Shown: positions 1 to 64,000 of the stretch, piece by piece
How the letters are laid out: each line of letters opens with the position of its first letter
Position numbering within the stretch: position 1 is the stretch's first letter
IMG/VR virus record: IMGVR_UViG_3300002461_000323
Coordinates: 32,001 to 96,000 of that record
Source of the DNA: a virus
Strand: one strand, 5' to 3'
DNA: 64,000 bases
Notes under the pieces: generated by a model
Seen by the model: the letters and a program-made list of their open reading frames with translations, nothing else
What the model was told of the DNA's origin: nothing
Database searches by the model: none
Translations under genes and position numbers: made by a program

Positions 1-2
1 TC

Positions 3-275
3 GTGTACCTGCCGACCAGCTACGACAAGCAGTACGTCGAGGTCACGTACACCAGCGGCTTCCTTGATCGCGCCAGCGCACCCCAGGAGGTCAAGCAGGC
101 GATCCTGTACTTCGTGCCGCTCGCGCTGAAGCTGAGCATGCAGCCTGACGCTGAGACGAAGAAGAAGGCGGATGAGAGCGCGAAGATCAGCGAGGCGTTG
201 GTCGAGAGTCTGCGCCGCCCCACGGGTGTGCAGTACCGCCCCTTCCTGTTCACGCGGACCCCGCTCGCCGCATGA
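3..275 (+). CDS. Head-tail connector/adaptor protein, C-terminal part (probably 5'-truncated by the window)
   Basis: VEVTYTSGF...APQEVKQAIL resembles the C-terminus of gp6/gp15-like adaptors; it precedes the neck and tail genes. Confidence 0.55.
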   Translation: MYLPTSYDKQYVEVTYTSGFLDRASAPQEVKQAILYFVPLALKLSMQPDAETKKKADESAKISEALVESLRRPTGVQYRPFLFTRTPLAA

Positions 276-712
276 TCTCGATCGACCTTGGCCTCAGCCC
301 CGAGGCTCAGGTCCTACTCTCCCGGCTTGCAGCACTGACGACCGTGCTGGAGACCACCAGCGAACGAGCGCTGGACGAGGCAGCGGCTGCGATCCTCAGC
401 AACGTACGCACCAACTACCTGGCTGAGAGCGCCCCCGACGGCACGCCGTGGATTCCTTCGGCAGCGGGTGCTCGACGCAAGAGCCAAGGCGGTGGTCAGA
501 CGCTGTTCGACACCGGCAACCTATTCCGCAGCATCCAGGTGTACACCGAGTCCCTTCAGCGGCAGATCGGTACCGACGTCCCGTATGCACCGTACGTGCA
601 GAACGGAAAGACCCCTCGCGTGTTCCTGGCTGTGACCGAGCAGGACATTCTTCGCACCGAGGGCATATTCATCCTGAGAATTGAGGAGGCACTCCGTGAG
701 CAAGGCCTATGA
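272..712 (+). CDS. Virion morphogenesis / tail completion protein (Mu gpG / P2 gpS-like)
   Basis: Motifs PDGTPW, TLFDTGNLFRSI and IGTDVPYAPYVQNG are typical of this family. Confidence 0.75.
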   Translation: MISIDLGLSPEAQVLLSRLAALTTVLETTSERALDEAAAAILSNVRTNYLAESAPDGTPWIPSAAGARRKSQGGGQTLFDTGNLFRSIQVYTESLQRQIGTDVPYAPYVQNGKTPRVFLAVTEQDILRTEGIFILRIEEALREQGL

Positions 713-1130
713 AGCACTGACCGACCTGAAGACCAAGCTGCAATCGATTGCAGGGCTGGAGACCCGGGTATTTATTTGCTACGAGCCCGCAGACCTCGAC
801 CGGCAGGTGCTGGGAGTCGCGGGCACAACCATCGGAGTCGTCTACGGCGGCCTCCGCTCGGTGAGCGAGCCTGGAACTGCCAAGCACGGGACTTCCAGCG
901 TCGGACAGTTCATGGTGTTCATGAAGCACGACACCCCTCCGTTCACGAACGCCGACAACAAGGGGCCAGCGCTCGACACGCTGGAGCGCATGCGGCAAGT
1001 GATCATGTACAAGAACTCTCCTACGGGCCACAAATGGCGGTTCGTATCCGAGTCCATGGCTACATCCAGCAAGGAGAAGACCGTGTGGATGCAGGTGTAC
1101 GACACGCCGATCCAGTTGGGCCCAGTTTGA
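696..1130 (+). CDS. Putative tail terminator protein
   Basis: GTG start after SD GAGGAGG (683-689); size about 144 aa; position just before the tail tube gene. Confidence 0.5.
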   Translation: MSKAYEALTDLKTKLQSIAGLETRVFICYEPADLDRQVLGVAGTTIGVVYGGLRSVSEPGTAKHGTSSVGQFMVFMKHDTPPFTNADNKGPALDTLERMRQVIMYKNSPTGHKWRFVSESMATSSKEKTVWMQVYDTPIQLGPV

Positions 1131-1193
1131 TAGGTGGCGCCCCCAGGTCTAGAATCCAGGCATCGCCTTTCTTAACCACCTGCGAGGATCAAC

Positions 1194-1817
1194 ATGCCAC
1201 TCGAACTCCTGAAACAATTCGGCAAGGGCGGCTCGGGCATTCCCGACCAACTGCGCTCCATCGTCACCGAACTCCAGGGTCTCTCGATCTTGGCCGTCGC
1301 AGGTGCAGCAGCCAACACCAAGATCGTGGTCCCGGCCCTCCGCCAGGAAGACACGATCATCTGCGCGATCATGTCCGCTGCGGGCGTGCTCTCGAACCTC
1401 GCCGCCGTGACCATCGACGACATCCGTGCCTCGGGTACGCTGACCGTCGGCGCAGTCGTGACCGGCAACACCGTGACCGTCAACGGCAAGGTCTACACCT
1501 ACCGCCCGGCAGCGACTGCCAACCTGTTGAACCGCGAAGTCGCGATCGGCGCGAACGCGACCGAGACCGCAGCCAACCTGGCACGTGCGATCAACCTGTA
1601 CGACGCAGTGGCCCTGATCGCCACCAGCGCAGCAGCCGTGGTCACCGTCCGTGCAGCAGCCGATGGCGTGGGCGGCAACGCGATCACGTTGGCAGCCAGT
1701 GCGAACACCACGGTCTCTGGTGCGACCCTCACCGGGGGCTCGGCCGATGGCGGCTTCCGCTCGACCACGGCTTCGGCTGGCAACACCGTCCTGTTGGCCT
1801 ACTTCAACAAGAAGTAA
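1194..1817 (+). CDS. Virion structural protein (Ala/Thr-rich, beta-rich; tail decoration candidate)
   Basis: 207-aa ORF with SD; ends in TVSGATLTGG, a pattern seen in tail structural domains. Confidence 0.5.
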   Translation: MPLELLKQFGKGGSGIPDQLRSIVTELQGLSILAVAGAAANTKIVVPALRQEDTIICAIMSAAGVLSNLAAVTIDDIRASGTLTVGAVVTGNTVTVNGKVYTYRPAATANLLNREVAIGANATETAANLARAINLYDAVALIATSAAAVVTVRAAADGVGGNAITLAASANTTVSGATLTGGSADGGFRSTTASAGNTVLLAYFNKK

Positions 1818-1849
1818 TCCACTTCAACTGAACACCAAGGAGAGCCAAC

Positions 1850-2866
1850 ATGGCATGGGACAATACCGACTACTTCTTCTCCGGACAGGGCGTGATCCTG
1901 CTCGGCGACCGCGACCTCGCTGGCAACCCTGCCGGTCTGATCCCGGTTGGCAACGTCTCCGAACTCAAGCTCACGGTCGCCACCAGCGTGTTGGAGCACA
2001 AGGAATCGAAGACCGGCCAGCGTGCGATCGACCTGCGGTTGACCACCGAGACCAAAGGCACGTTGTCGATCACGATCGAGAACTTCAACGCCACCAACCT
2101 GGCTGCAGCCCTGCGCGGTACCAAGACCGTCAAGCCTGGTGCCCCGGTGGTCGGTGAACTCTCGAAAATCTACTTCGGCAAGATCGCCCCGCTGAACCAC
2201 ATGCTGATCAGCGCGGTGACGGTCCAGCGCGGTGCGAACACGCTGACCCCGTACACGAACGACGCCACCGCCTGGGACGTGCGCGTGAACCCCGAAAGCG
2301 GTTCGCTGTTGTTCAACGATGGCGCGGTCCAGGCGCTGACGACCAACGCGACTCTGGGTGGCGTGGTGCCGTCCGCGATCGTTGTGGGCGTGACCACTCA
2401 GGTGACGGTCGCGAACACCGCCAAGGCCGGTGACTACGTGGCCCTCGCAGGCTTCGCAGGTGCAGGCGCTGCGCTGGTGAACAACAAGGCTCACCTGGTG
2501 CTCAGCGCGACCCCAACCGGCGTGGTCTTGCAGACCAACACGTTCGGCGCGACCATCACCATCGGCGTCCCGCTGGCGGTGTTCGACGGCGCGGCCCTGA
2601 CTGTCGGCTACACCTACGCGACTCAGAATCACGTGGACCCGCTGGTGCTGGGCTCGCCCGAGAAGTGGATGCGCTTCGAAGGCCTGAACACCGCCGACAA
2701 CAACGCACCTGTGGTCGTGGACATCTTCCGCTTCCTCAGCGACCCGCTGAAAGAACTCTCGTTCATCAGCGACACCATCCAGAACTTCGTGCTCGAAGGA
2801 AACATGCTGGCTGACTCCGGGCGCACCAGCGGCTCGAAGTTCTTCCGCCAGTTCATGCTCCGCTGA
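1850..2866 (+). CDS. Major tail tube protein
   Basis: YFFSGQG...VGNVSELKL...EHKESKTG N-terminus and C-terminal RFEGLNTAD; strong SD AAGGAG; followed by terminator, chaperone and tape measure. Confidence 0.85.
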   Translation: MAWDNTDYFFSGQGVILLGDRDLAGNPAGLIPVGNVSELKLTVATSVLEHKESKTGQRAIDLRLTTETKGTLSITIENFNATNLAAALRGTKTVKPGAPVVGELSKIYFGKIAPLNHMLISAVTVQRGANTLTPYTNDATAWDVRVNPESGSLLFNDGAVQALTTNATLGGVVPSAIVVGVTTQVTVANTAKAGDYVALAGFAGAGAALVNNKAHLVLSATPTGVVLQTNTFGATITIGVPLAVFDGAALTVGYTYATQNHVDPLVLGSPEKWMRFEGLNTADNNAPVVVDIFRFLSDPLKELSFISDTIQNFVLEGNMLADSGRTSGSKFFRQFMLR

Positions 2867-2887
2867 GCGACGACCTGCGGTATCATC

Positions 2888-2917
2888 AGGGGCGGCTTCG
2901 GCTGCCCCTTTTCATTT
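2888..2917 (+). terminator. Rho-independent terminator after the tail tube gene
   Basis: AGGGGCGGC-TTCG-GCTGCCCCT hairpin followed by TTTCATTT. Confidence 0.8.
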
Positions 2918-2933
2918 CTACGGAGAGAAGCAC

Positions 2934-3440
2934 ATGACGTCTCAGAAGAAGGTCAAGATCAGTGACCTGTTCCCACCTCCCCTCGTGGTTGATCTCGGCC
3001 ATGCCAAGGTCGAAATCCAGGGCCTGTCGATCGCACAGATCGCCCTCCTGCTGGAGGAGCACGCGGAAATCCTGTCCGGTCTGCTGGACACCAAGACCCC
3101 GCCTGACGTCGTCGGCCTGTTGAAGACCAGCCCTGTGCTGGCAATGCAATTGATTGCACTGGGTCTGAACCTTGAAGCCGAAGAGCACGAGCAGGTGCAG
3201 GGCCTACCGGCGTCTGTGCAGGTGGCGATCCTGTTGGGTGTCTGGGATGCGACGGTGCCTGAGCTAAAAAAGCTCGGGGCGAGGTTCAGCGGCTTGTTGT
3301 CGGTCGCCCAAAAGAGCCTCGCCCAAAGCCCCGGCCCCGACGCTCCGGCAACGCGTCCTCCGATCCCGGATTTTCAGAGTCCCTTGCCGTCGGAGCCGAC
3401 TTCCTCGTCGGACACGGTGGATACTCCCTCAGCGACGTAG
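2934..3440 (+). CDS. Tail assembly chaperone (gpG-like)
   Basis: Lies between tail tube and tape measure; contains in-frame slippery site A-AAA-AAG at 3266-3272. Confidence 0.8.
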   Translation: MTSQKKVKISDLFPPPLVVDLGHAKVEIQGLSIAQIALLLEEHAEILSGLLDTKTPPDVVGLLKTSPVLAMQLIALGLNLEAEEHEQVQGLPASVQVAILLGVWDATVPELKKLGARFSGLLSVAQKSLAQSPGPDAPATRPPIPDFQSPLPSEPTSSSDTVDTPSAT

Positions 3441-3601
3441 GAGGGATGAACCTGCGCCAGTTCCGGGCTTTCCTCAAGCTCGCCTGGGCGCGGTACATCG
3501 ACAGCCAGATAACGCTGGCTGTGAACGCTAGGCAGGCCCATAATGCCGAAGGTGACGGCTTCAAGAAGTACTTGGAGGACCTAGCCGCAAGCAAGGACTG
3601 A
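2934..3601 (+). CDS. Tail assembly chaperone gpGT (-1 frameshift product)
   Basis: The -1 frame after 3272 is open to TGA 3599-3601 (..DFLVGHGGYSLSDVGGMNLRQFRAFLKLAW..), ending 2 nt before the tape measure ATG. Confidence 0.75.
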
Positions 3602-3603
3602 CC

Positions 3604-6600
3604 ATGGCAGAAACGACCCTCGACATTCTCCTGCGGGTACGGAACCAGACCGGGGCCGTGCTCTCGCAGGTGTCATCCGATCTGTCGAAGATCAGAACCG
3701 CTCTGGCGAGCACCAGCCAGAACACCAAGCAGACGAACTCTGACTTCCAGCGCCTGTTCTCCACTCTGGCATCCGGCAAGGGTGAGATTCAGGGTGTGGT
3801 CAGCGGATTCCAAGGCCTCGTGGCCTCGCTCGGCGGGCTCGTGCTCGTCAACCAGATCAAAGGGCTGGCGGATGTAGCTGCCCGTACCCAGGTGCTCGGC
3901 ACGGTCCTGAACGAGATCGGGCGGGCCAGTGGCTTCTCTCGTGCAGAGATCGAGAAGTTCGACGCGGCTGTACAGAAGGCCGGTATCACTGCTGGCGCAT
4001 CCCGTCAGACTCTGACCCAGTTCCTCCAAGCTGGCCTCGACCCAGCCAAGGCCGCTGAGCTTGCGCGGGCTGCCCAGAACTTTGCGGTGGTCACCGGTGA
4101 GAACTCCAGTGCTGCGCTCTCCCGGCTGGTGACGAACATCCAGCAGATTGACGTGACCGGCCTGAAGTTCCAGGGCATCATCGTGGACATGACGAAGGTC
4201 ACAGCCGACTTCGCACGAGAGGTTGGCAAGACCCCGCAGGAACTGACCCGCGCTGAACAGCAGACGGCGCTGTTGAACGAGGTGCTGCGCAAGGGCAAGG
4301 AGTCCGGCCAGTTGTACGTCGCGGCAATGGGTGATGTCGGCAAGGCCGTGGGCTCGCTCTCGCGCTTGCAGGAGGAGCTTCAGAACTCACTGGGTGAGAA
4401 GCTGCTGCCCGCGTACAAGGCGCTGGTAGACGAGTTCGGCGTGTTCCTGAAGCAGGCGAAGCTGGTGTCCGACTCAGTGGACGCGAACGGCACGGCTGCT
4501 GAGGCCTTCGGAGAGTCGGTGCGGGCATCCGCACGGTCCCTGCGTGAGTTCGCACTGCTGCTCGTCGAGTACAGCGGTGTGGTCACGACATTCGTGCAGG
4601 CACTGCTTGGGTTCGCCGCGCTCCGGGCAGTCGCGCTGGTCTTCACGTTCATCACCAGTCAATTGGCGTTCCTGGGCCGGGCTCTGGCTACTGCCGGAAC
4701 CGCCATCGGAATCTTCGCTCGTGGCTTCTCGTTCCTGACCGCGCTGGTCTCCGGGGGCACACTCGCACTCTCCGCGCCTTTCCTGCTTGTGCTCGGAGCC
4801 ATCGGCGCTGCAGCCGTGGCCGTGGGCGCGTTCGCTCTCCAGTTTGAGCCGGTTGCCCGTATCGCGAACATCGCGCTGGCATCGATCTCCCTGGCGTACA
4901 ACCGGTTGATCGGAGACTCCGAGGGTGCAGCCGCTGCTTCCGACGCACTGTTCAACGCCGTTACCCGTGCTGGAGACGGCACCGAGGCACGCGCCGCTGC
5001 AGCCGCCAAGCTGATCGAGGTCACCCGCGAGCAAGTGGAGTTGCAGACGACGCTGATCGACCTTGAGAACGCGTTGGTGCAGGCGAACAAGACTGGCACT
5101 GCAGAGCAGCAGAAGACCGCCAAGGCTGCGTTCGATGCAGCGAAGAAGCAGAACGAAGACCTGAACGCTCAGCGGGTGGCGCTCGCCCGTGCTGGGGATG
5201 TCAGTGGGGCCACCCAGGAACTCATCCAGAAGAAGGAAGAGGAAGCTGCGGCCATCCGCAAGATCGAGATCGCGCTTGCCAAAGTCTCGGACGCTGGCAT
5301 CAAGGCACGTGAAGAGCTTGGCATCCCCGCTGGTCTGGGTGACAGCCTGCGTGCGGACGTGATCACCGCTGAGTTCGGGAAGGCCGCAGGCGCGTTCAAG
5401 AACCTGGTGGCCTCTTTCGACGCCGACCAGAAGGTGTACGCTGCGAACGTCAAGAAGTTCCAGGCAGACCTTGAGAAAGAGGGCGTTGCACCAACCGAAG
5501 CGCTGGTTCAGGCCACTCAGAAGGCTCGGGATGCCGTGCGGTTCTCGGTCAACGATCTGCGCATCGGAGTGCAATCGATTGCAGACGCTGCCAAAGCACC
5601 GGATGAGATCGCCGCTGCGATTGACCTGATCGTCAACGCTGCTGGCCGTGCGGTCACGAGTGTGGACGAACTCAAGCGCACCCTGGAGTTCCGGCTGGAG
5701 GCAGAGAGCCTGCGCCGGGTAGAGCAGAACATGCAGGGCTACAGCGAGGCCACGAAGGAGGCCCAGACCGCGCTCACGCTCCTGCGGACGGTCACCGACG
5801 ACCAGGCACGGGCCACGCTCGATCTCAGCCAGGCGTACGCGGACGTGGGTGTCAGCGCTGGCCGGGTGTTCGAGAACCTTTCGTTCGCCGGTCGCTCGGG
5901 CATCCGCAGCCTTGTGGACGGGTTCACCGGTCTGCGGTCCACCGTGGCCGAGACCAGCCGGATTGTCGATCAGGGCACCCGGCAGCAGCTTGCATCCGCG
6001 AACGGCACGTTTCAAGAGAGCCTGCGGTTGCTGGCCGACAGCGAGCGGCGCAAGCGTGAACTCGCCCAGCAGACGGTCGGAGGCAGCCAGACGTTCGCGG
6101 CGGCCCTGCGTGCGATCGAGGAGCAGTCCGTGCGCGAGCGCGTGACCATCAACCAGACCTACTACTCCCGCTTGAAAGAGCTTCGGGACAACGCGCTGTC
6201 GCAGTTCAAGACGTTCGCGAACACGATCAAGGGTCTTGACGAGGAGATTTTCCAGAACGGTGTCAACCGTGAGAAGAGCCTGCGCGACCTCAAGCGTCAA
6301 GGGCTGACCGAGGAGCAGCAGTTCGCCGACCGCCTTCTGGAGATCGACCAGCTTGCCGGGGCCGAGCGTCTGGCGATCTCGAACAAGCAGTTCGACCTGG
6401 CAAAGCAGTTGAACCAGCAGCGGATTCAGGCGGCATCCCAGCTTGCGAACTCGGGCGGTGTGCCACAGGAGGTTGCGCTTGCACGTGCGACCGAGGCCAC
6501 GAACAAGGCGTACACGGACCGTGACTCGCTCCTGCGCGGCATCCGTACCGAGACCGACAAGGCAGCCCGCACTCAATTGCAGACGTACGAGGAACTGGGC

Positions 6601-7170
6601 AAGGAGATCGGCAAGGTCGCTGAGACCCTGGCTGGTCTGGCGGGCGAGCAGCTTGCGAAGGTGAAGTTCGAAGTCGGTGCAGGCGAGACCGAGAAGCTGT
6701 TGGCAGCCCTTCAGCAGCAGTTCGACCGCAACCCGCTGCGCGTGACCTTCCAGGGCCAGGTGAACGGCCAGACGACGACCGTGCAGCGGTTCGCCAGCGG
6801 TGGCGGCGTCCAGGGCTCGGGCACGGATACGAGCGACAACATCCCAGCCTGGCTGTCGCCCGGTGAGTGGGTGTCCCGTGCCAAGGCCGTGCGGTATTAC
6901 GGTGCCGAGGTGTTCCGTCGGCTGAACAACATGACGCTCCCGCGCTCGGCTCTGCGTCTGGCTACCGGTGGTCTGGTGCCTGCGGGTGTGGGCATGCCGG
7001 TGTTCGGCGGAAGCTCCCGTGGCCCATCAGAAGGCGGCGAGACCACGAACACCCCCCGCCGTGACATCGTGGACGTGAACCTGAACATCGGCGGACGCCG
7101 TGTCAGCCTGTACGGTGAGCGCCAGCAGGCGACCGCGCTCGTTGACGCACTCGCCCAAACGAAAGTCTGA
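3604..7170 (+). CDS. Tape measure protein
   Basis: 1188 aa, Ala-rich and helical with a central hydrophobic segment; C-terminal FASGGGVQGSGTDTSDNIPAWLSPGEWV motif. Confidence 0.92.
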   Translation: MAETTLDILLRVRNQTGAVLSQVSSDLSKIRTALASTSQNTKQTNSDFQRLFSTLASGKGEIQGVVSGFQGLVASLGGLVLVNQIKGLADVAARTQVLGTVLNEIGRASGFSRAEIEKFDAAVQKAGITAGASRQTLTQFLQAGLDPAKAAELARAAQNFAVVTGENSSAALSRLVTNIQQIDVTGLKFQGIIVDMTKVTADFAREVGKTPQELTRAEQQTALLNEVLRKGKESGQLYVAAMGDVGKAVGSLSRLQEELQNSLGEKLLPAYKALVDEFGVFLKQAKLVSDSVDANGTAAEAFGESVRASARSLREFALLLVEYSGVVTTFVQALLGFAALRAVALVFTFITSQLAFLGRALATAGTAIGIFARGFSFLTALVSGGTLALSAPFLLVLGAIGAAAVAVGAFALQFEPVARIANIALASISLAYNRLIGDSEGAAAASDALFNAVTRAGDGTEARAAAAAKLIEVTREQVELQTTLIDLENALVQANKTGTAEQQKTAKAAFDAAKKQNEDLNAQRVALARAGDVSGATQELIQKKEEEAAAIRKIEIALAKVSDAGIKAREELGIPAGLGDSLRADVITAEFGKAAGAFKNLVASFDADQKVYAANVKKFQADLEKEGVAPTEALVQATQKARDAVRFSVNDLRIGVQSIADAAKAPDEIAAAIDLIVNAAGRAVTSVDELKRTLEFRLEAESLRRVEQNMQGYSEATKEAQTALTLLRTVTDDQARATLDLSQAYADVGVSAGRVFENLSFAGRSGIRSLVDGFTGLRSTVAETSRIVDQGTRQQLASANGTFQESLRLLADSERRKRELAQQTVGGSQTFAAALRAIEEQSVRERVTINQTYYSRLKELRDNALSQFKTFANTIKGLDEEIFQNGVNREKSLRDLKRQGLTEEQQFADRLLEIDQLAGAERLAISNKQFDLAKQLNQQRIQAASQLANSGGVPQEVALARATEATNKAYTDRDSLLRGIRTETDKAARTQLQTYEELGKEIGKVAETLAGLAGEQLAKVKFEVGAGETEKLLAALQQQFDRNPLRVTFQGQVNGQTTTVQRFASGGGVQGSGTDTSDNIPAWLSPGEWVSRAKAVRYYGAEVFRRLNNMTLPRSALRLATGGLVPAGVGMPVFGGSSRGPSEGGETTNTPRRDIVDVNLNIGGRRVSLYGERQQATALVDALAQTKV

Positions 7171-7172
7171 AC

Positions 7173-7562
7173 ATGCCGCTTACCCTCGGATCATTGACCC
7201 TCGCAGACGGCCTTGTCTGGGCTGAGGAGTTCCAGTACACCGGGATCGTCCAGGAGGTCCGGCAGTCGCTGGGTGGACGACCACAGGTGTACTCGGGGAC
7301 GATCACCGGACCGATGCCGATCACGCTCACGAGCTTGGACGACCAAGGCTGGCAGACGATCGCTGTTGCCCGGGAACTGCAGGCTATGGCAAAATCCCTT
7401 GGACAGTTCACGCTCGTGCTCGGCAGCCGGAGTTTTCCGGTCGAGTTCAGGCACTCCGACCAACCGGTGCTGCAGGTCACGCCGTTGATCCCTCGAACAG
7501 ACCCTGATGACGAAGATTACTGCACGGTCGTCATCAAGCTGGTCTGCTATTCCCCACCCTAA
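7173..7562 (+). CDS. Distal tail-like protein
   Basis: Immediately after tape measure; LVWAEEF...RQSLGG...PITL pattern. Confidence 0.55.
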   Translation: MPLTLGSLTLADGLVWAEEFQYTGIVQEVRQSLGGRPQVYSGTITGPMPITLTSLDDQGWQTIAVARELQAMAKSLGQFTLVLGSRSFPVEFRHSDQPVLQVTPLIPRTDPDDEDYCTVVIKLVCYSPP

Positions 7563-7571
7563 GGAGCTTTC

Positions 7572-8573
7572 ATGAGCATTCAAACTTCCGAGATCATCTG
7601 GCGTCGTCCGACCGAGGTGTCCGATGCCCCCACCAACGGTGGCCGCATGGGCTCGGTCTCGATCATCAGCGGGGTCAAGAACTCGCTGTTCCCGAGCGCC
7701 AGCCAGGCCGAGCGTACTGCCGGTTCCACGAAGTATCGCAAGGCGTTCGCGCACATCGCAAACGACGACACGCTGGCACTGCTCGAAGGCAAGGTCTTCC
7801 TCACGCGTCCGACGCCCGGCGATGACCGGGTGACGATCTTCCCGGGTACCCAGTTGGACACCCAGGCATCGATCACCGGTGCTGAGGGCCAGTACGGGAT
7901 CGGCACGTTGAACGCGAACGCGAACATCGGTCAGACGACGATGGCCGTGTTGGTTGAGAACGCGGCTGACAACATCTTCCGTACGGGCATGGTCGTGCGC
8001 GTGAGCGACCGCCAGACGATCGACGGCGCAGGGAATGAACAGTTCCTGACGCTCTCTGGCAACGCCACGTACGTGGGCAACGTCGCGACCTTGACGTTCA
8101 CGACCACGCCCCTGCAGTTCAACTTCCTGGCGGCTACCCCGACGTACGTGAGTTCGTGCATCACCGACGCCGTGGTCGAGGCCGAGGTCGTGGACTACGC
8201 TGAAGTCACGGGTACCGGCACGTACGACGAACTGGGCTCTCCGATCCAGCCCCACGGCATCGGTTCGATCGAACAACTGTGGACACTCACGTTCACCTCC
8301 AGCACGGTGTTCACGATCGTCGGAGACACCGTGGGATCACTGGGCACCGGCAACGTGAGCACGAACACCGTACCATCCAACCCCGCGTACTCCAAGCCGT
8401 ACTTCACGCTGTTGAGCGCGGGCTTCGGCGGCTCCTGGGCACCCGGGAATACCATCCAGTTCCGCACCCACCCTGCGGCCATCCCGGTCTGGCACAAGCG
8501 GGTGATCCCTGCGGCTGCCAACAGCTTGAGCGCTAACTTCACCCGAGTGGGTGTGGACGGTGAGAGCGAATGA
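7572..8573 (+). CDS. Tail tip/baseplate structural protein (paralog family A)
   Basis: NSLFP..AERTAGSTKYRKAF and C-terminal IPVWHKRVIPA motifs shared with 12085 and 13615 products. Confidence 0.6.
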   Translation: MSIQTSEIIWRRPTEVSDAPTNGGRMGSVSIISGVKNSLFPSASQAERTAGSTKYRKAFAHIANDDTLALLEGKVFLTRPTPGDDRVTIFPGTQLDTQASITGAEGQYGIGTLNANANIGQTTMAVLVENAADNIFRTGMVVRVSDRQTIDGAGNEQFLTLSGNATYVGNVATLTFTTTPLQFNFLAATPTYVSSCITDAVVEAEVVDYAEVTGTGTYDELGSPIQPHGIGSIEQLWTLTFTSSTVFTIVGDTVGSLGTGNVSTNTVPSNPAYSKPYFTLLSAGFGGSWAPGNTIQFRTHPAAIPVWHKRVIPAAANSLSANFTRVGVDGESE

Positions 8574-9760
8574 CCGCCCCGGTGATCACGAACGTCCTGA
8601 CCTCGTACGCGAATGAACAACAGTACGAGCAGGGCGTTCTCAGGCTTGAAGAGGACCCGCTTCCTGCGGCCTACGGACAGGCGCTGATCCGCCTGTACTT
8701 CAAGGGGACTATGCCGAGCCTGCTGAGCACCAGCGGGTTCCCGGTGAACACCGTGATCACGAACGTCACCTCCGAACACCAGGAGGTGTTGTTCTTTCAG
8801 GGGTCCAACACTGCGGCGTTCTCCCGCCCGGTGGTCAGCCAGGCACGGGTCAGCCAGGTCGGACGCTTCCTTGATCTCCAAGGACGGCTGATCCCCTCGG
8901 TGAACCTGACGGTCAATGAACTCACCGGCCAGGTGGTCGCCAACCAACCGTGTTACGGGACGGTCCAGACGACCTACCGGAGCACGTACACGCGCCTCCA
9001 GTGTGCGTACCAACGACTGCTCGACCCCGCGCTCAGCAAGTCCGATTTCAGCCCGATGCTGATCGTCGCTTTCAACTCGCTGGGCACTCGCGCCTCCCTC
9101 GCGTTAGAGCCCCCGGACAGGCTCACCGGTGGAGGGTACAACGGGTTCGACCGTACCTCCGGAGAGCAGTTGATCATCGAACTCGACCCGAAGTTCCCGG
9201 TGAGCCTGTCCCACAACGACGCTCGATCACGTCTAACTGCGGTCGCCCGGTTTTTCGTGTATTCGTACGGTGATTCCGTGGCCCTCACCTGTACTCAGGG
9301 CTCGATCACGAATACCACCAGAGCAGAGACGCTAGAAATGACTGAGGGTATCTCCTTCAGTGGCAGCCAGAGTACGTCCGTCAAGTACCCGCCAATCCGT
9401 GGAATCTCGGTAACCGCTCAAGGGAGCTTCCAGAGTAAGTTCGGCCCACCATTCAGTCCGAGGTTCGTAGTCGGCCCAGGGATCGTGACCACCGTTGATT
9501 GGATAGGGTATCAACAGTACCGCCTGACCGGTAACCGGGATGTGCAAGCGAATGAGGTGGCGGTGACCACCGGTGGGAGCATCCTCATCCCCTCGACCGG
9601 TCTAGCACGGGCCAGGTACTCCACCCGTAGAGCCTCGTACACCCTGCGGTGGACACGCCCTGCCAACGACTGGTTCGCTCCGGTGGTTGTCTTGGCCTCC
9701 GATAGCCAGGGACGTACGGGCACGACCACGATCAACCCACCAACGCGCCGAGGTGTCTGA
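8570..9760 (+). CDS. Tail structural protein with internal domain duplication
   Basis: 396 aa; the two halves share motif order; tail context. Confidence 0.5.
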   Translation: MTAPVITNVLTSYANEQQYEQGVLRLEEDPLPAAYGQALIRLYFKGTMPSLLSTSGFPVNTVITNVTSEHQEVLFFQGSNTAAFSRPVVSQARVSQVGRFLDLQGRLIPSVNLTVNELTGQVVANQPCYGTVQTTYRSTYTRLQCAYQRLLDPALSKSDFSPMLIVAFNSLGTRASLALEPPDRLTGGGYNGFDRTSGEQLIIELDPKFPVSLSHNDARSRLTAVARFFVYSYGDSVALTCTQGSITNTTRAETLEMTEGISFSGSQSTSVKYPPIRGISVTAQGSFQSKFGPPFSPRFVVGPGIVTTVDWIGYQQYRLTGNRDVQANEVAVTTGGSILIPSTGLARARYSTRRASYTLRWTRPANDWFAPVVVLASDSQGRTGTTTINPPTRRGV

Positions 9761-10152
9761 TGGAAATGCTGTACCGCACGTACCAGGAGTACGCACGGGT
9801 TGTCGAGGAGGTGGCGGCCACTGAGGACGGAGTGTTCAAGAAGGACCGTACACCCGAGACCTACGGTGGGGCCGTGCTGAAGCTGCAGATCGTCCACGAG
9901 ATTCAGATGGTGGACGCGGGCGGGCGGATGGAGTTTCTGAAGTTCGAGAACCCTGAGCCGAAGAACAAGGACGAGACGAGCACCCCCGGGCAGATCGTGA
10001 AGGACGGCCAAGTGCAGTTCGCTGGCTCTGGTGGTGACCCGCGCACGTGGACAACCATCGTCAACAGCAAGCTCAGCAACCGCCTGAAGGCACTCGCAGC
10101 CGAGACCGTGGCCCTCCGAGAAGAAGACGGCACAGCCGGGTCCGAGGTCTGA
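9760..10152 (+). CDS. Hypothetical tail-region protein
   Basis: Translationally coupled 130-aa ORF with typical codon usage. Confidence 0.5.
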   Translation: MEMLYRTYQEYARVVEEVAATEDGVFKKDRTPETYGGAVLKLQIVHEIQMVDAGGRMEFLKFENPEPKNKDETSTPGQIVKDGQVQFAGSGGDPRTWTTIVNSKLSNRLKALAAETVALREEDGTAGSEV

Positions 10153-10153
10153 C

Positions 10154-12073
10154 ATGGTGGACAACGCGATCTCCCCGTTCTCACGGCCACTCTCGTACGA
10201 GGGTCCGGACAACAGCGGCTTCCTCGGGGCTCCCAAGGCCAACCAGTTCGCCCAGCCATGGGGTGAGCCGTTCGAGGACGCCCAGGGCAATCCAATCAAC
10301 CCGGGTACCCAGGGCGGCCCGAACTTCCGTGCGAGCATCCAGAAGACCAAGGGCAAGTGGGGCAAGCGCCAGACCAAGGAGGTCCAGGATGTCGGGAACA
10401 TCAGTTGGTACGGCAAGCCGCTGTCCACGAAGCCGGACGCCCGGAAGATGATCCTGAGCTTCAACGGACCTACCAGCCGGTACTTCCAAGAGGAGTTCTC
10501 GTACGGCAGCACTCAGGCACACAGGGAGGTCTACCGTGAGGGTGGTCTGGTGGGAATCGCCCCTGGCCCGGTGCTCGGCGCGGCCGTGCAATCAATTGCA
10601 GTCGGCAGCCCGCCCGAACCCACGGACCACCTGAACGTCGTCTGCCTGTACAACGGTCAAGAGTTGCTCATGCGCAGGCCGCTGAAAGGCCCGTACTACC
10701 GTGCGAAGTTCGGTGAGAAGACCGAGCAGCGGCTGTCGGAGTTCAAGAGCCTGACCAACCCCGATGGCTGGGTGACTGTCGGCCAGATCACGATCTCCAA
10801 CGACTACGACCAGGCGAAGACCCCGTGGTTCTTTAACGAGAGCGGGACTGAGGCCCAGTGCATCCGCATGCGCGAGAAGCAGGGTCTGGACCGCAACGGT
10901 GCACCTGTGCCTGAGCGTGCGGGTGACCGGTTCAAGATCACGGTCGGACCATCGAACGTCAGCCTCAGCCCCGAAGGCAATGAGCCGTCGTTCGAGTTCA
11001 AGGAAGACGGCGAGTCGTTGGCGCTCCCGAACTTCACCAGCCCGATCGACCAGTTCGGGTTCACTCACAGTTGGTACGAGCACCGAGTGACCTTCAACTC
11101 GAAGATGACGGGCAAGCAGGTGGTGGCAGTCGATTACATCGGAGACACCGAAGTGCTGGTGTACGCGGTGATGGACGTTGACTACCAACTGACCAAGGAC
11201 TACATGAAGGGCCGGGACAACGAGACCGACGGCGGCATCCAGAAGGGGCCGTACGACAACCGGGGCTCGTACTCGAACCCGCAGGAACTCGGGGCTGACA
11301 AGATCAACTTCTCGGTCGGCGACCACCTGGCGCGGACCTGGTACGGCGGGAGTGCGAGCCTGACGCTGGAGTTCGAGGTCGAGGGTGTCGAGTACGTGAT
11401 TCCCCTGGAGTTCACGACCGGCCTGACATCCGATCAGTACGATGGCCGCCCGTACACACCGCCCAATCGAGACCTGTTCTACCGGGAGTACGTGATCCAG
11501 TACCCTCGGTTCTTGGACGTCCGGGGCGGCGGGATGTTCGTCAGCCGCCTGTACCAGTTCAAGGACTTCGTGGTCCAGGGGCGGAAGTCCGAGGCCGAGA
11601 GCGAGACCGTGGACTTGGACTTCGCCGACAACCAGACCAACATCTACCTGCCGGGGGCTGACAAGTGGACAGCCAGCTTCTACTCCCCGCCGAACCCGCT
11701 GAACAACAACGCAGCCAGTTGGAACGAGGTGAAGGCGTACCCGGCCGCTCCTTGGACCTGGGCGACCAAGACGTTCATCGGCAAGCGGCCGACCGAGAAC
11801 GACACGGGGATTGTCGGCAAGATTCCGTTCAAGACTTGGTTTGAGCCCACTCAGACGGTGCTCTACAATAGCTGGTACGGCCTGACCCTGCTCTACCACG
11901 ACAAGTTCACGACCGACTGCGGGTTCGCACACCGGGAAGACGGCTCGTACATCGTTAGCGGAGTGTTCGTTGACCCGGACACCAAGGCGTTGAAAGAGGC
12001 CATGCGGAGTCAGCCATTCGACGCCAAGGGCCTCACCAGCGGACAAACCTACCACCCCCTGGGTGAAATGTAA
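10154..12073 (+). CDS. Tail-associated structural protein
   Basis: 639-aa ORF, beta-rich and aromatic-rich, in the tail operon. Confidence 0.5.
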   Translation: MVDNAISPFSRPLSYEGPDNSGFLGAPKANQFAQPWGEPFEDAQGNPINPGTQGGPNFRASIQKTKGKWGKRQTKEVQDVGNISWYGKPLSTKPDARKMILSFNGPTSRYFQEEFSYGSTQAHREVYREGGLVGIAPGPVLGAAVQSIAVGSPPEPTDHLNVVCLYNGQELLMRRPLKGPYYRAKFGEKTEQRLSEFKSLTNPDGWVTVGQITISNDYDQAKTPWFFNESGTEAQCIRMREKQGLDRNGAPVPERAGDRFKITVGPSNVSLSPEGNEPSFEFKEDGESLALPNFTSPIDQFGFTHSWYEHRVTFNSKMTGKQVVAVDYIGDTEVLVYAVMDVDYQLTKDYMKGRDNETDGGIQKGPYDNRGSYSNPQELGADKINFSVGDHLARTWYGGSASLTLEFEVEGVEYVIPLEFTTGLTSDQYDGRPYTPPNRDLFYREYVIQYPRFLDVRGGGMFVSRLYQFKDFVVQGRKSEAESETVDLDFADNQTNIYLPGADKWTASFYSPPNPLNNNAASWNEVKAYPAAPWTWATKTFIGKRPTENDTGIVGKIPFKTWFEPTQTVLYNSWYGLTLLYHDKFTTDCGFAHREDGSYIVSGVFVDPDTKALKEAMRSQPFDAKGLTSGQTYHPLGEM

Positions 12074-12084
12074 GAAAGACGATC

Positions 12085-12855
12085 ATGCCGATTACCAGTT
12101 CAGACGTCGCGTTCAAGCGCAGCACCCACACGGTGAGCACGATCCAGGGCCTCGGCGGTCCGATCGGTACCCAGATTTTCTCGCAGTCGGCGAGTGTCGC
12201 GGGGATTGTCACGGGCGTGGCCATCCAGAGCGCGAGCAACAACACCCCGGGCCTCGGACAACTCTCGTACAACCCGAGCAACCAGTTGCTGGCCTGGCAG
12301 CCGCCGACGAAGACCACGTTCTCCGGGATCATCATCACCGGCAGCGGCACGTACACGATCGGCAACGTCGATGGCTTCATCACCGTGGTTGTGACGTTCG
12401 CCAGCCTGCCGTCCGTGTACAAGGTGGAGACGATCACGATCTCGAACGGGATCAACAACGTGTTCGACGACATCAACCCCGCACAGGCGTTGATCGGGCA
12501 AACCGACTACCGGTGCCTGTACTTCCAGAACAATCACCCTTCGCTGACCGCCAGCGACATCCGGCTGTTCGTCAGCGGGCCGCCCGCGCTTCCGCACGTG
12601 TTCGCCATCGGCCTCGACCCCGCAGGCCCAGGCAACGGCACGAGCACGGGTGTCGCACAGACGATCGCGGGTAAGACGATCGCCCCCACGGGAGTGGTGT
12701 TCACGGCCCCGCTGTTGGCCTCCAGTGGACTGTTCCTTGGCTCACTCGGACCCGGGCAGGCGATCGCGTTCTGGGAACGACGAACGATCCCCGCAGACTC
12801 CTTCGGGCTGATCCTGCTGGTGACCGCGAGCGTCGGCGTGGCGCTGATCGGGTGA
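12085..12855 (+). CDS. Tail structural protein (paralog family A)
   Basis: NNVFDDINPAQALIGQTDYRCLYF and IAFWERRTIPA motifs. Confidence 0.6.
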   Translation: MPITSSDVAFKRSTHTVSTIQGLGGPIGTQIFSQSASVAGIVTGVAIQSASNNTPGLGQLSYNPSNQLLAWQPPTKTTFSGIIITGSGTYTIGNVDGFITVVVTFASLPSVYKVETITISNGINNVFDDINPAQALIGQTDYRCLYFQNNHPSLTASDIRLFVSGPPALPHVFAIGLDPAGPGNGTSTGVAQTIAGKTIAPTGVVFTAPLLASSGLFLGSLGPGQAIAFWERRTIPADSFGLILLVTASVGVALIG

Positions 12856-12858
12856 CGT

Positions 12859-13359
12859 ATGCCCGGACGTCTTAGCCCGTGGTTGATCAACGGCTGCATC
12901 GACACGATTCTCCGGAGCGAGTTCGTAGGCGGCCCAGCGGTGTTCGGCAACGACTGGTACCTGAGCCTGTTGGTTGAGAGCCCAGACCCGTACATGGGGC
13001 CGTTCGACCAGTTCTTCATCTACCCACGGGCAACCGAAGTCGTGTACACCGGGTACGCACGCCAGCGGGCCAACCAGTTGAACACCAGTTGGAGGCGCAC
13101 AGACGGTGACAACGGCACTGCGGCGTCCTCAGGCACCACCGGCGAGACATCGGTGGGCAACCGCCTGTACTACCCGCTGTGCACGACCTCCACCCAGGTG
13201 ATCACCCACGTGGGGTTGATGGGCAGCAACATCATCGACCCGGACTTCAACTACTGCTACGGGTACTTCACGCTCCAGTTCCCGATCCAACTCCAGAACG
13301 CGGCCCCAGGCTTCTACCCGGTGATCGCTCAGGATGCGTTGAAAGTCAAATTCGCCTAA
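12859..13359 (+). CDS. Small tail fibre-associated protein (paralog family B, divergent)
   Basis: WYLSLL..., ATEVVYTGYARQ, VITHVGLM motifs shared with 15508, 26712, 27155 and 27959 products. Confidence 0.55.
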   Translation: MPGRLSPWLINGCIDTILRSEFVGGPAVFGNDWYLSLLVESPDPYMGPFDQFFIYPRATEVVYTGYARQRANQLNTSWRRTDGDNGTAASSGTTGETSVGNRLYYPLCTTSTQVITHVGLMGSNIIDPDFNYCYGYFTLQFPIQLQNAAPGFYPVIAQDALKVKFA

Positions 13360-13363
13360 GACC

Positions 13364-13612
13364 ATGATCAGCACGAACGACCCGAGCGTACGCGCAGAAG
13401 AACAACTACCAGGGTACGCACGGTACCGGAGCCTGGGCGGCCGTCGATGGGAGGTCTTCGGACAGTGCGTTGGCACGGGACACTGTGCGGGAGACGGCAG
13501 CCAGAAGGTGGACACGACGGTCGTACGCACGCCCGAGACCAGGCCCTGTGATGCCTGCAAGATCGAGTTCCGTGACCTCCCTCCTGCGGCCTCCAGAACC
13601 TCCTGGGACTGA
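13364..13612 (+). CDS. Small Cys-containing hypothetical protein
   Basis: Fills the gap between tail genes; CVGTGHC and CDAC motifs. Confidence 0.4.
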   Translation: MISTNDPSVRAEEQLPGYARYRSLGGRRWEVFGQCVGTGHCAGDGSQKVDTTVVRTPETRPCDACKIEFRDLPPAASRTSWD

Positions 13613-13614
13613 GC

Positions 13615-15498
13615 ATGCCGACCACCCTGTACTTCGCACAGAACACCGCGTTCCCCAAGGGACCCGGCACGTATCCCACCCTCGCTACCCAGTACGCGAA
13701 CCTCACACAGACGGGCGCGGTGACGACCGAGGGCTGCATGCTCCCGTACACCTGGAGAGCGGTTGCCAACCTCTCGGGTAACAGCCTGAACAACACGACA
13801 GCCCAGCGCTTCAGGTTCGGACGGTTCTTCAGCGCACCGTTCGCGCAGGACTACACGTGGGTGAACCCGGTGAACAGCGCGGGTGCCATCAAGTTCTTCC
13901 TCAGTGACTTCGAAGCCAACCTGAGTGCAAACCATGCAGTGCAGAGTGTGTGCATCTACGTGTGGAGACCGAGCACGGGTACACGCATAGGCTACCTCTC
14001 CCAGATCGCAGACACGCTTGCGGGCGCAAAAGAGCCGACTGCGATCAACGCGATTCAGAACACGTTGGGCGAGTACTTCACCACCGCAGGCAACATAGCG
14101 ATACTTGCAGGCGACATTCTGGTGTTCGAGCCGTTCGGCACGTTTACCCAAGCAGCGGCTACCGCGTACAACATCCGGTTCTACTACGGTGGAGTCACCG
14201 CGATCACGACCGAGAACACCGCTGCGGCAACCCCCGCCAGTAGGGTGGACTTCCCGTATGACCTGCCACTGCTGTACCCACCGAACACGGCTGTCGGCTC
14301 GATGGACACGATCGCGTTCTCGGGCACGCTCCCACCGCTGCTGGTAAGCCGGTTGAACGGTGAGGCCTCGATCATCGACGGCCAAGGTCTGGTGGACGGC
14401 TCGCGCTTGCGTGCACGCCTACAGGCCAAGGCCACGTTCTCACCTGCGAGCCTGAACACACGGGTGCTGCTCAACAGTGGACTGCACTCAATTGCAACGC
14501 TCACGAGCGCACTCCAGCAACGGCATGAACTCCAGACAGCGGCTGTGGGCACGAGTGAGAGCCTCGGGCAGTTTGAGTCCCGGGCAGTCGGTGATCTGCT
14601 CAGCCTGTACTACAGCGGGAGCGGAAGCTCTGGCAATCCCGGACTCTCCCTGGGCGGTGCTCGCGGAGCCGCGTACGGTGACCAGCAGGTGGTGTTCGAC
14701 ACCGCGATCCCCGGGCTGCAGTTCATCCAGTGCTCGAATATCCGGAGTGGGCCGATCAACCTGGTGACTGACCCGATTGCCCAGACGATCTCCTGGGTGA
14801 TCCACCCGCTGCTGATCAAGACCAGCTACTACGGTGGGAACGTGGACACGGTGTTCGTCGGAGACCTATCCAACGGATTCCTGGTGTTCCGGGTGACCGA
14901 CAAGAACGCCGTACCCGCTCTGCAATTGATTGCAAACGCGGTCAACCTGGAGAACACGCTGTTCGCCAACCCGAGCTTGAGCGTGCTCGCATCCGGGGAG
15001 ACCGTGTACCGGGCGCTGTTCCTGATGAACTACAGCGCTCAGGACATCGAACTGCCGGTGCTCAGCCTCGACCACAGTTCGATCGAGACCATCAGCATCG
15101 GCACCGAGTACGTGAGTAACCTGAACCTCACCCAGTACCAGCGCAAGATCGACGTCCATCGTCGGGGTACGGACGTCACCGGCAGGGGCGACAACCTGTT
15201 GATCGCTCCGATCCTGCAGATCAGCCTGAACGTCAGTCCGCTGGGCAATCCAACGATGTACTCGACGATTGGCCGGGCGCAGGAAACCGACGGTATTTCC
15301 ACGCAGTTGCCGACCACGCTCGTCGATCAGTTCGATTCCACGCTGCTTCTCTCGGAGGTACAATTTGGGCCTACGCTCAGTTGGCCGAGGATCAAGGCTG
15401 GCAAGGGAGTGAGCTTCTGGGTCCGCAAGGTCCAGCCTCCAGGGGTGGTGCCACCGGTCACCCAGAAGCTAGGTTTCAAAGTCACCGGCACCTTCTAA
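13615..15498 (+). CDS. Tail fibre/structural protein with C-terminal family A domain
   Basis: 627 aa; NTLFAN..GETVYRALF and VSFWVRKVQP motifs. Confidence 0.55.
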   Translation: MPTTLYFAQNTAFPKGPGTYPTLATQYANLTQTGAVTTEGCMLPYTWRAVANLSGNSLNNTTAQRFRFGRFFSAPFAQDYTWVNPVNSAGAIKFFLSDFEANLSANHAVQSVCIYVWRPSTGTRIGYLSQIADTLAGAKEPTAINAIQNTLGEYFTTAGNIAILAGDILVFEPFGTFTQAAATAYNIRFYYGGVTAITTENTAAATPASRVDFPYDLPLLYPPNTAVGSMDTIAFSGTLPPLLVSRLNGEASIIDGQGLVDGSRLRARLQAKATFSPASLNTRVLLNSGLHSIATLTSALQQRHELQTAAVGTSESLGQFESRAVGDLLSLYYSGSGSSGNPGLSLGGARGAAYGDQQVVFDTAIPGLQFIQCSNIRSGPINLVTDPIAQTISWVIHPLLIKTSYYGGNVDTVFVGDLSNGFLVFRVTDKNAVPALQLIANAVNLENTLFANPSLSVLASGETVYRALFLMNYSAQDIELPVLSLDHSSIETISIGTEYVSNLNLTQYQRKIDVHRRGTDVTGRGDNLLIAPILQISLNVSPLGNPTMYSTIGRAQETDGISTQLPTTLVDQFDSTLLLSEVQFGPTLSWPRIKAGKGVSFWVRKVQPPGVVPPVTQKLGFKVTGTF

Positions 15499-15507
15499 GG
15501 AACGATC

Positions 15508-15939
15508 ATGGCAGGCAGATTCAGCGTGTACGGCGCAAACCAAGTACTGAACAAGGTTCTCCGGTCAACCGACTTCTCGGTGCCCGCCAGCTACTGGGTG
15601 GCGCTGTTCCGTGCGGCCAACGACACGAGCTTGCGTGCGAACAACCCGAGTTCGGCGTTGGAGGTCAGCAGCGGCATCGGGTACGTGCGCAAGGAGGTCC
15701 GTGGAGCCACGGCCTTGACGTTCAGCCTGAGCACCGCCGCAGCCTCCCAGTTGTCGGACATCGTCTCCTGGGACCCGGCCACCGGCTCATGGGGAACCGT
15801 GACCTACGCGGCGCTGATGGACAGTGCGACCCTTGGCGCAGGCAACGTGATCTTGTACGGTGCACTCACGGTTCCCAAGGCTGTTGACAACGGCGACACC
15901 TTCCGCATCCCCTCAGGGCTGTTCACGATCGGGCTGTAA
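15508..15939 (+). CDS. Small tail fibre-associated protein (paralog family B)
   Basis: YWVALF, EVSSGIGYVRK, ATGSWGTVTYAALMD, GNVILYG, PKAVDNGD motifs. Confidence 0.65.
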   Translation: MAGRFSVYGANQVLNKVLRSTDFSVPASYWVALFRAANDTSLRANNPSSALEVSSGIGYVRKEVRGATALTFSLSTAAASQLSDIVSWDPATGSWGTVTYAALMDSATLGAGNVILYGALTVPKAVDNGDTFRIPSGLFTIGL

Positions 15940-18900
15940 ATGGCGCTGTTCTCCGACCTGCCAAGGATTTGGTCCCGTGAGGAGATAAACACCAGCACGC
16001 AGTACATCGTCGAGTGGACTGACGGTGGGCCGTACGTGGTGTTCAGAAACCCACGCCTGGTTCTTGATCTCGACACCGCGACCTTCGGAGCCCGGGTAGA
16101 GTCCAGGGATGTGTTCATCAACGGGGCGATCTCGCAGACGCTCAGAGCCGGTGCCAACAGCTACGGTGAGGACTTCGGTGACGCCGGGGTGGTCAGTAGC
16201 GGGCTGCCCGCTGTGTACTTCGACGCTGGCAGTGGCCGCCTGCCCTCTTACGCAGAGTTCACCGAGTGGTTCGGAGTGTTCTCGGAAGACCGTTCGTTCT
16301 CCCAGAGCTTCACGTACCTGCGGGGTGCCAACCAAGTGCTGTACACCCGGGCGAACACCACGGTAGGCGGCTACCCGGGCAACACGTTGGAGAGCACGGG
16401 CATCCTGCACGGAAGCGCGATCTTCCAGACCGACCCGCAGTGCATCGCGTTCTCGCCGACCAACGTCTGGGTGTTCACGCACAAGGACACGGTGAGCCCG
16501 GCTGTGAACTCCGAGGTCTACCTGGATGTCTGGAACGGTACGACCGTGACCTCGACTCAGCGGCTTGATCTGGACGGCCCTATCCTGCACTACCAGATCA
16601 TCCGTGGGACCACCGGGCAGGTGTACCTGATGTACGTGAAGTACGGGACCGGCCCCGGATTCGGTACGGGGTACATCCGGGCGATCAACGAGAGTACCCG
16701 GGCGCTGTCCGCCATCCTCTGGTCCGGGCCAGTGGGTACCAGCGGCTTCCCTGACCTCGCGGGCTACCAAGACAACATTTGCTGCAACAAGGTCTACACG
16801 TTCGGGACCACGAACTACCTGGTGAACCTCTGGAACAGTGTGATGACTGTTCACACGTACCAGACGAGCACGCCTAACACGCTGACCCTTCTGTGTACGG
16901 GAGAGTTCGCTAACACCACGGCGTACATGGGCAAGAGCGCGGGTGTCGAATACGACCCGGTGTCTGGTGACGCCCACCTCGTGCACTGGCAGATCAAGGA
17001 CTACTTCGCTACGGGCGGGGAGTTCTCCAACCAGTTGACGCTTGTACGGCAGTCGCACAATATCAAGCTCAGCACGTTCACGCTCGTCACCGCCAACGCA
17101 CAGGAGATTCAGGGCTTCGTCGGCATTCCATCGAACCCGAACTTCCAGATTCTGGACGAGGGCCAAATCCAGTGCTACATCCCGAGCAACGTCGGTGCGG
17201 ATCGCGATGCGTTCTTGCACTTCTACTGCACTGAGCGCTCTGGGGGGCAGGCGGTACTGCTCGGCTTCTACGTGCGGCTCAAGAACTGGAACAATCCCGG
17301 GCCAATCGATGGCGCGGTGGACGCCACGATCACTGCTGTCGGGGCGACTGTTCTCGGGGCCGTCGATTACGGGGTGGGCGTGGAGATCATGCCCGAAGTC
17401 GGGGTGACTGCTGCGGGTGTGCGCCCACGAGAGTTCCAGATGAACACCCGCTGGGCACTCCAGGCGAACGCGAACGTCGATGGTGAGGTGCTGATCGACA
17501 TCCCGGTGGAGGTGGAGGTCAGCGGAGCCACCGGCGATCTCGAAGACTCCGCGCTTGAGATCAACCCGGATTTAGAGGTCAGCATCGGGAGCGAGATCGT
17601 CCGCTTGCGGGATGGCGAGGTCGTGATCGCACTCGATCTGCTGGTGGACATCCAGGCCGAGTCCAGCCCTCCGATGGTCGAGGTGTTCCTGAACACCACC
17701 TGGCTGTACACGGGCATGGGGTTCATGGCCGAGTTCCAGAACTACATGAACGAAGAGCGGGCGACCGTCTTCGGTCTGCCCCCGTACAAGATCATGGGCA
17801 CGGACGCGATCTCCCGCAAGTTCCTGGAACTGGAAGACATCGCCAGCCGCCACAGCCGTCAGATGGCGTTCTACCGGGTGTTCGCTCACGCCAACTCCGT
17901 GTTCGAACCCGGCTGGCAGACGATCGAGCAGCGGGTGGGCTACCTGACGAACGCCGGTGCCGAGAACATCTTGTTCTTCGCGAACACCGAGTACGGCTCT
18001 GGGCTGACCCCGCTGCCCACCGCGTACGAGACCTACCTGTCGTGGAAGAACAGCCCGCCCCACTACCAGAACATGACGTACAACTGGGGTGACGACAACG
18101 ACAAGGTGTATTCGGTGTTCGGCTACGAGTTCGGCCTGAGTATGTCGAACGTGGACTTCTCCGGATTCTCCGGGCCGCCCGTGGACGACACCTGGGAATT
18201 CTTCTACGCGACAAACAACTTTCTGGTTTTGAAGGAGACCCTTATGGAAACCTCTGTAGCTCAATACTGGGCGTTCCGAGGGCTGGACGGGCTTTTCCTG
18301 CCCCAGTTCTGGAACACCAACTACTACACGCCGATCAAAGTCGAGGCCGATTACCCGTACGCACTCGCGATCTCCACTGAGTTGGATGTGCCGTTGAACT
18401 CCGTGATCTCGGTCGAGCACGAGCACCCATGGACATCCCAGGTGCTGTCGGAGATCGTCCACAACTGGGCGCTTGCGAGCGTGAAGGTGCAGGCTGAGGC
18501 CTCGTACCTGTACGACCTGCAGCGGCTGCCGGTCTCCAGGGAGATCGAACACGCGTACTCGGTGAAGGTCTCCCTGGAGATCGAGTTCCCGTACGCCGAC
18601 TCGTTGAAGGCCCGGTCAGAGATCGAGATCATTCTCAGCAGCCTGCAATCAGTTGCACGAGAGCAGAGCATGAGCCTGCCGCTCGGCCCACGTGTGCGTG
18701 TGGAACGTGACAGCCCTTACGAACTGGAGCTTCGTCCCCAGGTGGCGGCTGAGCAGACGATCCTGTACGCGCTGGAGAGCGTGAGCATCGGCAGTGCCCA
18801 GCTTGAAGTGCAATTGATTGCACGGGGCATCAGCACCCGGATTCAGGATGGCCTGATCAGCGCGGACGCCAGCGGCTCGGGCTTCAAGTTCGACTGCCGG

Positions 18901-19854
18901 TTGAATTCGCTGGAGAACCTGCAAGGGCTGATCGGCGAGACGATCGTCATCGACTTCTGCGGTACCGCGTACACGATGATCGTCACCGGACTCTCAGCGT
19001 CCGCCGCCGAGGGCTCGGTCGCCCCCTCGTACACGCTGAGTGCGTTCTCGCCCGTGGTCCTCCTAGACAGCCCGTACGCCGCGCAGATCAGTTACGCCCC
19101 TACGGGTCCAACTCTTTTCTCCGACGCCGTACGCGACATCCTGGGCCTGCCTGTGACCTGGGAGATCGTGGACTGGTTGGTGGACCCTCAGCGCATTCAG
19201 GTCTCGAACAGCACGCCCCTGGCAGCCGCTCGTTCGCTCTTGGAATCCGTGGGTGCGATCCTGATCAGCCTGCCCTCGGGCGTGGTCAAGGCCGTGTACC
19301 GGTACGCCAGCGCCTTGGACAACCTGGGGGCTGCAACCCCGGTCGCCAGCCTGGTGGACGACAACCAAGTGTTCTCGATCAACACCCGCTACGAGTTCAA
19401 CCTCGGGCTCAACCGCTTCCGGATCAAGGACAGCGACAGCGCGTTCGGAGACCAGATCGAGTTCAAGCCGGATGACGACAACGCGTTCTCAGGGATCGCC
19501 AGCGTGTACATCAGCCCCGCCCGCTCAAGCTGGAGGCTCCGGAGCACGGCCGACACCGGTGTGGTCGTCGAAGACCTGGGCGAGATCGTGGACAGCCTGA
19601 CCGAGACCGTGGAGTTCCGTGCTGGTCAGGCACAGACCACCCGGCCTATAATCGGGATCACCAGCCTGTCGTGGCTGAGCACGCCGTTGGGTGGTGTTTC
19701 TGCTGATCCGGGGTCTCGAAACCTCACAAGCCTGACGACCGTCAACAGCGGTTACGGGTTGATCACCGTCACCTACACCTACCGACGCCACGACTTCCGG
19801 GTGTCCGCTGCGACAACGATTACGGCCACTCAACTTGTGGTCGAGGAGAATTAA
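15940..19854 (+). CDS. Large tail tip/central fibre protein with an internal CAP (SCP/YkwD-like) domain
   Basis: 1304 aa; internal MNEERA..GLPP..ASRHSRQMA..FAH..AENI..SWKNSPPHYQNM; C-terminal hub-like region. Confidence 0.65.
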   Translation: MALFSDLPRIWSREEINTSTQYIVEWTDGGPYVVFRNPRLVLDLDTATFGARVESRDVFINGAISQTLRAGANSYGEDFGDAGVVSSGLPAVYFDAGSGRLPSYAEFTEWFGVFSEDRSFSQSFTYLRGANQVLYTRANTTVGGYPGNTLESTGILHGSAIFQTDPQCIAFSPTNVWVFTHKDTVSPAVNSEVYLDVWNGTTVTSTQRLDLDGPILHYQIIRGTTGQVYLMYVKYGTGPGFGTGYIRAINESTRALSAILWSGPVGTSGFPDLAGYQDNICCNKVYTFGTTNYLVNLWNSVMTVHTYQTSTPNTLTLLCTGEFANTTAYMGKSAGVEYDPVSGDAHLVHWQIKDYFATGGEFSNQLTLVRQSHNIKLSTFTLVTANAQEIQGFVGIPSNPNFQILDEGQIQCYIPSNVGADRDAFLHFYCTERSGGQAVLLGFYVRLKNWNNPGPIDGAVDATITAVGATVLGAVDYGVGVEIMPEVGVTAAGVRPREFQMNTRWALQANANVDGEVLIDIPVEVEVSGATGDLEDSALEINPDLEVSIGSEIVRLRDGEVVIALDLLVDIQAESSPPMVEVFLNTTWLYTGMGFMAEFQNYMNEERATVFGLPPYKIMGTDAISRKFLELEDIASRHSRQMAFYRVFAHANSVFEPGWQTIEQRVGYLTNAGAENILFFANTEYGSGLTPLPTAYETYLSWKNSPPHYQNMTYNWGDDNDKVYSVFGYEFGLSMSNVDFSGFSGPPVDDTWEFFYATNNFLVLKETLMETSVAQYWAFRGLDGLFLPQFWNTNYYTPIKVEADYPYALAISTELDVPLNSVISVEHEHPWTSQVLSEIVHNWALASVKVQAEASYLYDLQRLPVSREIEHAYSVKVSLEIEFPYADSLKARSEIEIILSSLQSVAREQSMSLPLGPRVRVERDSPYELELRPQVAAEQTILYALESVSIGSAQLEVQLIARGISTRIQDGLISADASGSGFKFDCRLNSLENLQGLIGETIVIDFCGTAYTMIVTGLSASAAEGSVAPSYTLSAFSPVVLLDSPYAAQISYAPTGPTLFSDAVRDILGLPVTWEIVDWLVDPQRIQVSNSTPLAAARSLLESVGAILISLPSGVVKAVYRYASALDNLGAATPVASLVDDNQVFSINTRYEFNLGLNRFRIKDSDSAFGDQIEFKPDDDNAFSGIASVYISPARSSWRLRSTADTGVVVEDLGEIVDSLTETVEFRAGQAQTTRPIIGITSLSWLSTPLGGVSADPGSRNLTSLTTVNSGYGLITVTYTYRRHDFRVSAATTITATQLVVEEN

Positions 19855-20349
19855 ATGCCGACCGTGACCACTAGCTTGAGCGTGAACTTCCAGAGCCCCG
19901 AGGCCGGGAGTGATGGTGGCGCGTTCTCCGCCGAGATCGACAGCCGCCCTGCGCCCGTGGGGTTGAACAAGGGCCGCACCTCGTTCATCCCAGGCGACAC
20001 CGTGTACCTGCTGCTGTACCCAGGCTCCCAGGTGTCGAACATCCAGGCCTTCCGGAGTGCGGGCTCGCTCGTACGCGGGAGCACGATCGTGGTCGATGTC
20101 GAGGAGCAGGTGTCGTTGGCGAACGCCCGTGAGTTCAGCCTCCGCTACCCGGTGGCGAATACTCCGGTGTTCACCTGGTATGGGGCCAACCCAGGAGCGC
20201 TCACCCGCTCAGGCGACCAGAAGTTCTCGGCTGCGAGCGAGGCGGTTGCGATCGGCAAGGTCAACTACCAGGCGATTGCGATCGTCTACATCCTGTCCGG
20301 GATCACCCACCCCTCGGCGCTCGTGGTGTTCACCGGAGAGACCCCGTGA
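19855..20349 (+). CDS. Tail structural protein
   Basis: 164 aa, coupled to the upstream gene; VEEQVSL..FSLRYPV resembles the 8570 repeats. Confidence 0.5.
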   Translation: MPTVTTSLSVNFQSPEAGSDGGAFSAEIDSRPAPVGLNKGRTSFIPGDTVYLLLYPGSQVSNIQAFRSAGSLVRGSTIVVDVEEQVSLANAREFSLRYPVANTPVFTWYGANPGALTRSGDQKFSAASEAVAIGKVNYQAIAIVYILSGITHPSALVVFTGETP

Positions 20350-20645
20350 TCGACATCCTGACCATCCGTGGACCAGGGGATGCCGATGGTGGCGAGGTCT
20401 TCGACCCGCTGCTGAGTTCGGTCGAGGCGGCGGTTCAGCGTGGCCGGTACGAGATCGACCAGAGCGCTCCGATCCAGAACGTGAACCTCGACTGCGTGTA
20501 CACCCCGACTCTGCAGGTTGGCAGCGTGATCGAAGCGTTGGACATCACCACCGGGCTGGCTGTGCGCGGGATCATCAAGTCGTTCACCCATGTGGTAGAC
20601 GGGGTTGTCGTGTTCACAAGCATTTCATTGGAGGTCCCAGTATGA
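20346..20645 (+). CDS. Tail/baseplate small protein
   Basis: 99-aa coupled ORF. Confidence 0.45.
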   Translation: MIDILTIRGPGDADGGEVFDPLLSSVEAAVQRGRYEIDQSAPIQNVNLDCVYTPTLQVGSVIEALDITTGLAVRGIIKSFTHVVDGVVVFTSISLEVPV

Positions 20646-21025
20646 GCGCGATTTCGAAGTACCTGCGTCGGCAGATCGATGGGTTTGGCCGGGAGTACGT
20701 GAGCTACTACTGCCAGGGGTGCAAGGAGGCACACTCGGTGACCGTCTTCCAGCCCGAGGGTGTCAAGGGTCCGGTGTGGGCCTGGAACCGGGATGTGCTG
20801 CGCCCGACGTTCAGCCCGAGCGTGCTCGTGCGCCGTGGCGGTGCGATCGACCCGACGTTCGTCAAGGAAGAGGGTGACCCTCCGAACGTCTGCCACACGT
20901 TCATCACCGACGGCCAGGTGCAGTTCCTGGGCGACTGCGACCACGAGTTCGCGGGCACGACCCAACCGCTGCTGCCCTTCCGGCTATTCGGCGACCAGGT
21001 GTCTGATGGGGATGAGCCCGTATGA
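20642..21025 (+). CDS. DUF6527-like Cys/His metal-binding protein
   Basis: CQGCKEAH, WAWNRDVLRPTFSPSVL, CHTFITDGQVQFLGDCDH motifs. Confidence 0.75.
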   Translation: MSAISKYLRRQIDGFGREYVSYYCQGCKEAHSVTVFQPEGVKGPVWAWNRDVLRPTFSPSVLVRRGGAIDPTFVKEEGDPPNVCHTFITDGQVQFLGDCDHEFAGTTQPLLPFRLFGDQVSDGDEPV

Positions 21026-21255
21026 GCGCGATCTCAGACCTGCGCAAGCTCGTCCAGCCCAAGGGCCAGGCGTACGAGATCGGTGAGGTCGTGGTCGTCG
21101 AGGCCACGCGGGTGATCGTGCGCGTGGGAAGCCGTGCAATCAATTGCAGCACGCTCGTACCCGTGATTGCCGGTGACAGCGTGCGCGTACAAGGCCTGCT
21201 GATCGTCAGCAAACAGCAGAACATCGCGAACTCCGTGCCGGTCTTCCGGGTCTGA
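21022..21255 (+). CDS. Small OB-fold-like tail/spike-associated protein
   Basis: 77 aa; GEVVVV..VIVRVG..AGDSVRV pattern. Confidence 0.4.
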   Translation: MSAISDLRKLVQPKGQAYEIGEVVVVEATRVIVRVGSRAINCSTLVPVIAGDSVRVQGLLIVSKQQNIANSVPVFRV

Positions 21256-21257
21256 GC

Positions 21258-23933
21258 ATGCCCATCCACTTCATCGACCCGGCAACCGGCAACGACGCGA
21301 ACAACGGCCTTGGCTGGGCCACCCCGTGGAAGACCACGAATCCGCTGACCGCTCTCTACCCCGGGTCGGCGGTATCCGACCTCGAACTCCGGTTCGCGAA
21401 GACTCCCAAGCTGTACGACAGTTCGTTCTTCCTGCAGTCGCTGGCAGCCACCAACTACTTCGGCGGGTACGGCGCGGGCTTGAACCCCACAGCCGTAAAC
21501 CATTTGAGCGGCAACACGATCCTCGACAACAACACGGCGATCACAACCGCCTTGAACTTCGTGATGGTTGCCCCGTTTACGTCTACGAACGGCAGCGGTT
21601 CCGGCTCGTACATGAAGCAGTTCACAGTCCCGATCGGAGCCACTGGCAGGGCCGCGTACTTCACGACCGGCACGACCCGCAACCTGGCTACCCTTGGCCT
21701 TGAAGCCATTGAAATGTGGTGCTCGCTGGCGACCTCCGGCAACACCGACACCACGAACCTGACAGCCGCGCTCCACCTGTGCTCGGACACCGTGGGCGTG
21801 ACCACGATCGTCAGCTACCCGTTGACCATCGGAGTCTCCCAGTTCCGGAACGTGCTGAATGTCCTGGGCACCGGCGCATTGCCGGACGGAGTGAACTCGG
21901 TGGCGCTGTACGTGACGAACAACACGGGTGTCGCCCACACGCTGTACATCAGCCAGATCATGGCGGTCCCGCCTGTGGCCTCGGCCACGTACACGGGCTT
22001 CCGGGCCTTCGCCATCCCCAACCACACACCCGGCCAGTGCCTGCAAATCTCTTCGATCTCGGGTGCGAGCGTGTTCTGCGCGGGAATCGAGACCGGCAAC
22101 TGGCGATTCATCCTCGGAGCCGCGAATGCCACCTGGGCTGTCTACGCGGCGACCCCGGTAACACCCACGGGCATCAAGTTCCCGAACGCTCAGTTCGTAG
22201 GCACCGAGGCCTCTCCGATCATCATCCGGGGCGGCTTCAACAAGACCACGGGCGAGGTCGATGGGCTGACCGCGATCGATGCCGACCAGATCAAGCTGTT
22301 CGGACCGTCCGTGCTCCGGGTAGCGGTCGTCATTCAGGACATCGCGGTCGCGTTCGCCAGGGACGACAAGATCAACACCGGTAACCGTAGCTGCATCATG
22401 GGTGGTGGGTTCAACAACCTGCTGCCGCTGTATTACAACGTCTCGGGCTCTAGCATCGCCAGGTGCTACAGCAGTCCGAACGGGCCGCCCTCACTGGGGG
22501 CCGGGGGCTTCAACGGCGCGTACAACCGACATGCCGGGTTCCTGGAGGTCAGGCAGTCCACGTTCTCAAACGAGTACATTCGAAACGTCTCGGTAATCGG
22601 TGGCAACTACTGGGGTCCGCCCATCCGTGGTGGTGGTTTCGTGAACGGCCCGACACCCGCTGAGACGCCGATAACCCCGATCTTCGCAAACGCCACCTTC
22701 TGCTCTGGGTTTGACTTCAGTGCGGTCACGGACGCGCAGAACCTGGTGATCTACGAGGGCAAGACCGGCCCGAACGTGGTCGGCCTGGAGTTCAAGAACT
22801 GCGGGTTCTACGCGTCTGGCACGACCACGACCGGCGTGGCACTCACCAGCCCGACGTTCACTGACTGCAGCTTCCACGGCGCGTACACCGTGCCCTCGAA
22901 CGGGCTGTTCGTCCGCCCACGGTTCGAGCCCTACCTGTACCTGCAAGGGATCATGATCCAGGGCACGAGTTCGACCGCCCTGCTTGAACTCGTGGACATC
23001 CAGACCCCGATCAGCACGTACAACAGCCCTCAGAACTTCATTGAAGGCGGCTTCTACAGGATCACCATCCGGGACACCGTGTGCAGTCTCCGGTACCCGC
23101 GTCTGATCAACATCCAGCCGCTGTACACGTCGAACATCGACTGCGCGGTCAACCTCAAGAACACGACGATCACGACCCTGCACAACGCACCGGCCGCATT
23201 CGCGTCGTTCGCCGGAAGTTTCCAGGACACCCGGTACCGGCTCGTCTTGGATAACGTGGTGGTCGGCGGCCCTTGGACGACCCTGGTGTCAGGTAACCTG
23301 CCGACGATCCTGACCAACAACGTGGTGCTCGACAACCCGGTTACCAAGGTCGCAGACGCGTTCCAGTTCAAGGGCCAGATATTCGGCTCGGGTGAGGTCA
23401 GCGCGTACTTCGGCGGGGTCACCACCGGCAACCTCACACCGCTTGGCACGCCGGTTACCGGTGCGATCAGGAGCAGCGCTGGCACGTTCAAGCGCAGCAA
23501 CGGCAACCTCGTGATGTTCACCACCGCCTACCAGGTGGAGAAGGACTTCGGGTTGAAGATCGACGGCCAGTTCAGTTGGCGGATGACCCTCAGCCAGAAC
23601 GTGGGCTCCGGTATCATCGGGAGCATGCGGGTGGGTATGTTGACTCTCCGTGCGGGCGCACAGGTGATGATCAGGGCGAAGATTCAGCGGGCGTCCGCTG
23701 GTGCGCAGGGACAGCTAAGGCTCCGGCCGCTGGGCACCAAGGACTACCCGACGTCCGGGCTGCAGACGCTCGATCACGACGTCGTGACTCCGTTGCTGAC
23801 GCTCCTGAACACCTGGGAGACGCGGGAAATCCTGTACACGCCTGCCCGCACGGCGGTTGTCGAGGTCTTCATGTGCGTGTTCGGCATATCCGGCACGCAG
23901 GTCTGGTTTGATCAAGTAGAGGTGCTGCAGTAA
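21258..23933 (+). CDS. Receptor-binding/tailspike-like protein 1 (beta-helix-like)
   Basis: N-terminal FIDPATGNDANNGLGWATPWKT, typical of pectin-lyase-fold proteins; 891 aa. Confidence 0.65.
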   Translation: MPIHFIDPATGNDANNGLGWATPWKTTNPLTALYPGSAVSDLELRFAKTPKLYDSSFFLQSLAATNYFGGYGAGLNPTAVNHLSGNTILDNNTAITTALNFVMVAPFTSTNGSGSGSYMKQFTVPIGATGRAAYFTTGTTRNLATLGLEAIEMWCSLATSGNTDTTNLTAALHLCSDTVGVTTIVSYPLTIGVSQFRNVLNVLGTGALPDGVNSVALYVTNNTGVAHTLYISQIMAVPPVASATYTGFRAFAIPNHTPGQCLQISSISGASVFCAGIETGNWRFILGAANATWAVYAATPVTPTGIKFPNAQFVGTEASPIIIRGGFNKTTGEVDGLTAIDADQIKLFGPSVLRVAVVIQDIAVAFARDDKINTGNRSCIMGGGFNNLLPLYYNVSGSSIARCYSSPNGPPSLGAGGFNGAYNRHAGFLEVRQSTFSNEYIRNVSVIGGNYWGPPIRGGGFVNGPTPAETPITPIFANATFCSGFDFSAVTDAQNLVIYEGKTGPNVVGLEFKNCGFYASGTTTTGVALTSPTFTDCSFHGAYTVPSNGLFVRPRFEPYLYLQGIMIQGTSSTALLELVDIQTPISTYNSPQNFIEGGFYRITIRDTVCSLRYPRLINIQPLYTSNIDCAVNLKNTTITTLHNAPAAFASFAGSFQDTRYRLVLDNVVVGGPWTTLVSGNLPTILTNNVVLDNPVTKVADAFQFKGQIFGSGEVSAYFGGVTTGNLTPLGTPVTGAIRSSAGTFKRSNGNLVMFTTAYQVEKDFGLKIDGQFSWRMTLSQNVGSGIIGSMRVGMLTLRAGAQVMIRAKIQRASAGAQGQLRLRPLGTKDYPTSGLQTLDHDVVTPLLTLLNTWETREILYTPARTAVVEVFMCVFGISGTQVWFDQVEVLQ

Positions 23934-26533
23934 TGGCTGACTACCACGTAGACCCGGCCACCGGGGTGGACACGAACACCGGGGCATCCTGGGCTCAGGC
24001 CTGGAAGACGCCGAACGGCCTGCGCGTGAACTCTGTGGTCATGGTCGCGGGCGACCGCCTGAAGTTCGCGAAGTCGGTGATGACGACCGGCAACACCGGG
24101 GATACCGTGCAGTTCCCGACGTTCACAGGCCAAGGCATCACGTTCTTCGGCAGTGCCGCCTGGACGTACATTTCTCGGCGCTCGACCACGGCCACGAACT
24201 TCCCGAGCCCACGGTACTTCAACGGCACCTGGCAGACATCGCTGACCTGGCAGTTCTTCACCGCGAACTTCTACCCGTTCGAAGGCAGGTCAACTACCGG
24301 GCTGTTCAACCCCCCGAGCCGTCGCCTGGCCTACCAGTTCGCTTCGAACCTGAACTTCAACGGTCTCCGCACGGTCTGGATGTGGTTCCGGGTGAGCGTG
24401 CCGTACACGGGAGCCGGGGACATCGACGTACCCCCTGGCACGTTCTCTATCCTGCTGTGTTCGGACGGCGCGGGACTGACCCCGTTGCTGACGATCCCGG
24501 TGGACGTGTGGATCAAGAACACCGGAGAGTGGGCGTGCGTGCGCTACGAGCATCCCGCTGACTTCACGACCCTCGGAGCGGTGAACTCGGTCGCCGTTCA
24601 CCGGACCGCCCAGACGTTGAACCGGGACAACACGGGGTTCGGCCTCACCTGGAGCCCGCTGCTGTTCGGGCGCACGGCCATCCAAGACCACTCCCTAGAC
24701 TACGTGTTCAAGGTGCCAGACGTTCGTCCTAGCCCGGCCATCCAACCGGACGCCGTGCTGGTCAACCCGTTCTGCCTGGCTGAGATAATGTACCCGGTGC
24801 ACGGGATGACCGGATCGAACATCGGGTACACGATCCCCACCCAGTACAGCGCAAGCAACACGTTGACGCTCGCCGACCGGTACACGGCCTTCCCAGTGCC
24901 TCCGTCGGGTCAGTACGGTCTCGGGTACGTGGGGGCCGCCAACTGGCCGTTCGCAGCCCCGACATCCACCGGCGCTTTCGACCTGAACGGCAGCGCGGGC
25001 GGCACCCTCGCTCAGCCGGTGACGCTGGAAGGTGGTTGGAACACCGCGACCGACGTCGTTGACGGGGCCACCGTGTACACCGGGCGCACACCCCAGGAGT
25101 ACGGGCACACGGCTGCGCTGTTCGACCTGCAGAACGCTGAGCACGTGGTGATCAAGAACATCGGTGCGATCTACGGGTTTGGACGGTTGATCGACCGCGC
25201 CAGGACGATCACGCTCGACCGCTGCCACCTGCCGTACTCTCACAGGGGCGGGGTGAACACGCTGCCGCCGTTGGGCACACCCAGCACTGCAATCAATTGC
25301 ACGATGAAGAACATGATGGTCCCGAACTACACGTTCGAGTACATCGGGGTGATCGGCAACCTCACGCTTCAGAACTTCTTTGCCAACACGTTCGAAGACC
25401 GCAGCCCTCTGCAGTACGTGGAGGTCGAGAACCTGGTGATGGACGCCGCGTACGTGGGCCGCCGCAACAACACGGACGTCTACACCTGGCACTTCTCTGT
25501 CCGTGGTGATGCCGAGCTTGCGAACACCACGATCATCTACCCCCCGAGGATCGTCAATCGGTCCAACTTCGGGCGCACGATGACCATCCGCAACCTCTGG
25601 ACATGGAGTCAGTACGTGTCTCAGGGCTACCGGCTGGTGCCGACACTCCCGGACAGCCGTTGGGACACGATCGTCTACCGTAACAACGGCAGCTACAACG
25701 GCGATTGGGCACCCGGCAGCACGACCCTGCCTGCCTCGTGTGACCGCAGGATCGAGTTCAGAGACAACACGAACAGCATCCTCGTGAACGATACGTTGCT
25801 GGGCAGCCAGTTCGCGAACACCGAGGCCGCGCAGTTGGTGGGCTCAGTCAAGACGCTGACAGCCGGGTTCTACTCGTTCTCCCTCGCCCCGAACAATAGC
25901 AGCACCGGCACCACCCCAGGCCTGCGGGCTTACTCGTATGCCTACCGGTTTCAGCTTGGCGGGAGCAATTTCTCCGATCGCTGGGCTCCTCTGGCGTCTA
26001 CCGAGCCATCGATCCCACAGGATGTGGACTTCGTGTTCGTGGGCTCAAACGCAGCGGCTATACTGCCCCGCAGTCCTGCCATCTTCTTCAGGTCGGCCCA
26101 AGACTACTTCCTGCTCGTCAGCTACTCTTCTGGCTACCCCGGCTCTGCGGTGGCGACCGCCTACGTTGAGGGCGGGAAGAACTACAAGTTCAAGCTCGGA
26201 TGCCAGTACCGCAACCTATCGATACAGAACAATGCCAGCGGTGCGCCTCCCTGGTACAACGTGTTCTCCGACAACTTTTCGTGCACTGAGCCGGTGGAGC
26301 ACTTCAAGATCGTGATCCGGGGTCCGGGCGTGGTCGCTGGCGTGGACCTGGTGATCCCGTACTTGGACGGCCCGTACAATGAGTTCTCGAACACCGCCCG
26401 CAACGACTGGCGTGATCTGGAGTTCCCGTTCTCGACAATCGCTGAGGGAGAGGTCACAATCTACCTGTATGCGACGTTGAGCAACAACAGCATCGCCGTG
26501 ATCATCGACAAGGCAGAAGTGGAGCTTGCATGA
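23933..26533 (+). CDS. Receptor-binding/tailspike-like protein 2 (paralog of 21258)
   Basis: N-terminal YHVDPATGVDTNTGASWAQAWKT; shares FAKS/T, LCSD and GG(W/F)N..T..VDG motifs with 21258. Confidence 0.65.
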   Translation: MADYHVDPATGVDTNTGASWAQAWKTPNGLRVNSVVMVAGDRLKFAKSVMTTGNTGDTVQFPTFTGQGITFFGSAAWTYISRRSTTATNFPSPRYFNGTWQTSLTWQFFTANFYPFEGRSTTGLFNPPSRRLAYQFASNLNFNGLRTVWMWFRVSVPYTGAGDIDVPPGTFSILLCSDGAGLTPLLTIPVDVWIKNTGEWACVRYEHPADFTTLGAVNSVAVHRTAQTLNRDNTGFGLTWSPLLFGRTAIQDHSLDYVFKVPDVRPSPAIQPDAVLVNPFCLAEIMYPVHGMTGSNIGYTIPTQYSASNTLTLADRYTAFPVPPSGQYGLGYVGAANWPFAAPTSTGAFDLNGSAGGTLAQPVTLEGGWNTATDVVDGATVYTGRTPQEYGHTAALFDLQNAEHVVIKNIGAIYGFGRLIDRARTITLDRCHLPYSHRGGVNTLPPLGTPSTAINCTMKNMMVPNYTFEYIGVIGNLTLQNFFANTFEDRSPLQYVEVENLVMDAAYVGRRNNTDVYTWHFSVRGDAELANTTIIYPPRIVNRSNFGRTMTIRNLWTWSQYVSQGYRLVPTLPDSRWDTIVYRNNGSYNGDWAPGSTTLPASCDRRIEFRDNTNSILVNDTLLGSQFANTEAAQLVGSVKTLTAGFYSFSLAPNNSSTGTTPGLRAYSYAYRFQLGGSNFSDRWAPLASTEPSIPQDVDFVFVGSNAAAILPRSPAIFFRSAQDYFLLVSYSSGYPGSAVATAYVEGGKNYKFKLGCQYRNLSIQNNASGAPPWYNVFSDNFSCTEPVEHFKIVIRGPGVVAGVDLVIPYLDGPYNEFSNTARNDWRDLEFPFSTIAEGEVTIYLYATLSNNSIAVIIDKAEVELA

Positions 26534-26724
26534 GCGAGAACAGAATACAGGCGCGTCCGGGCGCGAGCCTGAAGGTCACCGAGAAGGTGGTGGGGCTGGT
26601 CCCCGCACCTGCAGCCGTCGAGGCCCCGCCGAAAGAGCCCGAGGCGAAGAAGCCGAAGAAGCGGGTGATCGTGGGCTTCGACGCCGAACAGTTCAATAAC
26701 CGGAGAATCCTATGTCAGCGTTGA
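26530..26724 (+). CDS. Small hypothetical protein
   Basis: 64-aa ORF overlapping both neighbours. Confidence 0.35.
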   Translation: MSENRIQARPGASLKVTEKVVGLVPAPAAVEAPPKEPEAKKPKKRVIVGFDAEQFNNRRILCQR

Positions 26725-27155
26725 GCAACTACCTTGAGAACAAACTGATCGACGCGCTGTTTCGCAGCGTGCCGTTCACTGGGCCGACCACCGTGTACTT
26801 CGGGCTGTTCACTGGCAGTCCGACCGATGTCGGTGGCGGCACCGAGGTCACGGGCGGATCGTATGCACGAGTGGCCGTGGGCGCGAACTCCGGCAACTTC
26901 TCGGCCACCAACGCTCCAGATAGCACGAACAGTCCAAGCTCTGGTCAGTCCGGCACGTCGTACAACCTGGTGGACATCCAGTTTCCGGCACCTACAGCCA
27001 ACTGGGGGCTGATCGTCGCCATGGCTGTTTTCGATGCGCCCACGGGCGGTAACATGCTGGTGTACGGGGCGGTGACTCCGAACAAGACGATCAACAGCGG
27101 CGACCTGCCTCCGAAGTGGGCGATCGGCCAGTGGGCCTTGCAGTTGGACAACTGA
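26712..27155 (+). CDS. Small tail fibre-associated protein (paralog family B)
   Basis: MSALSNYLENKLID..GTEVTGGSYARV..FPAPTANWG..QLDN. Confidence 0.75.
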   Translation: MSALSNYLENKLIDALFRSVPFTGPTTVYFGLFTGSPTDVGGGTEVTGGSYARVAVGANSGNFSATNAPDSTNSPSSGQSGTSYNLVDIQFPAPTANWGLIVAMAVFDAPTGGNMLVYGAVTPNKTINSGDLPPKWAIGQWALQLDN

Positions 27156-27595
27156 TGGCCGCGCTAACGAACTTCGCTGAGTTGTCGCTCCTGAACTGGA
27201 TGTTTCGTGGGGCGGCCATGGCGTTCGCGGGCTCGACCGCAGGGGCAGGCTCAGGACCAGCCAACTTCTACGCCGGGCTGTTGACGGTCGCGGCCTCGGA
27301 CAGCAGCGCAGGCACGGAGGTGGTTGGCGGCTCGTACGCCCGGGCAGCGATCCCGAGTGTCAACGGAAGCTGGAACGTCAACGGGATCACCGGGATTGTC
27401 AGCAATGCCCAGGTCGTGGCGTTCCCGGCCCCGACAGCCAACTGGGGTACGTGCGTTGGCTTCGGCTTGTACGACAGCCCCACGGGCGGCAATCTGATCG
27501 CCTACAGCCTGTTGACCGAGAGCAAGGTCGTGAACTCCGGGGACGCAGCCCCAGACTTCTCCATCGGAGCACTCTCGTTCCAACTGGACGACTGA
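27155..27595 (+). CDS. Small tail fibre-associated protein (paralog family B)
   Basis: MAALTNFAE..GTEVVGGSYARA..FPAPTANWG..QLDD. Confidence 0.75.
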   Translation: MAALTNFAELSLLNWMFRGAAMAFAGSTAGAGSGPANFYAGLLTVAASDSSAGTEVVGGSYARAAIPSVNGSWNVNGITGIVSNAQVVAFPAPTANWGTCVGFGLYDSPTGGNLIAYSLLTESKVVNSGDAAPDFSIGALSFQLDD

Positions 27596-27606
27596 CCTGC
27601 AATTGA

Positions 27607-27635
27607 TTGCACGGTGGACAGCCGGGAGGTAGACT
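27607..27635 (+). promoter_or_regulatory. Possible sigma70 promoter whose -35 overlaps a palindrome copy
   Basis: TTGCAC(27607-12)-N17-TAGACT(27630-35), intergenic, upstream of 27661. Confidence 0.35.
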
Positions 27636-27660
27636 CACGGCTACCGCACAAGGACCACCG

Positions 27661-27927
27661 ATGAAAGTCAAGAAGGACCCGAACGCAGTTCTGGATTACA
27701 CCTGGAACTGGAGCGCCTGGCTCGGGGCGGACACCATCTTGGCCGCGTCTTTCGAGACCACAGGCGGTCTGGTGGTTGATGCTCAGGTGGTCAACGGCCC
27801 TCTGGTCACCGCCTGGGTGTCGGGCGGGACCGCCGAAGAAGGCACGGTTACCTGCCGGATCACCACAGCCGGACTGCCTGCGCGGATCGACGACCGCACC
27901 CTGATTTTCCAGATCGTTCAGCGTTAA
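27661..27927 (+). CDS. Fibre-tail adaptor-like small protein
   Basis: KKDPNAVLDYTWNWSAWL..TAWVSGG..VTCRITT..DDRT motif pattern. Confidence 0.65.
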   Translation: MKVKKDPNAVLDYTWNWSAWLGADTILAASFETTGGLVVDAQVVNGPLVTAWVSGGTAEEGTVTCRITTAGLPARIDDRTLIFQIVQR

Positions 27928-27958
27928 ACTCTCACCCATCATCCACTAGGAGCACTCC

Positions 27959-28429
27959 ATGGCCGCCCTCTCGAACTTCCTCGAAAACAAACTGATCGAC
28001 TGGCTCCTGCGTGCGCAGGCAATCGGCATCACCGGCGCGTCTGCAGCCGCTGGCACCGGTCCCGTGAACGTCTGGGTCGGGCTGTTCACCGCCAACCCCA
28101 CGGACGCTGCTGGTGGTACGGAAGTCGCTGGCGGTTCGTACGCTCGCGTTCAGGTGACGTCTGCTCTCACCGCATGGGCGGGTACCCAGGCTGCTGCCTC
28201 GACCGTGGCATCCTCGGGCACTGGTGGCACGACCTCGAACAACAACCCGATCACCTTCCCAGCGCCAACCGCAAACTGGGGTGTGATCACCGGCTTCGGC
28301 CTGTTCGACGCAGTCACGGGCGGAAACCTGCTGATCTACGGCGCGATCACCCCGAACAAGACGGTGAACAACGGTGACGCGGCTCCTGCGTTCTCGGCTG
28401 CCCAGTTGAGCATCCAACTCGACGACTAA
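27959..28429 (+). CDS. Small tail fibre-associated protein (paralog family B)
   Basis: MAALSNFLENKLID..GTEVAGGSYARV..FPAPTANWG..QLDD; strong SD. Confidence 0.75.
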   Translation: MAALSNFLENKLIDWLLRAQAIGITGASAAAGTGPVNVWVGLFTANPTDAAGGTEVAGGSYARVQVTSALTAWAGTQAAASTVASSGTGGTTSNNNPITFPAPTANWGVITGFGLFDAVTGGNLLIYGAITPNKTVNNGDAAPAFSAAQLSIQLDD

Positions 28430-28501
28430 CCGGCTTGAGTCCCGTCCAGGCTTGTCTTGGCGGGCTCAGCCCGTGTTGAACAAGAACTGAACGGGACTCC
28501 C

Positions 28502-29317
28502 ATGGCAATCACCACACGCGACCAACTGATCAACGCTCTGGCGAACAACACGAGCCGGGTCGTCTGGGACAAGGCCTCGCTCGCCAACGCGGCGGCAGGC
28601 TTCGTCTTCAGTCTCTGGCGGGCGACCGGTACCCCTGGTCAAGGTGCGATCCCGACCACCGCTGCAACGTGCGTCAACGGCCTGCTCGGGTCCATTGGCT
28701 TCACCAACCAGACGCTACCGGTCACCAGCTATTACGCCTGGCAGACGGTCACTGGCGGTAACGCGACAGCCAACGTCGAAATCCACGACCGGCTTGCTCA
28801 CATGGGCGGTCTGAGCGGAATTGTCACCACCGCACAGGGCGCACTCAGCCTGATCACCAACGATCCCGGGGCTGATCGCCGTGGTGACGCCAACTATTCG
28901 GGCATTCAGTGGTGGCTGGAGTGGTACACGGATACCGGCGCAACCGCGTCCAACGCAACCGTGAACGTGACCTACGATGACGCGAGCACTGGTAACCTGG
29001 CGGTCATCGCCGTCGGCGGCACTGTGCGTGCTGGCCGGATGCTCCCGCTTATCTCGGCAGTCTCTGGCCGGTTCATTCGCTCGGTCAACAGCGTGACCCT
29101 GAGCGCGTCCACCGGCACCGCAGGCAACTTCGGCATCACCGCCACCCGTCCGCGTACGGCTGTCAGCACGTTGCTGGCGAACAAGACCGAGAACTACGAT
29201 TGGGCTCAGCTTGGCCTGCCTGAGATTCCGAACAACTCCTGCTTGCAGATGGTCATGCTGTGCTCGACCACGAGCACGGGCACGGTGCGTGGACAGGGCA
29301 AGATCGCACACGGGTAA
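28502..29317 (+). CDS. Virion structural protein
   Basis: 271 aa, Gly/Ala/Thr-rich, in the fibre cluster. Confidence 0.5.
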   Translation: MAITTRDQLINALANNTSRVVWDKASLANAAAGFVFSLWRATGTPGQGAIPTTAATCVNGLLGSIGFTNQTLPVTSYYAWQTVTGGNATANVEIHDRLAHMGGLSGIVTTAQGALSLITNDPGADRRGDANYSGIQWWLEWYTDTGATASNATVNVTYDDASTGNLAVIAVGGTVRAGRMLPLISAVSGRFIRSVNSVTLSASTGTAGNFGITATRPRTAVSTLLANKTENYDWAQLGLPEIPNNSCLQMVMLCSTTSTGTVRGQGKIAHG

Positions 29318-29320
29318 GGT

Positions 29321-30973
29321 ATGAGCGTAGAGAACGCCAACCGAGACCTACCTCGCGGCGTTCGCGGGGGCTCGGTCGCCTGGGACCTGGAGCAGTCCGG
29401 GACCTTACTGCAGGACGACTACTTTGCGTCGGTTCCTGCGGGTAACGACACGGCCCTCGTAGGCTCTGCCGTTGCCACGGCCACGACCACGGCCAGCCTG
29501 ACCACCGGCATCCGCCTGGGCAGTGCGGTAGCTGCTGTGGCGGCATCCAGCGGGGCGCTGACGACCAACATCCGCCTGCAATCAAGTGCATCGGCAACCT
29601 CAAGCGCATCCGCAGCCTTGAGCGTGGGCGTGGGGTTCACCGCCGCAGCGACCGCGAGTGCGACCGCCACAGGTAACCTGACGACCGCGATCTCCATGCA
29701 GGCGGCTGCTCAGGCCGTGGCGTCGGTCAACGCGGTGCTGCGAGTGGGTGTGGCGTTCACCGGGTCTGCCGTGGCGATCGCGAGCACCACCGCGAACTTG
29801 ACCGTGGGCGTGGTCTTCAACGGCTCGGCTGTGGCCTCGTCCACGACGACAGCCAGCCTGACCACCCAGATCAGCTTCGTCGGCAGTGCACAGGCTACGG
29901 CGACAACCACCGCTGAACTGACGGTCGCACCAGGCTTCAGTGCAGCCGCAACGGCGATTGCAAGCGCTATTGCCACGTTGGGCACGCAGATTCGTCTGCA
30001 AGCCAGCGTAGCCGCGACCGTGGTCTCCGGGGCTGTTCTGGCAACCCAAGTACGGCTGGTGACCTCGGCCCTCGGCGTTGCCAGCGCTTCCGGATCACTG
30101 ACGACCCAGGTACGGCTTGCATCTGCTGCGTTGGCAACTGCCACCAGCACTGCAGGCCTTCTTACTGCCATTCGATTGGTGGGCTCTGGCTCGGCAGCCT
30201 CGCTGTCCACTGGCTCGTTGCAGACCGCCATCAGCCTCGTTGGCTCTGCCCAGGCGCGGGCAACCGTCATCGCGTCGAATCTCCAGGTCGGCGAGAGCAT
30301 GCTCGCGTCGGTACAGGCGAAGGCGACCGCCTCCGGCAACCTAACAACCATCGTGCGTCTGGTGGGTTCAGCCCCGGCGATCTCCAGTGCATCGGGAGTG
30401 CTGCGGGTCGGAGCGCTCTTCACCTCCACGGCCACGGCCACTGCAGCCGCTACGGCCAACCTCACGGTCGCCACACGCTTCAACGGCACCGCCAGCGCGA
30501 CCGCCAGTGCCTCCGGCAACCTGACGACCTCTGTCCGGCTGGTGGGAGCGGCCACGGTCACCGCACTGGCATCCGGCGTAATCGCAGGTGCTGCTGCTGA
30601 ACTGCAATCGATTGCACAGGCTCGGGCAACCGCCACGGGTGTGCTCACGTCCCCAGTGGACCTGGCTGGACAGGCGGCAGCAACCTCGGTCGCCAGCGGT
30701 AGCCTGCAGACCTCCATCCAGTTGGCCGGTGTCGCGACCGCGACTGCCCGTGCTCAGGGCAGCCTGCCAGCGCCGTTCGTACCCAACCCTGATCGCATCT
30801 GGGTTATTCCGGCTGAAGATCGGACGCTCGAAATCTTGGCCGAGGACCGGACTACCGAAGTCCCGTATGAGGACCGTGTGATCGAAATCCCGTACGAACT
30901 GCGGGTTCTCGTGGTCCCGTACGAGGTGCGTACGCTGGTCGTTCAGGCGGACAAGGGCGGTCTGATCGTCTGA
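29321..30973 (+). CDS. Ala/Thr/Ser-rich repetitive fibre protein
   Basis: Many ~20-aa repeats (GSAxAxAxxxGxLTTxIRL) and C-terminal 9-aa repeats (IPAEDRTLE/VPYEDRVIE). Confidence 0.6.
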   Translation: MSVENANRDLPRGVRGGSVAWDLEQSGTLLQDDYFASVPAGNDTALVGSAVATATTTASLTTGIRLGSAVAAVAASSGALTTNIRLQSSASATSSASAALSVGVGFTAAATASATATGNLTTAISMQAAAQAVASVNAVLRVGVAFTGSAVAIASTTANLTVGVVFNGSAVASSTTTASLTTQISFVGSAQATATTTAELTVAPGFSAAATAIASAIATLGTQIRLQASVAATVVSGAVLATQVRLVTSALGVASASGSLTTQVRLASAALATATSTAGLLTAIRLVGSGSAASLSTGSLQTAISLVGSAQARATVIASNLQVGESMLASVQAKATASGNLTTIVRLVGSAPAISSASGVLRVGALFTSTATATAAATANLTVATRFNGTASATASASGNLTTSVRLVGAATVTALASGVIAGAAAELQSIAQARATATGVLTSPVDLAGQAAATSVASGSLQTSIQLAGVATATARAQGSLPAPFVPNPDRIWVIPAEDRTLEILAEDRTTEVPYEDRVIEIPYELRVLVVPYEVRTLVVQADKGGLIV

Positions 30974-31019
30974 TCGCGAGCTAGGTGCGGCGATAATCCC
31001 TGATCTTCAAGGAGTGGTC

Positions 31020-31340
31020 ATGCGCAGAAAAGTTGTAGACACGATCGTCCCCTCGGGCGGCAACATCGTAACCGCCGATCTCAGTTCAGACGCCTACCAA
31101 CTGCTGGTCGTTCCTGTGGGAACGGTCACGGTCGAGCGATTCAACGCACGTGACGGGGTGGGCGCTCCGGTCGATCCCCAGCCTGTGAACGATCAGGGTG
31201 GCGCGACCCCGATGACCGGCATCGCAGCCGCCGCAACCGTGGCCCAGCGCACGGGCGTCGTCCCCTACCCAGGGTGCTCGGGCTTCAAGGTCTCAGCCGT
31301 AGGTGGTTCCTGCCGTGTGGTCATCTTCGGAGTCGAGTGA
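31020..31340 (+). CDS. Hypothetical protein
   Basis: SD AAGGAG upstream; 106 aa. Confidence 0.5.
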   Translation: MRRKVVDTIVPSGGNIVTADLSSDAYQLLVVPVGTVTVERFNARDGVGAPVDPQPVNDQGGATPMTGIAAAATVAQRTGVVPYPGCSGFKVSAVGGSCRVVIFGVE

Positions 31341-31699
31341 TGACCGGAGAGCACGACCAGCAGCAGCACCCCACCCAACTTACTCCAGCCGAACTACGCA
31401 TCGTGAGCCTGCGACTTGAAGTACTCCATGGTGATGTTCAGGACATGAGGTCGGTCTTGAAAGACCTGACATCCGCGATCACCAAGCTGGCCCTCATCGA
31501 AGAGCGCCAGACGCAGGCTGGACAGGCTCAGGAGCGTGCGTTCACGGCCTTGGAGAAGGTTGAGTCCCGCTTGGCAGCCCTGGAAGCCGATCGGAAGTCG
31601 AACAACAAGGCGACCGAGTGGGTGGACAAGGTTCAGTGGCTGGCGCTCGGTGCGCTCGTCATGTACGTCCTCAAGTCAGTTGGAATCATCGGGAGTTGA
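31340..31699 (+). CDS. Coiled-coil protein with C-terminal TM (XhlA/holin-associated type)
   Basis: LALIEERQ coiled coil plus WLALGALVMYVL transmembrane segment; start of the lysis cassette. Confidence 0.55.
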   Translation: MTGEHDQQQHPTQLTPAELRIVSLRLEVLHGDVQDMRSVLKDLTSAITKLALIEERQTQAGQAQERAFTALEKVESRLAALEADRKSNNKATEWVDKVQWLALGALVMYVLKSVGIIGS

Positions 31700-31701
31700 T
31701 C

Positions 31702-32112
31702 ATGGGAAACATTGAACGCTTGGCCGGGACGATCTCGGTCGAACTGCTGATCGCTGCGGTGGTCCTCGGGGTACTGTTCGCGTTCTTCGCTGGCATCCTC
31801 GTGTGGGCGCAAATCCGCAAGGGCAGCACGTTCGACGTCGGCAACTTCCTGCGGGATGACCAGGGCAAGGAAAGCTCTGGCCGGGCCTTCGGGTTCATCG
31901 CGTTGGCTGTTCACTGCTGGTGGGTGGTGACTCTCGTGTTCCAGAAAGAGGCGACGATCGACCACTTTCTGTGGTTCGGCATCATCTGGGCGGGCACGCC
32001 AGTGATCACGATCCTCGCTCATCGCTGGGGCGGCAACCTCCCGTTCTCTCAGAACGGCTCGCCTCCGACGCTTCCGCCTCCGGGTGGGTACACCGGACCG
32101 GACAACAGGTGA
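31702..32112 (+). CDS. Putative holin (multi-TM membrane protein)
   Basis: About 3 hydrophobic segments; DDQGKESSGR motif; upstream of the endolysins. Confidence 0.55.
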   Translation: MGNIERLAGTISVELLIAAVVLGVLFAFFAGILVWAQIRKGSTFDVGNFLRDDQGKESSGRAFGFIALAVHCWWVVTLVFQKEATIDHFLWFGIIWAGTPVITILAHRWGGNLPFSQNGSPPTLPPPGGYTGPDNR

Positions 32113-32115
32113 GCC

Positions 32116-32430
32116 ATGGACACCCGGTACTCGATCAGACGCGCCCAGACCCGGAATGCGGCCGAGCGCAACCTCGACGAGTACCGGCTTCGGCAGGACG
32201 AGACGGTGATCGAGCTTGAGAAGGCGGTGATCGCTAACCTGATGCTCACCGGCAAAGATTTTCTAACCAAAGGAGTTGATGATGCGAAAGAGCCTGAGAG
32301 CGTTGATGGTGGTCGCGGCAGTGGCGATGGCGGGGTCGGTGTTCGCACAGGCAGCCCCCGCGCCGACCGTCGAGTTCCCCGTGTGCTGGCCAAAAGAGAT
32401 CGGCGGCTCCGGAACCTCGGTGATGCATGA
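32116..32430 (+). CDS. Hypothetical protein (overlaps the next gene)
   Basis: ATG 4 nt after the holin stop; its 3' ~150 nt overlap 32282 in another frame. Confidence 0.35.
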   Translation: MDTRYSIRRAQTRNAAERNLDEYRLRQDETVIELEKAVIANLMLTGKDFLTKGVDDAKEPESVDGGRGSGDGGVGVRTGSPRADRRVPRVLAKRDRRLRNLGDA

Positions 32431-32893
32431 GAGCCTGCAGACGGCCGACGGTGCGATCAAGGGTCAGTTCTGGGGGTGGTGGTGCAAGCTACCGGACGGC
32501 AAGGTCCAGCCTTGGCTGGCGGTTCACCGAAATGAGTACGCGTACAACCTGCCGTCCCATGATCCTACGCTCCCGCTGATCGACAAGGTGCGGTTGTACT
32601 GGGCTGCGAATGCCAAGCCGTTCGATGCGACGACCCAGCCGTTGGCTGACCTGGCGATGGCCCGGTTACAGGCGATCAAGCCGGTTGCCAGCCAGTACGT
32701 GGTCACGCAATTGATTGCAGGGATTCCGAAGACCCCGACTTACACGGTGGTCAACAACGCGTTGGTCTGGAACGCAGAACGCGCTGACTCCGGCGCAGCC
32801 TGTGATTGTCAGACCCAGAAGGTGGAGATCAAGGGCCTCACGTACTGCCGCATCCCCGGCCGCACGGTTGTCGCTCAGTGCAAGGTCCGGTGA
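32282..32893 (+). CDS. Secreted Cys-rich protein with Sec signal peptide
   Basis: SD AGGAG; MRKSLRALMVVAAVAMAGSVFA-QA signal peptide; multiple Cys. Confidence 0.6.
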   Translation: MRKSLRALMVVAAVAMAGSVFAQAAPAPTVEFPVCWPKEIGGSGTSVMHESLQTADGAIKGQFWGWWCKLPDGKVQPWLAVHRNEYAYNLPSHDPTLPLIDKVRLYWAANAKPFDATTQPLADLAMARLQAIKPVASQYVVTQLIAGIPKTPTYTVVNNALVWNAERADSGAACDCQTQKVEIKGLTYCRIPGRTVVAQCKVR

Positions 32894-33564
32894 TGCCCGA
32901 AGTCCTGTCAGTCAAACAGATCGCGGCGGTTATCGACTGCCCTGAGGCTCGGGCGTTGATCTGGTACACCCCGATCAACCTCGCTCTCCAGAAGTACGAG
33001 ATCACCACACGGCTTCGACAGGCCGCGTTCTTGTCTCAGATCGCGCACGAGAGTGGCAAGCTCCGTTCGGTGGTCGAGAACCTGAACTACTCGGCGGTCG
33101 GCCTGGCCGGCACTTGGCCTTCACGGTACGCGGTGGACCCGAAGGCCCGGAAGAAGCAGCCGAACGAACTGGCGCTCCGTTTGCACCGCAAGCCCGAGCA
33201 GATCGCGAACCACACATACGCGAACCGCATGGAGAACGGCCCTCCAGAGTCCGGCGACGGGTGGAAGTACAGGGGCAGAGGTCCGAAACAATGCACCGGA
33301 GCCCGCAATTACCGCCTGTACCAGGAGTTCAGCACCCGCCCGGTGTTGAAGAACCCAGACCTGTTGCTTGATCCGGAGATCGGCATGGACGTCGCCGGGT
33401 GGTTCTGGGACACCAACAACTGCGGACCCATGGCCGACAGGGGCGACATCAAGGGTGTTACGATCGCGATCAACGGCGGCTTGATCGGCTACGAGGACGG
33501 CAACGACTTCGGACTCGACGATCGGGTCGAACTCTACCAAAATGGGTTGATGGTGCTCGCATGA
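32893..33564 (+). CDS. Endolysin, glycoside hydrolase family 19
   Basis: AAFLSQIAHESG, ENLNYS, GDGWKYRGRG..Q.TG..NY, INGGLIG motifs. Confidence 0.93.
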   Translation: MPEVLSVKQIAAVIDCPEARALIWYTPINLALQKYEITTRLRQAAFLSQIAHESGKLRSVVENLNYSAVGLAGTWPSRYAVDPKARKKQPNELALRLHRKPEQIANHTYANRMENGPPESGDGWKYRGRGPKQCTGARNYRLYQEFSTRPVLKNPDLLLDPEIGMDVAGWFWDTNNCGPMADRGDIKGVTIAINGGLIGYEDGNDFGLDDRVELYQNGLMVLA

Positions 33565-34046
33565 ACTTCAGTGACAACGCCTTCAAGCTCGTGGCCGAAC
33601 TCGACTTCCGCCAGGGCACGATGCACCGCACGTTCTACGATGAACGCGGGCGTCTGGGCGTTGGCTACGGGCACGTGCTGAAGACCGGCGAGAGCGTGAA
33701 GGTGCCGATGGCCTCGCACATCGCCGCCGCGTTGCTGCTGGCTGACCTCAAGGACGTCTACGCGTTGATCAAGCCGCGTGTGCAGAACCTGAGCCAGTGC
33801 CAGGTGGACGCGGTTGTCGCCTGGGGCTTCTGCGCGATGCAGGGCCGGTGTGAGTCCGGTGACGGCCAGACGTTCGAAGACAGTCGGCTGCTGGAGTACG
33901 CACAGGCAGGAAAGGTCCACCTGACGGCCGCCGAGTTCGACAACTGGGCGTCGATCAAAGGGCGCCCGAGCATCCCGCTGTCCCGCCGTCGGCAGTTGGA
34001 GCAACTGATGTTCCTTGGCAACTACACCCCGAAAGGCCGGTCATGA
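33561..34046 (+). CDS. GH24 lysozyme-like protein with divergent catalytic residues
   Basis: GVGYGH, LLLADL, LSQCQVDAVV, AAEFDNW, LSRRRQLE motifs of phage lysozymes. Confidence 0.8.
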   Translation: MNFSDNAFKLVAELDFRQGTMHRTFYDERGRLGVGYGHVLKTGESVKVPMASHIAAALLLADLKDVYALIKPRVQNLSQCQVDAVVAWGFCAMQGRCESGDGQTFEDSRLLEYAQAGKVHLTAAEFDNWASIKGRPSIPLSRRRQLEQLMFLGNYTPKGRS

Positions 34047-34645
34047 TTCAAGCTGCGCTCGGCCTGCTGTTGAGCCCCCGGGTGCTCGGGGCCATCGCGG
34101 TCGCCGGTGCCTGCTGGTGGGGCTACAACCACGTACAGGGCGTTGGCTACGACCGGGCGGTGGCCGAGTACCAGCCCCAAGTTAAAGCGCTCACAGAGGC
34201 TCTTACGAAAGAACGCAAGGAGCGATCAGATGAACAGGCTCTGGCGAAAGCTCGATCGGAGGCCGCGGATGCTGAGTACCGGGCGCGTGAAAAAGAGTTG
34301 GAAGCCCAAGTGGCAAAAGCAGGAGAACTTTATGAGAAATCCCAGTCCGAGAACTCGGTTCGTTTGGCTGCTGAGCGTGAACGTGCTGATCGTGCTGTTG
34401 CTGCTGCTGGCAGGTTGTCAGACGACCTCAGGCGTTTTGCAGCCGGAGGTTCCGAAGCCGGTGGTGATTCCCTCACCGCCTGCAGTGCGCGTGCCGTTGC
34501 CCTCGGGAGCCTACTGGGAGAAACACTCGCAGTCGGTCAACGAGTTCTGCGACGTTCAGCAGAGAACGCAGAAGCTGCTGAGTCAAACGCCGACGCCGTG
34601 CGAGCGCTGACCACCGCCTGGCCTGTTGTTGACAAACCGAAGTGA
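34043..34645 (+). CDS. i-spanin (Rz-like)
   Basis: N-terminal TM followed by a long coiled coil; follows the endolysins. Confidence 0.8.
   Translation: MIQAALGLLLSPRVLGAIAVAGACWWGYNHVQGVGYDRAVAEYQPQVKALTEALTKERKERSDEQALAKARSEAADAEYRAREKELEAQVAKAGELYEKSQSENSVRLAAERERADRAVAAAGRLSDDLRRFAAGGSEAGGDSLTACSARAVALGSLLGETLAVGQRVLRRSAENAEAAESNADAVRALTTAWPVVDKPK
34332..34610 (+). CDS. o-spanin lipoprotein (Rz1-like), embedded in Rz
   Basis: SD AGGAG at 34321; signal peptide with lipobox LLLLAG-C; Pro-rich mature part; +1 frame inside Rz. Confidence 0.85.
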   Translation: MRNPSPRTRFVWLLSVNVLIVLLLLLAGCQTTSGVLQPEVPKPVVIPSPPAVRVPLPSGAYWEKHSQSVNEFCDVQQRTQKLLSQTPTPCER

Positions 34646-34657
34646 CTGTGTTATAAT
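34629..34657 (+). promoter_or_regulatory. Sigma70-type promoter
   Basis: TTGACA-N17-TATAAT, perfect consensus. Confidence 0.9.
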
Positions 34658-34716
34658 GTAGTACAGGCTGATCCTGGCCTGTAACACAGTTCTTTCAACA
34701 TGCAATGGAGTGCAAT

Positions 34717-34977
34717 ATGGCAAAGACAAAGTCCAAGTACCTTCCCGAGCCCCGAGGCAAGGAAATGCGGTGTGGCATCAAAGTCTCATGGCAGTACTAC
34801 GAGACTGAGGAGCAGGCCCGGTCAGCCGCCAAGGTGGCGGAACACAACGCAGAAGTGGCCTGGCAACAGGGCTATGACTTCGGGTACCAGACTCCTGGGT
34901 CTGTACGTCTGATGGACGATAACCTGCAAGGAGAGTGGGCCAAGTACAGCGGTCTCTGGGAAGTCTGCTTCCCCTGA
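34717..34977 (+). CDS. Early hypothetical protein
   Basis: First ORF after the promoter; SD GGAG lies inside a degenerate palindrome. Confidence 0.6.
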   Translation: MAKTKSKYLPEPRGKEMRCGIKVSWQYYETEEQARSAAKVAEHNAEVAWQQGYDFGYQTPGSVRLMDDNLQGEWAKYSGLWEVCFP

Positions 34978-35003
34978 ATGCAATCGATTGCAGTCATCCG
35001 GTC

Positions 35004-35031
35004 TTGACAAACTGGCTGACTGTGTTAAAAT
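35004..35031 (+). promoter_or_regulatory. Sigma70-type promoter
   Basis: TTGACA-N16-TAAAAT, 11 bp downstream of palindrome 34979-34992. Confidence 0.8.
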
Positions 35032-35106
35032 CAGGGTTCCAGTGCGTGAGTGAGTGCCTCACGGTCAACGCTGGAACCTTCTTGCACTCGGTAACGGAGT
35101 ACCTCT

Positions 35107-37116
35107 ATGTCATCTGACTTCCATCATTTCGCGGCGCATGTGCACGCCCGCTTCAAGGCGTTCATCCCAGACAAAATCTACGCGGTCGGCAACGACGGTC
35201 AGAAAGTCTGGGAGGCCTACCTCTCGTTCTTCCCCGCAGGCACCGATCCGATCTTCCGGGTGAACACCGAACACACCTGCAGTTGCTGCCGGAACTTCGT
35301 GAAGAACCTGGGCGCGGCCGTGATGCTCAAGGACGGTGTGATCCACACGGTCTGGGACAGCGGGCAGACGCTCCCGCACCCGTACAACGTCGTGGCCGAG
35401 CGCATGCACCAGTTCGTGCTCTCGCTGCCGTTGAACTCGATCTACCGCACGAACATGCCCAGCTACGGAAATCAGGTGACCAAGGAGTTGCTGGCCGACG
35501 GCAAGGTCCACAACTGGAACCACTTCCATGCGACCTTGCCTGCGCTGCTGGTGCACAAAGAGCCGGATGCGATCATCGGTGTGGCGCGTGGTGCCATCCA
35601 GGTGGCTGAGCGCGGGCTCAACGAACTCACGATCCAGGCCGTGTACACCGTGCTCGAACTCATGGAGCAGAAGACGCTCTACCGTGGCGAGGAGTTCAAG
35701 GACAGCGTGCAGGCCTTCCGTGACCTCAAGCGGGTGTACGACAAGCTCCCGATCACCCAGCAGGAGGTCTTCGCCTGGGAGAACTACAACCTCAAGGGTG
35801 CGCAGGTCCGCAACAGCGTGATCGGCACGTTGTTGATCGCCCTCTCCGAGGGTGTGGACACCGAGGATGCGGTCAAAGCCTACGAGGCGAAGGTCGCTCC
35901 GGCGAACTACAAGCGTCCGACCGCTCTGATCACCCCGAAGATGGTCGAAGCGGCGATGGCCGAGATCAAGGAACAGGGCCTGGAGACTGCACTCGAACGC
36001 CGTCACGCTCGTCTGGCCGACATCAAGATCAACAACGTGCTGTGGGCTGACACCCACGTGAAGCCGACTGCCAAAGGCGGGTTGATGGACGCGCTGATGG
36101 AGCAGACGGTGAAAACTCCGGTGAAAGTCACGAAAGACGCCGAGGATGTGTCGATCCACGAGTTCATGCAGAACATCTTGCCGAAAGCCAAGTCGATGGA
36201 AGTCCTGTTGACCGGCAAGCACTTGGGCAACTTCGTGAGCCTGACCGCGCCCGTGCACCCAGACTCCGAGCGGCTGTTCAAGTGGGACAACAAGTTCGCC
36301 TGGTCATACGACGGCTCGGTCACCGACTCGATCACCGCCAAGGTCAAGGCCGCTGGCGGAAACGTGGACGCGCTCATGCGGTTCAGCCTCGCGTGGTCGA
36401 ACTTCGATGACCTGGACTTCCACTTGCGTGGCCCGAGCGGTGCTCACGTGTACTTCGGTCGCAAGATCGGGGCGTACGCGCACTTGGATGTTGACATGAA
36501 TGCCGGGGGTGGCAGCACTCGCACGCCGGTCGAGAACATCGCGCTCTCCCAGCTTCCTGACGGCCTGTACGCGGTCTCGGTCAACCAGTATCATCGGCGC
36601 GAGAGCATCGACGTCGGGTACACCGTTCAGTACGCGTACAACGGCCAGATCATCGAGTTGACGTCCGCGAAATCACCTGCGCAGGGCGATTTCGATCAGG
36701 TGGTCACGCTCACGGTCAAGAAGGGCGAGGTCGTGGACTTCAAACCCGGCCCGGGGCTCACTGTTGGGGCATCCGAGCAGGACAAGTGGGGGCTGACGAC
36801 CGAGAACTTCGCACGCGTGAAGACCGTGATGTACAGCCCCAACCACTGGGATGAACAGAACGTGGGCAACCGCCACTGGTTCTTCATCTTGGACGGCTGC
36901 AGGAACCCTGACCCGGTTCGCGGCGTCTACAACGAATTCTTGATGCCCGGCATGGAGAAGCACCGCAAGGTCTTCGAAGTCCTGGGTGACAAGACCAAGG
37001 CCCCGGTCGCTGACGAACAACTCAGCGGTCTCGGGTTTTCGAGCACCAAGCCGGACAAGTTGACGGTCTTGGTCAAAGGCGACAAGCTGAACAAGCTGGT
37101 CAACGTGGTCTTCTGA
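35107..37116 (+). CDS. Large early phage protein with a YfaP/DUF2135-like domain
   Basis: 669 aa; N-terminal HTCSCCRNF; RFSLAW..DDLDFH..LDVDMNAG..PVENI domain. Confidence 0.6.
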   Translation: MSSDFHHFAAHVHARFKAFIPDKIYAVGNDGQKVWEAYLSFFPAGTDPIFRVNTEHTCSCCRNFVKNLGAAVMLKDGVIHTVWDSGQTLPHPYNVVAERMHQFVLSLPLNSIYRTNMPSYGNQVTKELLADGKVHNWNHFHATLPALLVHKEPDAIIGVARGAIQVAERGLNELTIQAVYTVLELMEQKTLYRGEEFKDSVQAFRDLKRVYDKLPITQQEVFAWENYNLKGAQVRNSVIGTLLIALSEGVDTEDAVKAYEAKVAPANYKRPTALITPKMVEAAMAEIKEQGLETALERRHARLADIKINNVLWADTHVKPTAKGGLMDALMEQTVKTPVKVTKDAEDVSIHEFMQNILPKAKSMEVLLTGKHLGNFVSLTAPVHPDSERLFKWDNKFAWSYDGSVTDSITAKVKAAGGNVDALMRFSLAWSNFDDLDFHLRGPSGAHVYFGRKIGAYAHLDVDMNAGGGSTRTPVENIALSQLPDGLYAVSVNQYHRRESIDVGYTVQYAYNGQIIELTSAKSPAQGDFDQVVTLTVKKGEVVDFKPGPGLTVGASEQDKWGLTTENFARVKTVMYSPNHWDEQNVGNRHWFFILDGCRNPDPVRGVYNEFLMPGMEKHRKVFEVLGDKTKAPVADEQLSGLGFSSTKPDKLTVLVKGDKLNKLVNVVF

Positions 37117-37149
37117 CCGTCCATTCTCACCATCCATCTGGAGTATCAA

Positions 37150-37551
37150 ATGAACATCTTCGAACAAGCCTCCCGTCAGTGCCTCCGCTTCAACAGCATC
37201 CGTGGCGCGATCATGGTCGAACACCTGTGGCAGGCACCCCTGCAGTCGAAAGACGGGTTCGATCTCGACACGATCGCCAAGGGCATCGCCAAGGAGATCA
37301 AGGAGGCCGACGAGGGCAGCTTCGTGAACACGACCACCAGCCCGGCCAAGGCCGAGAACGAACTCCGTCTGGAGATCGTGAAGTTCGTGATCGCCGACAA
37401 GATCGCCGAGCAGAAGGCACGTGAGCAGGCGGTGCAGATCGCTGCCCGCAAGAAGAAGCTCAAGGACGCGCTGGCTCAGAAGCAGGACGCTGCGCTCATG
37501 GACATGACGCCCGAGCAGATCGCGGCCGAGATCGAGGCCTTGGGCTCCTGA
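37150..37551 (+). CDS. Helical partner protein of the 669-aa gene
   Basis: MNIFEQASR..LRF..G..VEHLW..PL motif; coiled-coil C-terminus. Confidence 0.55.
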   Translation: MNIFEQASRQCLRFNSIRGAIMVEHLWQAPLQSKDGFDLDTIAKGIAKEIKEADEGSFVNTTTSPAKAENELRLEIVKFVIADKIAEQKAREQAVQIAARKKKLKDALAQKQDAALMDMTPEQIAAEIEALGS

Positions 37552-37556
37552 GCGTC

Positions 37557-37922
37557 ATGGGACGCACAACACTCACGCTGCACCGTCAAGGGCAGTTCAA
37601 GGCCGTACTCTCTGGCGACAACCACTGCGGGGTGGCACCCGCTGGACTGTTCGAGCCGCTGACGCTCAAGTACGACTTCCGGGCCGTCTGCAAGCCGACA
37701 CTCGATGAACGGGGCTTCCTGTTCGAGCAGTTGAACGTGGACAAGCACTTCCAGACCATCCGGGCGATCGACGTCTCCTGCGAAGAACTGGTGGTGCGGG
37801 TCGCCGGAGAGTTGATCAAGCTGATCAAGGAAGAACACCCCGGGTGCAAGCTCAAGCGGGTGACGCTGATGATCAGCGCGTCTCCGCACATGGCGGACAT
37901 GACGTACGACTGGAAGGCCTGA
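37557..37922 (+). CDS. QueD/PTPS-like (T-fold) divergent protein
   Basis: LDERGFLFE and SCEELV..A motifs and ~120-aa size resemble 6-pyruvoyl-tetrahydropterin synthases. Confidence 0.35.
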   Translation: MGRTTLTLHRQGQFKAVLSGDNHCGVAPAGLFEPLTLKYDFRAVCKPTLDERGFLFEQLNVDKHFQTIRAIDVSCEELVVRVAGELIKLIKEEHPGCKLKRVTLMISASPHMADMTYDWKA

Positions 37923-37951
37923 CCTTCTGCAATTGATTGCGCTGCCTGGTC

Positions 37952-37980
37952 TTGACAAACCCGGGCGGCGTGGTTATAAT
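37952..37980 (+). promoter_or_regulatory. Sigma70-type promoter
   Basis: TTGACA-N17-TATAAT, 10 bp downstream of palindrome 37928-37941. Confidence 0.9.
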
Positions 37981-38003
37981 TGTCCAACAGCAAAGGAGTG
38001 CAT

Positions 38004-38195
38004 ATGGACAAGCAAGACAAGCCGCAAGGCGTTCACCCCGGGATGCGGCCCTACTTCGAGTGGTTCGCCCCTCCCCATGACGAGCAGGCCGCGATCGAGG
38101 CCGACCTCGCATACCAACACATGAAAGACTCCGGCGAACTCCACCGCCGTGAGTCCGAGCGTGCCCTCCGCATTCAAGTGCAGGGGCAGCCATGA
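38004..38195 (+). CDS. Small early hypothetical protein
   Basis: SD AAGGAG; first ORF after the promoter. Confidence 0.6.
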   Translation: MDKQDKPQGVHPGMRPYFEWFAPPHDEQAAIEADLAYQHMKDSGELHRRESERALRIQVQGQP

Positions 38196-38383
38196 TCACC
38201 GCTGACCAAGAACTCATGCTGGAAATGCTTGACCTGATCAAGCGCCAGAAAGAGTGGATCGACGCTGTCCCTCAGGAGACCGTGCTCCCGGCCATGCCTG
38301 GGTTCGACGGTGACTGGGCGGCGACGATCATCGGGCAGGCTACCGAGCGTGCAACCGAAATCAAAGAAGGGCGCTTCAAATGA
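38192..38383 (+). CDS. Small early hypothetical protein
   Basis: Coupled ATGA overlap. Confidence 0.55.
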   Translation: MITADQELMLEMLDLIKRQKEWIDAVPQETVLPAMPGFDGDWAATIIGQATERATEIKEGRFK

Positions 38384-38544
38384 CCGACCTGATGATCCTC
38401 GGATGGCTCGGCCTGTTCATGGCCTTGACCGCCCTCTACCTATACGGGACGATGCCCAAGTACCGCAAGGTCTTCCTGTGCTTCGCTTTCGGCTACGCCA
38501 CGCTCGTGGCCTTCTTGCTGGTCGAGGCCTACCATGCCCGGTGA
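38380..38544 (+). CDS. Small two-TM membrane protein (54 aa, below the ORF-track cutoff)
   Basis: MTDLMILGWLGLFMALTALYLYGTMPKYRKVFLCFAFGYATLVAFLLVEAYHAR; coupled ATGA overlap. Confidence 0.55.
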   Translation: MTDLMILGWLGLFMALTALYLYGTMPKYRKVFLCFAFGYATLVAFLLVEAYHAR

Positions 38545-38734
38545 CCTTGGATCATTCTTTGACCAGCTTGAAGCCGAGAACCTGAAAAAGGCCAAGGCAG
38601 AGATTGCAGCCGAGCAGGCTGACCCGGCATTCCGTGAGCGCGTGCTCAAGCGCATGGCCGAGCGCGAAGCCGAACCCGACCCCGTGATCGAACCCGAAGA
38701 ACCAGAAGAGGACGATGATGAGCATAATGAGTGA
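38534..38734 (+). CDS. Small acidic hypothetical protein
   Basis: 66 aa with an acidic tail. Confidence 0.5.
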   Translation: MPGDLGSFFDQLEAENLKKAKAEIAAEQADPAFRERVLKRMAEREAEPDPVIEPEEPEEDDDEHNE

Positions 38735-38924
38735 AATCGATCAGACGATCGAAGAAGTGGCTGAGCGGATTGCCGAGTTCATCCCGCAGTACCCGGAGAT
38801 CATGACGCTCGACAGCCCCTGGGGGTTGCTGACGCTCCCGGGCGTGGACTTCGACGACATCGGGCCGTCTCTCGGCCAGGTGACCGCTGGCTTGGAACGT
38901 GCTCAGGCGCGTGCCCGTCGATGA
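38727..38924 (+). CDS. Small hypothetical protein
   Basis: Overlapping early ORF. Confidence 0.5.
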   Translation: MSEIDQTIEEVAERIAEFIPQYPEIMTLDSPWGLLTLPGVDFDDIGPSLGQVTAGLERAQARARR

Positions 38925-39244
38925 CCCGCAAGAAGGGCATGCCCGACCCGTCGCACCTGCTGGTGGCCGAGAAGCGCTGCCGAGAGTGCCTGTACTCGCC
39001 GACGAAGATCGTGAGCGGTGAGCGCAAGCAGCAGGTGATCGAGTCCTGCCACCGCAGCGGCACGTACTTCGTGTGCCACAAGGGCTCGATGACCGGCAAC
39101 AACCAACTCTGCTGCCGAGGCTTCTACGACAATGAGGACACGATGTTCCTGCGGTTGGCGCGTGCGCTCAAGCGCGTGAAGTTCATCCCAGTGCCTAACA
39201 CCGACTCGGAGAGCCAGATTGAACCCCAAGTACCTGCGAAGTAA
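38921..39244 (+). CDS. Cys-rich (zinc-binding) hypothetical protein
   Basis: CRECLY, FVCHK, CCRGF motifs. Confidence 0.55.
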   Translation: MTRKKGMPDPSHLLVAEKRCRECLYSPTKIVSGERKQQVIESCHRSGTYFVCHKGSMTGNNQLCCRGFYDNEDTMFLRLARALKRVKFIPVPNTDSESQIEPQVPAK

Positions 39245-39593
39245 CTGGCCGAAGCCCGGACTTCCGGTGTGGCCGCATCCACAGACTGGCCCGTTCTGCG
39301 TGAACCCTGAGTGTCCGTTCCACGAGAGCATCGTGCCCGACACGTGGTTCGAAATGAACGTGGTTATCGGAGGCCCTACGGGCTACGGACCACTGACGGC
39401 CTCTGCCCCTTACAAGTCAGAGCAGACCAAAGTACACCGTGCGATCGTTCCGTACGCGGTGCCAGAGAAGACTCCACCGATCTGGCCTCACCTATCCAAC
39501 CACATAGAATTTGTGGTCCCGCTCTGCAGCGAGTGCCTGGAAGTCCCTCAATTCACACAACAAGGCGTTGACTATGTTCTCGACGGCGATTGA
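39219..39593 (+). CDS. Hypothetical protein with Cys pairs
   Basis: CVNPECPFH and CSEC; start uncertain. Confidence 0.4.
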   Translation: MNPKYLRSNWPKPGLPVWPHPQTGPFCVNPECPFHESIVPDTWFEMNVVIGGPTGYGPLTASAPYKSEQTKVHRAIVPYAVPEKTPPIWPHLSNHIEFVVPLCSECLEVPQFTQQGVDYVLDGD

Positions 39594-40764
39594 AGGCCGG
39601 ATTCCGATGATCCAGGTGAAGACCGATGACACGGTGCACTTGGACGCCGTGCTCACCGCCTGGAGCCCGAGTGGCAAGATCATGCACATCAACGAGCCGT
39701 TGAACAGCATCCAGTTGTCGGCGAACACGCTCTTCTGGACTTCGAATGACAAGCTGGCGACCCCGGAGTTCTGGACGGCGCTGAAGAACAAGCACCGGAC
39801 GCTCCTGTTCGTCAACTGCAAGCCCGGGATGATGGCGATGGACTGCGGCTGGCTGCTGCCCAAGCCCGAGCAACTGGGTGAGTTGGTCGAGGAATACACG
39901 GACGATCATCAGGTGTACCGGCTGGTCAAGGGCATGAGCTTGAAGGCCACGGACGAACTGATGATGCTGGTCAAGGCCCGGAGCAAGCAGGTGAACCGGA
40001 AGACCGTGCGGGCTCTCCGTCTGGAAATGGGACAGAGCATCCAAGGCCTGTACTCGCTGGACACCGACTACGACTACTACGAGCCGCTACCCGAGCTTGT
40101 ACAGTGGCTGGCGAAGAACCGGCCGTACCTGCTGAACGAGGATGCTCCGGCTGTGCTGGTTCCCCGGGGCCTGATGTTTCATGGTGCACCCGGCACCGGT
40201 AAGACGCTGGCCGCCCGGTACCTGGCGCGGAGCCTCGACATCCCACTCTACCGCCTGGACACGGCGACCACGCTTACCAAGTACATCGGCGAGTCTGAAG
40301 GCCGGTTGGCTCAGGCGCTTGCGCAGGTGGACCGCGAGAGCCCGTGCGTGCTGCTGATCGACGAGGTGGAGAAGGTGTTCTCCGTCGATGGTGAGTCCAG
40401 CGTGATCCAGCGCATGCTCACCCAGTTTCTGTGGTGGCTGCAAGAGCACAAGTCGAGGGTGATCACGGTCATGACCTGCAATCGATTGCAGTTGGTGCCG
40501 CCCGAACTCTACCGATCCGGACGCGTGGACAAAGTGTTCGAGATTCCGAAGATGCCCCCGAAAGAGGCGGTGCTCTTCGCTCAACGACTGCTGACTGAGA
40601 CGATGAAGCTCAACGGCAAGAAACCGAAGCTCAAGCAGTTGGACAGTCTTCAAGCGCTGTCGGACATGCCGCAGACGAACGGCTGGTCAGCGGCTGAGGT
40701 GAGTGCGTACGTGCTGGAGCAGATCAAGGCCCACGATTGGCTTGGCCTTGACAAACCCGCCTGA
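39574..40764 (+). CDS. AAA+ ATPase (Ycf46-like)
   Basis: Walker A GAPGTGKT, KYIGESE, Walker B LLIDEVEK, PPELYRSGRVD (SRH). Confidence 0.88.
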   Translation: MFSTAIEGRIPMIQVKTDDTVHLDAVLTAWSPSGKIMHINEPLNSIQLSANTLFWTSNDKLATPEFWTALKNKHRTLLFVNCKPGMMAMDCGWLLPKPEQLGELVEEYTDDHQVYRLVKGMSLKATDELMMLVKARSKQVNRKTVRALRLEMGQSIQGLYSLDTDYDYYEPLPELVQWLAKNRPYLLNEDAPAVLVPRGLMFHGAPGTGKTLAARYLARSLDIPLYRLDTATTLTKYIGESEGRLAQALAQVDRESPCVLLIDEVEKVFSVDGESSVIQRMLTQFLWWLQEHKSRVITVMTCNRLQLVPPELYRSGRVDKVFEIPKMPPKEAVLFAQRLLTETMKLNGKKPKLKQLDSLQALSDMPQTNGWSAAEVSAYVLEQIKAHDWLGLDKPA

Positions 40765-40776
40765 CTTAGTTAAAAT
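40748..40776 (+). promoter_or_regulatory. Sigma70-type promoter
   Basis: TTGACA-N17-TAAAAT. Confidence 0.85.
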
Positions 40777-40820
40777 AATGGCTTAGATCGAGCCTCAACG
40801 TCCACAACAAGGAGTGTCAC

Positions 40821-41411
40821 ATGGACCTATCAATCCCCGGTATCACCGGACCAAAGATGATCACCGGCCAGACCGGGCAGTACTGGGAGTACGCGAAGTC
40901 TGCTGAGTGTTCCATCTACCTGAAACTCAACTTCGAGCCCCTTGCGTGGGTGATCGATGGCAATCAGGGGACGATCGACAGTCTGCGCGTGAACGTGCTG
41001 TACTTCGGTCCGCAGTTCGACCTCCCGGCCCCGTACCTGCACCTGGACAGCCGTCCGTACGTGATCGACGGCGAGAAGGTCGGAGGCAACTTGATCGGCA
41101 AGCTCTGGGTGCCCCTCGGCCAGTTCAACAAGGCGATGCCAGCTATGTACGCGGCGGCCAAGCTCCACGGCATTCCCGAGGTCGTGGCCTCGCTCGCCCC
41201 GGTGGTCGCCGCGTGCGGTGCGAAGATCGTGATCGAACTCTCGACGTTGTTCGAGGTCATGTCCGAAGGCCTGGACAAGGAGCCGGTCGATATCAAGGAC
41301 TACACGCCGCTCGTGTGCGAGCAGTACAACATGCACTTGCAGAAGGTGCGTGACGACGTGAAAGAGATCATCAAGGCCAAGGCGCTGAAGTCCGCTGGCC
41401 CCACCGAATAA
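40821..41411 (+). CDS. Hypothetical protein
   Basis: SD AAGGAG; 196 aa. Confidence 0.6.
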   Translation: MDLSIPGITGPKMITGQTGQYWEYAKSAECSIYLKLNFEPLAWVIDGNQGTIDSLRVNVLYFGPQFDLPAPYLHLDSRPYVIDGEKVGGNLIGKLWVPLGQFNKAMPAMYAAAKLHGIPEVVASLAPVVAACGAKIVIELSTLFEVMSEGLDKEPVDIKDYTPLVCEQYNMHLQKVRDDVKEIIKAKALKSAGPTE

Positions 41412-41456
41412 CCGCTGGCAGTCGGACACTGTCATTCTTCCCTCTAGGAGCTACCT

Positions 41457-41954
41457 ATGCAAATCGAACCCGCTGTCAGCAGCGAGCCGGTGTTCATCGA
41501 CGGCATCAGCACGACGCTCTCGTACGTGATCATGGCGGTCAAGCGCGGTCCGCAGTACAACTGTGTGTGCCTGCGCAACAACGGCACCCTGAAGTTCTAT
41601 CCGAACTACGAGTTCTGGGGCGTCACCCGCAGTCAATTGCACGACCTCGGCCTGACCGACACCTACCAGCGTGGCCCCTACCAGGGTGTGCACGGTGCGC
41701 AGACCGAGCCGATCGCCAAGCTGCTGAAGATTCTGCGTCTCCAGCGCGGTACGGTGGTCGTCAACGACGAGCAGATGGTCGGCGTGTTCGGCACCTCGCA
41801 GACTGTGCGCAACCGCAGCCGCCTGCTCCACTCGGCCTCCCGTGGGCACGCTCCCCGTGCGCTGCCGACGATCGAAGAACTGCAGAAGATCGGGTTCACC
41901 GCCGAAGGCCCGATGCCCACGTTGGCCCTGGCGTTCGAACCCGCCGATGCCTGA
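41457..41954 (+). CDS. Hypothetical protein
   Basis: SD AGGAG; 165 aa. Confidence 0.55.
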   Translation: MQIEPAVSSEPVFIDGISTTLSYVIMAVKRGPQYNCVCLRNNGTLKFYPNYEFWGVTRSQLHDLGLTDTYQRGPYQGVHGAQTEPIAKLLKILRLQRGTVVVNDEQMVGVFGTSQTVRNRSRLLHSASRGHAPRALPTIEELQKIGFTAEGPMPTLALAFEPADA

Positions 41955-42939
41955 CGGCGTCCTGTTCAGACCGGAGTACGTTGATCTGCTTGACGGCGAT
42001 CACGTCTCCGCGCTGATGCTCAGCCAGATCGTCTACTGGTGCTCTCCGGGTAAGAACGGCAAGAGCCGCCTTCGTGCGTTCATGCGCGGAAAGCTCTGCT
42101 TGGTCAAGAGCCATCAGGACTGGTGGGATGAGCTTCGGCTCACCCGCCGTCAAACCAACCGCTGCCTGGACGTTCTCCGGGCAAAGAACTTTGTAGTCAC
42201 GGAAGTCCACAAATGGCAGGGAAAACCGACGGTCCACCTGACGCTTCAGAAGAGCGTGCTCGACCTCGCCCTCGCTGGTTTGCACTCTACGGTGCAGACC
42301 GTTTGCACCACCGCGTGCATTCCCATTGCACCTACAAGTGCAAACGGTTTGCACCCAGACGTGCAATGCCTAACAGAGACTACTACAGAGACTACAACAG
42401 AGAGTACTAACGCGATCGACTTCGTCGAGTCGCAGGAGGAACCGACCATGGCTACAGCGCAAGAGATTCTCGAAGGCCTGAACAAGAAGGCAACTGCCCC
42501 TGTGAGCGGGACGAACACCATGGCGCTGGTCTTCCAATGGAAGAAGCAGGTGGGGCTGGTCAACGAAGGCCAGTTTGTGAAGCCGTTGACCCAGAAGGAA
42601 GTCGGCCAGTTGAAGCAGGTGTACGGCCTGCTGGGCGAGAAGGCGATCCCGCTGCTGGAGTTCGTTATCCCGAACTGGCAGAAGTTCGCCCAGGAGGTGC
42701 AGATGAGCAAGGGCCTGCAGGTGTTCCTGAATCCGGACACCGGGTTTCTGCTCAAGCACCTGGAGACCGCAGTGCAATTGAGTGCGCAGAAATCCGCACC
42801 GGTTGTGCAGGTCGCGCCGACCGTCATCAAACCAGTGGTGGACGTCCCGGTCAAAGCCGAGGAGAATCCTGACCTCGCCACAGAGGATGATGTGCAGGCC
42901 ACCCTGGACGCTCTGAAGGCACTGAAAGGTAAATCATGA
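41947..42939 (+). CDS. Replication initiator (replisome organiser / lambda O-like)
   Basis: ALMLSQIVYW, KSHQDWWDELRLTRRQ winged-HTH, TETTTETT linker; contains iterons; upstream of loader and helicase. Confidence 0.8.
   Translation: MPDGVLFRPEYVDLLDGDHVSALMLSQIVYWCSPGKNGKSRLRAFMRGKLCLVKSHQDWWDELRLTRRQTNRCLDVLRAKNFVVTEVHKWQGKPTVHLTLQKSVLDLALAGLHSTVQTVCTTACIPIAPTSANGLHPDVQCLTETTTETTTESTNAIDFVESQEEPTMATAQEILEGLNKKATAPVSGTNTMALVFQWKKQVGLVNEGQFVKPLTQKEVGQLKQVYGLLGEKAIPLLEFVIPNWQKFAQEVQMSKGLQVFLNPDTGFLLKHLETAVQLSAQKSAPVVQVAPTVIKPVVDVPVKAEENPDLATEDDVQATLDALKALKGKS
42281..42407. repeat. Putative replication origin: 4 iterons plus 3 A-rich repeats
   Basis: TGCAC-N6-GTGCA at 42281, 42304, 42327 and 42350 (23-bp period), then ACAGAGA(C/G)TAC at 42373, 42385 and 42397 (12-bp period). 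Confidence 0.8.
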
Positions 42940-43478
42940 TCACCGAAACGCCGGTGTCCGTGCTGGACAGCGTGCGACATGCCCGACTGCTGCAGGACAT
43001 GGAGCACGTGTGCGCGGTCGCGAACGTGCCGAAGACGTTCGTTCATCAGTCGATGAAGGGCTTCTGCGATAGCCAAGAGATCGACTACATCGTGAACTTC
43101 CGGGTTTACCGGGAGAGCTACGCGGGTATGCTGCTGGTCGGCCGCTCGAACGTGGACACCCGTTGCATGGCGATGGTCGGTGCGCTGGTTCGCAACTTCA
43201 TCGACGCCCGGATGGTCCCGCTGAACACGTTGCTCGACAGCATGGACAGCAGTGTGGTGCCCGACCCGACGGTCATGGTCATCCCCAACCTGTTCGTGCA
43301 GACGATCGGCAAAGCCCTGCCCGCCTGGAAAATCCAGAGCGTGTACGACCTACTCCTTAGCCGGTTCACCGCCAACCGTCCGACGATCGTCGCGGTGGAG
43401 AGCATGACCGGACTCCAGCAGGCTTACGGCCTGTCATTCGCTGAACACCTGAAGAACCACTACAAGACATCACCATGA
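42936..43478 (+). CDS. DnaC/IstB-like helicase loader, degenerate
   Basis: ANVPKTF, GMLLVG, VYDLLLSRFTANRPTIV motifs; no intact GKT. Confidence 0.6.
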   Translation: MITETPVSVLDSVRHARLLQDMEHVCAVANVPKTFVHQSMKGFCDSQEIDYIVNFRVYRESYAGMLLVGRSNVDTRCMAMVGALVRNFIDARMVPLNTLLDSMDSSVVPDPTVMVIPNLFVQTIGKALPAWKIQSVYDLLLSRFTANRPTIVAVESMTGLQQAYGLSFAEHLKNHYKTSP

Positions 43479-43936
43479 GTTCATTCGATAGACCGTGGCT
43501 GGTTGGCAACCAGAACGGTGTCACGCATGGAATGAGCCACACTGGAACCTACAAGTCTTGGAGGGCGATGATGCAGAGGTGCGGGCACTGGAAAGGCCGC
43601 GATCATGCCCACAAGAGCAACAGCATCACCGTCTGTGAGCGCTGGCAAAAGTTTGAGAACTTCTTTGAAGACATGGGAGAGCGGCCACAAGGTAAGACCT
43701 TGGACCGCTACCCGAATCAGTCTGGCAACTACGAGCCTGGCAACTGCAGGTGGGCGACCCTACAAGAGCAACAACGGAATATGAAGTCCAACCGTTTACT
43801 CACTTTTGATGGCCGCACCCAGTGCTTGAAAGCCTGGGCAGAAGAACTAAAGATTACGCCAGAGGCAATAAACATGAGACTTCGTAAGTTGGGCTGGTCG
43901 ATCGAAAAGGCGTTGTCCACGGGGGCAGTAAAATGA
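43475..43936 (+). CDS. HNH homing endonuclease
   Basis: TYKSWRAMMQRC, ITVCERW..FENFFEDMGERP..TLDR..N.GNYEPGNCRWAT..Q..N; more AT-rich than its neighbours. Confidence 0.88.
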   Translation: MSSFDRPWLVGNQNGVTHGMSHTGTYKSWRAMMQRCGHWKGRDHAHKSNSITVCERWQKFENFFEDMGERPQGKTLDRYPNQSGNYEPGNCRWATLQEQQRNMKSNRLLTFDGRTQCLKAWAEELKITPEAINMRLRKLGWSIEKALSTGAVK

Positions 43937-45201
43937 GCAGCTTCGGAATTGGCTATAAGTGCATCAAGGCCATGTGCACCCAGGGAACGGCACTCACTTG
44001 GTACAAGGCGAAATTCGTCCCGGATATGTTCAGGCCGGGAGAACTCGAAATGTTCGAGTGGGTGAACACCCACGTGCAGAAACACCACGCGCTGCCCGCG
44101 CTGGAAACGCTGTCTGGCAAGTTCCCGGACATTCAGCAGTTTCCTACGCCGGAGCCGCCAAGCTACTACGTGGAGCACCTGGAGAACAGGCTCTACTACG
44201 AGAAGATCAACGCAGCGAACATCGAGAGTCAGTCGCTGTTGAAGGAGAACCAAGGGAATATCGCGGGCGCGAAGAAGGCCCTGCAGGATGCTCTCGCGTA
44301 CATCACGGTCCACGAGTACCGGATGAAGATCGTGAACCTGGCCCAAGAGGGTCCGGAAATGATCTTGAAGTCGTACCACAACGTGATGCTGGCCGAGAAC
44401 GTGGGTCAGTTCGGATGGCCGTACATGGACGAGAGCACGGGAGGGCTCATGCCGGGCGACGTCGTGACGTTCATCGGAAGACCTGCGGCTGGCAAGACCT
44501 GGAAAGTCCTGTACTCGGCGCTCCATAACTGGCGGCAGGGCAAGCGGGTGCTCGTGGTTTCCATGGAAATGGCACCGCTGCCGCTGGTCCAGCGCTTGAC
44601 CGCGATGTACACGCACTCGAACATCAGCCAGTTGAAGGTCGGCGGATTCTCGACTCAGTCGTACAAGAAGTTCTCGGCCTCGCTCCTGCAGATGTCCCAG
44701 GAGAACGACGGGTTCTTCGTAGTCGATGGCAACCTCGCGGCCTCGCCCGAGGACGTGTACACGCTGGCCGTGCAGTTGAAGTGCGATCAGGTGTACATCG
44801 ACGGCGCGTACCTGATGCGGCACAAGAATCCCAAGCTCGACCGGTACACGCGGGTGGCCGAGAACGCGGAGACGATCAAGCGCGTGACTTCGGAAGCGGG
44901 CGTGCCGACGGTCGCCAGTTACCAGTTTGCGCGGACGGCGACCAAGGACAAGAAGAAGGGAGAACTCGCTGGCCTGGATGACATCGGCTACTCGGACGTC
45001 ATCGGGCAGGTGAGCACGATCTCCCTCGGCCTCTTCCAAGACGACTCGGTTGAGACCATGGAAGGCCGGATCATCCGGGTGCTCAAGGGACGGAACGGCG
45101 AGATCGGCCAGTTCAAAATCCACTGGAACTTCGCCATAATGGATTTCAGTCAGGTGATCGAGACACCAGAGACCGAGAAGGGTGAACTCGACTATATTTG
45201 A
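43933..45201 (+). CDS. Replicative DnaB-like helicase
   Basis: GGLMPGDVVTFIGRPAAGKT, VVSMEM, VYIDGAYLM, SYQFAR, VLKGRNG motifs. Confidence 0.92.
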   Translation: MSSFGIGYKCIKAMCTQGTALTWYKAKFVPDMFRPGELEMFEWVNTHVQKHHALPALETLSGKFPDIQQFPTPEPPSYYVEHLENRLYYEKINAANIESQSLLKENQGNIAGAKKALQDALAYITVHEYRMKIVNLAQEGPEMILKSYHNVMLAENVGQFGWPYMDESTGGLMPGDVVTFIGRPAAGKTWKVLYSALHNWRQGKRVLVVSMEMAPLPLVQRLTAMYTHSNISQLKVGGFSTQSYKKFSASLLQMSQENDGFFVVDGNLAASPEDVYTLAVQLKCDQVYIDGAYLMRHKNPKLDRYTRVAENAETIKRVTSEAGVPTVASYQFARTATKDKKKGELAGLDDIGYSDVIGQVSTISLGLFQDDSVETMEGRIIRVLKGRNGEIGQFKIHWNFAIMDFSQVIETPETEKGELDYI

Positions 45202-45225
45202 CAAACTATGCGTTTGAGGTATAAT
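45198..45225 (+). promoter_or_regulatory. Sigma70-type promoter
   Basis: TTGACA-N16-TATAAT. Confidence 0.8.
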
Positions 45226-45251
45226 GTTAGTAACCCCCAAAGGAGTGACCC

Positions 45252-45809
45252 ATGGCAATCAAGATCAATGTCCCCGCAGTTCTCGCCCAGGCAGAGGAAC
45301 TCGCGTCCAAGCCGGTGAAAGCCGGTTCGTTTCTCAAACAGAAGTTGGCTGAGAAGGCGGCAGAGCCTGCTGAAGAACAGAAGTTGCCGGTGACCGAGCA
45401 CAAGGGCGTAGCCAAAGTCCAGGTCTCGAACGAGATCACGGCGATGGTCAACGAGCTTGTGCAATTGGACACGCACATGAAGTCCGTGCAGGCGTACGAC
45501 ACGATCAAGCGGATCGACGAGATCAAGAAGCTGCTGAGCGCGGCCGCCAAGGACATGCCACCCGAAGTCCAGGCGGTGTTCGAAGGCGATGACGGCACGA
45601 TCGTGTTCTCCGAAGCCCGTGTGGAATCGAAGATCACGGACAAGCCAGGGCTGATCAAGCTCATGGGCAGTGACGTCTACATGCAGGCGAGTTCGATCAC
45701 GCTCGGCGAGGCCAAGAAGTACCTGAGCGAACTGGAGTTGCAGAAGGTGACGACCACGGGCTTCGGCTCGCGCACCCTCAAGGCGGTGATCGCCAAACCC
45801 GGAGCCTGA
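45252..45809 (+). CDS. Hypothetical protein
   Basis: SD AAGGAG; 185 aa. Confidence 0.6.
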   Translation: MAIKINVPAVLAQAEELASKPVKAGSFLKQKLAEKAAEPAEEQKLPVTEHKGVAKVQVSNEITAMVNELVQLDTHMKSVQAYDTIKRIDEIKKLLSAAAKDMPPEVQAVFEGDDGTIVFSEARVESKITDKPGLIKLMGSDVYMQASSITLGEAKKYLSELELQKVTTTGFGSRTLKAVIAKPGA

Positions 45810-45810
45810 C

Positions 45811-46545
45811 ATGGGCACGCCGATCAGCGCGAACGACCAGGCGAAAGACCTGGCGCTGCTGGAGAGCCAACTGCAATCAGTTGCAGAGCTTGCGGTGGCC
45901 CAGGCCGAGCAGATCAAGGAACTCATGCAGTTCACGACCGACGTCACGAACGTGCTGAAGAAGCAACACCAGCGCATGGACGTCCTGCGACAGAGGGTCA
46001 TGGACCAGACAGCCGCGCTGTACACGCTGACTCAGCATCACGTGATGACCACTGACTTGATGCAGCAGGCTAAGTACAAGGTGGAAAGCTACCACCCTCC
46101 GAGCTACAGCGACATCCCGTACATGGGTGCGCCGGACCTGCAGCCGGTCAAGCCGATGAAGCTCGACATCAAGACCCCGGTCATGGACTACCACGAGGAA
46201 CTGCTGAAGCAGACGATGGTCACTTCTGGGCTGTCGGGCTCGACCGCGAATCTGGCGGACATGATTGTCAGCATCGACAAGGCCACAACCGCTGGCAGCG
46301 GCATGAACGCCGTGATGTTCACCACCAAGAAGGGCCAAGGCCTGGGCAAGATCACGGACTTGAAGTTCAAGGACCAGATTAAAGACCTGACGTTCAGCGG
46401 GGACTACGAGGGCAAGATGGACCTTGGCAGCTTCTCGATCAGCCAAGTGCAGGAGTTCATGGAGGTCAAGACCCTCGGCGATCCGGTCGTCCAGATGGTT
46501 CCAGTGTCTTCCAGCACCACAATCAAGCCGACGGGCAGCCTATGA
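45811..46545 (+). CDS. Hypothetical protein with N-terminal coiled coil
   Basis: 244-aa coupled ORF. Confidence 0.5.
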   Translation: MGTPISANDQAKDLALLESQLQSVAELAVAQAEQIKELMQFTTDVTNVLKKQHQRMDVLRQRVMDQTAALYTLTQHHVMTTDLMQQAKYKVESYHPPSYSDIPYMGAPDLQPVKPMKLDIKTPVMDYHEELLKQTMVTSGLSGSTANLADMIVSIDKATTAGSGMNAVMFTTKKGQGLGKITDLKFKDQIKDLTFSGDYEGKMDLGSFSISQVQEFMEVKTLGDPVVQMVPVSSSTTIKPTGSL

Positions 46546-46718
46546 CCGACGCACACTTCCCCGACCACCCTGGGCGCAAGCCTGTCCTAACACCAGAACA
46601 GCAGATCGAGCAGCTTGAGACCAGACTGCAGGCTGCCCTGGTGCGGATCGAGAAGCTGGAGTTCTCGCACGAGAATCTCTGGACGGCTGTCGGCATTCTG
46701 CGGAACAAGGGCGGATGA
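46542..46718 (+). CDS. Small coiled-coil protein (58 aa)
   Basis: MTDAHFPDHPGRKPVLTPEQQIEQLETRLQAALVRIEKLE..; ATGA overlaps at both ends. Confidence 0.5.
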   Translation: MTDAHFPDHPGRKPVLTPEQQIEQLETRLQAALVRIEKLEFSHENLWTAVGILRNKGG

Positions 46719-47710
46719 ACCTCGACCAGGCCAAAGCGTTGATCGTCGCCCTCGGGGGCAAGGTAGCGAGCACAAGTGGAACCTGGGTACGGGCACCGTG
46801 TGTGCTCGCCCCCTACACCCACAAGAGCGGCAAGGACTCGAACCCGAGCTTCGGGATCGCGTGCGAGCAGGGCAAGCCAGGGCGGTTCCACTGCTTCACC
46901 TGTGAGTCAGGCAGCCTGAGCAAGCTGCTGCAGATCGTGGAAATGGGGATCGTCCAGCAGCCCGGCAAGTTCAAGGGCGACCTGACAAAAGCCCGGGAGA
47001 TCGTCGAGCAGGAGGAAGTGGACCTGCCGACGCTTCCCGCGTACTCCGAGTTCGATCAGGGCGAGCACAAGCAGTTTGAAGCCTTCCCCGAGTACTGGCT
47101 GGAGACCTACCCGCCGATCGACCACTACGTTCGAGCCCGGCAGTACTGGGAGTACCGGCAGTTCACGCCCGAGGAGGCGGTGAAGTTCGATGTACGGTAC
47201 GACAAAGACGGTGACCGGCTGGTGTTCCCGTATCGCGACGTCTTCGGTCGGCTGGCAGGTGGACGGGGCAGGGGCATCGAGTTCCCTGGGGAGTCGCACT
47301 GGTCAGCCCACCACGATTACACGTGGAACAAGGTGAACAACGCGAGCAAGTGCTGGTACAACGAGCCGGTTCTCGACAGCCCCGGCCCTGTTCTGGTGGT
47401 CGAGGGCCAGTTCGATCTGATTCGTACGGTCAGGGTGTTCGAGCGGACGATCGCCAACCTCACGGCCAAGCCGGTGCTCGACAAGGTGATCAAGCTCACG
47501 CAGATCGAGGGAGCAGTGCTGATGCTCGACGGCGATCAACCTGGGCGGGATGCGACGAAGAAGTTCTGCGAGTTGCACGCGGTGATGAAGATACCGACGG
47601 CCTGCATTTACCTGCCGTACGACCCTGAGAAGAACGTGAAGAGCGATCCGGACAAGCTAGGCGAAGAGTGGATCAAGGAGGCCCTGACCAATATGGGGCT
47701 GATCGATTGA
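46715..47710 (+). CDS. DNA primase (Zn finger plus TOPRIM)
   Basis: CVLAPYTH..DSNPSF..FHCFTC zinc finger; LVVEGQFD and LMLDGDQPG TOPRIM motifs. Confidence 0.88.
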   Translation: MNLDQAKALIVALGGKVASTSGTWVRAPCVLAPYTHKSGKDSNPSFGIACEQGKPGRFHCFTCESGSLSKLLQIVEMGIVQQPGKFKGDLTKAREIVEQEEVDLPTLPAYSEFDQGEHKQFEAFPEYWLETYPPIDHYVRARQYWEYRQFTPEEAVKFDVRYDKDGDRLVFPYRDVFGRLAGGRGRGIEFPGESHWSAHHDYTWNKVNNASKCWYNEPVLDSPGPVLVVEGQFDLIRTVRVFERTIANLTAKPVLDKVIKLTQIEGAVLMLDGDQPGRDATKKFCELHAVMKIPTACIYLPYDPEKNVKSDPDKLGEEWIKEALTNMGLID

Positions 47711-47735
47711 CATACCGATTTTGCATAGTTAAAAT
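47707..47735 (+). promoter_or_regulatory. Sigma70-type promoter
   Basis: TTGACA-N17-TAAAAT. Confidence 0.8.
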
Positions 47736-47791
47736 ACGTTCCGAGCATAGTGCTCATATCTAGTCCAGAGACGGACATCAAGGAGCCCATC

Positions 47792-48586
47792 ATGGGTGTG
47801 AATTGGATGAAGACCGGCGCAGAAAGCGCTAAAGTGGCAGAGCAGGATGCCCAGGAGAAGAAAGCCTGGCAGGAAGCGCAGGGCAGCACCTGGCGTTTCT
47901 TCTTGAAGGAAGGAGAAGAGGCACGTATCACGTTCGTGGACGGTGATCTGGTGGACAGCGAAGTTGGCAAAATCCTTGGCCCACCACGCTACTACGAGCA
48001 CAACCTGCAGATCAACGGCAAGTGGGGCAACACCTTCGTTTGTCCGGAGAAGACGATGCCGGGCTCGGGCTACCACTGCCCGATCTGTGCAGCGGGTGAC
48101 CGGGCGTCGTTGGTCGCGCTGTTCACGATCATCGACCACCGCGAGTTCAAGGGCAAGAACGACAAGGTGTACAAGGACAGCAAGCGACTCGTGGTCGCCA
48201 AGCCCAACACCATGGAAATCTTGACCAAGATCGCGCTGAAGCGTGGTGGTCTGGCAGGCTGCACGTTCGACGTCAGTCGCATGGGCGAGAACAGCGCGGC
48301 AATCGGCAGCATATTCGACTTCGTCGAGAAGAACGAGATCAACGAACTCCAGGCGGCGTTCACCGAGGAGATTGAGGTCAACGGCAAGAAGGCCGTGGTC
48401 TCGAAGTTCACCCCGGTGGAGTACGACAAAGAGATCGTGTTCCGTTCGCCCGAAGAACTGGTGGCCCTCGGCGTCGGCAAACCCGTGATCAGCGGTGCAG
48501 GCACTGGCATGGTCAACCCTGGTGGTCAGCCGTCCAAAGGCGGCTCCGTCTTGGGTGGCAAGAGCAACTACGCGGCCAACCTGTAA
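47792..48586 (+). CDS. Single-stranded DNA-binding protein (gp32-like)
   Basis: RFFLKEGEEARITF, YYEH, CPE..CPIC zinc site, FDVSRMG; SD AAGGAG. Confidence 0.7.
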   Translation: MGVNWMKTGAESAKVAEQDAQEKKAWQEAQGSTWRFFLKEGEEARITFVDGDLVDSEVGKILGPPRYYEHNLQINGKWGNTFVCPEKTMPGSGYHCPICAAGDRASLVALFTIIDHREFKGKNDKVYKDSKRLVVAKPNTMEILTKIALKRGGLAGCTFDVSRMGENSAAIGSIFDFVEKNEINELQAAFTEEIEVNGKKAVVSKFTPVEYDKEIVFRSPEELVALGVGKPVISGAGTGMVNPGGQPSKGGSVLGGKSNYAANL

Positions 48587-48622
48587 CCTAATGGCCCGGG
48601 GGCTCACGCTCCCGGGTTCCCA

Positions 48623-49966
48623 ATGAAACTCAACATCAATCCAGTAGCCTTCGGTGCCAGCGCATGGGTGCCCGCCAACGAGGAGACACTGGACATCCTG
48701 ACGAAGACCGACAAGTTTGGTGAAGAATACAAGCTCTTCCGCTGGACAGAAGGCCAGAAGTACCTTGAGGTCGCACGTGGCCTCGTGAGCAGAGCGCAGG
48801 CCGAGAACGATCACACGGTCGTCCACCCGCCAGTGCAATCAATTGCAGTCAAGCCTCCCCGGAACGAAGATCAGGCCTCGTGCATCGAGAAGTCCTACAA
48901 GTTCCTGAGTGCAGGCATCGATCACATTGTTGAAGCCCCGACCGGCTTCGGCAAAACCTACCTCGGATGCGCGGTCGCCGGGTTGCTCGGCCAGCCGACG
49001 CTGATCATCGTCACCAAGAACGATCTGGTGGAGGGCTGGCACAAGACGCTGGTGCACCTGATGGGCATCCCCGCCAACCAGATCGGGCACATCCAGCAAG
49101 ACAAGTGCGTGTACAAGGGCTGTCGGTTCGTGATCGCGATGATCCACTCGCTGGTTGAGCGCGAGTATCCGGCCGATATGTACAACTACTTCGGTCTGGT
49201 GATCTTCGACGAGGTTCACCGGTTGGGCAGCGAGTATTTCGAGAACGTCTGCTACAAGCTGCCCGCCCGCCACCGCCTGGGCCTGAGCGCCACCCCTACC
49301 CGGGCCGACGGCCGCGACTCGCTTTTCAAGCTCCACATCGGTCCGATCCTTGTGCGCGGCACCTGGATTCCCATGAGCCCGAAGGTGCTGATGAAGAAGA
49401 CCGGCTGGAAGGTCCCGATGGTCAACCGCCGTGACCCAGAGACCGGCAAGTGGGCGCGGGTGCCCATGGAGGTCGTTCCCGGGCGTCTGGGCGCGGTCGT
49501 CAAGGCGCTGGCTGCCGACGTCCCACGGAACACCGAGATCGCGGACATGGCCTACCAGTCGTACCTGGCCGGACGCACGGTCCTGATCCTCTCGGACCTG
49601 ATAGACGACCACCTGAAGCTGCTTTTCCACTACATTACGCACGCCGGTGTGTCGGGAGAGCATATTGGGTGGTACACTGGCCGACAGAAGCAGGCTGAGC
49701 TTGAAATCGCGAAAAAGGCACGTATTGTGCTGGCAACCTACGCGATGACAGCCGAGGGCACGGACGTCCCCCACTGGGATACGCTGATCCTCGCCACGCC
49801 CAAGGCCAACGTCAAACAGGCGGTCGGTCGAGTGCTTCGGTTCGTGGACGAGAAGAAGCAGCCGGTGGTCTTCGACCTCGTTGACAATCACAAGATGTTT
49901 GAGACCTTCTACTTTTCAAGGCTCAAGCAGTACTATTCCCTCAAAGCAGAGATCGTGGAGGTCTGA
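48623..49966 (+). CDS. Superfamily 2 helicase (UvsW/Rad25-like)
   Basis: APTGFGKT, FDEVH, GLSATP, EGTDVP, QAVGRVLR motifs. Confidence 0.92.
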   Translation: MKLNINPVAFGASAWVPANEETLDILTKTDKFGEEYKLFRWTEGQKYLEVARGLVSRAQAENDHTVVHPPVQSIAVKPPRNEDQASCIEKSYKFLSAGIDHIVEAPTGFGKTYLGCAVAGLLGQPTLIIVTKNDLVEGWHKTLVHLMGIPANQIGHIQQDKCVYKGCRFVIAMIHSLVEREYPADMYNYFGLVIFDEVHRLGSEYFENVCYKLPARHRLGLSATPTRADGRDSLFKLHIGPILVRGTWIPMSPKVLMKKTGWKVPMVNRRDPETGKWARVPMEVVPGRLGAVVKALAADVPRNTEIADMAYQSYLAGRTVLILSDLIDDHLKLLFHYITHAGVSGEHIGWYTGRQKQAELEIAKKARIVLATYAMTAEGTDVPHWDTLILATPKANVKQAVGRVLRFVDEKKQPVVFDLVDNHKMFETFYFSRLKQYYSLKAEIVEV

Positions 49967-49968
49967 TC

Positions 49969-50388
49969 GTGGCTGATGACTCATTCAAGAAGTGGTACAC
50001 GGAGAACCGTGACCGACTGGCAGAGACCCGGCGCAAGCGGTACGCGGAGGACGCGACCTACCGTGAGCAGGTGAAGGCCCGGTCGGCGGATGCCCGTGAC
50101 CGCAAGCGTGCCGAGACCCCGAAGGTCGGGCTCACTGGCCTGTCGATCGCCGAGGTCTGCGAGAGCCTGGACATCAGCGAGTGGACGCTCAACAGTTGGC
50201 GCAACCGTGGGTACTATCCAGAGCCTCGCAAAGAAGGCCAGAGACCTGTGTTCACCTACGACCAGCTTACGCTGCTGCAACTCATCCGTGAGTTCTTCCA
50301 GACCCACCCGCGCCGCGTGGCCGGGCTCCATCGCGAGGAACTTGGTGTTCTCGTGGACGTTATTCACCACAATTGGAAAAAGGACTGA
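49969..50388 (+). CDS. MerR-type HTH DNA-binding protein
   Basis: LSIAEVCESLDISEWTLNSWRNRGYYPEP..RPVFT..QL. Confidence 0.75.
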   Translation: MADDSFKKWYTENRDRLAETRRKRYAEDATYREQVKARSADARDRKRAETPKVGLTGLSIAEVCESLDISEWTLNSWRNRGYYPEPRKEGQRPVFTYDQLTLLQLIREFFQTHPRRVAGLHREELGVLVDVIHHNWKKD

Positions 50389-50390
50389 TC

Positions 50391-50783
50391 ATGGCGATCC
50401 AGATCAAGAAAGCGCTGAGCCCCGCCGCTCCCTCAGCGTTGATCAAGCAGAACAAGTACGCGAAGCACCTGATGAGCCCGGCCCCCACGCATAAGGCCGA
50501 GCAGGTGGTTGGCACGATGACCACGCAGAAGACCGCTTCGGGTGTCGTGGTCTCCGAGGGCGCTGAGCAGGAACTGGTGCACCCCGGGATGATCGTGCAG
50601 CCCTCGAACGCCTGCAAGGTCAAAGTCGGTGGCAGCCGGACGATCAACACCGGAAACTACGAGAGCGTGAAGATCAACGTCGAGATCGAAATGGTGACCG
50701 TCAAAGAGGCGATCGAAGAGACGTATGAGTTCTGCACCGAATGGGTGAGCGAAAAACTGGCGAAAGCCGTCAAAGGGGTTTAA
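50391..50783 (+). CDS. Hypothetical protein
   Basis: SRTINTGNYESVKINV motif; coupled ORF. Confidence 0.55.
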   Translation: MAIQIKKALSPAAPSALIKQNKYAKHLMSPAPTHKAEQVVGTMTTQKTASGVVVSEGAEQELVHPGMIVQPSNACKVKVGGSRTINTGNYESVKINVEIEMVTVKEAIEETYEFCTEWVSEKLAKAVKGV

Positions 50784-50785
50784 GC

Positions 50786-51979
50786 ATGGGTGTACAGATC
50801 AAGGGCGCGGCTGCGGCTCCAGCGCCTGCCAAGCCAGTGCAATCAATTGCGGAGGCGGCCCCCGTGGTCAAGCCTCAGAAAGCCGAGCCGAGTGAGTTGG
50901 CAGAGACGATGAAGACGATAAAGAAGACACTTGGAGAGAAGTCGATCGTCCGTGGCTCGGAGATTCCGATGCCCAAGCGCTTGCCTACCGGCGTGTTCGA
51001 GTTCGACCTTGCAACCGGTGGCGGCTTCCCCGAGAACCGGTACTCGATCGTCTACGGCCCCGAGTCGTCGGGCAAGACCAACATCGTGTACAAGGCGATC
51101 GCCCAGGCTCAGCGCCGTCCGCCGCCCTGCAACAAGGCTGTGTTCGTGGACCTTGAGGGTACGTTCAGCGCTGAATGGGCGATGATGTTCGGTGTTGATG
51201 TGGACGCGTTGATCGTCGCCAAGCCATCGTACGGTGAGCAGGCGGTGGACATGATCGATGCGCTGGTACGGGCGTCCGACGTCGCGTTCCTGGCCGTGGA
51301 CTCGATCGCCGTGATGATCGCAGCCAGAGAAGTCGCAGGTTCGACAGAGAAGGCGGACGTCGGCACGAGCGCGTTGCTGATCAAGCGGCTGTCGAACAAG
51401 CTGGCGATCGCACTTTCGGAAGAGCAGAAGCGTGACCACAACGTGGCGGTGGTGCTGCTGAACCAGACCCGGTTCAAGATCGGCGTGATGTTCGGCGACC
51501 CCGAGACCATGCCGGGCGGGCAGACCGTGAAGTTCAACGCCAGCTTGATCGTCCGCATCTACGGCAAGAACGAGACGGTGAAGGAGATCAGCAGCAACAT
51601 CCCGGCGTTCAAAGAGACGACGATGACGATCAAGAAGGCGAAGATCGGTATCGTGCAGGCGGCCACCAAGTACAGCATGTGCATGCTCGAACACGACGGG
51701 CTGAGCGTGGGCGATACCGACAGCTTCAACGCGGTCAAGGGCTACCTCCAGGCCAGCGGCCACCTGAAGAAGGTCGAAGGTTCCAAAGGTGGTTGGGAGT
51801 TGTTGGGCAAGGTCTGGCCCACGCTGTCTGTGCTGCAAGACACCTACCGGGCCGAGAACGAGTTCGCGAACCAACTGCACGAGATCATCGTCAAGAGCCA
51901 GAGCTTCACACTCGTCGAGGCTCAGTCGTTGGTCGAGCCCCAGGGCGAGCAGCCAGTTGAAGGAGCGCCAGTTGGCTGA
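50786..51979 (+). CDS. recA: RecA-like recombinase
   Basis: PTGVFEFDLATGGGFP, YGPESSGKT, VDSIA, LNQTRFKIGVMFGDPETMPGG motifs. Confidence 0.92.
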   Translation: MGVQIKGAAAAPAPAKPVQSIAEAAPVVKPQKAEPSELAETMKTIKKTLGEKSIVRGSEIPMPKRLPTGVFEFDLATGGGFPENRYSIVYGPESSGKTNIVYKAIAQAQRRPPPCNKAVFVDLEGTFSAEWAMMFGVDVDALIVAKPSYGEQAVDMIDALVRASDVAFLAVDSIAVMIAAREVAGSTEKADVGTSALLIKRLSNKLAIALSEEQKRDHNVAVVLLNQTRFKIGVMFGDPETMPGGQTVKFNASLIVRIYGKNETVKEISSNIPAFKETTMTIKKAKIGIVQAATKYSMCMLEHDGLSVGDTDSFNAVKGYLQASGHLKKVEGSKGGWELLGKVWPTLSVLQDTYRAENEFANQLHEIIVKSQSFTLVEAQSLVEPQGEQPVEGAPVG

Positions 51980-52337
51980 CCCAAACCCTTTCCGCGCCGC
52001 CCGCCCTAAGGTGGACAACGCGCACGGCAAGCTCTACGAGGCACGGGCTGCCAAGTCCCTCGGGGCCAGGCTCACGCCGAACTCCGGGGCGATGGCGAGT
52101 GCCAAAGGGGATATGAGCACCGCCGAGTTCTTGTTCGAGAGCAAAGTCACTGTAGACTCCAGCCTCTCGGTCAAACTCGCGTGGCTGGTGAAGATCAGCG
52201 AGGAGGCTCAGGCGAAGGCCAAGCGTCCCGGGCTGATCATCGCGTTCGTCCACCCAGACGGCCGACCCAAGCCCAACTGCGAGAGCGAGTGGGTGTGTAT
52301 GCCGATGGCTGTATTTCAAGAACTGACAGAGAAATGA
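51972..52337 (+). CDS. PD-(D/E)xK nuclease / Holliday junction resolvase-like
   Basis: TTG start after AGGAG; TPNSGA..KGD..FLFESK motif. Confidence 0.7.
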   Translation: MADPNPFRAARPKVDNAHGKLYEARAAKSLGARLTPNSGAMASAKGDMSTAEFLFESKVTVDSSLSVKLAWLVKISEEAQAKAKRPGLIIAFVHPDGRPKPNCESEWVCMPMAVFQELTEK

Positions 52338-53197
52338 TCAAATTTATCCAAGATGCAGTCAATCAGAAGCCTGAGAAGAAGGACCTGATCATGCTGCTGA
52401 CCAAGAACTTGGCCCGGTACTGGCCTGAGCGTTCGCACAAGACCGTCCACTGCTCGGACGTCACGAAGGAGAGCTTCTGTGGCCGCCAATTTAGACTCCT
52501 CGACGTCCTGGATAAGAAGCGCCCTGACCAGTACATCGCAGCCGGTCTCAAGGCTACGTTCGACGTCGGTAATGCCACCGCAGACCTCGTCTGCAACCGT
52601 TGGGCCGGCGATCACGCTCTCGGTCACTGGGAGTGCGACTCTTGCGGCGACCAGAAGTACTGGACGAACAAGCCCGGCCAGGGGTGCGCGAAGATGGGCA
52701 AGTGCGCGTGGAAGTACAAGGAAGTAGGCTTCCAGCACCAGCCGAGCAAGCTCCATGGCTCGATCGATCTGATGGTCAACCTCGGCCAGACTAAAGCCAC
52801 GGCCATCGAGTTGAAGATCATCAAGGCCGACGACTTTGACAAGCTCGCGGCTCCCATGGGCGAACACCGTGCACGCACGCGCCTGTACATGCGGGTGATC
52901 CGTGAGTCCGACAGCCCGTACAAGCAGTTCGTGGACACCCAGCACGCGAAGGTCCTGTACGTCAGCCGTGGCTTCGGAAAGAAGAGCCTGGACGCGCAGA
53001 ACCAGATCGTGCCGTTCAAGGAGTTCGACGTCGAGGCCGATGACGAGTCGGTGCAGCCGTACATCGACCGCGCCCAGGCCGTGCAGACCTCCCGAGAACA
53101 GCAGACGATGCTGCACCGGCTCTGCGTAGGCCCCGGCGATCCGCGTGCCAAGGGCTGCCCGGTAAAGACCGAGTGCTTTTCTGGGGCGTTCGGATGA
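52334..53197 (+). CDS. Cas4/RecB-like exonuclease
   Basis: CGRQ, GSIDLM, IELK motifs and C-terminal C..CPVKTEC Fe-S-type cysteines. Confidence 0.75.
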   Translation: MIKFIQDAVNQKPEKKDLIMLLTKNLARYWPERSHKTVHCSDVTKESFCGRQFRLLDVLDKKRPDQYIAAGLKATFDVGNATADLVCNRWAGDHALGHWECDSCGDQKYWTNKPGQGCAKMGKCAWKYKEVGFQHQPSKLHGSIDLMVNLGQTKATAIELKIIKADDFDKLAAPMGEHRARTRLYMRVIRESDSPYKQFVDTQHAKVLYVSRGFGKKSLDAQNQIVPFKEFDVEADDESVQPYIDRAQAVQTSREQQTMLHRLCVGPGDPRAKGCPVKTECFSGAFG

Positions 53198-53679
53198 ACT
53201 ACACGGTACTCGGCGTCGATCCGAGCACGAAGACCGGTCTGGCGTTCATCGATGGCACGGAGGTCTCGACCTCGGTAATCCAGTACGAGAAGATGAAGGG
53301 CATGCAACGGATTGCACTCTTGCAGAGTGAGTTCGAAGAGCGGCTTTACAAGTGGAATCCCGGGGTTGTCGTGGTCGAGGGCTACGGGTTCGCCAACAAG
53401 TTCACCCTCTCGCTGATGGTCGAAATCGGGTGCGCTTACAGATTGGTTTTGCACAAATCAGGGATTCCCTGGTACTATGTGCCCCCTACGGTGCTCAAGA
53501 AGTACGCCGTGGGCAATGGAGCAGCGAAGAAGCCGCAGGTCGCGGCTGCTGTAAAGGACCGTTGGGGCTTCAACTCCCCTTCGGATGATGTGGTTGACGC
53601 GTACGTTCTAGCCAAGATCGGCCAAGAACTGAGCGTTTCAGGGGTCTCAACAGACCTAAAAGGGGTTGAGCGTGGTTGA
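53194..53679 (+). CDS. RuvC-like Holliday junction resolvase
   Basis: VLGVDPSTKTG, VVVEGY, PTVLKKYAVGNGAAKK, DDVVDAY motifs. Confidence 0.88.
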   Translation: MNYTVLGVDPSTKTGLAFIDGTEVSTSVIQYEKMKGMQRIALLQSEFEERLYKWNPGVVVVEGYGFANKFTLSLMVEIGCAYRLVLHKSGIPWYYVPPTVLKKYAVGNGAAKKPQVAAAVKDRWGFNSPSDDVVDAYVLAKIGQELSVSGVSTDLKGVERG

Positions 53680-53699
53680 GTTTTTTCAAGGAGCATTTT

Positions 53700-54503
53700 A
53701 TGGATAACGCCCAGTACCGCAAGAACGTGATGAAGACCTTGAGCATCGGGCCAGCCAAGCTCGGCCTGCGACAGGTCACCCGCAAGACCCCACGCATGAA
53801 CGTGTTCAATGCCGTTGTGGGGATTGCAACTGAGACCATGGAGTTGGCAAAGGGCCTCAGCCCCTACCTCTCCGGTGCCTCGCAGTTGACGGAGCCGATG
53901 AAGATCAACGCCTTCGAAGAATCTGGTGACATCGGCTACTACGTGACCGTGGCCGCCAAGTTCCTGAAGGTCAAGCTCCCCGGCTCCGGCAAGAAGTCCA
54001 AGCTCAAAGGCATGACCCGCACTGAAGCGGTCCTGCAGATGAACGGCCTGGCTGGCGACATGCTCGATCTTGCCAAGAAGTTCATGTACGGCCCGAAGAT
54101 GGTCAAGACCGGTGAGAAGACCGTGACCAAGAAGTCCGTGGTGCTGGACGCCATTGGTCTGAAGGTGGTCGAGAGCACGGACGCCGCTGGCAAACCCGTG
54201 TACAAGTACCAGAAGGTCACCAGCACCGTGGACGTCATGGGCATCGATCAGGCGGCTACCGAAGCGCTGTTCGCTGAACGTGAAGCCAAGATCAAGGACC
54301 TGCTGGAACAGTTCGCGCCGCTCTATTGGGCGTTCGTGTACGAGACCTTCGGTGTGCCGCCTGCGAACGTGTTCGTCGGCAACATCGCGAAGCTCAGCCA
54401 GCGTTACGGTGAAGGGTATTTCGAACTGTCCGAAGCCGAGCACCGGGACACCGATGCCGAGATCGAGGCAATGAGCGGGGCGGCAGCAGCAGTGGCGGCG
54501 TGA
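53700..54503 (+). CDS. MazG-like nucleotide pyrophosphohydrolase
   Basis: GIATETMEL..EESGDIGYY..NIAKLSQRY motifs; SD AAGGAG. Confidence 0.75.
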   Translation: MDNAQYRKNVMKTLSIGPAKLGLRQVTRKTPRMNVFNAVVGIATETMELAKGLSPYLSGASQLTEPMKINAFEESGDIGYYVTVAAKFLKVKLPGSGKKSKLKGMTRTEAVLQMNGLAGDMLDLAKKFMYGPKMVKTGEKTVTKKSVVLDAIGLKVVESTDAAGKPVYKYQKVTSTVDVMGIDQAATEALFAEREAKIKDLLEQFAPLYWAFVYETFGVPPANVFVGNIAKLSQRYGEGYFELSEAEHRDTDAEIEAMSGAAAAVAA

Positions 54504-54522
54504 TGCAATTGATTGCGCCATA

Positions 54523-54551
54523 TTGACAAACCAAACGGGCCGGGCTATAAT
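54523..54551 (+). promoter_or_regulatory. Sigma70-type promoter
   Basis: TTGACA-N17-TATAAT, 5 bp downstream of palindrome 54504-54517. Confidence 0.9.
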
Positions 54552-54587
54552 TGACAGTCAGGCCCCCTTCAACATCAGGAGTATTTC

Positions 54588-55424
54588 ATGAGCGAAGACC
54601 AAGCAGCAGCCGCAACCGACGGCGCACAAACCCAGGTGACGGAGACGGCAGAAGCCGCGACCCTGCCTCCCACGGCTCTCGCAGCCAGCAAGGCCACGAA
54701 GTCCGGCGACCTGATCGCTGACATCGCGCACGAGATCGAGACCATGACCAAGGTCAAGGCTCTGAATCGCGCCGAGAAACTGGCCGAAGACATCGAAGCC
54801 AACTACTTCAAGCTGGGTGGCCTGCTGAAGCTGATCCTCGCACAGCAGTGGTTCGAGGGCTTCCCCTCGTTCGGCGCGTTCGTGCTGGAGAAGTTCGGTT
54901 TCGCCGAGCGCAAGGCCCATTACCTGATCAGCATCTACACCCAGTTGGTGGACAAGCAGATTCCCTGGGAAAAGGTGCAGCACCTCGGCTGGACCAAGCT
55001 CAAGGACCTCGCGGCGGTGCTCACGCCTGAGAACGTGGACGATTGGGTGGCGAAGGCCGAGAAGGTCAGCGTGGCCGAACTGCAGGCGATGCTCAAGGGC
55101 ACTGGCGGCAACGAAGGTGGCGAGCCCAGTTCCGCTGGCACGTCCGACGTCGTGTCGTGGAAGGTCAAGCTGCACAAGGACCAGCACGAGTCGGTGAACA
55201 TGGCGCTGGCGAAGGCCAAGGGCGAAATGCAGACCGACCACGACAACGTGGCGCTGGCCGCAATCTGCACCGGCTACCTTGCCAACAGTTCGGGTGTGGT
55301 GGCCTCCGGCCCCGCCGCCGATCCCGTGGAGACCTTCAAGTCCATGGGCTACGAGGCAGTGTTGGGCGTGTTCGAACAATCGTTCCCGAACATCGACCTT
55401 GAAGTCACGGTGAAAGCCGCGTAA
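54588..55424 (+). CDS. Putative DNA-binding protein (DUF3102-like helical/HTH region)
   Basis: YFKLGGLLKLI..SFGAFVLEKFGFAERKAHYLISIY..LGWTKL motif pattern. Confidence 0.5.
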   Translation: MSEDQAAAATDGAQTQVTETAEAATLPPTALAASKATKSGDLIADIAHEIETMTKVKALNRAEKLAEDIEANYFKLGGLLKLILAQQWFEGFPSFGAFVLEKFGFAERKAHYLISIYTQLVDKQIPWEKVQHLGWTKLKDLAAVLTPENVDDWVAKAEKVSVAELQAMLKGTGGNEGGEPSSAGTSDVVSWKVKLHKDQHESVNMALAKAKGEMQTDHDNVALAAICTGYLANSSGVVASGPAADPVETFKSMGYEAVLGVFEQSFPNIDLEVTVKAA

Positions 55425-55551
55425 GAATGCCGACCTGAGCCTGAGGACGCTAGAGGTGCCACCAATCGGTCGCCTCAGCCTCCTCGGCCACGACGCATGC
55501 CCTAAGTCTGTAGTGGCGTAATCAGGCCTTGTTGAGGTTCCTCGCGGAGCC

Positions 55552-55668
55552 CCAACAGGAGAGCGTAGAAAGTTTGGCTAGGGTCGCTCCCGAACGAGTA
55601 GCAGGAGGTGCCTGTTACCCCGCCAGACCGACCAGTTGTATCAACGGTCACCTATGCTCTCCTGTTGG
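55552..55668 (+). ncRNA. Predicted structured RNA element 1
   Basis: 17-bp closing stem CCAACAGGAGAGCGTAG/CTATGCTCTCCTGTTGG with one G-U pair, enclosing several hairpins; lies between the 55424 stop and the 55700 start. Confidence 0.55.
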
Positions 55669-55699
55669 ATCAACCCGATCCTTCAACGCAGGAGTTCTC

Positions 55700-55996
55700 A
55701 TGTTCTCGACCCTCGCCCGCTACCTGCGTATGTTGTCCCGTCTTCCCACCACTCTGGAGAATCTCATGACCACCCAAGCCGAACTCGTTGAGCAGTTGAA
55801 TGCCTTGACCGCGACCGTGACCAAAGTCCGCACCGAAACCCAGACCGTGCTTGCCCGCGTGGCCGAACTCGAAGCCGCTGTGTTGGCCGGTCAGACGGTC
55901 ACCCCCGAAGTCCAGCAGGCCCTCGACAACCTGGCAGTCGCCGTGGCCGCTGTTGACGCCGAAGTTCCTGACGCCCCGGCTGCACCCGCAGTCTGA
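55700..55996 (+). CDS. Small coiled-coil protein (alternative start at 55766)
   Basis: Both ATGs have SD-like GGAG; Ala/Val-rich helical sequence. Confidence 0.6.
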   Translation: MFSTLARYLRMLSRLPTTLENLMTTQAELVEQLNALTATVTKVRTETQTVLARVAELEAAVLAGQTVTPEVQQALDNLAVAVAAVDAEVPDAPAAPAV

Positions 55997-56029
55997 GCAA
56001 GGAAGTGACAGTCTCTGCCCACAAGGCAG

Positions 56030-56211
56030 GACTGTTACCTAGTGGTTCTGCTGGTCCCGAAAGGGTAATCCGCGTTCAGGCAAGGTAGTGGTGCTCTCCG
56101 GGCGCAAGCCGACAACAATACGGGAGAGCGGGTAGGCAGGTCCGTTTCGAGTCCTTCGCTGAGCCCAAGGTGCACTAAGCGTTGCCCTAGCAGAACCACT
56201 AGGTGGCAGTC
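56030..56211 (+). ncRNA. Predicted structured RNA element 2
   Basis: About 25-bp closing stem whose 3 non-Watson-Crick pairs are all G-U on the + strand; internal GAAA and GCAA tetraloop hairpins; intergenic. Confidence 0.65.
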
Positions 56212-56230
56212 ATAAATTCAAGGAGTGACA

Positions 56231-56671
56231 GTGGCAATCACGATCAAGATAGTTCCGAGCGCAGCCGTGCAATCACTTGCAGCCGCCCAAGAGAAGGCAG
56301 CGGCAGCAGTCGCAACCCCGGTGGCAGTCTCTGCCCCGCCAGAGCCCGCCCCGATTGCCGTGGCCTCTGAGAAGGCGGCAGAAGCAGGAAGCACGTTTCT
56401 GGCAGCACTAGCGGGCAAGGCCGAGGCCCCGCTGCCCTGGGAGGCCGATGAGTCGTACACGATCATGGAGGCGCTGAAAGAGCACTTCGATCGCTCACGC
56501 AAGGGTGAGACCCTGTATCTGCGCAACCGTACGACCGGTCAGATGTTCTTGGTCAAGGGCTACAACTCTGATGACGGCCGAGCCCTGCTGGAGAGCCCGG
56601 AAAAGGCTACACTCAAGCCCGTGATCACGAAGCGCGAGGTCCCGCTCTACGAGCCGTTCTGGAGGTCTTGA
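56231..56671 (+). CDS. Hypothetical protein
   Basis: GTG start after AAGGAG; Ala/Pro-rich N-terminus and globular C-terminus. Confidence 0.55.
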   Translation: MAITIKIVPSAAVQSLAAAQEKAAAAVATPVAVSAPPEPAPIAVASEKAAEAGSTFLAALAGKAEAPLPWEADESYTIMEALKEHFDRSRKGETLYLRNRTTGQMFLVKGYNSDDGRALLESPEKATLKPVITKREVPLYEPFWRS

Positions 56672-56732
56672 CCAACCGCTGTACATGGGTGTGATCCCCG
56701 GCGATAATCAGACTTTAGTCAAGGCCCGACAA

Positions 56733-57536
56733 ATGGCAATCACGGTGAAATACTCGGAGACCGCAGAATCTCCAGAGCCACAGATCAAGCGTCAGAAGTC
56801 CACCCGGGGCCGTCCTCCGGGCGTGGTCGAGACCGCTCCGCGTAAACCGCGCACCGCCCAGAGCGCCCGTCTGCGCCAGTTCAAAGAGAACGCGAAGCTC
56901 CCAGAGGTGGCGGCTAAGATCGTGGAGAAGGTCGAAGAAACCGCTGGCATGACCGACGACCAACTGTTGGAGCGTGCACGGACTGTCCCGGACGCACGTG
57001 GCGGGTACAACAAGGGCGTGCAGTCGATAACCGATGAGAAGGCCGAGCGGATTGCCCTGGCCTACCGGCTGATGATCCGTGGCCTGACAGTCGATCAGGT
57101 GGCAGAGCAGATGGACGTCTCGGTGGCGACTGCCAAGAGCTACCTTGAGGACGTACGCAAGGCCCTGCGGCTTGACCCAAAGAACCTGGACGTCGGTTAC
57201 TACATGGGCGAGAGCTTGAGCTTCTACCAGGAGATCAGGCAGATGGCGCTGCTGCAGGCCAGCCACGGCAAGAACAGCGTGAACGAGAAGATCAATGCCA
57301 TGCGCGTTGCGTTGGAAGCCGAAGAGCGCAAGAACCAGTTCCTGCAGAAGATCGGCGTGTACAGCCCGACCGTGATCGAGCGGATCGAGCGCTGGATGGT
57401 CGCGGGCACCGAGAAGCAGATCGATGAGAGCCCGACCCAGAGCAAGCGCGTGAACCTCGCGGCTGAGATCGGCCGACTGCTTGCAGGCCAGTCCCGCCCG
57501 CTGGAGTCCGGTGGCCCTGAGCCTGTGGGCGGCTGA
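56733..57536 (+). CDS. Terminase small subunit (HTH)
   Basis: RGLTVDQVAEQMDVSVATAKSYL HTH; directly upstream of TerL. Confidence 0.65.
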   Translation: MAITVKYSETAESPEPQIKRQKSTRGRPPGVVETAPRKPRTAQSARLRQFKENAKLPEVAAKIVEKVEETAGMTDDQLLERARTVPDARGGYNKGVQSITDEKAERIALAYRLMIRGLTVDQVAEQMDVSVATAKSYLEDVRKALRLDPKNLDVGYYMGESLSFYQEIRQMALLQASHGKNSVNEKINAMRVALEAEERKNQFLQKIGVYSPTVIERIERWMVAGTEKQIDESPTQSKRVNLAAEIGRLLAGQSRPLESGGPEPVGG

Positions 57537-57538
57537 TC

Positions 57539-59428
57539 GTGCAATCGATTGCAGCCGACGGCCTCGAAGGCCTCGACCCGTTGCACGTGCTCGAACTGGC
57601 AAAGCACAAGCCGGACGTCCTGCTGCAGTGGCTCTACCAGAACCTTGAGAACCCTCCGGAGAAGCTGGACGAGCAGTGGATTCAGGCGATCCATCGTGGC
57701 GGTCGCCGGTCAACTGGACTGCACATCGACCAGGAGTTCACGCTGGCGATGCAACTCAGCCGGTACCCAGTGGACATCGAGACCTTCCTGTTCGGACGCC
57801 ACTACCTGCAGAAAGAGCGCCGGGAAATCTACCCGGAAGTCCTGCAGGAACTGAAGAACATCAACAACCCGAGCGGCCTGCGGATCATCAACCCGTACAC
57901 CGAGGGCGTGTTCACAGGCGGCATCGGCTCAGCCAAGAGTACGACCGCGCTGTACACCAACGCCTACCAGTTGTACGTGCTCAGTTGCTTCGAGAGCCCG
58001 CACGCGACGTTCGGCCTGGACACGGCATCCGAGATCGTGTTCGCGTTCCTGGCGGTTGCCGGTAATGCCGCAGACACCGATTACAGCCGGTTCTACCAGA
58101 TGCTCAAGGAGAGCCCGTACTTCAACCTGGAGTTTCCGTACAACCGCCGTCTTGAGTCGGAGATGCACTTCCCGCACCGCATACAGGTGGTCCCGCAGAT
58201 CAACACCATCGGCCAGAACGTGATGGGTGGGCTGATCGACGAGGTGAACTTCGGTCAGGTGATCCAGAACTCCAAGCGCTCGATCGACGGCGGCACCTAC
58301 GACCAGACGCTGACCGTCTACAACGGCCTGGCTCGACGCAGGAAATCCCGGTTCTTGGGGCAGGGCACGATGCCCGGCATCCTCTGTCTGGTGTCGTCCA
58401 AGCGGTACCCTGGCGAGTTCACGGACAAGAAGCTGGAGGAGGCACGGACTGACCCCAGCATCTACGTGTACGACAAGCGGGTGTGGGACGTGAAGCCCGA
58501 GGGCACGTACAGCGGCAAGCGCTTCAAAGTGTTTCCAGGGTCGGTTCAGCGCAAGCCCGTGGTGATCACGCCCGAGATCGAGATCGAGTTGTCGGTCGAG
58601 GAGAAGGCGGCGCTGATCGAGGTGCCCATCGAGTACCGCAAGGAATTCACGGATGACATGATCGGCTCGCTCCGGGACATCGCGGGCGTGAGCACGATCG
58701 CCAGACACCCGTACTTCCAGAACGTGAACGCGGTGAGCGGGTGCTTCGGCCAGCGCCAGTCGATCCTGAACCTGGAGGCCACGGACTTCGAGACCAGCCA
58801 GCTTCAGTTCTTCGCCAAACGCATCCGCCACCCGCAGCTACCCCGTTGGGCGCACATCGACTTGGGCGTGACCTCCGACAGCGCAGGCATCGCCTGTGGG
58901 TATGTCCCGCAGTTTGTGCTCAGCCCGGACGAGATCGGGATGATGCCGCAGGTTGAATTCGACTTCATTCTGCGGGCAACCCCGCCGCTGAACGGCGAGA
59001 TCAAGTTCTACAAGATCAGGAAGATGTTGATGGCCCTGCGCGAGGCCGGGATGAACATCAAGTGGGTGTCGTTCGACGCCTTCCAGTCTGTTGACAGCAT
59101 CCAGATTCTGCGGAACGCCGGATTCTCCACCGGCAGGCAGTCGGTTGACCAGAACGCGGGCTTCTACGGGGTGCTGAAAACCGCGATGTACGCGAACCGC
59201 GTGAAGGCCCCGCAGCACACCGTCTGCCAGACAGAGATTTTGCGCTTGGAGCGGGACACGCGCACTGGTAAGATCGACCACCCACCAGACGGCTCCAAGG
59301 ATTGTTCTGACGCAATGGCGGGTGTGGTCTACGGTCTGACCATGCGCAGAGAGATTTGGAGCATGCACAATGTCCCATTCAACCAGATTTATCAATCGGT
59401 CAAGGAAGTACAGGTGAAAACAGAATGA
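57539..59428 (+). CDS. terL: Terminase large subunit
   Basis: GGIGSAKST Walker A, LIDEVN Walker B, LVSS, WAHIDLG and KIDHPPDGSKDCSDA nuclease motifs. Confidence 0.88.
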   Translation: MQSIAADGLEGLDPLHVLELAKHKPDVLLQWLYQNLENPPEKLDEQWIQAIHRGGRRSTGLHIDQEFTLAMQLSRYPVDIETFLFGRHYLQKERREIYPEVLQELKNINNPSGLRIINPYTEGVFTGGIGSAKSTTALYTNAYQLYVLSCFESPHATFGLDTASEIVFAFLAVAGNAADTDYSRFYQMLKESPYFNLEFPYNRRLESEMHFPHRIQVVPQINTIGQNVMGGLIDEVNFGQVIQNSKRSIDGGTYDQTLTVYNGLARRRKSRFLGQGTMPGILCLVSSKRYPGEFTDKKLEEARTDPSIYVYDKRVWDVKPEGTYSGKRFKVFPGSVQRKPVVITPEIEIELSVEEKAALIEVPIEYRKEFTDDMIGSLRDIAGVSTIARHPYFQNVNAVSGCFGQRQSILNLEATDFETSQLQFFAKRIRHPQLPRWAHIDLGVTSDSAGIACGYVPQFVLSPDEIGMMPQVEFDFILRATPPLNGEIKFYKIRKMLMALREAGMNIKWVSFDAFQSVDSIQILRNAGFSTGRQSVDQNAGFYGVLKTAMYANRVKAPQHTVCQTEILRLERDTRTGKIDHPPDGSKDCSDAMAGVVYGLTMRREIWSMHNVPFNQIYQSVKEVQVKTE

Positions 59429-60630
59429 GCGAAGAGCAATCAATTGCAGCCACGGACGAACTCCCGCCAGCGCCGGTCGTCCCCGTTGATCTCGAAGAAG
59501 GCAAGGTCTACAACCAGACTCCGCGCTTCATGCACATGCGCCACCTGGAGTGGAACGTGGTCGAGGCCGCGAAAGCCCGAATCCGCTGGTGCATCAGCAA
59601 CTTCGATGACGTCTGGGTCAGCTTCTCTGGCGGCAAAGACTCGCTGGTGGTGCTGAAGTTGGTCGAGCAGGTGTACGAAGAACTCGGGATCACCGAGAAG
59701 ATCAAGGTCAAGTTCATGGACGAAGAACTCGTCTGCGACGACATCATTGACTTCGTGTTCGAGGTCGCTGAGAGCGGCAAGTACGACTTCCACTGGTACG
59801 CTCTGCAGATGTACGTGGGCTTCTACGTGATGGGCAAGCACAAGCCCTTCGTCTCCTGGGACCCTGAGCGCAAGTGGCACCGCCAGCCGCCTGATCGCCC
59901 GTACGTGATCTACGATGTGGGCCACCCCACGCGTGACGAGAACGAGAACTCGATCTCCAAGTTCATGTACAAGGACACCAGCCGTCGCACGGTCGAACTC
60001 CTGGGCCTGCGGGCAGACGAGAGCATGAAGCGGTACCTGTCGGTGAAGGCCGGTGGCATCAGCGCTCCCAACTACCTGAGCAACGGCATGATCCCGCACA
60101 TCTACGCGGGCAAGCCGATCTACGACTTCACTGAGACCGACATCTTCAAGTTCTTCAAGGACCACGGCATCAAGTACTGCCCGTTCTACGATGTGCAGGT
60201 GTGGTCGAAGTCCCCGCTGCGTGTGGCCTCGACCATGCACGAGCGCGGTCAGGCGCAGTTCTTCAAGATGAAGGAACTGGCTCCCAAGTACTACGAGCAG
60301 CTTCGCCAGTTGTACCCGGAAGTCGAGACCCACTACCGCTACGGCCAGGAAATGGCTGTCGGCCAGGAAATGGAACTCTACCCGCACTCCTGGGAAGGCA
60401 TCCGCCAGTACATCGCCGACAAGATCGATCCCGGCCACAAGGCTGAGGCTCTGGAGTTCGTCAAGCGCTACGAGATCAAGCGGATCGGCCAACTCCGGGA
60501 CAACCCGGGCAAGCCGTTGGGCGGCGTGAGCATGCTCAAGGTCTTCCGCCAGGTCATGAACGGCCGGTTCGTGAAGTCGGCCACGCTGTTGCATGAGATC
60601 ACTCAAGCGGACATCGACTATGAACAATAA
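59425..60630 (+). CDS. PAPS-reductase-family PP-loop protein (IbrA/YbdN-like)
   Basis: NVVEAAKARI..VWVSFSGGKDS, FMDEE, LLGLRADES..RY, KPIYDF..DI motifs. Confidence 0.85.
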   Translation: MSEEQSIAATDELPPAPVVPVDLEEGKVYNQTPRFMHMRHLEWNVVEAAKARIRWCISNFDDVWVSFSGGKDSLVVLKLVEQVYEELGITEKIKVKFMDEELVCDDIIDFVFEVAESGKYDFHWYALQMYVGFYVMGKHKPFVSWDPERKWHRQPPDRPYVIYDVGHPTRDENENSISKFMYKDTSRRTVELLGLRADESMKRYLSVKAGGISAPNYLSNGMIPHIYAGKPIYDFTETDIFKFFKDHGIKYCPFYDVQVWSKSPLRVASTMHERGQAQFFKMKELAPKYYEQLRQLYPEVETHYRYGQEMAVGQEMELYPHSWEGIRQYIADKIDPGHKAEALEFVKRYEIKRIGQLRDNPGKPLGGVSMLKVFRQVMNGRFVKSATLLHEITQADIDYEQ

Positions 60631-61045
60631 CCTGATCAAGGGCGACTTCCTCATCCGGTGCCTGAAGGGCTTGGACTTCAAGCCGTCCACCGAGTTGAAG
60701 GCCACGCCCGGGGTGACCTGGGACAATGACGAGAACCACGTGTGGTACGTCGCGTTCTTCGAAGACCGGATGGTCGCCTGCTGTGGCATGTTCGTGAAGA
60801 ACCGGGTGGCCCGCTTCAAGACGGACGTCGTGCTCCCGGAGTTCCGTGGGCAGGGCCTGTACCGCATGCTCTTCGACATGCGCCAGGCCTATGCAATCAA
60901 TTGCAGCGACAGCGTGACCACGTTCTCGAACGAGCAGTCCCGGCATATGTACGTGAAGAATGGGTTCACGGCCAAGGGCACGGAGACCGACCGGAAGGTC
61001 CTGTACATGGGCAAGACTTTTGACAAACCCGTGAAACAGTGGTAA
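60620..61045 (+). CDS. GNAT-family acetyltransferase
   Basis: VLPEFRGQGLY (motif A) and MYVKNGF (motif B). Confidence 0.85.
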   Translation: MNNNLIKGDFLIRCLKGLDFKPSTELKATPGVTWDNDENHVWYVAFFEDRMVACCGMFVKNRVARFKTDVVLPEFRGQGLYRMLFDMRQAYAINCSDSVTTFSNEQSRHMYVKNGFTAKGTETDRKVLYMGKTFDKPVKQW

Positions 61046-61048
61046 AAT
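61020..61048 (+). promoter_or_regulatory. Sigma70-type promoter
   Basis: TTGACA-N17-TAAAAT. Confidence 0.8.
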
Positions 61049-61072
61049 GGGGACAGCAAAGGAGTGCTGTTC

Positions 61073-61657
61073 ATGTCCCAATTCACCCAGCAAATGATCA
61101 ATAAATCGTATAACGGATGGTCCTCAGAAATCAGGACCGTCAGGGGCACACTGTTCTACAATCTCGTCCGCAAGGGCGTACTCCCCCGGGCCAAGGCCTG
61201 TGAACTCTGCGGCAGCACCCAGGGCCTGACCTTCCACGCGGAGGAGTACGGGAGCACCTGGTCCGACTACCTTCAGTCCTGCCACGCGCTCTGCTGCTAC
61301 TGCCACGCGACAGTCCACGTGCGGCATCGGTACCCCAACCGGTGGTCGCGGTTCGTTCAGCGGGCGATCTCCGGGGAAATGCCGGAGTTTCCGTACACGA
61401 GCATGAGCGAGGTCTACGGTGCGTACCGCACGATCAAGGACCTGGACGAGCCCGTACCCGCCCCTGCCGGAGACCACTGGTTGCTGAAGCTCCCGGTCAT
61501 GGGTTATGATGGCATTCCGAAAGTCGCTCTGGCCGAGGAACTTCAGGGTCTCGTGCCGGATTTCAAAATCTACCCCGGGGACCTGCAGACGCTCTCGGGC
61601 ATGCGGTACGAAGCGACAACCGCCACCCTCACCCCATACGAATGGAGTCTCCCTTGA
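61073..61657 (+). CDS. HNH-like zinc-finger protein
   Basis: CELCG..FHAEEY..LCCYCHATVH. Confidence 0.65.
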   Translation: MSQFTQQMINKSYNGWSSEIRTVRGTLFYNLVRKGVLPRAKACELCGSTQGLTFHAEEYGSTWSDYLQSCHALCCYCHATVHVRHRYPNRWSRFVQRAISGEMPEFPYTSMSEVYGAYRTIKDLDEPVPAPAGDHWLLKLPVMGYDGIPKVALAEELQGLVPDFKIYPGDLQTLSGMRYEATTATLTPYEWSLP

Positions 61658-62226
61658 AGCACCCGATCGAGAACTTTCAGTGGTTGGACGTCAACCTGCT
61701 GGAGAGCAACGACTACAACCCCAACCACGTGCAAGACACGGAAATGAAGCTGTTGTCTCTGTCGCTGCTCAAGCAGGGCTGGATTCAGCCGATCTTGGTC
61801 TGGAAGAAGCCTGACGGTAGCGGAAAGTACGTGATCATCGACGGCTTCCACCGCTACTCGGTCACCCGTACGGACAAGCGCGTGTGGGCGATGACCGACG
61901 GTAAGGTCCCGGCTGTGACCATGGACATGACCGAGGCCGAGCGCAAGCTGCTGACCATCCGGATCAACCGCGCCAAGGGTACGCATGCGGCGTTCAAGAT
62001 GCACGAGATCGTCACCTCGTGTGTGCGAGACCACGGCATGAGCATCCAGCAGGTGTGCCAGGAGATTGGTGCAGACGCCGACGAAGTCCAGACCCTGCTG
62101 GCCGCTGATGTGTTCGAGAAGAAGCAGGTGGACAAATTCAACTACAGCCGCTCGTGGGTTCCTCCGCACGCCAAGGTCTGGGGCATGGACCCTCAGCCCG
62201 TGGAAGAGCAGACCCAAGCACGCTGA
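61642..62226 (+). CDS. ParB/Srx-domain protein (IbrB/YbdM-like)
   Basis: NDYNPNHV..EMKLL..GWIQPILV..IIDGFHR..TIRINRAKGTH. Confidence 0.88.
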   Translation: MESPLKHPIENFQWLDVNLLESNDYNPNHVQDTEMKLLSLSLLKQGWIQPILVWKKPDGSGKYVIIDGFHRYSVTRTDKRVWAMTDGKVPAVTMDMTEAERKLLTIRINRAKGTHAAFKMHEIVTSCVRDHGMSIQQVCQEIGADADEVQTLLAADVFEKKQVDKFNYSRSWVPPHAKVWGMDPQPVEEQTQAR

Positions 62227-62238
62227 TCCGGAGCACCT

Positions 62239-62763
62239 ATGACCGAGCCGACCAAGCCCACCAAGGCGTACAGCGTTCAGTTCCTGAACCCGCAGACGCT
62301 CCACCCGTACTACCGGAACAACAAGGCGCACAACAAGCGGCAGATCACCCTGCTGGCCCGCGTCCTCCGCACCCACGGCTTCGATCAGCCGATCGTCGTG
62401 GACAAGGACTTGGTGATCATCAAAGGCCACGGACGCTGGCAGGCTGCGCTCGAAGCCAAGTACACGATGATCCCGGTGGTCATCCGCGATGATCTGGAAG
62501 AGTGGGAAGTCCAGGCCAGCCGGATCGCCGACAACCAGGCGTTCGCGATCTCCGAGATCGACGGAGAGAAGTCCCGGGCCGAGGTCGATGCGTACGTCAA
62601 GGAAGGCGGCGTGGGTGCTGAGTTCTACTTCGACTTCCTGCGCCCCCCGACCAAGAAGAGCGAGACCCCAGCCTCGTCCATCCATCAGGTGTCCGCCCAC
62701 GAGAGCGTGGCTGGCAAGCTGGTGACCTGCCCCAAGTGCAACCACACGCAGATGGAACTCTGA
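62239..62763 (+). CDS. ParB N-terminal-domain protein with C-terminal CxxC
   Basis: LHPYYRNNKAH, GFDQPIVVD, IIKGHGRW, RIADN, CPKCNH. Confidence 0.85.
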   Translation: MTEPTKPTKAYSVQFLNPQTLHPYYRNNKAHNKRQITLLARVLRTHGFDQPIVVDKDLVIIKGHGRWQAALEAKYTMIPVVIRDDLEEWEVQASRIADNQAFAISEIDGEKSRAEVDAYVKEGGVGAEFYFDFLRPPTKKSETPASSIHQVSAHESVAGKLVTCPKCNHTQMEL

Positions 62764-62764
62764 C

Positions 62765-63229
62765 ATGAACATCCAGTTGCTCGATCCGAAGACGCTCGTC
62801 CACTACGAGCGCAACTCCAAGAAGCACCCGACCGAGCAGGTCGAGGCGATTGCGATGTCGATCAAGAGCTTCGGCTTCGACCAGCCGATCGTTGTTGATG
62901 CGAACCTCGTGATCATCAAAGGCCATGGCCGCTGCTTGGCGGCTATCAGCCTGGGCATGCCCGAAGTCCCGGTGGTCATCCGCGACGACGTGAGCGACAA
63001 CGACGCCCGGTTCCTGCGCGAGGTCGATAACCAGATTCAGTCGGCGGAGTGGGACCGCGAGAACCTGGCCTCCGAGTTGAACGAACTGCGCTTGGCCGGT
63101 CGTCTGGAGTTCACGCTGTTCACCGAGGACAAGATTCCGGTGCTCCCGCAGATGAACATCACGGTCAAGGCCCAGCCGTTCGACCTCACGACCCAGCACA
63201 CCTGCAACTCCTGCAGCTACAAGTGGTGA
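62765..63229 (+). CDS. ParB N-terminal-domain protein with C-terminal CxxC (paralog)
   Basis: YERNSKKH, GFDQPIVVD, IIKGHGRC, VDN, CNSCSYKW. Confidence 0.85.
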   Translation: MNIQLLDPKTLVHYERNSKKHPTEQVEAIAMSIKSFGFDQPIVVDANLVIIKGHGRCLAAISLGMPEVPVVIRDDVSDNDARFLREVDNQIQSAEWDRENLASELNELRLAGRLEFTLFTEDKIPVLPQMNITVKAQPFDLTTQHTCNSCSYKW

Positions 63230-63234
63230 ACCCC

Positions 63235-63960
63235 ATGAGCAAAACAGTTCTCGTGAGCACGGTCGCTGATCGTCGTGCAATTGATTGCGCGGAAGTCCTG
63301 TCGTGCGAGCAGTTCATCAAGCGTGAAGAAGCTGGCGGGACCGTGCTGATCGAGCCGACGTTCCTGGACTTCCGGGGCGCTGGCAACAGCCAACTCGGCT
63401 ACCCGTTCATGGCCGTCGGCCACGCGCAGACCCGGTACGACCGGATTGGCGTGTTCCTCTACTACACGATGGAGAACGCACGCCAGTTCAAAGGCTACGT
63501 GCTGGACCTGCGGGCCAAGCTGGAGTCCACGCACAGCCACCTGGAGGTGATGACGCTCCCGCTCGTGACCTGTGGCGTGCCGATCTCCGGTACCACGCTG
63601 GTGATCAAGGCCAGCAAGGGTCCGTGGGAGCCCGCGCTGAAGACCGAGCCGGTCATGCCCGACAAATACTTCCCGGGCATGCTCGCGCACGTGCTCCGCA
63701 ACCGCCCGAACTTCCCGATCAACGTCAGCAGCCGATTCATCGGCGCGGTCCGGTCCGACCTGAACCTGCTGCCACCGCTGAACGCTTGGTCAGGCCGGTC
63801 GCTGATGGTCGAGTACCAGCGCGAGCGCACGACCGAGATCACGAGGATGACGCCCGAGCACGTCGGCCAGTTGTTTGGCGTGAAGCCTGCGCCGTACACC
63901 GACGACCTGGCGATGATCCTGCCGCACGGCGTGGTCGAGGCATTCTCCAACGCAGAGTGA
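63235..63960 (+). CDS. Degenerate DNA cytosine-C5 methyltransferase-like protein
   Basis: Motif order PTFLDFRGAG (IV), MENA (VI), CGVPISG (VIII), RMTPEHVGQLFG (IX); catalytic Cys and motif I absent. Confidence 0.5.
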   Translation: MSKTVLVSTVADRRAIDCAEVLSCEQFIKREEAGGTVLIEPTFLDFRGAGNSQLGYPFMAVGHAQTRYDRIGVFLYYTMENARQFKGYVLDLRAKLESTHSHLEVMTLPLVTCGVPISGTTLVIKASKGPWEPALKTEPVMPDKYFPGMLAHVLRNRPNFPINVSSRFIGAVRSDLNLLPPLNAWSGRSLMVEYQRERTTEITRMTPEHVGQLFGVKPAPYTDDLAMILPHGVVEAFSNAE

Positions 63961-63978
63961 AGAAAGACGCGAAAGGCG

Positions 63979-64000
63979 TTGACAAACTACCCGGGGTGAG
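63979..64000 (+). promoter_or_regulatory. Sigma70-type promoter, -35 part (truncated by the window)
   Basis: TTGACAAAC, identical to the other early promoters. Confidence 0.55.

Follow-up and report, generated by a model that had tools for sequence, protein, structure and literature searches.

An evenly spaced palindrome lattice across a phage genome and a candidate ParB-fold reader

Introduction

Why would a phage carry the same short palindrome about every 2 kb of its genome, mostly inside its genes? The question is raised by a stretch of 64,000 nt (hereafter the window), corresponding to bases 32001-96000 of the complete 105,951-bp virus record IMGVR_UViG_3300002461_000323 (G000). A preliminary description of this window reported 15 exact and 16 near-exact copies of a palindrome, and proposed that the phage genome is coated by a dimeric protein, the target of selection being the DNA rather than the encoded proteins. 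Here, we analyse this array, which we call the lattice, in the window, in the whole genome and in related phages.

Results

The palindrome exceeds chance expectation

The 14-base palindrome TGCAATYRATTGCA occurs in the window 15 times exactly and 31 times with at most two mismatches, and every copy first described was recovered in place (Table 1). Dinucleotide shuffles of the window give 0.00 exact copies and 0.35 copies at up to two mismatches, in agreement with the original estimate of far fewer than one exact copy per 64 kb by chance. The whole genome contains 22 exact copies and 52 with at most two mismatches. Codon-preserving shuffles of the whole genome, in which protein sequences, per-gene codon usage and all intergenic DNA were held fixed, retain on average 5.1 exact copies, with a maximum of 7. 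At up to two mismatches they retain 21.9 copies (maximum 26), of which 18 are untouched intergenic sites, and both observed counts exceed these maxima. The coding sites are thus destroyed by synonymous-codon shuffling. The palindrome has a 14-bp core, which extends to 16-18 bp in the related genome G002, and its centre in our genome is CA (21 sites), TG (16) or CG (12), without strand sense. The copy at 34701, although counted among the 31, differs from ordinary lattice sites in being the ribosome-binding-site leader variant of the early promoter cassettes; this variant recurs at window position 64053, just past the window end.

Sites are evenly spaced and mostly intragenic

Gaps between sites average 2085 bp in the window (coefficient of variation, CV, 0.51) and 2029 bp in the genome (CV 0.49), and the largest gap is 4153 bp in both, as expected from the earlier claim of an even array with no gap much over 4 kb. 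Under random placement in the genome the CV is 0.98 and the largest gap averages 9053 bp; the observed genome CV was reached by none of 20,000 random sets and the observed largest gap by 5 of 100,000. Most sites lie wholly within ORFs (24 of 31 in the window, 35 of 52 in the genome) and are read in all three frames, as QSIA/QLIA (20), CNRLQ-type (8) or AINC/AIDC (5) peptides. They force codons that are rare in this genome, as had been suspected: CAA accounts for 21% of Gln, TCA for 6% of Ser, ATT for 12% of Ile, TTG for 14% of Leu and AAT for 11% of Asn codons. Sites outside ORFs are nonetheless over-represented (17 of 52 in the genome versus 12% non-coding DNA, P = 1e-4). A few sites are found at promoters or operon starts, where they precede the genes for the head protease, the portal and the AAA ATPase.

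Table 1. Lattice sites and associated features (window coordinates; a dot marks features without strand)
Feature	Position	Strand	Context
Lattice site TGCAATCGATTGCA, exact	739..752	.	within ORF
Lattice site, exact	3145..3158	.	within ORF
Lattice site, exact	5570..5583	.	within 1188-aa tape-measure-like ORF
Lattice site, 2 mismatches	6568..6581	.	within ORF
Lattice site, exact	10587..10600	.	within ORF
Lattice site, 1 mismatch	14483..14496	.	within ORF
Lattice site, exact	14921..14934	.	within ORF
Lattice site, 1 mismatch	18644..18657	.	within ORF
Lattice site, exact	18809..18822	.	within ORF
Lattice site, exact	21135..21148	.	within ORF
Lattice site, exact	25288..25301	.	within ORF
Lattice site, exact	27598..27611	.	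junction of two ORFs
Lattice site, 1 mismatch	29577..29590	.	within ORF
Lattice site, exact	30603..30616	.	within ORF
Lattice site, 1 mismatch	32706..32719	.	intergenic
Early-gene leader variant GCAATGGAGTGCA, 2 mismatches	34701..34714	+	contains RBS GGAG; 44 nt past -10 of promoter 34629
Lattice site, exact	34979..34992	.	intergenic; 11 bp upstream of -35, consensus promoter at 35004
Lattice site, 1 mismatch	37928..37941	.	10 bp upstream of -35, promoter at 37952
Lattice site, exact	40477..40490	.	within AAA ATPase gene
Lattice site, 2 mismatches	41628..41641	.	intergenic by our gene call
Lattice site, 2 mismatches	42773..42786	.	within DnaD/O-like initiator gene
Lattice site, 1 mismatch	45872..45885	.	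within ORF
Lattice site, exact	48834..48847	.	within SF2 helicase gene; DLP5 has site at equal alignment position
Lattice site, 1 mismatch	50838..50851	.	within UvsX/RecA-like gene
Lattice site, 2 mismatches	53303..53316	.	within RuvC-like gene; DLP5 and G047 have site at equal alignment position
Lattice site, 1 mismatch	54504..54517	.	5 bp upstream of -35, candidate reader gene's own promoter
Consensus sigma-70-type promoter TTGACAAAC...TATAAT	54523..54551	+	drives candidate reader gene
Candidate reader, 278-aa phrog_17202 protein	54588..55424	+	residues 52-177 ParB/Spo0J/Noc/KorB-like DNA-binding fold (predicted)
Lattice site, 1 mismatch	56268..56281	.	within ORF
Lattice site, exact	57540..57553	.	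first codons of large terminase gene
Lattice site, 1 mismatch	59435..59448	.	just past terminase stop; within PAPS-reductase-like ORF
Lattice site, exact	60892..60905	.	within GNAT gene
Three tandem small ParB_N-only genes (194, 174, 154 aa)	61642..63229	+	possible accessory; lattice present without them elsewhere
Lattice site, 1 mismatch	63276..63289	.	within ORF

The lattice is conserved in related phages while its positions turn over

The cultured phages DLP5, DLP3 and Summit of Stenotrophomonas and RcZahn of Rhodobacter have the same lattice, as do about 26 of 49 re-scanned IMG/VR contigs. These related phages have one palindrome per ~2-3 kb, mostly intragenic. Between DLP5 and DLP3, sites are 97.7% identical and their flanks 83.2%, and all 14 bases are identical at 28 of 34 sites, where 7.6% would be expected; the sites are under purifying selection. 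In more diverged genomes, sites in orthologous genes mostly occupy differing alignment positions, yet all lattice genomes retain the density and the evenness of spacing (CV 0.41-0.61). Positions therefore turn over while site density is kept, and the motif is retained at non-orthologous positions, one of the checks initially proposed.

The motif varies by lineage. CG-centred sites make up nearly all of those in G002 and G003 and 12 of 52 in G000, whereas 26 of 31 sites in DLP5 are CA/TG-centred; other variants are TGCAAYATRTTGCA in RHph_TM16, TGCAAGCGATTGCA in G049 and TGCACACGTGTGCA, with 10 copies, in G006. The phages carrying the motif infect gamma- and alpha-proteobacterial hosts, and host-like genomes contain just 1-4 exact copies per 4-6 Mb. 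As the motif spans host classes, varies with phage lineage and is rare in host-like genomes, its reader is most probably encoded by the phage.

A candidate reader within the replication module

The lattice co-occurs with a replication module that includes the gene for the phrog_17202 protein, the product of 54588 in the list of binding candidates first drawn up. Among lattice genomes of 62% completeness or more, only G002 lacks this gene, and its contig breaks off exactly at the point where the terminase and replication module lie in its relative G001. G005, which is 55% complete, has five exact sites and no phrog_17202 in its sequenced part. Other genes common to lattice genomes encode DnaB, primase, a gp32-like single-strand DNA-binding protein, SF2 helicase, UvsX, an exonuclease, RuvC, the large terminase and a small 136-aa protein (f16). 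Among these other shared genes, none with a recognised function or fold encodes a reader of double-strand DNA sequence.

In a structure model, residues 52-177 of this protein are predicted to fold like the helix-turn-helix DNA-binding domain of ParB, Spo0J, Noc and KorB, and residues 1-35 are disordered. The 14-bp core of the lattice palindrome falls within the 13-16 bp of the sites read by the ParB family. We found no sequence-level match of the protein to ParB in PDB or Pfam, no ParB_N domain (Pfam) in it or in 25 relatives, and, across the complete genome, no match at E <= 0.1 to the ParA-type ATPase PF01656, a profile that does match 14 of 14 control genomes. ParB and KorB spread outwards from where they bind by means of the ParB_N CTPase domain; as the candidate lacks this domain, spreading would not account for the even spacing. 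Dimerisation is predicted: the homodimer scored 0.70, against 0.00 for the best of three controls, a mark reached by 20 of 30 solved same-chain pairs and by 1 of 23 solved single chains, with at least 87% of contacts agreeing between runs and a partner pLDDT of at least 77.

In 10 of 14 diverged genomes, the interval from -120 to +75 around the start of the candidate reader gene contains a site (7% expected), and twelve other conserved genes have a start-proximal site in 0 to 2 genomes each. Since in our genome this site abuts the -35 element of the gene's own strong early promoter, the gene is probably autoregulated. The head protease gene, however, has an upstream site in 9 of 12 genomes, almost as frequently, so that a promoter site does not single out the candidate. 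The match of protein clade to motif centre could likewise reflect shared ancestry. Predicted fold, predicted homodimer and promoter site together speak for the product of 54588 as reader.

Discussion

Taken together, our data suggest that the lattice consists of docking sites for a phage-encoded dimeric DNA-binding protein, most likely phrog_17202, that would organise the whole chromosome, a reading to which we give about an even chance. Selection holds about one site per 2-3 kb regardless of the gene hit; the protein would read the palindrome (TGCAATCRATTGCA) through its ParB/KorB-type helix-turn-helix, while its C-terminal region dimerises. By analogy with KorB on RK2 and Noc on Bacillus, it might thereby mark and organise the entire phage chromosome. 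The outcome could be a global dampening of transcription; alternatively, phage DNA could be compacted and tethered while it is replicated, recombined and packaged, or in the plasmid-prophage state. The original proposal of a dimeric protein with selection on the DNA is thus borne out as regards purifying selection, turnover and a predicted dimer, whereas the binding of this protein to the sites, and its effect, are what we infer. In a bolder and rather doubtful version, a large, unnamed ParB-fold family without CTPase or ParA (5,727 cluster representatives) would mark the phage chromosome as ‘self’ via palindromes that are evenly spaced and lineage-specific. If true, a phrog_17202-type protein would collect the chromosome in a separate body, organised or silenced. 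Such a body would amount to a simple form of phage chromatin, one common to many ~100-kb phages with a T4-like replication module.

The array could instead be bound by another phage protein, which we consider unlikely. The three ParB_N-only proteins are one such candidate, and their genes directly adjoin the phrog_17202 gene in G003, G004, G013 and G031; they are nevertheless dispensable for the lattice, as they are missing from G006 and from two complete lattice genomes, G001 and G047, which counts against a reader listed at the outset. The phage also encodes MerR-like (49969-50388) and sigma-r4-like helix-turn-helix proteins, and a helix-turn-helix protein lies upstream of the terminase (56685-57536), but by tblastn the MerR-like protein occurs only in G000 and DLP5. 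The conserved 136-aa protein (50373-50783) is universal in the replication module, yet its gene has a start-proximal site in just 1 of 13 genomes; its position directly next to the UvsX gene points to a role as recombination mediator. The reader could also be a protein that escapes detection through small size or strong divergence.

Decidedly less likely, the sites could be targets of an enzyme, either for nicks of the T5 kind or for local modification by the PAPS-reductase/GNAT/ParB_N cluster or a methylase. Downstream of the terminase gene there are indeed genes for a PP-loop enzyme, a GNAT protein and three ParB_N proteins, but this modification cluster is absent from complete lattice genomes, and the nick motifs known to us are asymmetric, which also counts against such a role. 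DLP3 DNA resists all 15 restriction enzymes tried, ClaI included (PMC7326821), and is therefore modified; resistance to 15 unrelated enzymes, however, fits a global rather than a 14-bp modification.

It is improbable that a LacI-family repressor or another factor of the host binds the sites and is soaked up or borrowed by the replicating phage. The resemblance to LacI operators pointed out initially is real in bacteria: the CG-centred motif matches the operator pattern TGnAAnCGnTTnCA, and the exact 14-mer lies between genes for a LacI-family regulator and a TonB-dependent receptor in Dyella and Undibacterium. In the phages, the LacI helix-turn-helix PF00356 gave nothing above cut-off in G000-G004 or DLP5. 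Moreover, a pattern with central CG is not fitted by the CA-centred sites of DLP5 type, the G006 variant is not LacI-like, a decoy array needs no even spacing, and the motif is common to phages of hosts in different classes, varying with phage lineage rather than host-wide.

Recombination hot spots for module exchange between co-infecting phages are more improbable still. G001 is indeed a mosaic of a DLP5-kind replication module and a G002-kind structural module, all three genomes carry the motif, and these phages encode UvsX and two resolvases; on the other hand, 14 bp of identity is short for homologous exchange, and for the repeats of Cluster O mycobacteriophages the authors saw no link with mosaic breakpoints (PMC4351075). 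Hairpins acting in RNA or single-strand DNA, as terminators or processing sites, are scarcely credible, for although the sequence allows a stem of 5-6 bp closed by a 4-nt loop, its folding energies do not improve on those of shuffles (z from -1.65 to +0.21), no U-tract follows the sites, departures from the consensus are one-sided rather than compensatory, and the sites have no strand sense.

Several known systems resemble a lattice of docking sites for a phage-encoded dimeric protein. Noc retains a CTPase domain and a membrane-targeting helix, and its NBS sites, at about 1 per 60 kb of the Bacillus subtilis chromosome, are far sparser than the 1 per 2 kb of the phage lattice. The IncP plasmid RK2 has about a dozen OB sites, as compared with 52 in the phage genome, mostly intragenic and evenly spaced. 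Unlike the phrog_17202 protein, KorB carries a ParB_N CTPase domain; its partners are IncC and KorA, and the phage genome has no ParA. Otherwise KorB is similar, being a dimeric protein with a ParB-fold helix-turn-helix whose short palindrome is scattered genome-wide, with some sites abutting promoters and others far from promoters or intragenic (PMC11790492). It acts on promoters as far as 1.5 kb away from its OB sites (PMC11790492), a reach comparable to half of the lattice spacing.

The stoperators of Cluster A mycobacteriophages are likewise tens of repressor sites distributed genome-wide, which silence temperate phages, some of them plasmid-prophages; they are asymmetric 13-mers oriented with transcription and mostly intergenic (PMC6550527), whereas lattice sites are palindromic, without strand sense and mostly intragenic.

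We found no published report of the lattice for DLP5, DLP3, Summit or RcZahn, which agrees with the view that the system had not been described. Its novelty is only partial, as Cluster O mycobacteriophages such as Corndog carry genome-wide 17-bp palindromes in more than 30 copies, of unknown function (PMC4351075). The Cluster O repeats differ in sequence (TGTTCGGNNNCCGAACA), host phylum and phage lineage; only about one third lie within coding sequence, one end of the genome is more densely populated, and the paper proposed no reader and did not report even spacing (PMC4351075). Like the lattice, with its 52 copies and 35 in ORFs, they are dyad-symmetric, partly intragenic and mostly off promoters, and a dimeric binder was predicted for them (PMC4351075).

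A palindromic lattice covers the whole phage genome

In the window, the 14-base palindrome (written as duplexes, TGCAATCAATTGCA and TGCAATCGATTGCA) recurs 15 times exactly and 31 times with at most two mismatches to the search pattern TGCAATYRATTGCA, as compared with 0.00 and 0.35 copies in dinucleotide-preserving shuffles; all 15 exact copies located in the preliminary description were recovered at their positions. This array, hereafter the lattice, runs past the window over the full record (G000), a complete linear genome of 105,951 bp and 61% G+C, with the window at bases 32001-96000 and nearly all genes on the + strand. Over the whole genome the counts rise to 22 exact copies and 52 with at most two mismatches. 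The sites share the core YGCAAT-YR-ATTGCR, with C or G weakly favoured on both sides, and the centre is CG at 12 sites, CA at 21 and TG at 16.

The spacing itself is selected. Gaps in G000 have a mean of 2029 bp, a coefficient of variation (CV) of 0.49 and a maximum of 4153 bp, versus a CV of 0.98 and a mean largest gap of 9053 bp for 52 points placed at random; the observed CV was reached by 0 of 20,000 random sets and the observed largest gap by 5 of 100,000. It had been proposed earlier that selection acts here on the DNA rather than on the protein, and codon-preserving shuffles bear this out. When synonymous codons were permuted within each gene, keeping the proteins, the per-gene codon usage and all intergenic DNA, exact copies fell to 5.1 (maximum 7) versus 22 observed, and copies within two mismatches to 21.9 (maximum 26) versus 52, with 18 of those 21.9 being intergenic sites out of the shuffle's reach. 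All three reading frames are used at the sites (QSIA/QLIA 20, CNRLQ-type 8, AINC/AIDC 5), and the codons that they impose are rare in this genome: CAA provides 21% of Gln, TCA 6% of Ser, ATT 12% of Ile, TTG 14% of Leu and AAT 11% of Asn. According to gene calls made with a GC3-based heuristic, two thirds of the sites are intragenic, and the 17 of 52 that lie outside ORFs represent an enrichment over the 12% of non-coding DNA (P = 1e-4).

Lattices in cultured and environmental phages

A megablast search with 15 kb of the window found no match among cultured phages, and relatives emerged at the protein level only. The major capsid protein of G000 is 62% identical to those of the Stenotrophomonas phages DLP5, DLP3 and Summit (genus Delepquintavirus), 54% to that of Rhodobacter phage RcZahn and 49% to that of Rhizobium phage RHph_TM16; DLP5 and G000 also have the same gene order. 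Within two mismatches, the palindrome occurs 36 times in DLP5, 34 in DLP3, 36 in Summit, 26 in RcZahn and seven in RHph_TM16, which has its own variant, GTGCAAYATRTTGCAC. Almost all sites of the three Stenotrophomonas phages have a CA/TG centre. The motif is not mentioned in the papers on DLP3, DLP5 and RcZahn, and a literature search on its letters returned a single, unrelated match, an shRNA oligonucleotide.

An exact-match scan of IMG/VR yielded many more contigs. About 26 of the 49 that were re-scanned carry a lattice, and the remaining 23 have one chance match each. Examples are the complete genomes G013 (21 cores in 100 kb) and G047 (20 cores in 120 kb), and the contig G027 (27 cores in 63 kb); the spacing CV lies between 0.41 and 0.61 in all lattice genomes examined at full length. 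Flanks vary between lineages, from CTGCA...TGCAG in G002 to TTGCA...TGCAA in G004, and contig G049 carries TGCAAGCGATTGCA seven times. Phage contig G006 is without the G000-type motif and has a different lattice, with ten copies of TGCACACGTGTGCA in 76.8 kb (0.00 expected); it shares the replication module of the lattice phages.

Conservation and turnover of single sites

DLP5 and DLP3 are 97.7% identical over the 14 motif positions versus 83.2% over the 200-bp flanks, and all 14 bases are unchanged in 28 of 34 aligned sites, when the flank rate predicts 7.6%. In the comparison with Summit, 32 of 34 sites are unchanged. The preliminary description had raised the question of whether relatives keep the motif at non-orthologous positions, and they do: in diverged genomes, the sites of orthologous genes mostly fall at different alignment columns. 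In the long run, single sites are therefore gained and lost, whereas the lattice keeps its density and its even spacing.

Sites and promoters

Near-consensus sigma-70 promoters of the form TTGACAAAC-N-TAnAAT number 20 in G000, with every one on the + strand and 0 on the opposite strand. A conserved leader, caacaaC-GCAATGGAGTGCA-nn-ATG, follows many of them, and its ribosome-binding site GGAG sits within GCAATGGAGTGCA, a two-mismatch form of the palindrome. Four lattice sites lie 5-11 bp upstream of a -35 element, and one of these four precedes the promoter of the gene for the phrog_17202 protein, our candidate reader of the lattice. A site near the start of this gene (-120 to +75) was found in 10 of 14 diverged genomes versus 7% expected. 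The feature is not unique to it, since the head protease (9/12), an AAA ATPase (5/11) and the portal gene (4/11) also have a site near their start; twelve further conserved genes have one in 0-2 genomes each. DNA-binding proteins that control their own gene usually have a conserved operator at its promoter, and we predict that the site of the candidate-reader gene is autoregulatory.

Coordinates of features in the window, in G000 and in other contigs
Feature	Location	Strand	Remarks
Sigma-70 promoters	window 34629, 35004, 37952, 40748, 45198, 47707, 54523, 61020	+	12 more elsewhere in G000
T4-like replication/recombination module	window 43933-53679		kept in all lattice phages
gp32-like single-strand DNA-binding protein	window 47750-48586
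Site upstream of candidate-reader promoter	window 54504-54517		-35 from 54523
phrog_17202, candidate reader	window 54588-55424	+	278 aa; no Pfam family
PAPS-reductase/GNAT/ParB_N cluster	window 59356-63229		right after large terminase
Three tandem ParB_N-only genes	window 61642-63229
732-aa kinase-like protein	G000 10825-13023 (L245:10825-13023)		outside window
G001	L281-L287		complete, terminal repeats
G002	L270-L275		truncated contig
Lattice of G006	L307-L310
Exact 14-mer, Dyella	L199:4094-4107		between LacI-family regulator and TonB-dependent receptor genes
Exact 14-mer, Undibacterium	L127:5127-5140		between LacI-family regulator and TonB-dependent receptor genes

Genes that travel with the lattice

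When proteins were compared across 18 genomes, one gene set was present in every sufficiently complete lattice genome. It comprises a DnaB-type helicase, a primase, an SF2 helicase, a small 136-aa protein whose gene abuts that of UvsX in the replication module, UvsX/RecA, a Cas4-like exonuclease, a RuvC-like resolvase, phrog_17202, the large terminase and phrog_17226, which the ESM Atlas groups with gp32-like single-strand DNA-binding proteins. The gene for phrog_17202 occurs in all lattice genomes that are at least 62% complete, apart from the truncated G002. We considered G002 as a counter-example, as even a profile search detects no protein that it has in common with G000. G001, however, is a mosaic of a replication module and terminase of the DLP5 kind with a structural module of the G002 kind; these two phages share structural genes, holin, endolysin, HNH nuclease and an N6/N4 DNA methylase. 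The G002 contig breaks off precisely at the structural gene next to which G001 carries its terminase and replication module, and thus does not contradict the co-occurrence.

Two other groups of genes deserve mention. The cluster that follows the large terminase, with a PAPS-reductase-like PP-loop gene, a GNAT gene, a 197-aa gene and the ParB_N genes, is IbrA/IbrB-like and is missing from some lattice genomes. Elsewhere, a 732-aa protein resembles phrog_18609 'kinase' (E 1e-172); its DLP3 counterpart is annotated as pyruvate phosphate dikinase, and the protein and its neighbouring genes are kept in DLP5, RcZahn, TM16, G047 and G027. DLP3 DNA resists all 15 restriction enzymes tried (PMC7326821), and the kinase-like protein may be linked to the DNA modification behind this resistance. 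A paper on hypermodification in 'DLP3' was set aside, its subject being a same-named Acinetobacter phage.

A candidate reader with a ParB-like fold

The family of the phrog_17202 protein (gp066, YP_009619961.1, in DLP5) is large: at E <= 1e-3, 5,727 of the 50%-identity cluster representatives are related to it; a loci search with this single protein returned only four close relatives. Searching PDB sequences by profile did not retrieve ParB. At the level of fold, the best matches are with Spo0J-parS (4umk; score 10.1, rmsd 3.0 over 111 residues), ParB-parS (6t1f; 9.0), Noc-NBS (6y93; 9.0), several entries of the Raf1 N-domain (8-9.6), KorB-OB (1r71; 7.1) and SopB (3mkz; 4.5), with unrelated entries at 4.1 or less. 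The presumed recognition-helix residues lie at about 106-117 and 134-137. The predicted homodimer scored 0.70, versus 0.00 for the best of three controls, and passed a mark that 20 of 30 proteins solved as one-chain pairs reached, compared with 1 of 23 single-chain structures; contacts agree between runs to at least 87%, with pLDDT of at least 77. In many orthologues the N-terminus extends into a long tail rich in Lys/Ala/Pro and acidic residues. A search for longer, fused forms found none, which is weak evidence.

Host or phage reader

The best-supported reading is that the lattice consists of docking sites for a phage-encoded dimeric protein, in line with the dimeric, genome-coating protein first proposed, with phrog_17202 as the leading candidate. 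Rival explanations are that the sites are read by another protein, are targets of an enzyme or are recombination hot spots. Among other readers, we considered the ParB_N proteins, which G000 and many relatives encode; the complete lattice genomes G001 and G047 lack them, as does G006, and they therefore cannot be the universal reader.

It could also be that a host factor reads the sites, as the LacI analogy of the preliminary description would imply. In a scan of bacterial genomes for the exact 14-mer, the matches listed were scattered single copies with no host signal. The 14-mer is rare in bacteria, with 1-4 copies in 4.3-5.7 Mb of Stenotrophomonas, Dyella and Pseudoxanthomonas genomes; the copies examined lie in promoter regions. 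Those of Dyella and Undibacterium adjoin LacI-family genes, placed as a typical LacI-type operator would be, so that the analogy is good in bacterial cells. Three results argue against a host reader: no phage searched encodes a LacI-type helix-turn-helix; the lattice is common to phages of hosts from different classes; and its centre (CG or CA/TG), its flanks and sometimes the half-site itself differ among phage lineages. These differences between lineages point to a reader that evolves together with the phage.

A role as packaging (pac) sites is unlikely: RcZahn, whose genome is circularly permuted (PMC8601537), has a lattice, and so do G001, G013 and G031, whose records have direct terminal repeats. 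The hairpins or terminators that can be drawn at the sites are rejected, as they are no more stable than shuffles and deviations from the consensus are one-sided; the signal therefore resides in double-stranded DNA.

Comparison with known systems

If phrog_17202 reads the lattice, it would dock as a dimer on sites over the phage chromosome, and the even spacing suggests that each site may serve one to two kilobases of DNA. The reading, if true, would provide a function for a family of thousands of proteins and reveal a novel means by which a phage organises or silences its entire chromosome. As the lattice is found in the cultured phages DLP5, DLP3, Summit and RcZahn, the hypothesis is directly testable. 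It also has a practical side: about two thirds of the sites restrict the codons that can be used, and recoding or engineering of these therapeutic-candidate phages would disturb them unawares.

We infer what the lattice would do by likeness to KorB and Noc. Noc organises a chromosome via scattered palindromes. On plasmid RK2, the palindromes read by KorB are likewise scattered, and the protein represses promoters as far as 1.5 kb away (PMC11790492). The candidate reader is similar to the DNA-binding half of these proteins and of ParB; however, it is without their CTPase domain, and a search for a ParA partner in G000 found none. DLP5 lysogenises as a plasmid (PMC5834331).

Genome-wide operator-like arrays were known before in phages. 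The stoperators of Cluster A mycobacteriophages, another analogy of the preliminary description, are asymmetric and oriented (PMC6550527), and Cluster O mycobacteriophages carry more than 30 copies of 17-bp palindromes of no known function (PMC4351075). What is new here is the motif family and its occurrence in cultured proteobacterial phages. To the Cluster O precedent, the present case adds evidence for selected spacing and for turnover of sites at a kept density, a motif linked to phage lineage, and a candidate reader.

Follow-up and report, generated by a model that had tools for sequence, protein, structure and literature searches.

Introduction

A perfect double-stranded RNA of more than two helical turns is a standard substrate of bacterial RNase III, and the early mRNAs of phage T7 as well as rRNA precursors are processed at such helices. 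The T7 sites lie in co-transcribed intercistronic gaps of a phage operon and contain a helix of at least two turns; they are short hairpins with an internal loop and are usually cut once. In the processing stems of 16S and 23S rRNA, distant flanks form a perfect helix, both strands of this helix are cut, and the enclosed RNA is freed. Paired 5' and 3' ends in a long helix are also found in the phi29 pRNA (174 nt), which is linked to DNA packaging and belongs to small protein-primed podoviruses. In Neisseria, Correia elements (CREE, or nemis) are present in mRNAs, where RNase III binds or cuts their inverted-repeat hairpin; these elements, the longer of which measure 153-157 bp, carry long terminal inverted repeats and are located 5' of genes inside transcripts (PMC2649163). 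A further structured phage RNA, the cabRNA of staphylococcal phages, maps within the terS-terL coding sequence and is defined by its binding to a CBASS cyclase (PMC10686824).

Here, a 182-nt intergenic stretch, designated element B (positions 56030 to 56211, + strand), was analyzed in the 105,951-bp genome of an uncultured phage (an IMG/VR contig with 61% G+C, CheckV-complete). All positions in this genome refer to the window, the 64,000-nt stretch that corresponds to bases 32001-96000 of the contig. Element B is similar to the T7 sites in its helix of at least two turns and in its place in a presumably co-transcribed gap of a phage operon, but it has a long perfect helix of 25 bp closing 132 nt rather than an internal-loop hairpin of 50-60 nt that is cut once, a difference that counts against a processing function. 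The rRNA stems are putatively alike in their mode of action; however, they enclose a known functional RNA, whereas the 132 nt of element B have no recognisable identity or excess structure. Element B falls into the size class of the longer CREE and shares their long terminal inverted repeats and their location 5' of a gene, but CREE are multi-copy with a TA target site, and element B was single copy everywhere searched and has no flanking duplication. The likeness to the pRNA consists of the length and the paired ends, but the phage described here has a 106-kb genome with a classical TerL, and no Rfam match to pRNA was obtained. Like cabRNA, element B is a structured phage RNA candidate of the terminase gene region, but it is intergenic and upstream of those genes. 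By analogy, element B would work most like the T7 RNase III sites, the rRNA processing stems and the transcribed Correia elements, while being a member of none of these groups; cabRNA and the phi29 pRNA share only location or size with it.

Results and Discussion

Element B lies in a gap of 234 nt (positions 55997 to 56230). The upstream neighbour is a 98-aa coiled-coil ORF (positions 55700 to 55996, + strand; RBS CAGGAG, ATG at 55700, stop at 55996), and the downstream neighbour is an orphan ORF of 146 or 148 aa (positions 56231 to 56671, + strand; GTG at 56231 or 56225), for which the gene caller gave a product of 146 aa and whose RBS is AAGGAG (at 56220; the RBS and the start together occupy positions 56220 to 56233). 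The 3' end of element B stops 8 nt short of this RBS, as would suit a processing site. Next come the gene of an HTH protein (positions 56685 to 57536, + strand), which occupies the position of the small terminase (TerS), and that of TerL (positions 57539 to 59428, + strand; 629 aa). Sequence searches against the PDB with the two downstream proteins yielded nothing useful for naming TerS. Element B is thus located one gene upstream of the HTH gene and two genes upstream of TerL, in agreement with the initial annotation, which had placed it just upstream of the terminase genes. The order in the operon is the phrog_17202 gene, a second structured element (element A), the 98-aa coiled-coil gene, element B, the 146-aa orphan gene, the HTH gene, and TerL. 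The 146-aa protein was an orphan among 5.8 billion proteins searched and therefore gives no route by synteny to close relatives of element B; in related phages, homologs exist for its C-terminal ~75 aa only.

A perfect sigma-70 promoter (TTGACA-17-TATAAT, 12/12 matches) was found at positions 54523 to 54551 on the + strand, approximately 1.5 kb upstream of element B. Scanning of positions 54300 to 57700 revealed no terminator-like site. The closing helix of element B (P1) does not form an intrinsic terminator either: it encloses 132 nt and is followed by AUAAAUUCAAGG, and no GC-rich, short-loop hairpin with a U-tract was found in the same interval. No credible promoter candidate was detected directly before element B. 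Because of the perfect upstream promoter, the lack of a terminator-like site and the lack of a credible promoter just before the element, element B should be co-transcribed within the operon from the promoter at 54523. The promoter and the terminator-free interval favour a processing element of the operon message, and the absence of an own promoter and terminator argues against a separately expressed RNA acting in trans. Only spurious ORFs of 20-54 aa and no plausible one were found inside element B, which bears out its annotation as non-coding.

The 5' arm of P1 (positions 56030 to 56054, + strand) pairs base for base with the 3' arm (positions 56187 to 56211, + strand) exactly as annotated, and the resulting helix consists of 25 uninterrupted pairs, 22 Watson-Crick and 3 G-U. 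Reverse-complemented, the 3' arm matches the 5' arm at all but 3 of its 25 positions. Each of these departures is U-G (arm positions 6 and 7) or G-U (arm position 24) on the + strand, again as annotated; on the - strand, the uninterrupted run is only 16. All three differences therefore keep RNA pairing on the gene strand, which supports processing at the RNA level and speaks against inert DNA, and binding of a protein to the DNA gives no reason for all arm mismatches being G-T on one strand. Element A contributes a fourth departure of the same kind. The probability of four G-U-compatible departures out of four is ~0.01, under the assumption of neutral substitutions of which about 1 in 3 is compatible, and the argument stands on only 3-4 events.

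The + strand RNA of 182 nt has an MFE of -89.4 kcal/mol (z -5.72), and none of 200 shuffled sequences folded as well. The corresponding values for the - strand RNA are -74.3 kcal/mol and z -3.92. The preference for an RNA over a DNA structure expressed in the initial annotation is consistent with these values and with the runs of 25 and 16 on the two strands, and the gene strand is favoured, as expected for a processed message. Folded as DNA, the inverted repeat also exceeds its shuffles (z -3.6), a point that weakens the case for RNA processing and is in keeping with a DNA-level site.

When the genome was scanned in full, on either strand, for uninterrupted stems of Watson-Crick and G-U pairs with a span of up to ~400 nt, P1 came first at 25, followed by stems of 19, 18 and 17. 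From the base composition, 0.0012 stems of at least 25 are expected by chance, and 5e-5 with at most 3 G-U; the expectation for stems of at least 19 is 0.48, which agrees with the observed background. The P1 helix is real and far beyond chance, and as the longest stem in the genome, it counts in favour of processing. With 25 pairs, it is longer than the two or so turns of dsRNA (~20 bp) that an RNase III processing element needs as a minimum. Excision by this enzyme, proposed in the initial annotation, would thus find a helix that is substrate-like in length and perfection, while the cutting itself is putative.

The interior of element B (positions 56055 to 56186, + strand; 132 nt) has no excess stability of its own. 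Folded alone, it gave a z of -0.05 on the + strand, where 104 of 200 shuffles were as good, and +0.75 on the - strand. All the excess folding stability thus sits in the closing helix, as would be expected of a processing site rather than of a ribozyme or riboswitch with a compact fold. Two near-isoenergetic folds were obtained, a rod-like MFE fold that continues the stem (-89.4 kcal/mol) and a completed branched fold (-87.6 kcal/mol), separated by 1.8 kcal/mol. Of the inner pairings listed in the initial annotation, CCC-GAAA-GGG, GGC-GCAA-GCC within GCUCUCC/GGGAGAGC, GGCAA/UUGCC, and UAGUG/CACUA exist, but they do not make up a unique fold; the GUUCAG/CUGAGC pseudoknot is putative. Likewise, the description of element B as a structured RNA of about 180 nt holds for the 25-bp helix but overstates the richness of the structure inside it. 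The lack of a thermodynamic signal and of a unique fold in the interior argues against a function of this RNA in trans.

GNRA tetraloops typically make tertiary or protein contacts. The interior contains two hairpins of this kind, CCC-GAAA-GGG (positions 56056 to 56065, + strand), which has a pair probability of 0.83-0.85, and GGC-GCAA-GCC (positions 56101 to 56110, + strand), which appears in the branched fold only, nested in GCUCUCC/GGGAGAGC (positions 56093 to 56129). The genome-wide density of GNRA hairpins is 0.077 per 132 nt, and at least 2 such hairpins with stems of at least 3 bp were present in only 0.12% of 5000 dinucleotide shuffles (P = 0.0012). This excess over chance is not explained by a pure processing site or by relic DNA, and it is in favour of a trans-acting RNA. 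A 13-mer at the GCAA hairpin, GGCGCAAGCCGAC, recurs with one change only in a syntenic element of one related phage (L147) among 226 loci.

Element A (positions 55552 to 55668, + strand; 117 nt) is located in the gap between positions 55425 and 55699 (275 nt) and is predicted to form a three-way junction with a 17-bp closing stem that has one G-U on the + strand. Its z is -5.85 as a whole, and the stem has an E of 0.08. Unlike that of element B, its interior is more stable than shuffles (z -3.06 on the + strand and -0.85 on the - strand). Neither an Rfam match nor a homolog in the clade loci was found for element A, and a paralogous origin of elements A and B was discarded, as their similarity is not beyond chance.

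The nearest TerL is only 55% identical to that of this phage, and the nearest cultured phages, Stenotrophomonas phages DLP5, DLP3 and Summit, reach ~50%. DLP5 has no gap at the place corresponding to element B. The members of the clade, phages of ~100 kb, originate from soil, freshwater and sludge metagenomes, and their stretch from the phrog_17202 gene to TerL is variable, 2 to 8 kb in length, and often contains RNA features. In the most syntenic relative, L147, an element of 125 nt (positions 1225 to 1349) with a 22-bp closing stem and a z of -5.5 was found, and further copies are present in L233 (positions 4081 to 4205) and L234 (positions 3967 to 4090). The L147 and L234 elements are 81% identical over 145 nt. 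Their closing stem shows 2 compensatory and 2 wobble changes that preserve the pairing, and a single broken pair. In at least one lineage, long closing helices of this operon can thus be subject to selection at the RNA level, a sign in favour of processing. The L147-type element has no Rfam match and lies directly downstream of an HU/IHF-family gene (PF00216), in an ORF-free gap of ~650 nt upstream of the terminase genes.

The L147-type element and element B occupy the same position in the operon, after the phrog_17202 gene and one small gene and before small ORFs, the HTH gene and TerL. The closing stems of the two elements are long (22 and 25 bp, respectively) and have G-U on the gene strand, and both elements contain the 13-mer GGCGCAA[G/A]CCGAC, which occurs nowhere else in the 226 loci. 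Unlike element B, for which no homolog was found, the L147-type stem has covariation support, and the L147-type RNA is better supported as a new RNA candidate than element B. The motifs in common hint at kinship, but a chained alignment of the two elements was marginal (P ~0.05). A covariance model built from L147 and L234 did not match element B at E up to 10 with default filters; with the filters off, it again gave nothing on element B, and the best score of the region was that of element A (8.5 bits, stem only). Membership of element B in the L147/L234 family was therefore rejected as unproven.

Stem-closed structures were also found in L011, which is the locus of a complete relative of 120 kb (G003), at positions 6798 to 6894 (97 nt, z -5.1) and 5733 to 5869 (137 nt, z -5.7). 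Together with the L147 element, they show that stem-closed structures of relatives stand before RBSs or in the same operon, as would be expected of processing elements. The former ends right before an RBS, and the latter encloses a copy of a dispersed palindrome, TGCAATTGATTGCA, and also an RBS with its ATG; the start site would hence be buried.

Other features of the same region were recorded. ARAGORN detected a tmRNA in L175 and tRNAs in L151 and L206. The tmRNA (positions 3657 to 3990; Rfam score 142 bits, tag ATHALPAAA) is ~0.9 kb upstream of TerL, and the tRNA-Pro of L206 (positions 3027 to 3101) is ~3 kb upstream. The region before the packaging genes is an RNA-gene hot spot in this clade. 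In L003 and L004, a strong, terminator-like hairpin with a U-tract (positions 3799 to 3869) comes after the phrog_17202 gene and is itself followed at once by a copy of the palindrome GCAATCGATTGC (positions 3880 to 3890), which is also dispersed in the phage described here. L195 (positions 3135 to 4742) and L202 (positions 918 to 2675) have a common stretch of ~1.3 kb with 74.5% identity, ~1.3 kb upstream of TerL. This stretch has no + strand ORF of at least 60 aa and no Rfam match at the gathering threshold; it could represent a large non-coding RNA, an opposite-strand gene or an unusual code. The TerL ORFs or matches of L147 (positions 3077 to 5884), L202 (positions 3943 to 6719) and L224 (positions 6001 to 8478) exceed the 629-aa TerL described here by ~300 aa or 0.8-1 kb, which points to an intein or another insertion within this gene.

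We tentatively favour, with a confidence that stays somewhat below even, a reading in which the helix of element B is transcribed with the operon and acts on its message as an RNase III-type processing or stability element. During transcription, a weaker hairpin immediately upstream (positions 56005 to 56038, + strand) would form first. This hairpin, seen in a cmscan alignment, has ~14 bp with one bulge, and its 3' half is shared with P1, whose 5' arm starts with these 9 nt; the hairpin competes with P1 but is much weaker, and P1 wins in a 361-nt fold. Once the 3' arm has been transcribed, the 25-bp helix would displace the upstream hairpin, and we infer that host RNase III would cut both strands of P1. 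Through this cut, the message would be divided just before the RBS into an upstream and a packaging-gene part, and the base-paired ends left behind would change how stable each of them is. The two GNRA loops would be released at the same time in a hairpin-capped RNA of ~155 nt. No RNase III was found to be encoded in the phage genome.

The main alternative, that element B is non-functional or relic DNA, is unlikely, but it accounts for several features of the locus. Element B would be the scar of a rearrangement (by inverted duplication or template switching) or the decayed remains of a MITE-like insert, tolerated and inert in a hypervariable intergenic spot. Its 182 bp with terminal inverted repeats of 25 bp and an interior of 132 bp without excess structure resemble the anatomy of a MITE or Correia element, and rearrangement footprints flank it. 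A ghost gene start (AAGGAAGTGACAGT, positions 55999 to 56020, + strand) repeats the real RBS and start at positions 56220 to 56232, AAGGA(A)GTGACAGT being present at 55999 (to 56012) and again at 56220. Overlapping the ghost start, GTGACAGTCTCTGCCC repeats positions 56321 to 56336 in 15 of 16 bases, and this 16-mer is present as GTGRCAGTCTCTGCCC at 56005 and at 56321. Both repeats are confined to the element B locus in the 106-kb genome. The copy at positions 56321 to 56336 (+ strand) is the third copy of GTGRCAGTC(TCTGCCC); it covers codons 31-36 of the 146-aa ORF and opens a tandem duplicate of the first ~96 nt of that ORF, which correspond to the next ~80 nt. At the protein level, the start of the ORF (positions 56225 to 56400) consists of an Ala-rich unit of ~32 aa followed by a diverged copy of ~26 aa. 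The outer 9-10 bp of P1 are further copies of GTGRCAGTC, one of which is inverted (in the 5' arm). Pairing of the upstream copy with the beginning of the 5' arm gives the weaker 14-bp hairpin mentioned above. Stop-codon readthrough or bypass at the ghost start was also considered and dropped, as the frames do not connect.

Relatives having the C-terminal domain of the 146-aa protein carry no such insert before it; therefore, element B looks like a lineage-specific acquisition at a rearranged gene start. Its uniqueness to this phage is also as expected for a relic. In opposition to an insert of this kind, no target-site duplication adjoins the arm ends, where the flanks GGCAG| and |ATAAA share nothing, and the nearby 13-16-nt repeats stand 8-17 nt off the arms. 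Element B is single copy in the phage genome, and no second copy was found in IMG/VR seeds, plasmids, 5 MAGs carrying related phages or 401 Pseudomonadota genomes. Of the features of a MITE, element B thus has the terminal inverted repeats, but no target-site duplication and, in the collections searched, no multiple copies.

A trans-acting phage ncRNA, in which the excised RNA of ~155 nt would sequester a protein as a decoy or sponge or would serve as an anti-defence RNA, ribozyme or packaging cofactor, is rather unlikely. The closing helix would yield a stable, discrete product, and the 1-4 kb upstream of TerL hold RNA genes in some members of the clade (the L175 tmRNA and the L206 tRNA-Pro) as well as the covarying stem-closed RNA at the syntenic place in L147 and L234. 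Structured RNAs of the terminase region can matter in phage-host conflict, as in the case of cabRNA (PMC10686824). However, no known family was recognised. The Rfam search proposed in the initial annotation was run with Rfam 15 and gave no match in the whole window at the gathering threshold; at E up to 10, only chance-level hits were obtained between positions 55900 and 56350 (at most 13.7 bits against thresholds of 38-108). The suggestions of a ribozyme and of a 6S, Y or packaging RNA in the initial annotation thus found no family match. 6S RNA is a rod whose large central bubble opens both strands, whereas the only large loop of the MFE fold of element B has 24 nt on the 5' side and 0 nt opposite. 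For a Y RNA (YrlA), no TROVE domain was detected in the phage, with positive controls, and no tRNA-like domain was found; a Ro protein might be supplied by the host. ARAGORN detected no tRNA or tmRNA in the window, and no complementary T-stem accompanies the GUUUCGAGUCC stretch. No RVT_1 domain was found in the entire phage genome, which leaves a retron or other RT-associated ncRNA without its enzyme. The readings as a ribozyme, a protein decoy or a packaging RNA gained no support, and the lack of any partner gene in the phage (Ro, reverse transcriptase or RNase III) bears against a trans-acting RNA in general.

No conservation was detected in any collection searched, which is a weakness of both the trans-acting RNA and the processing helix. 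Blastn of element B against GenBank phages and plasmids gave no match, and 4 IMG/VR contigs of relatives, identified by way of the phrog_17202 protein, contained no homolog according to blastn and nhmmer. None was present in about 86-90 TerL-clade loci from metagenomes and MAGs (767 kb), and a single-sequence covariance model of element B had no match over 811 kb of related loci. Seed scans of IMG/VR gave only single-arm chance matches for an arm 15-mer, 7 chance matches for an interior 16-mer and 0 matches for the two-GNRA-hairpin pattern. The failure of the L147-family model to score element B also stands against a trans-acting RNA. Very unlikely is the more specific proposal that RNase III excises a stable trans-acting ncRNA of a new class, which might for instance divert a defence or RNA-binding protein of the host as a decoy or assist in packaging as a cofactor, and that element B is one of several unrelated stem-closed cassettes kept between the regulatory and terminase genes of the clade beside the L147-type RNA and the L175 tmRNA.

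It is quite unlikely that element B acts at the DNA level, with the inverted repeat and the GTGRCAGTC cluster binding a phage protein as a pac-type packaging region or an operator. The location relative to TerL and the HTH protein in the TerS position is suitable for such a site, and the syntenic L147 element comes after the HU/IHF-family gene. In addition, 3 of the 4 copies of GTGRCAGTC in the 64 kb lie within 325 bp here, along with the inverted copy in the 5' arm, but the motif is not enriched in the whole window (4 observed and 2.4 expected). Known pac and cosB regions comprise short direct or dispersed repeats and not a perfect 25-bp inverted repeat 132 bp apart. The contig ends are uninformative in this regard: the ends of the complete G003 genome map elsewhere, at ~8 kb, in this genome, and the contig ends were accordingly taken as assembly breaks and not as packaging ends.

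A cis-acting RNA switch, in which the upstream hairpin, P1 and the third motif copy (positions 56321 to 56336) compete and set downstream translation or decay, is highly improbable: the first 9-14 nt of the 5' arm have three alternative partners, an interior copy (positions 56086 to 56095) of the arm segment at positions 56040 to 56049 can pair with the 3' arm, and element B abuts the RBS, but P1 by far exceeds every alternative in stability and prevails in the ensemble, the RBS is sequestered in no predicted fold, neither a conserved core like a ligand pocket nor a riboswitch family match was found, and the duplication history explains the repeats equally well.

Conclusions

Element B is an orphan and a statistically exceptional, genuine structure, whose function is read from its anatomy and context. 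On its own, its worth is that of a candidate and not of a settled discovery. If processing does take place at P1, it shows how an uncultured clade of ~100-kb phages, which are distantly related to the Stenotrophomonas DLP5-like phages, uncouples its regulatory genes from its packaging genes post-transcriptionally. Such a module, if true, would go beyond the T7 paradigm, since a discrete RNA is also set free by the cut. Element B by itself may be outweighed by the wider pattern, as the region before the terminase genes repeatedly holds such features: element A, element B, the L147-type RNA, a tmRNA and a tRNA. Because stem-closed structures and RNA genes are repeatedly found there, the variable pre-terminase region of this clade is a good place to look for new phage RNAs.
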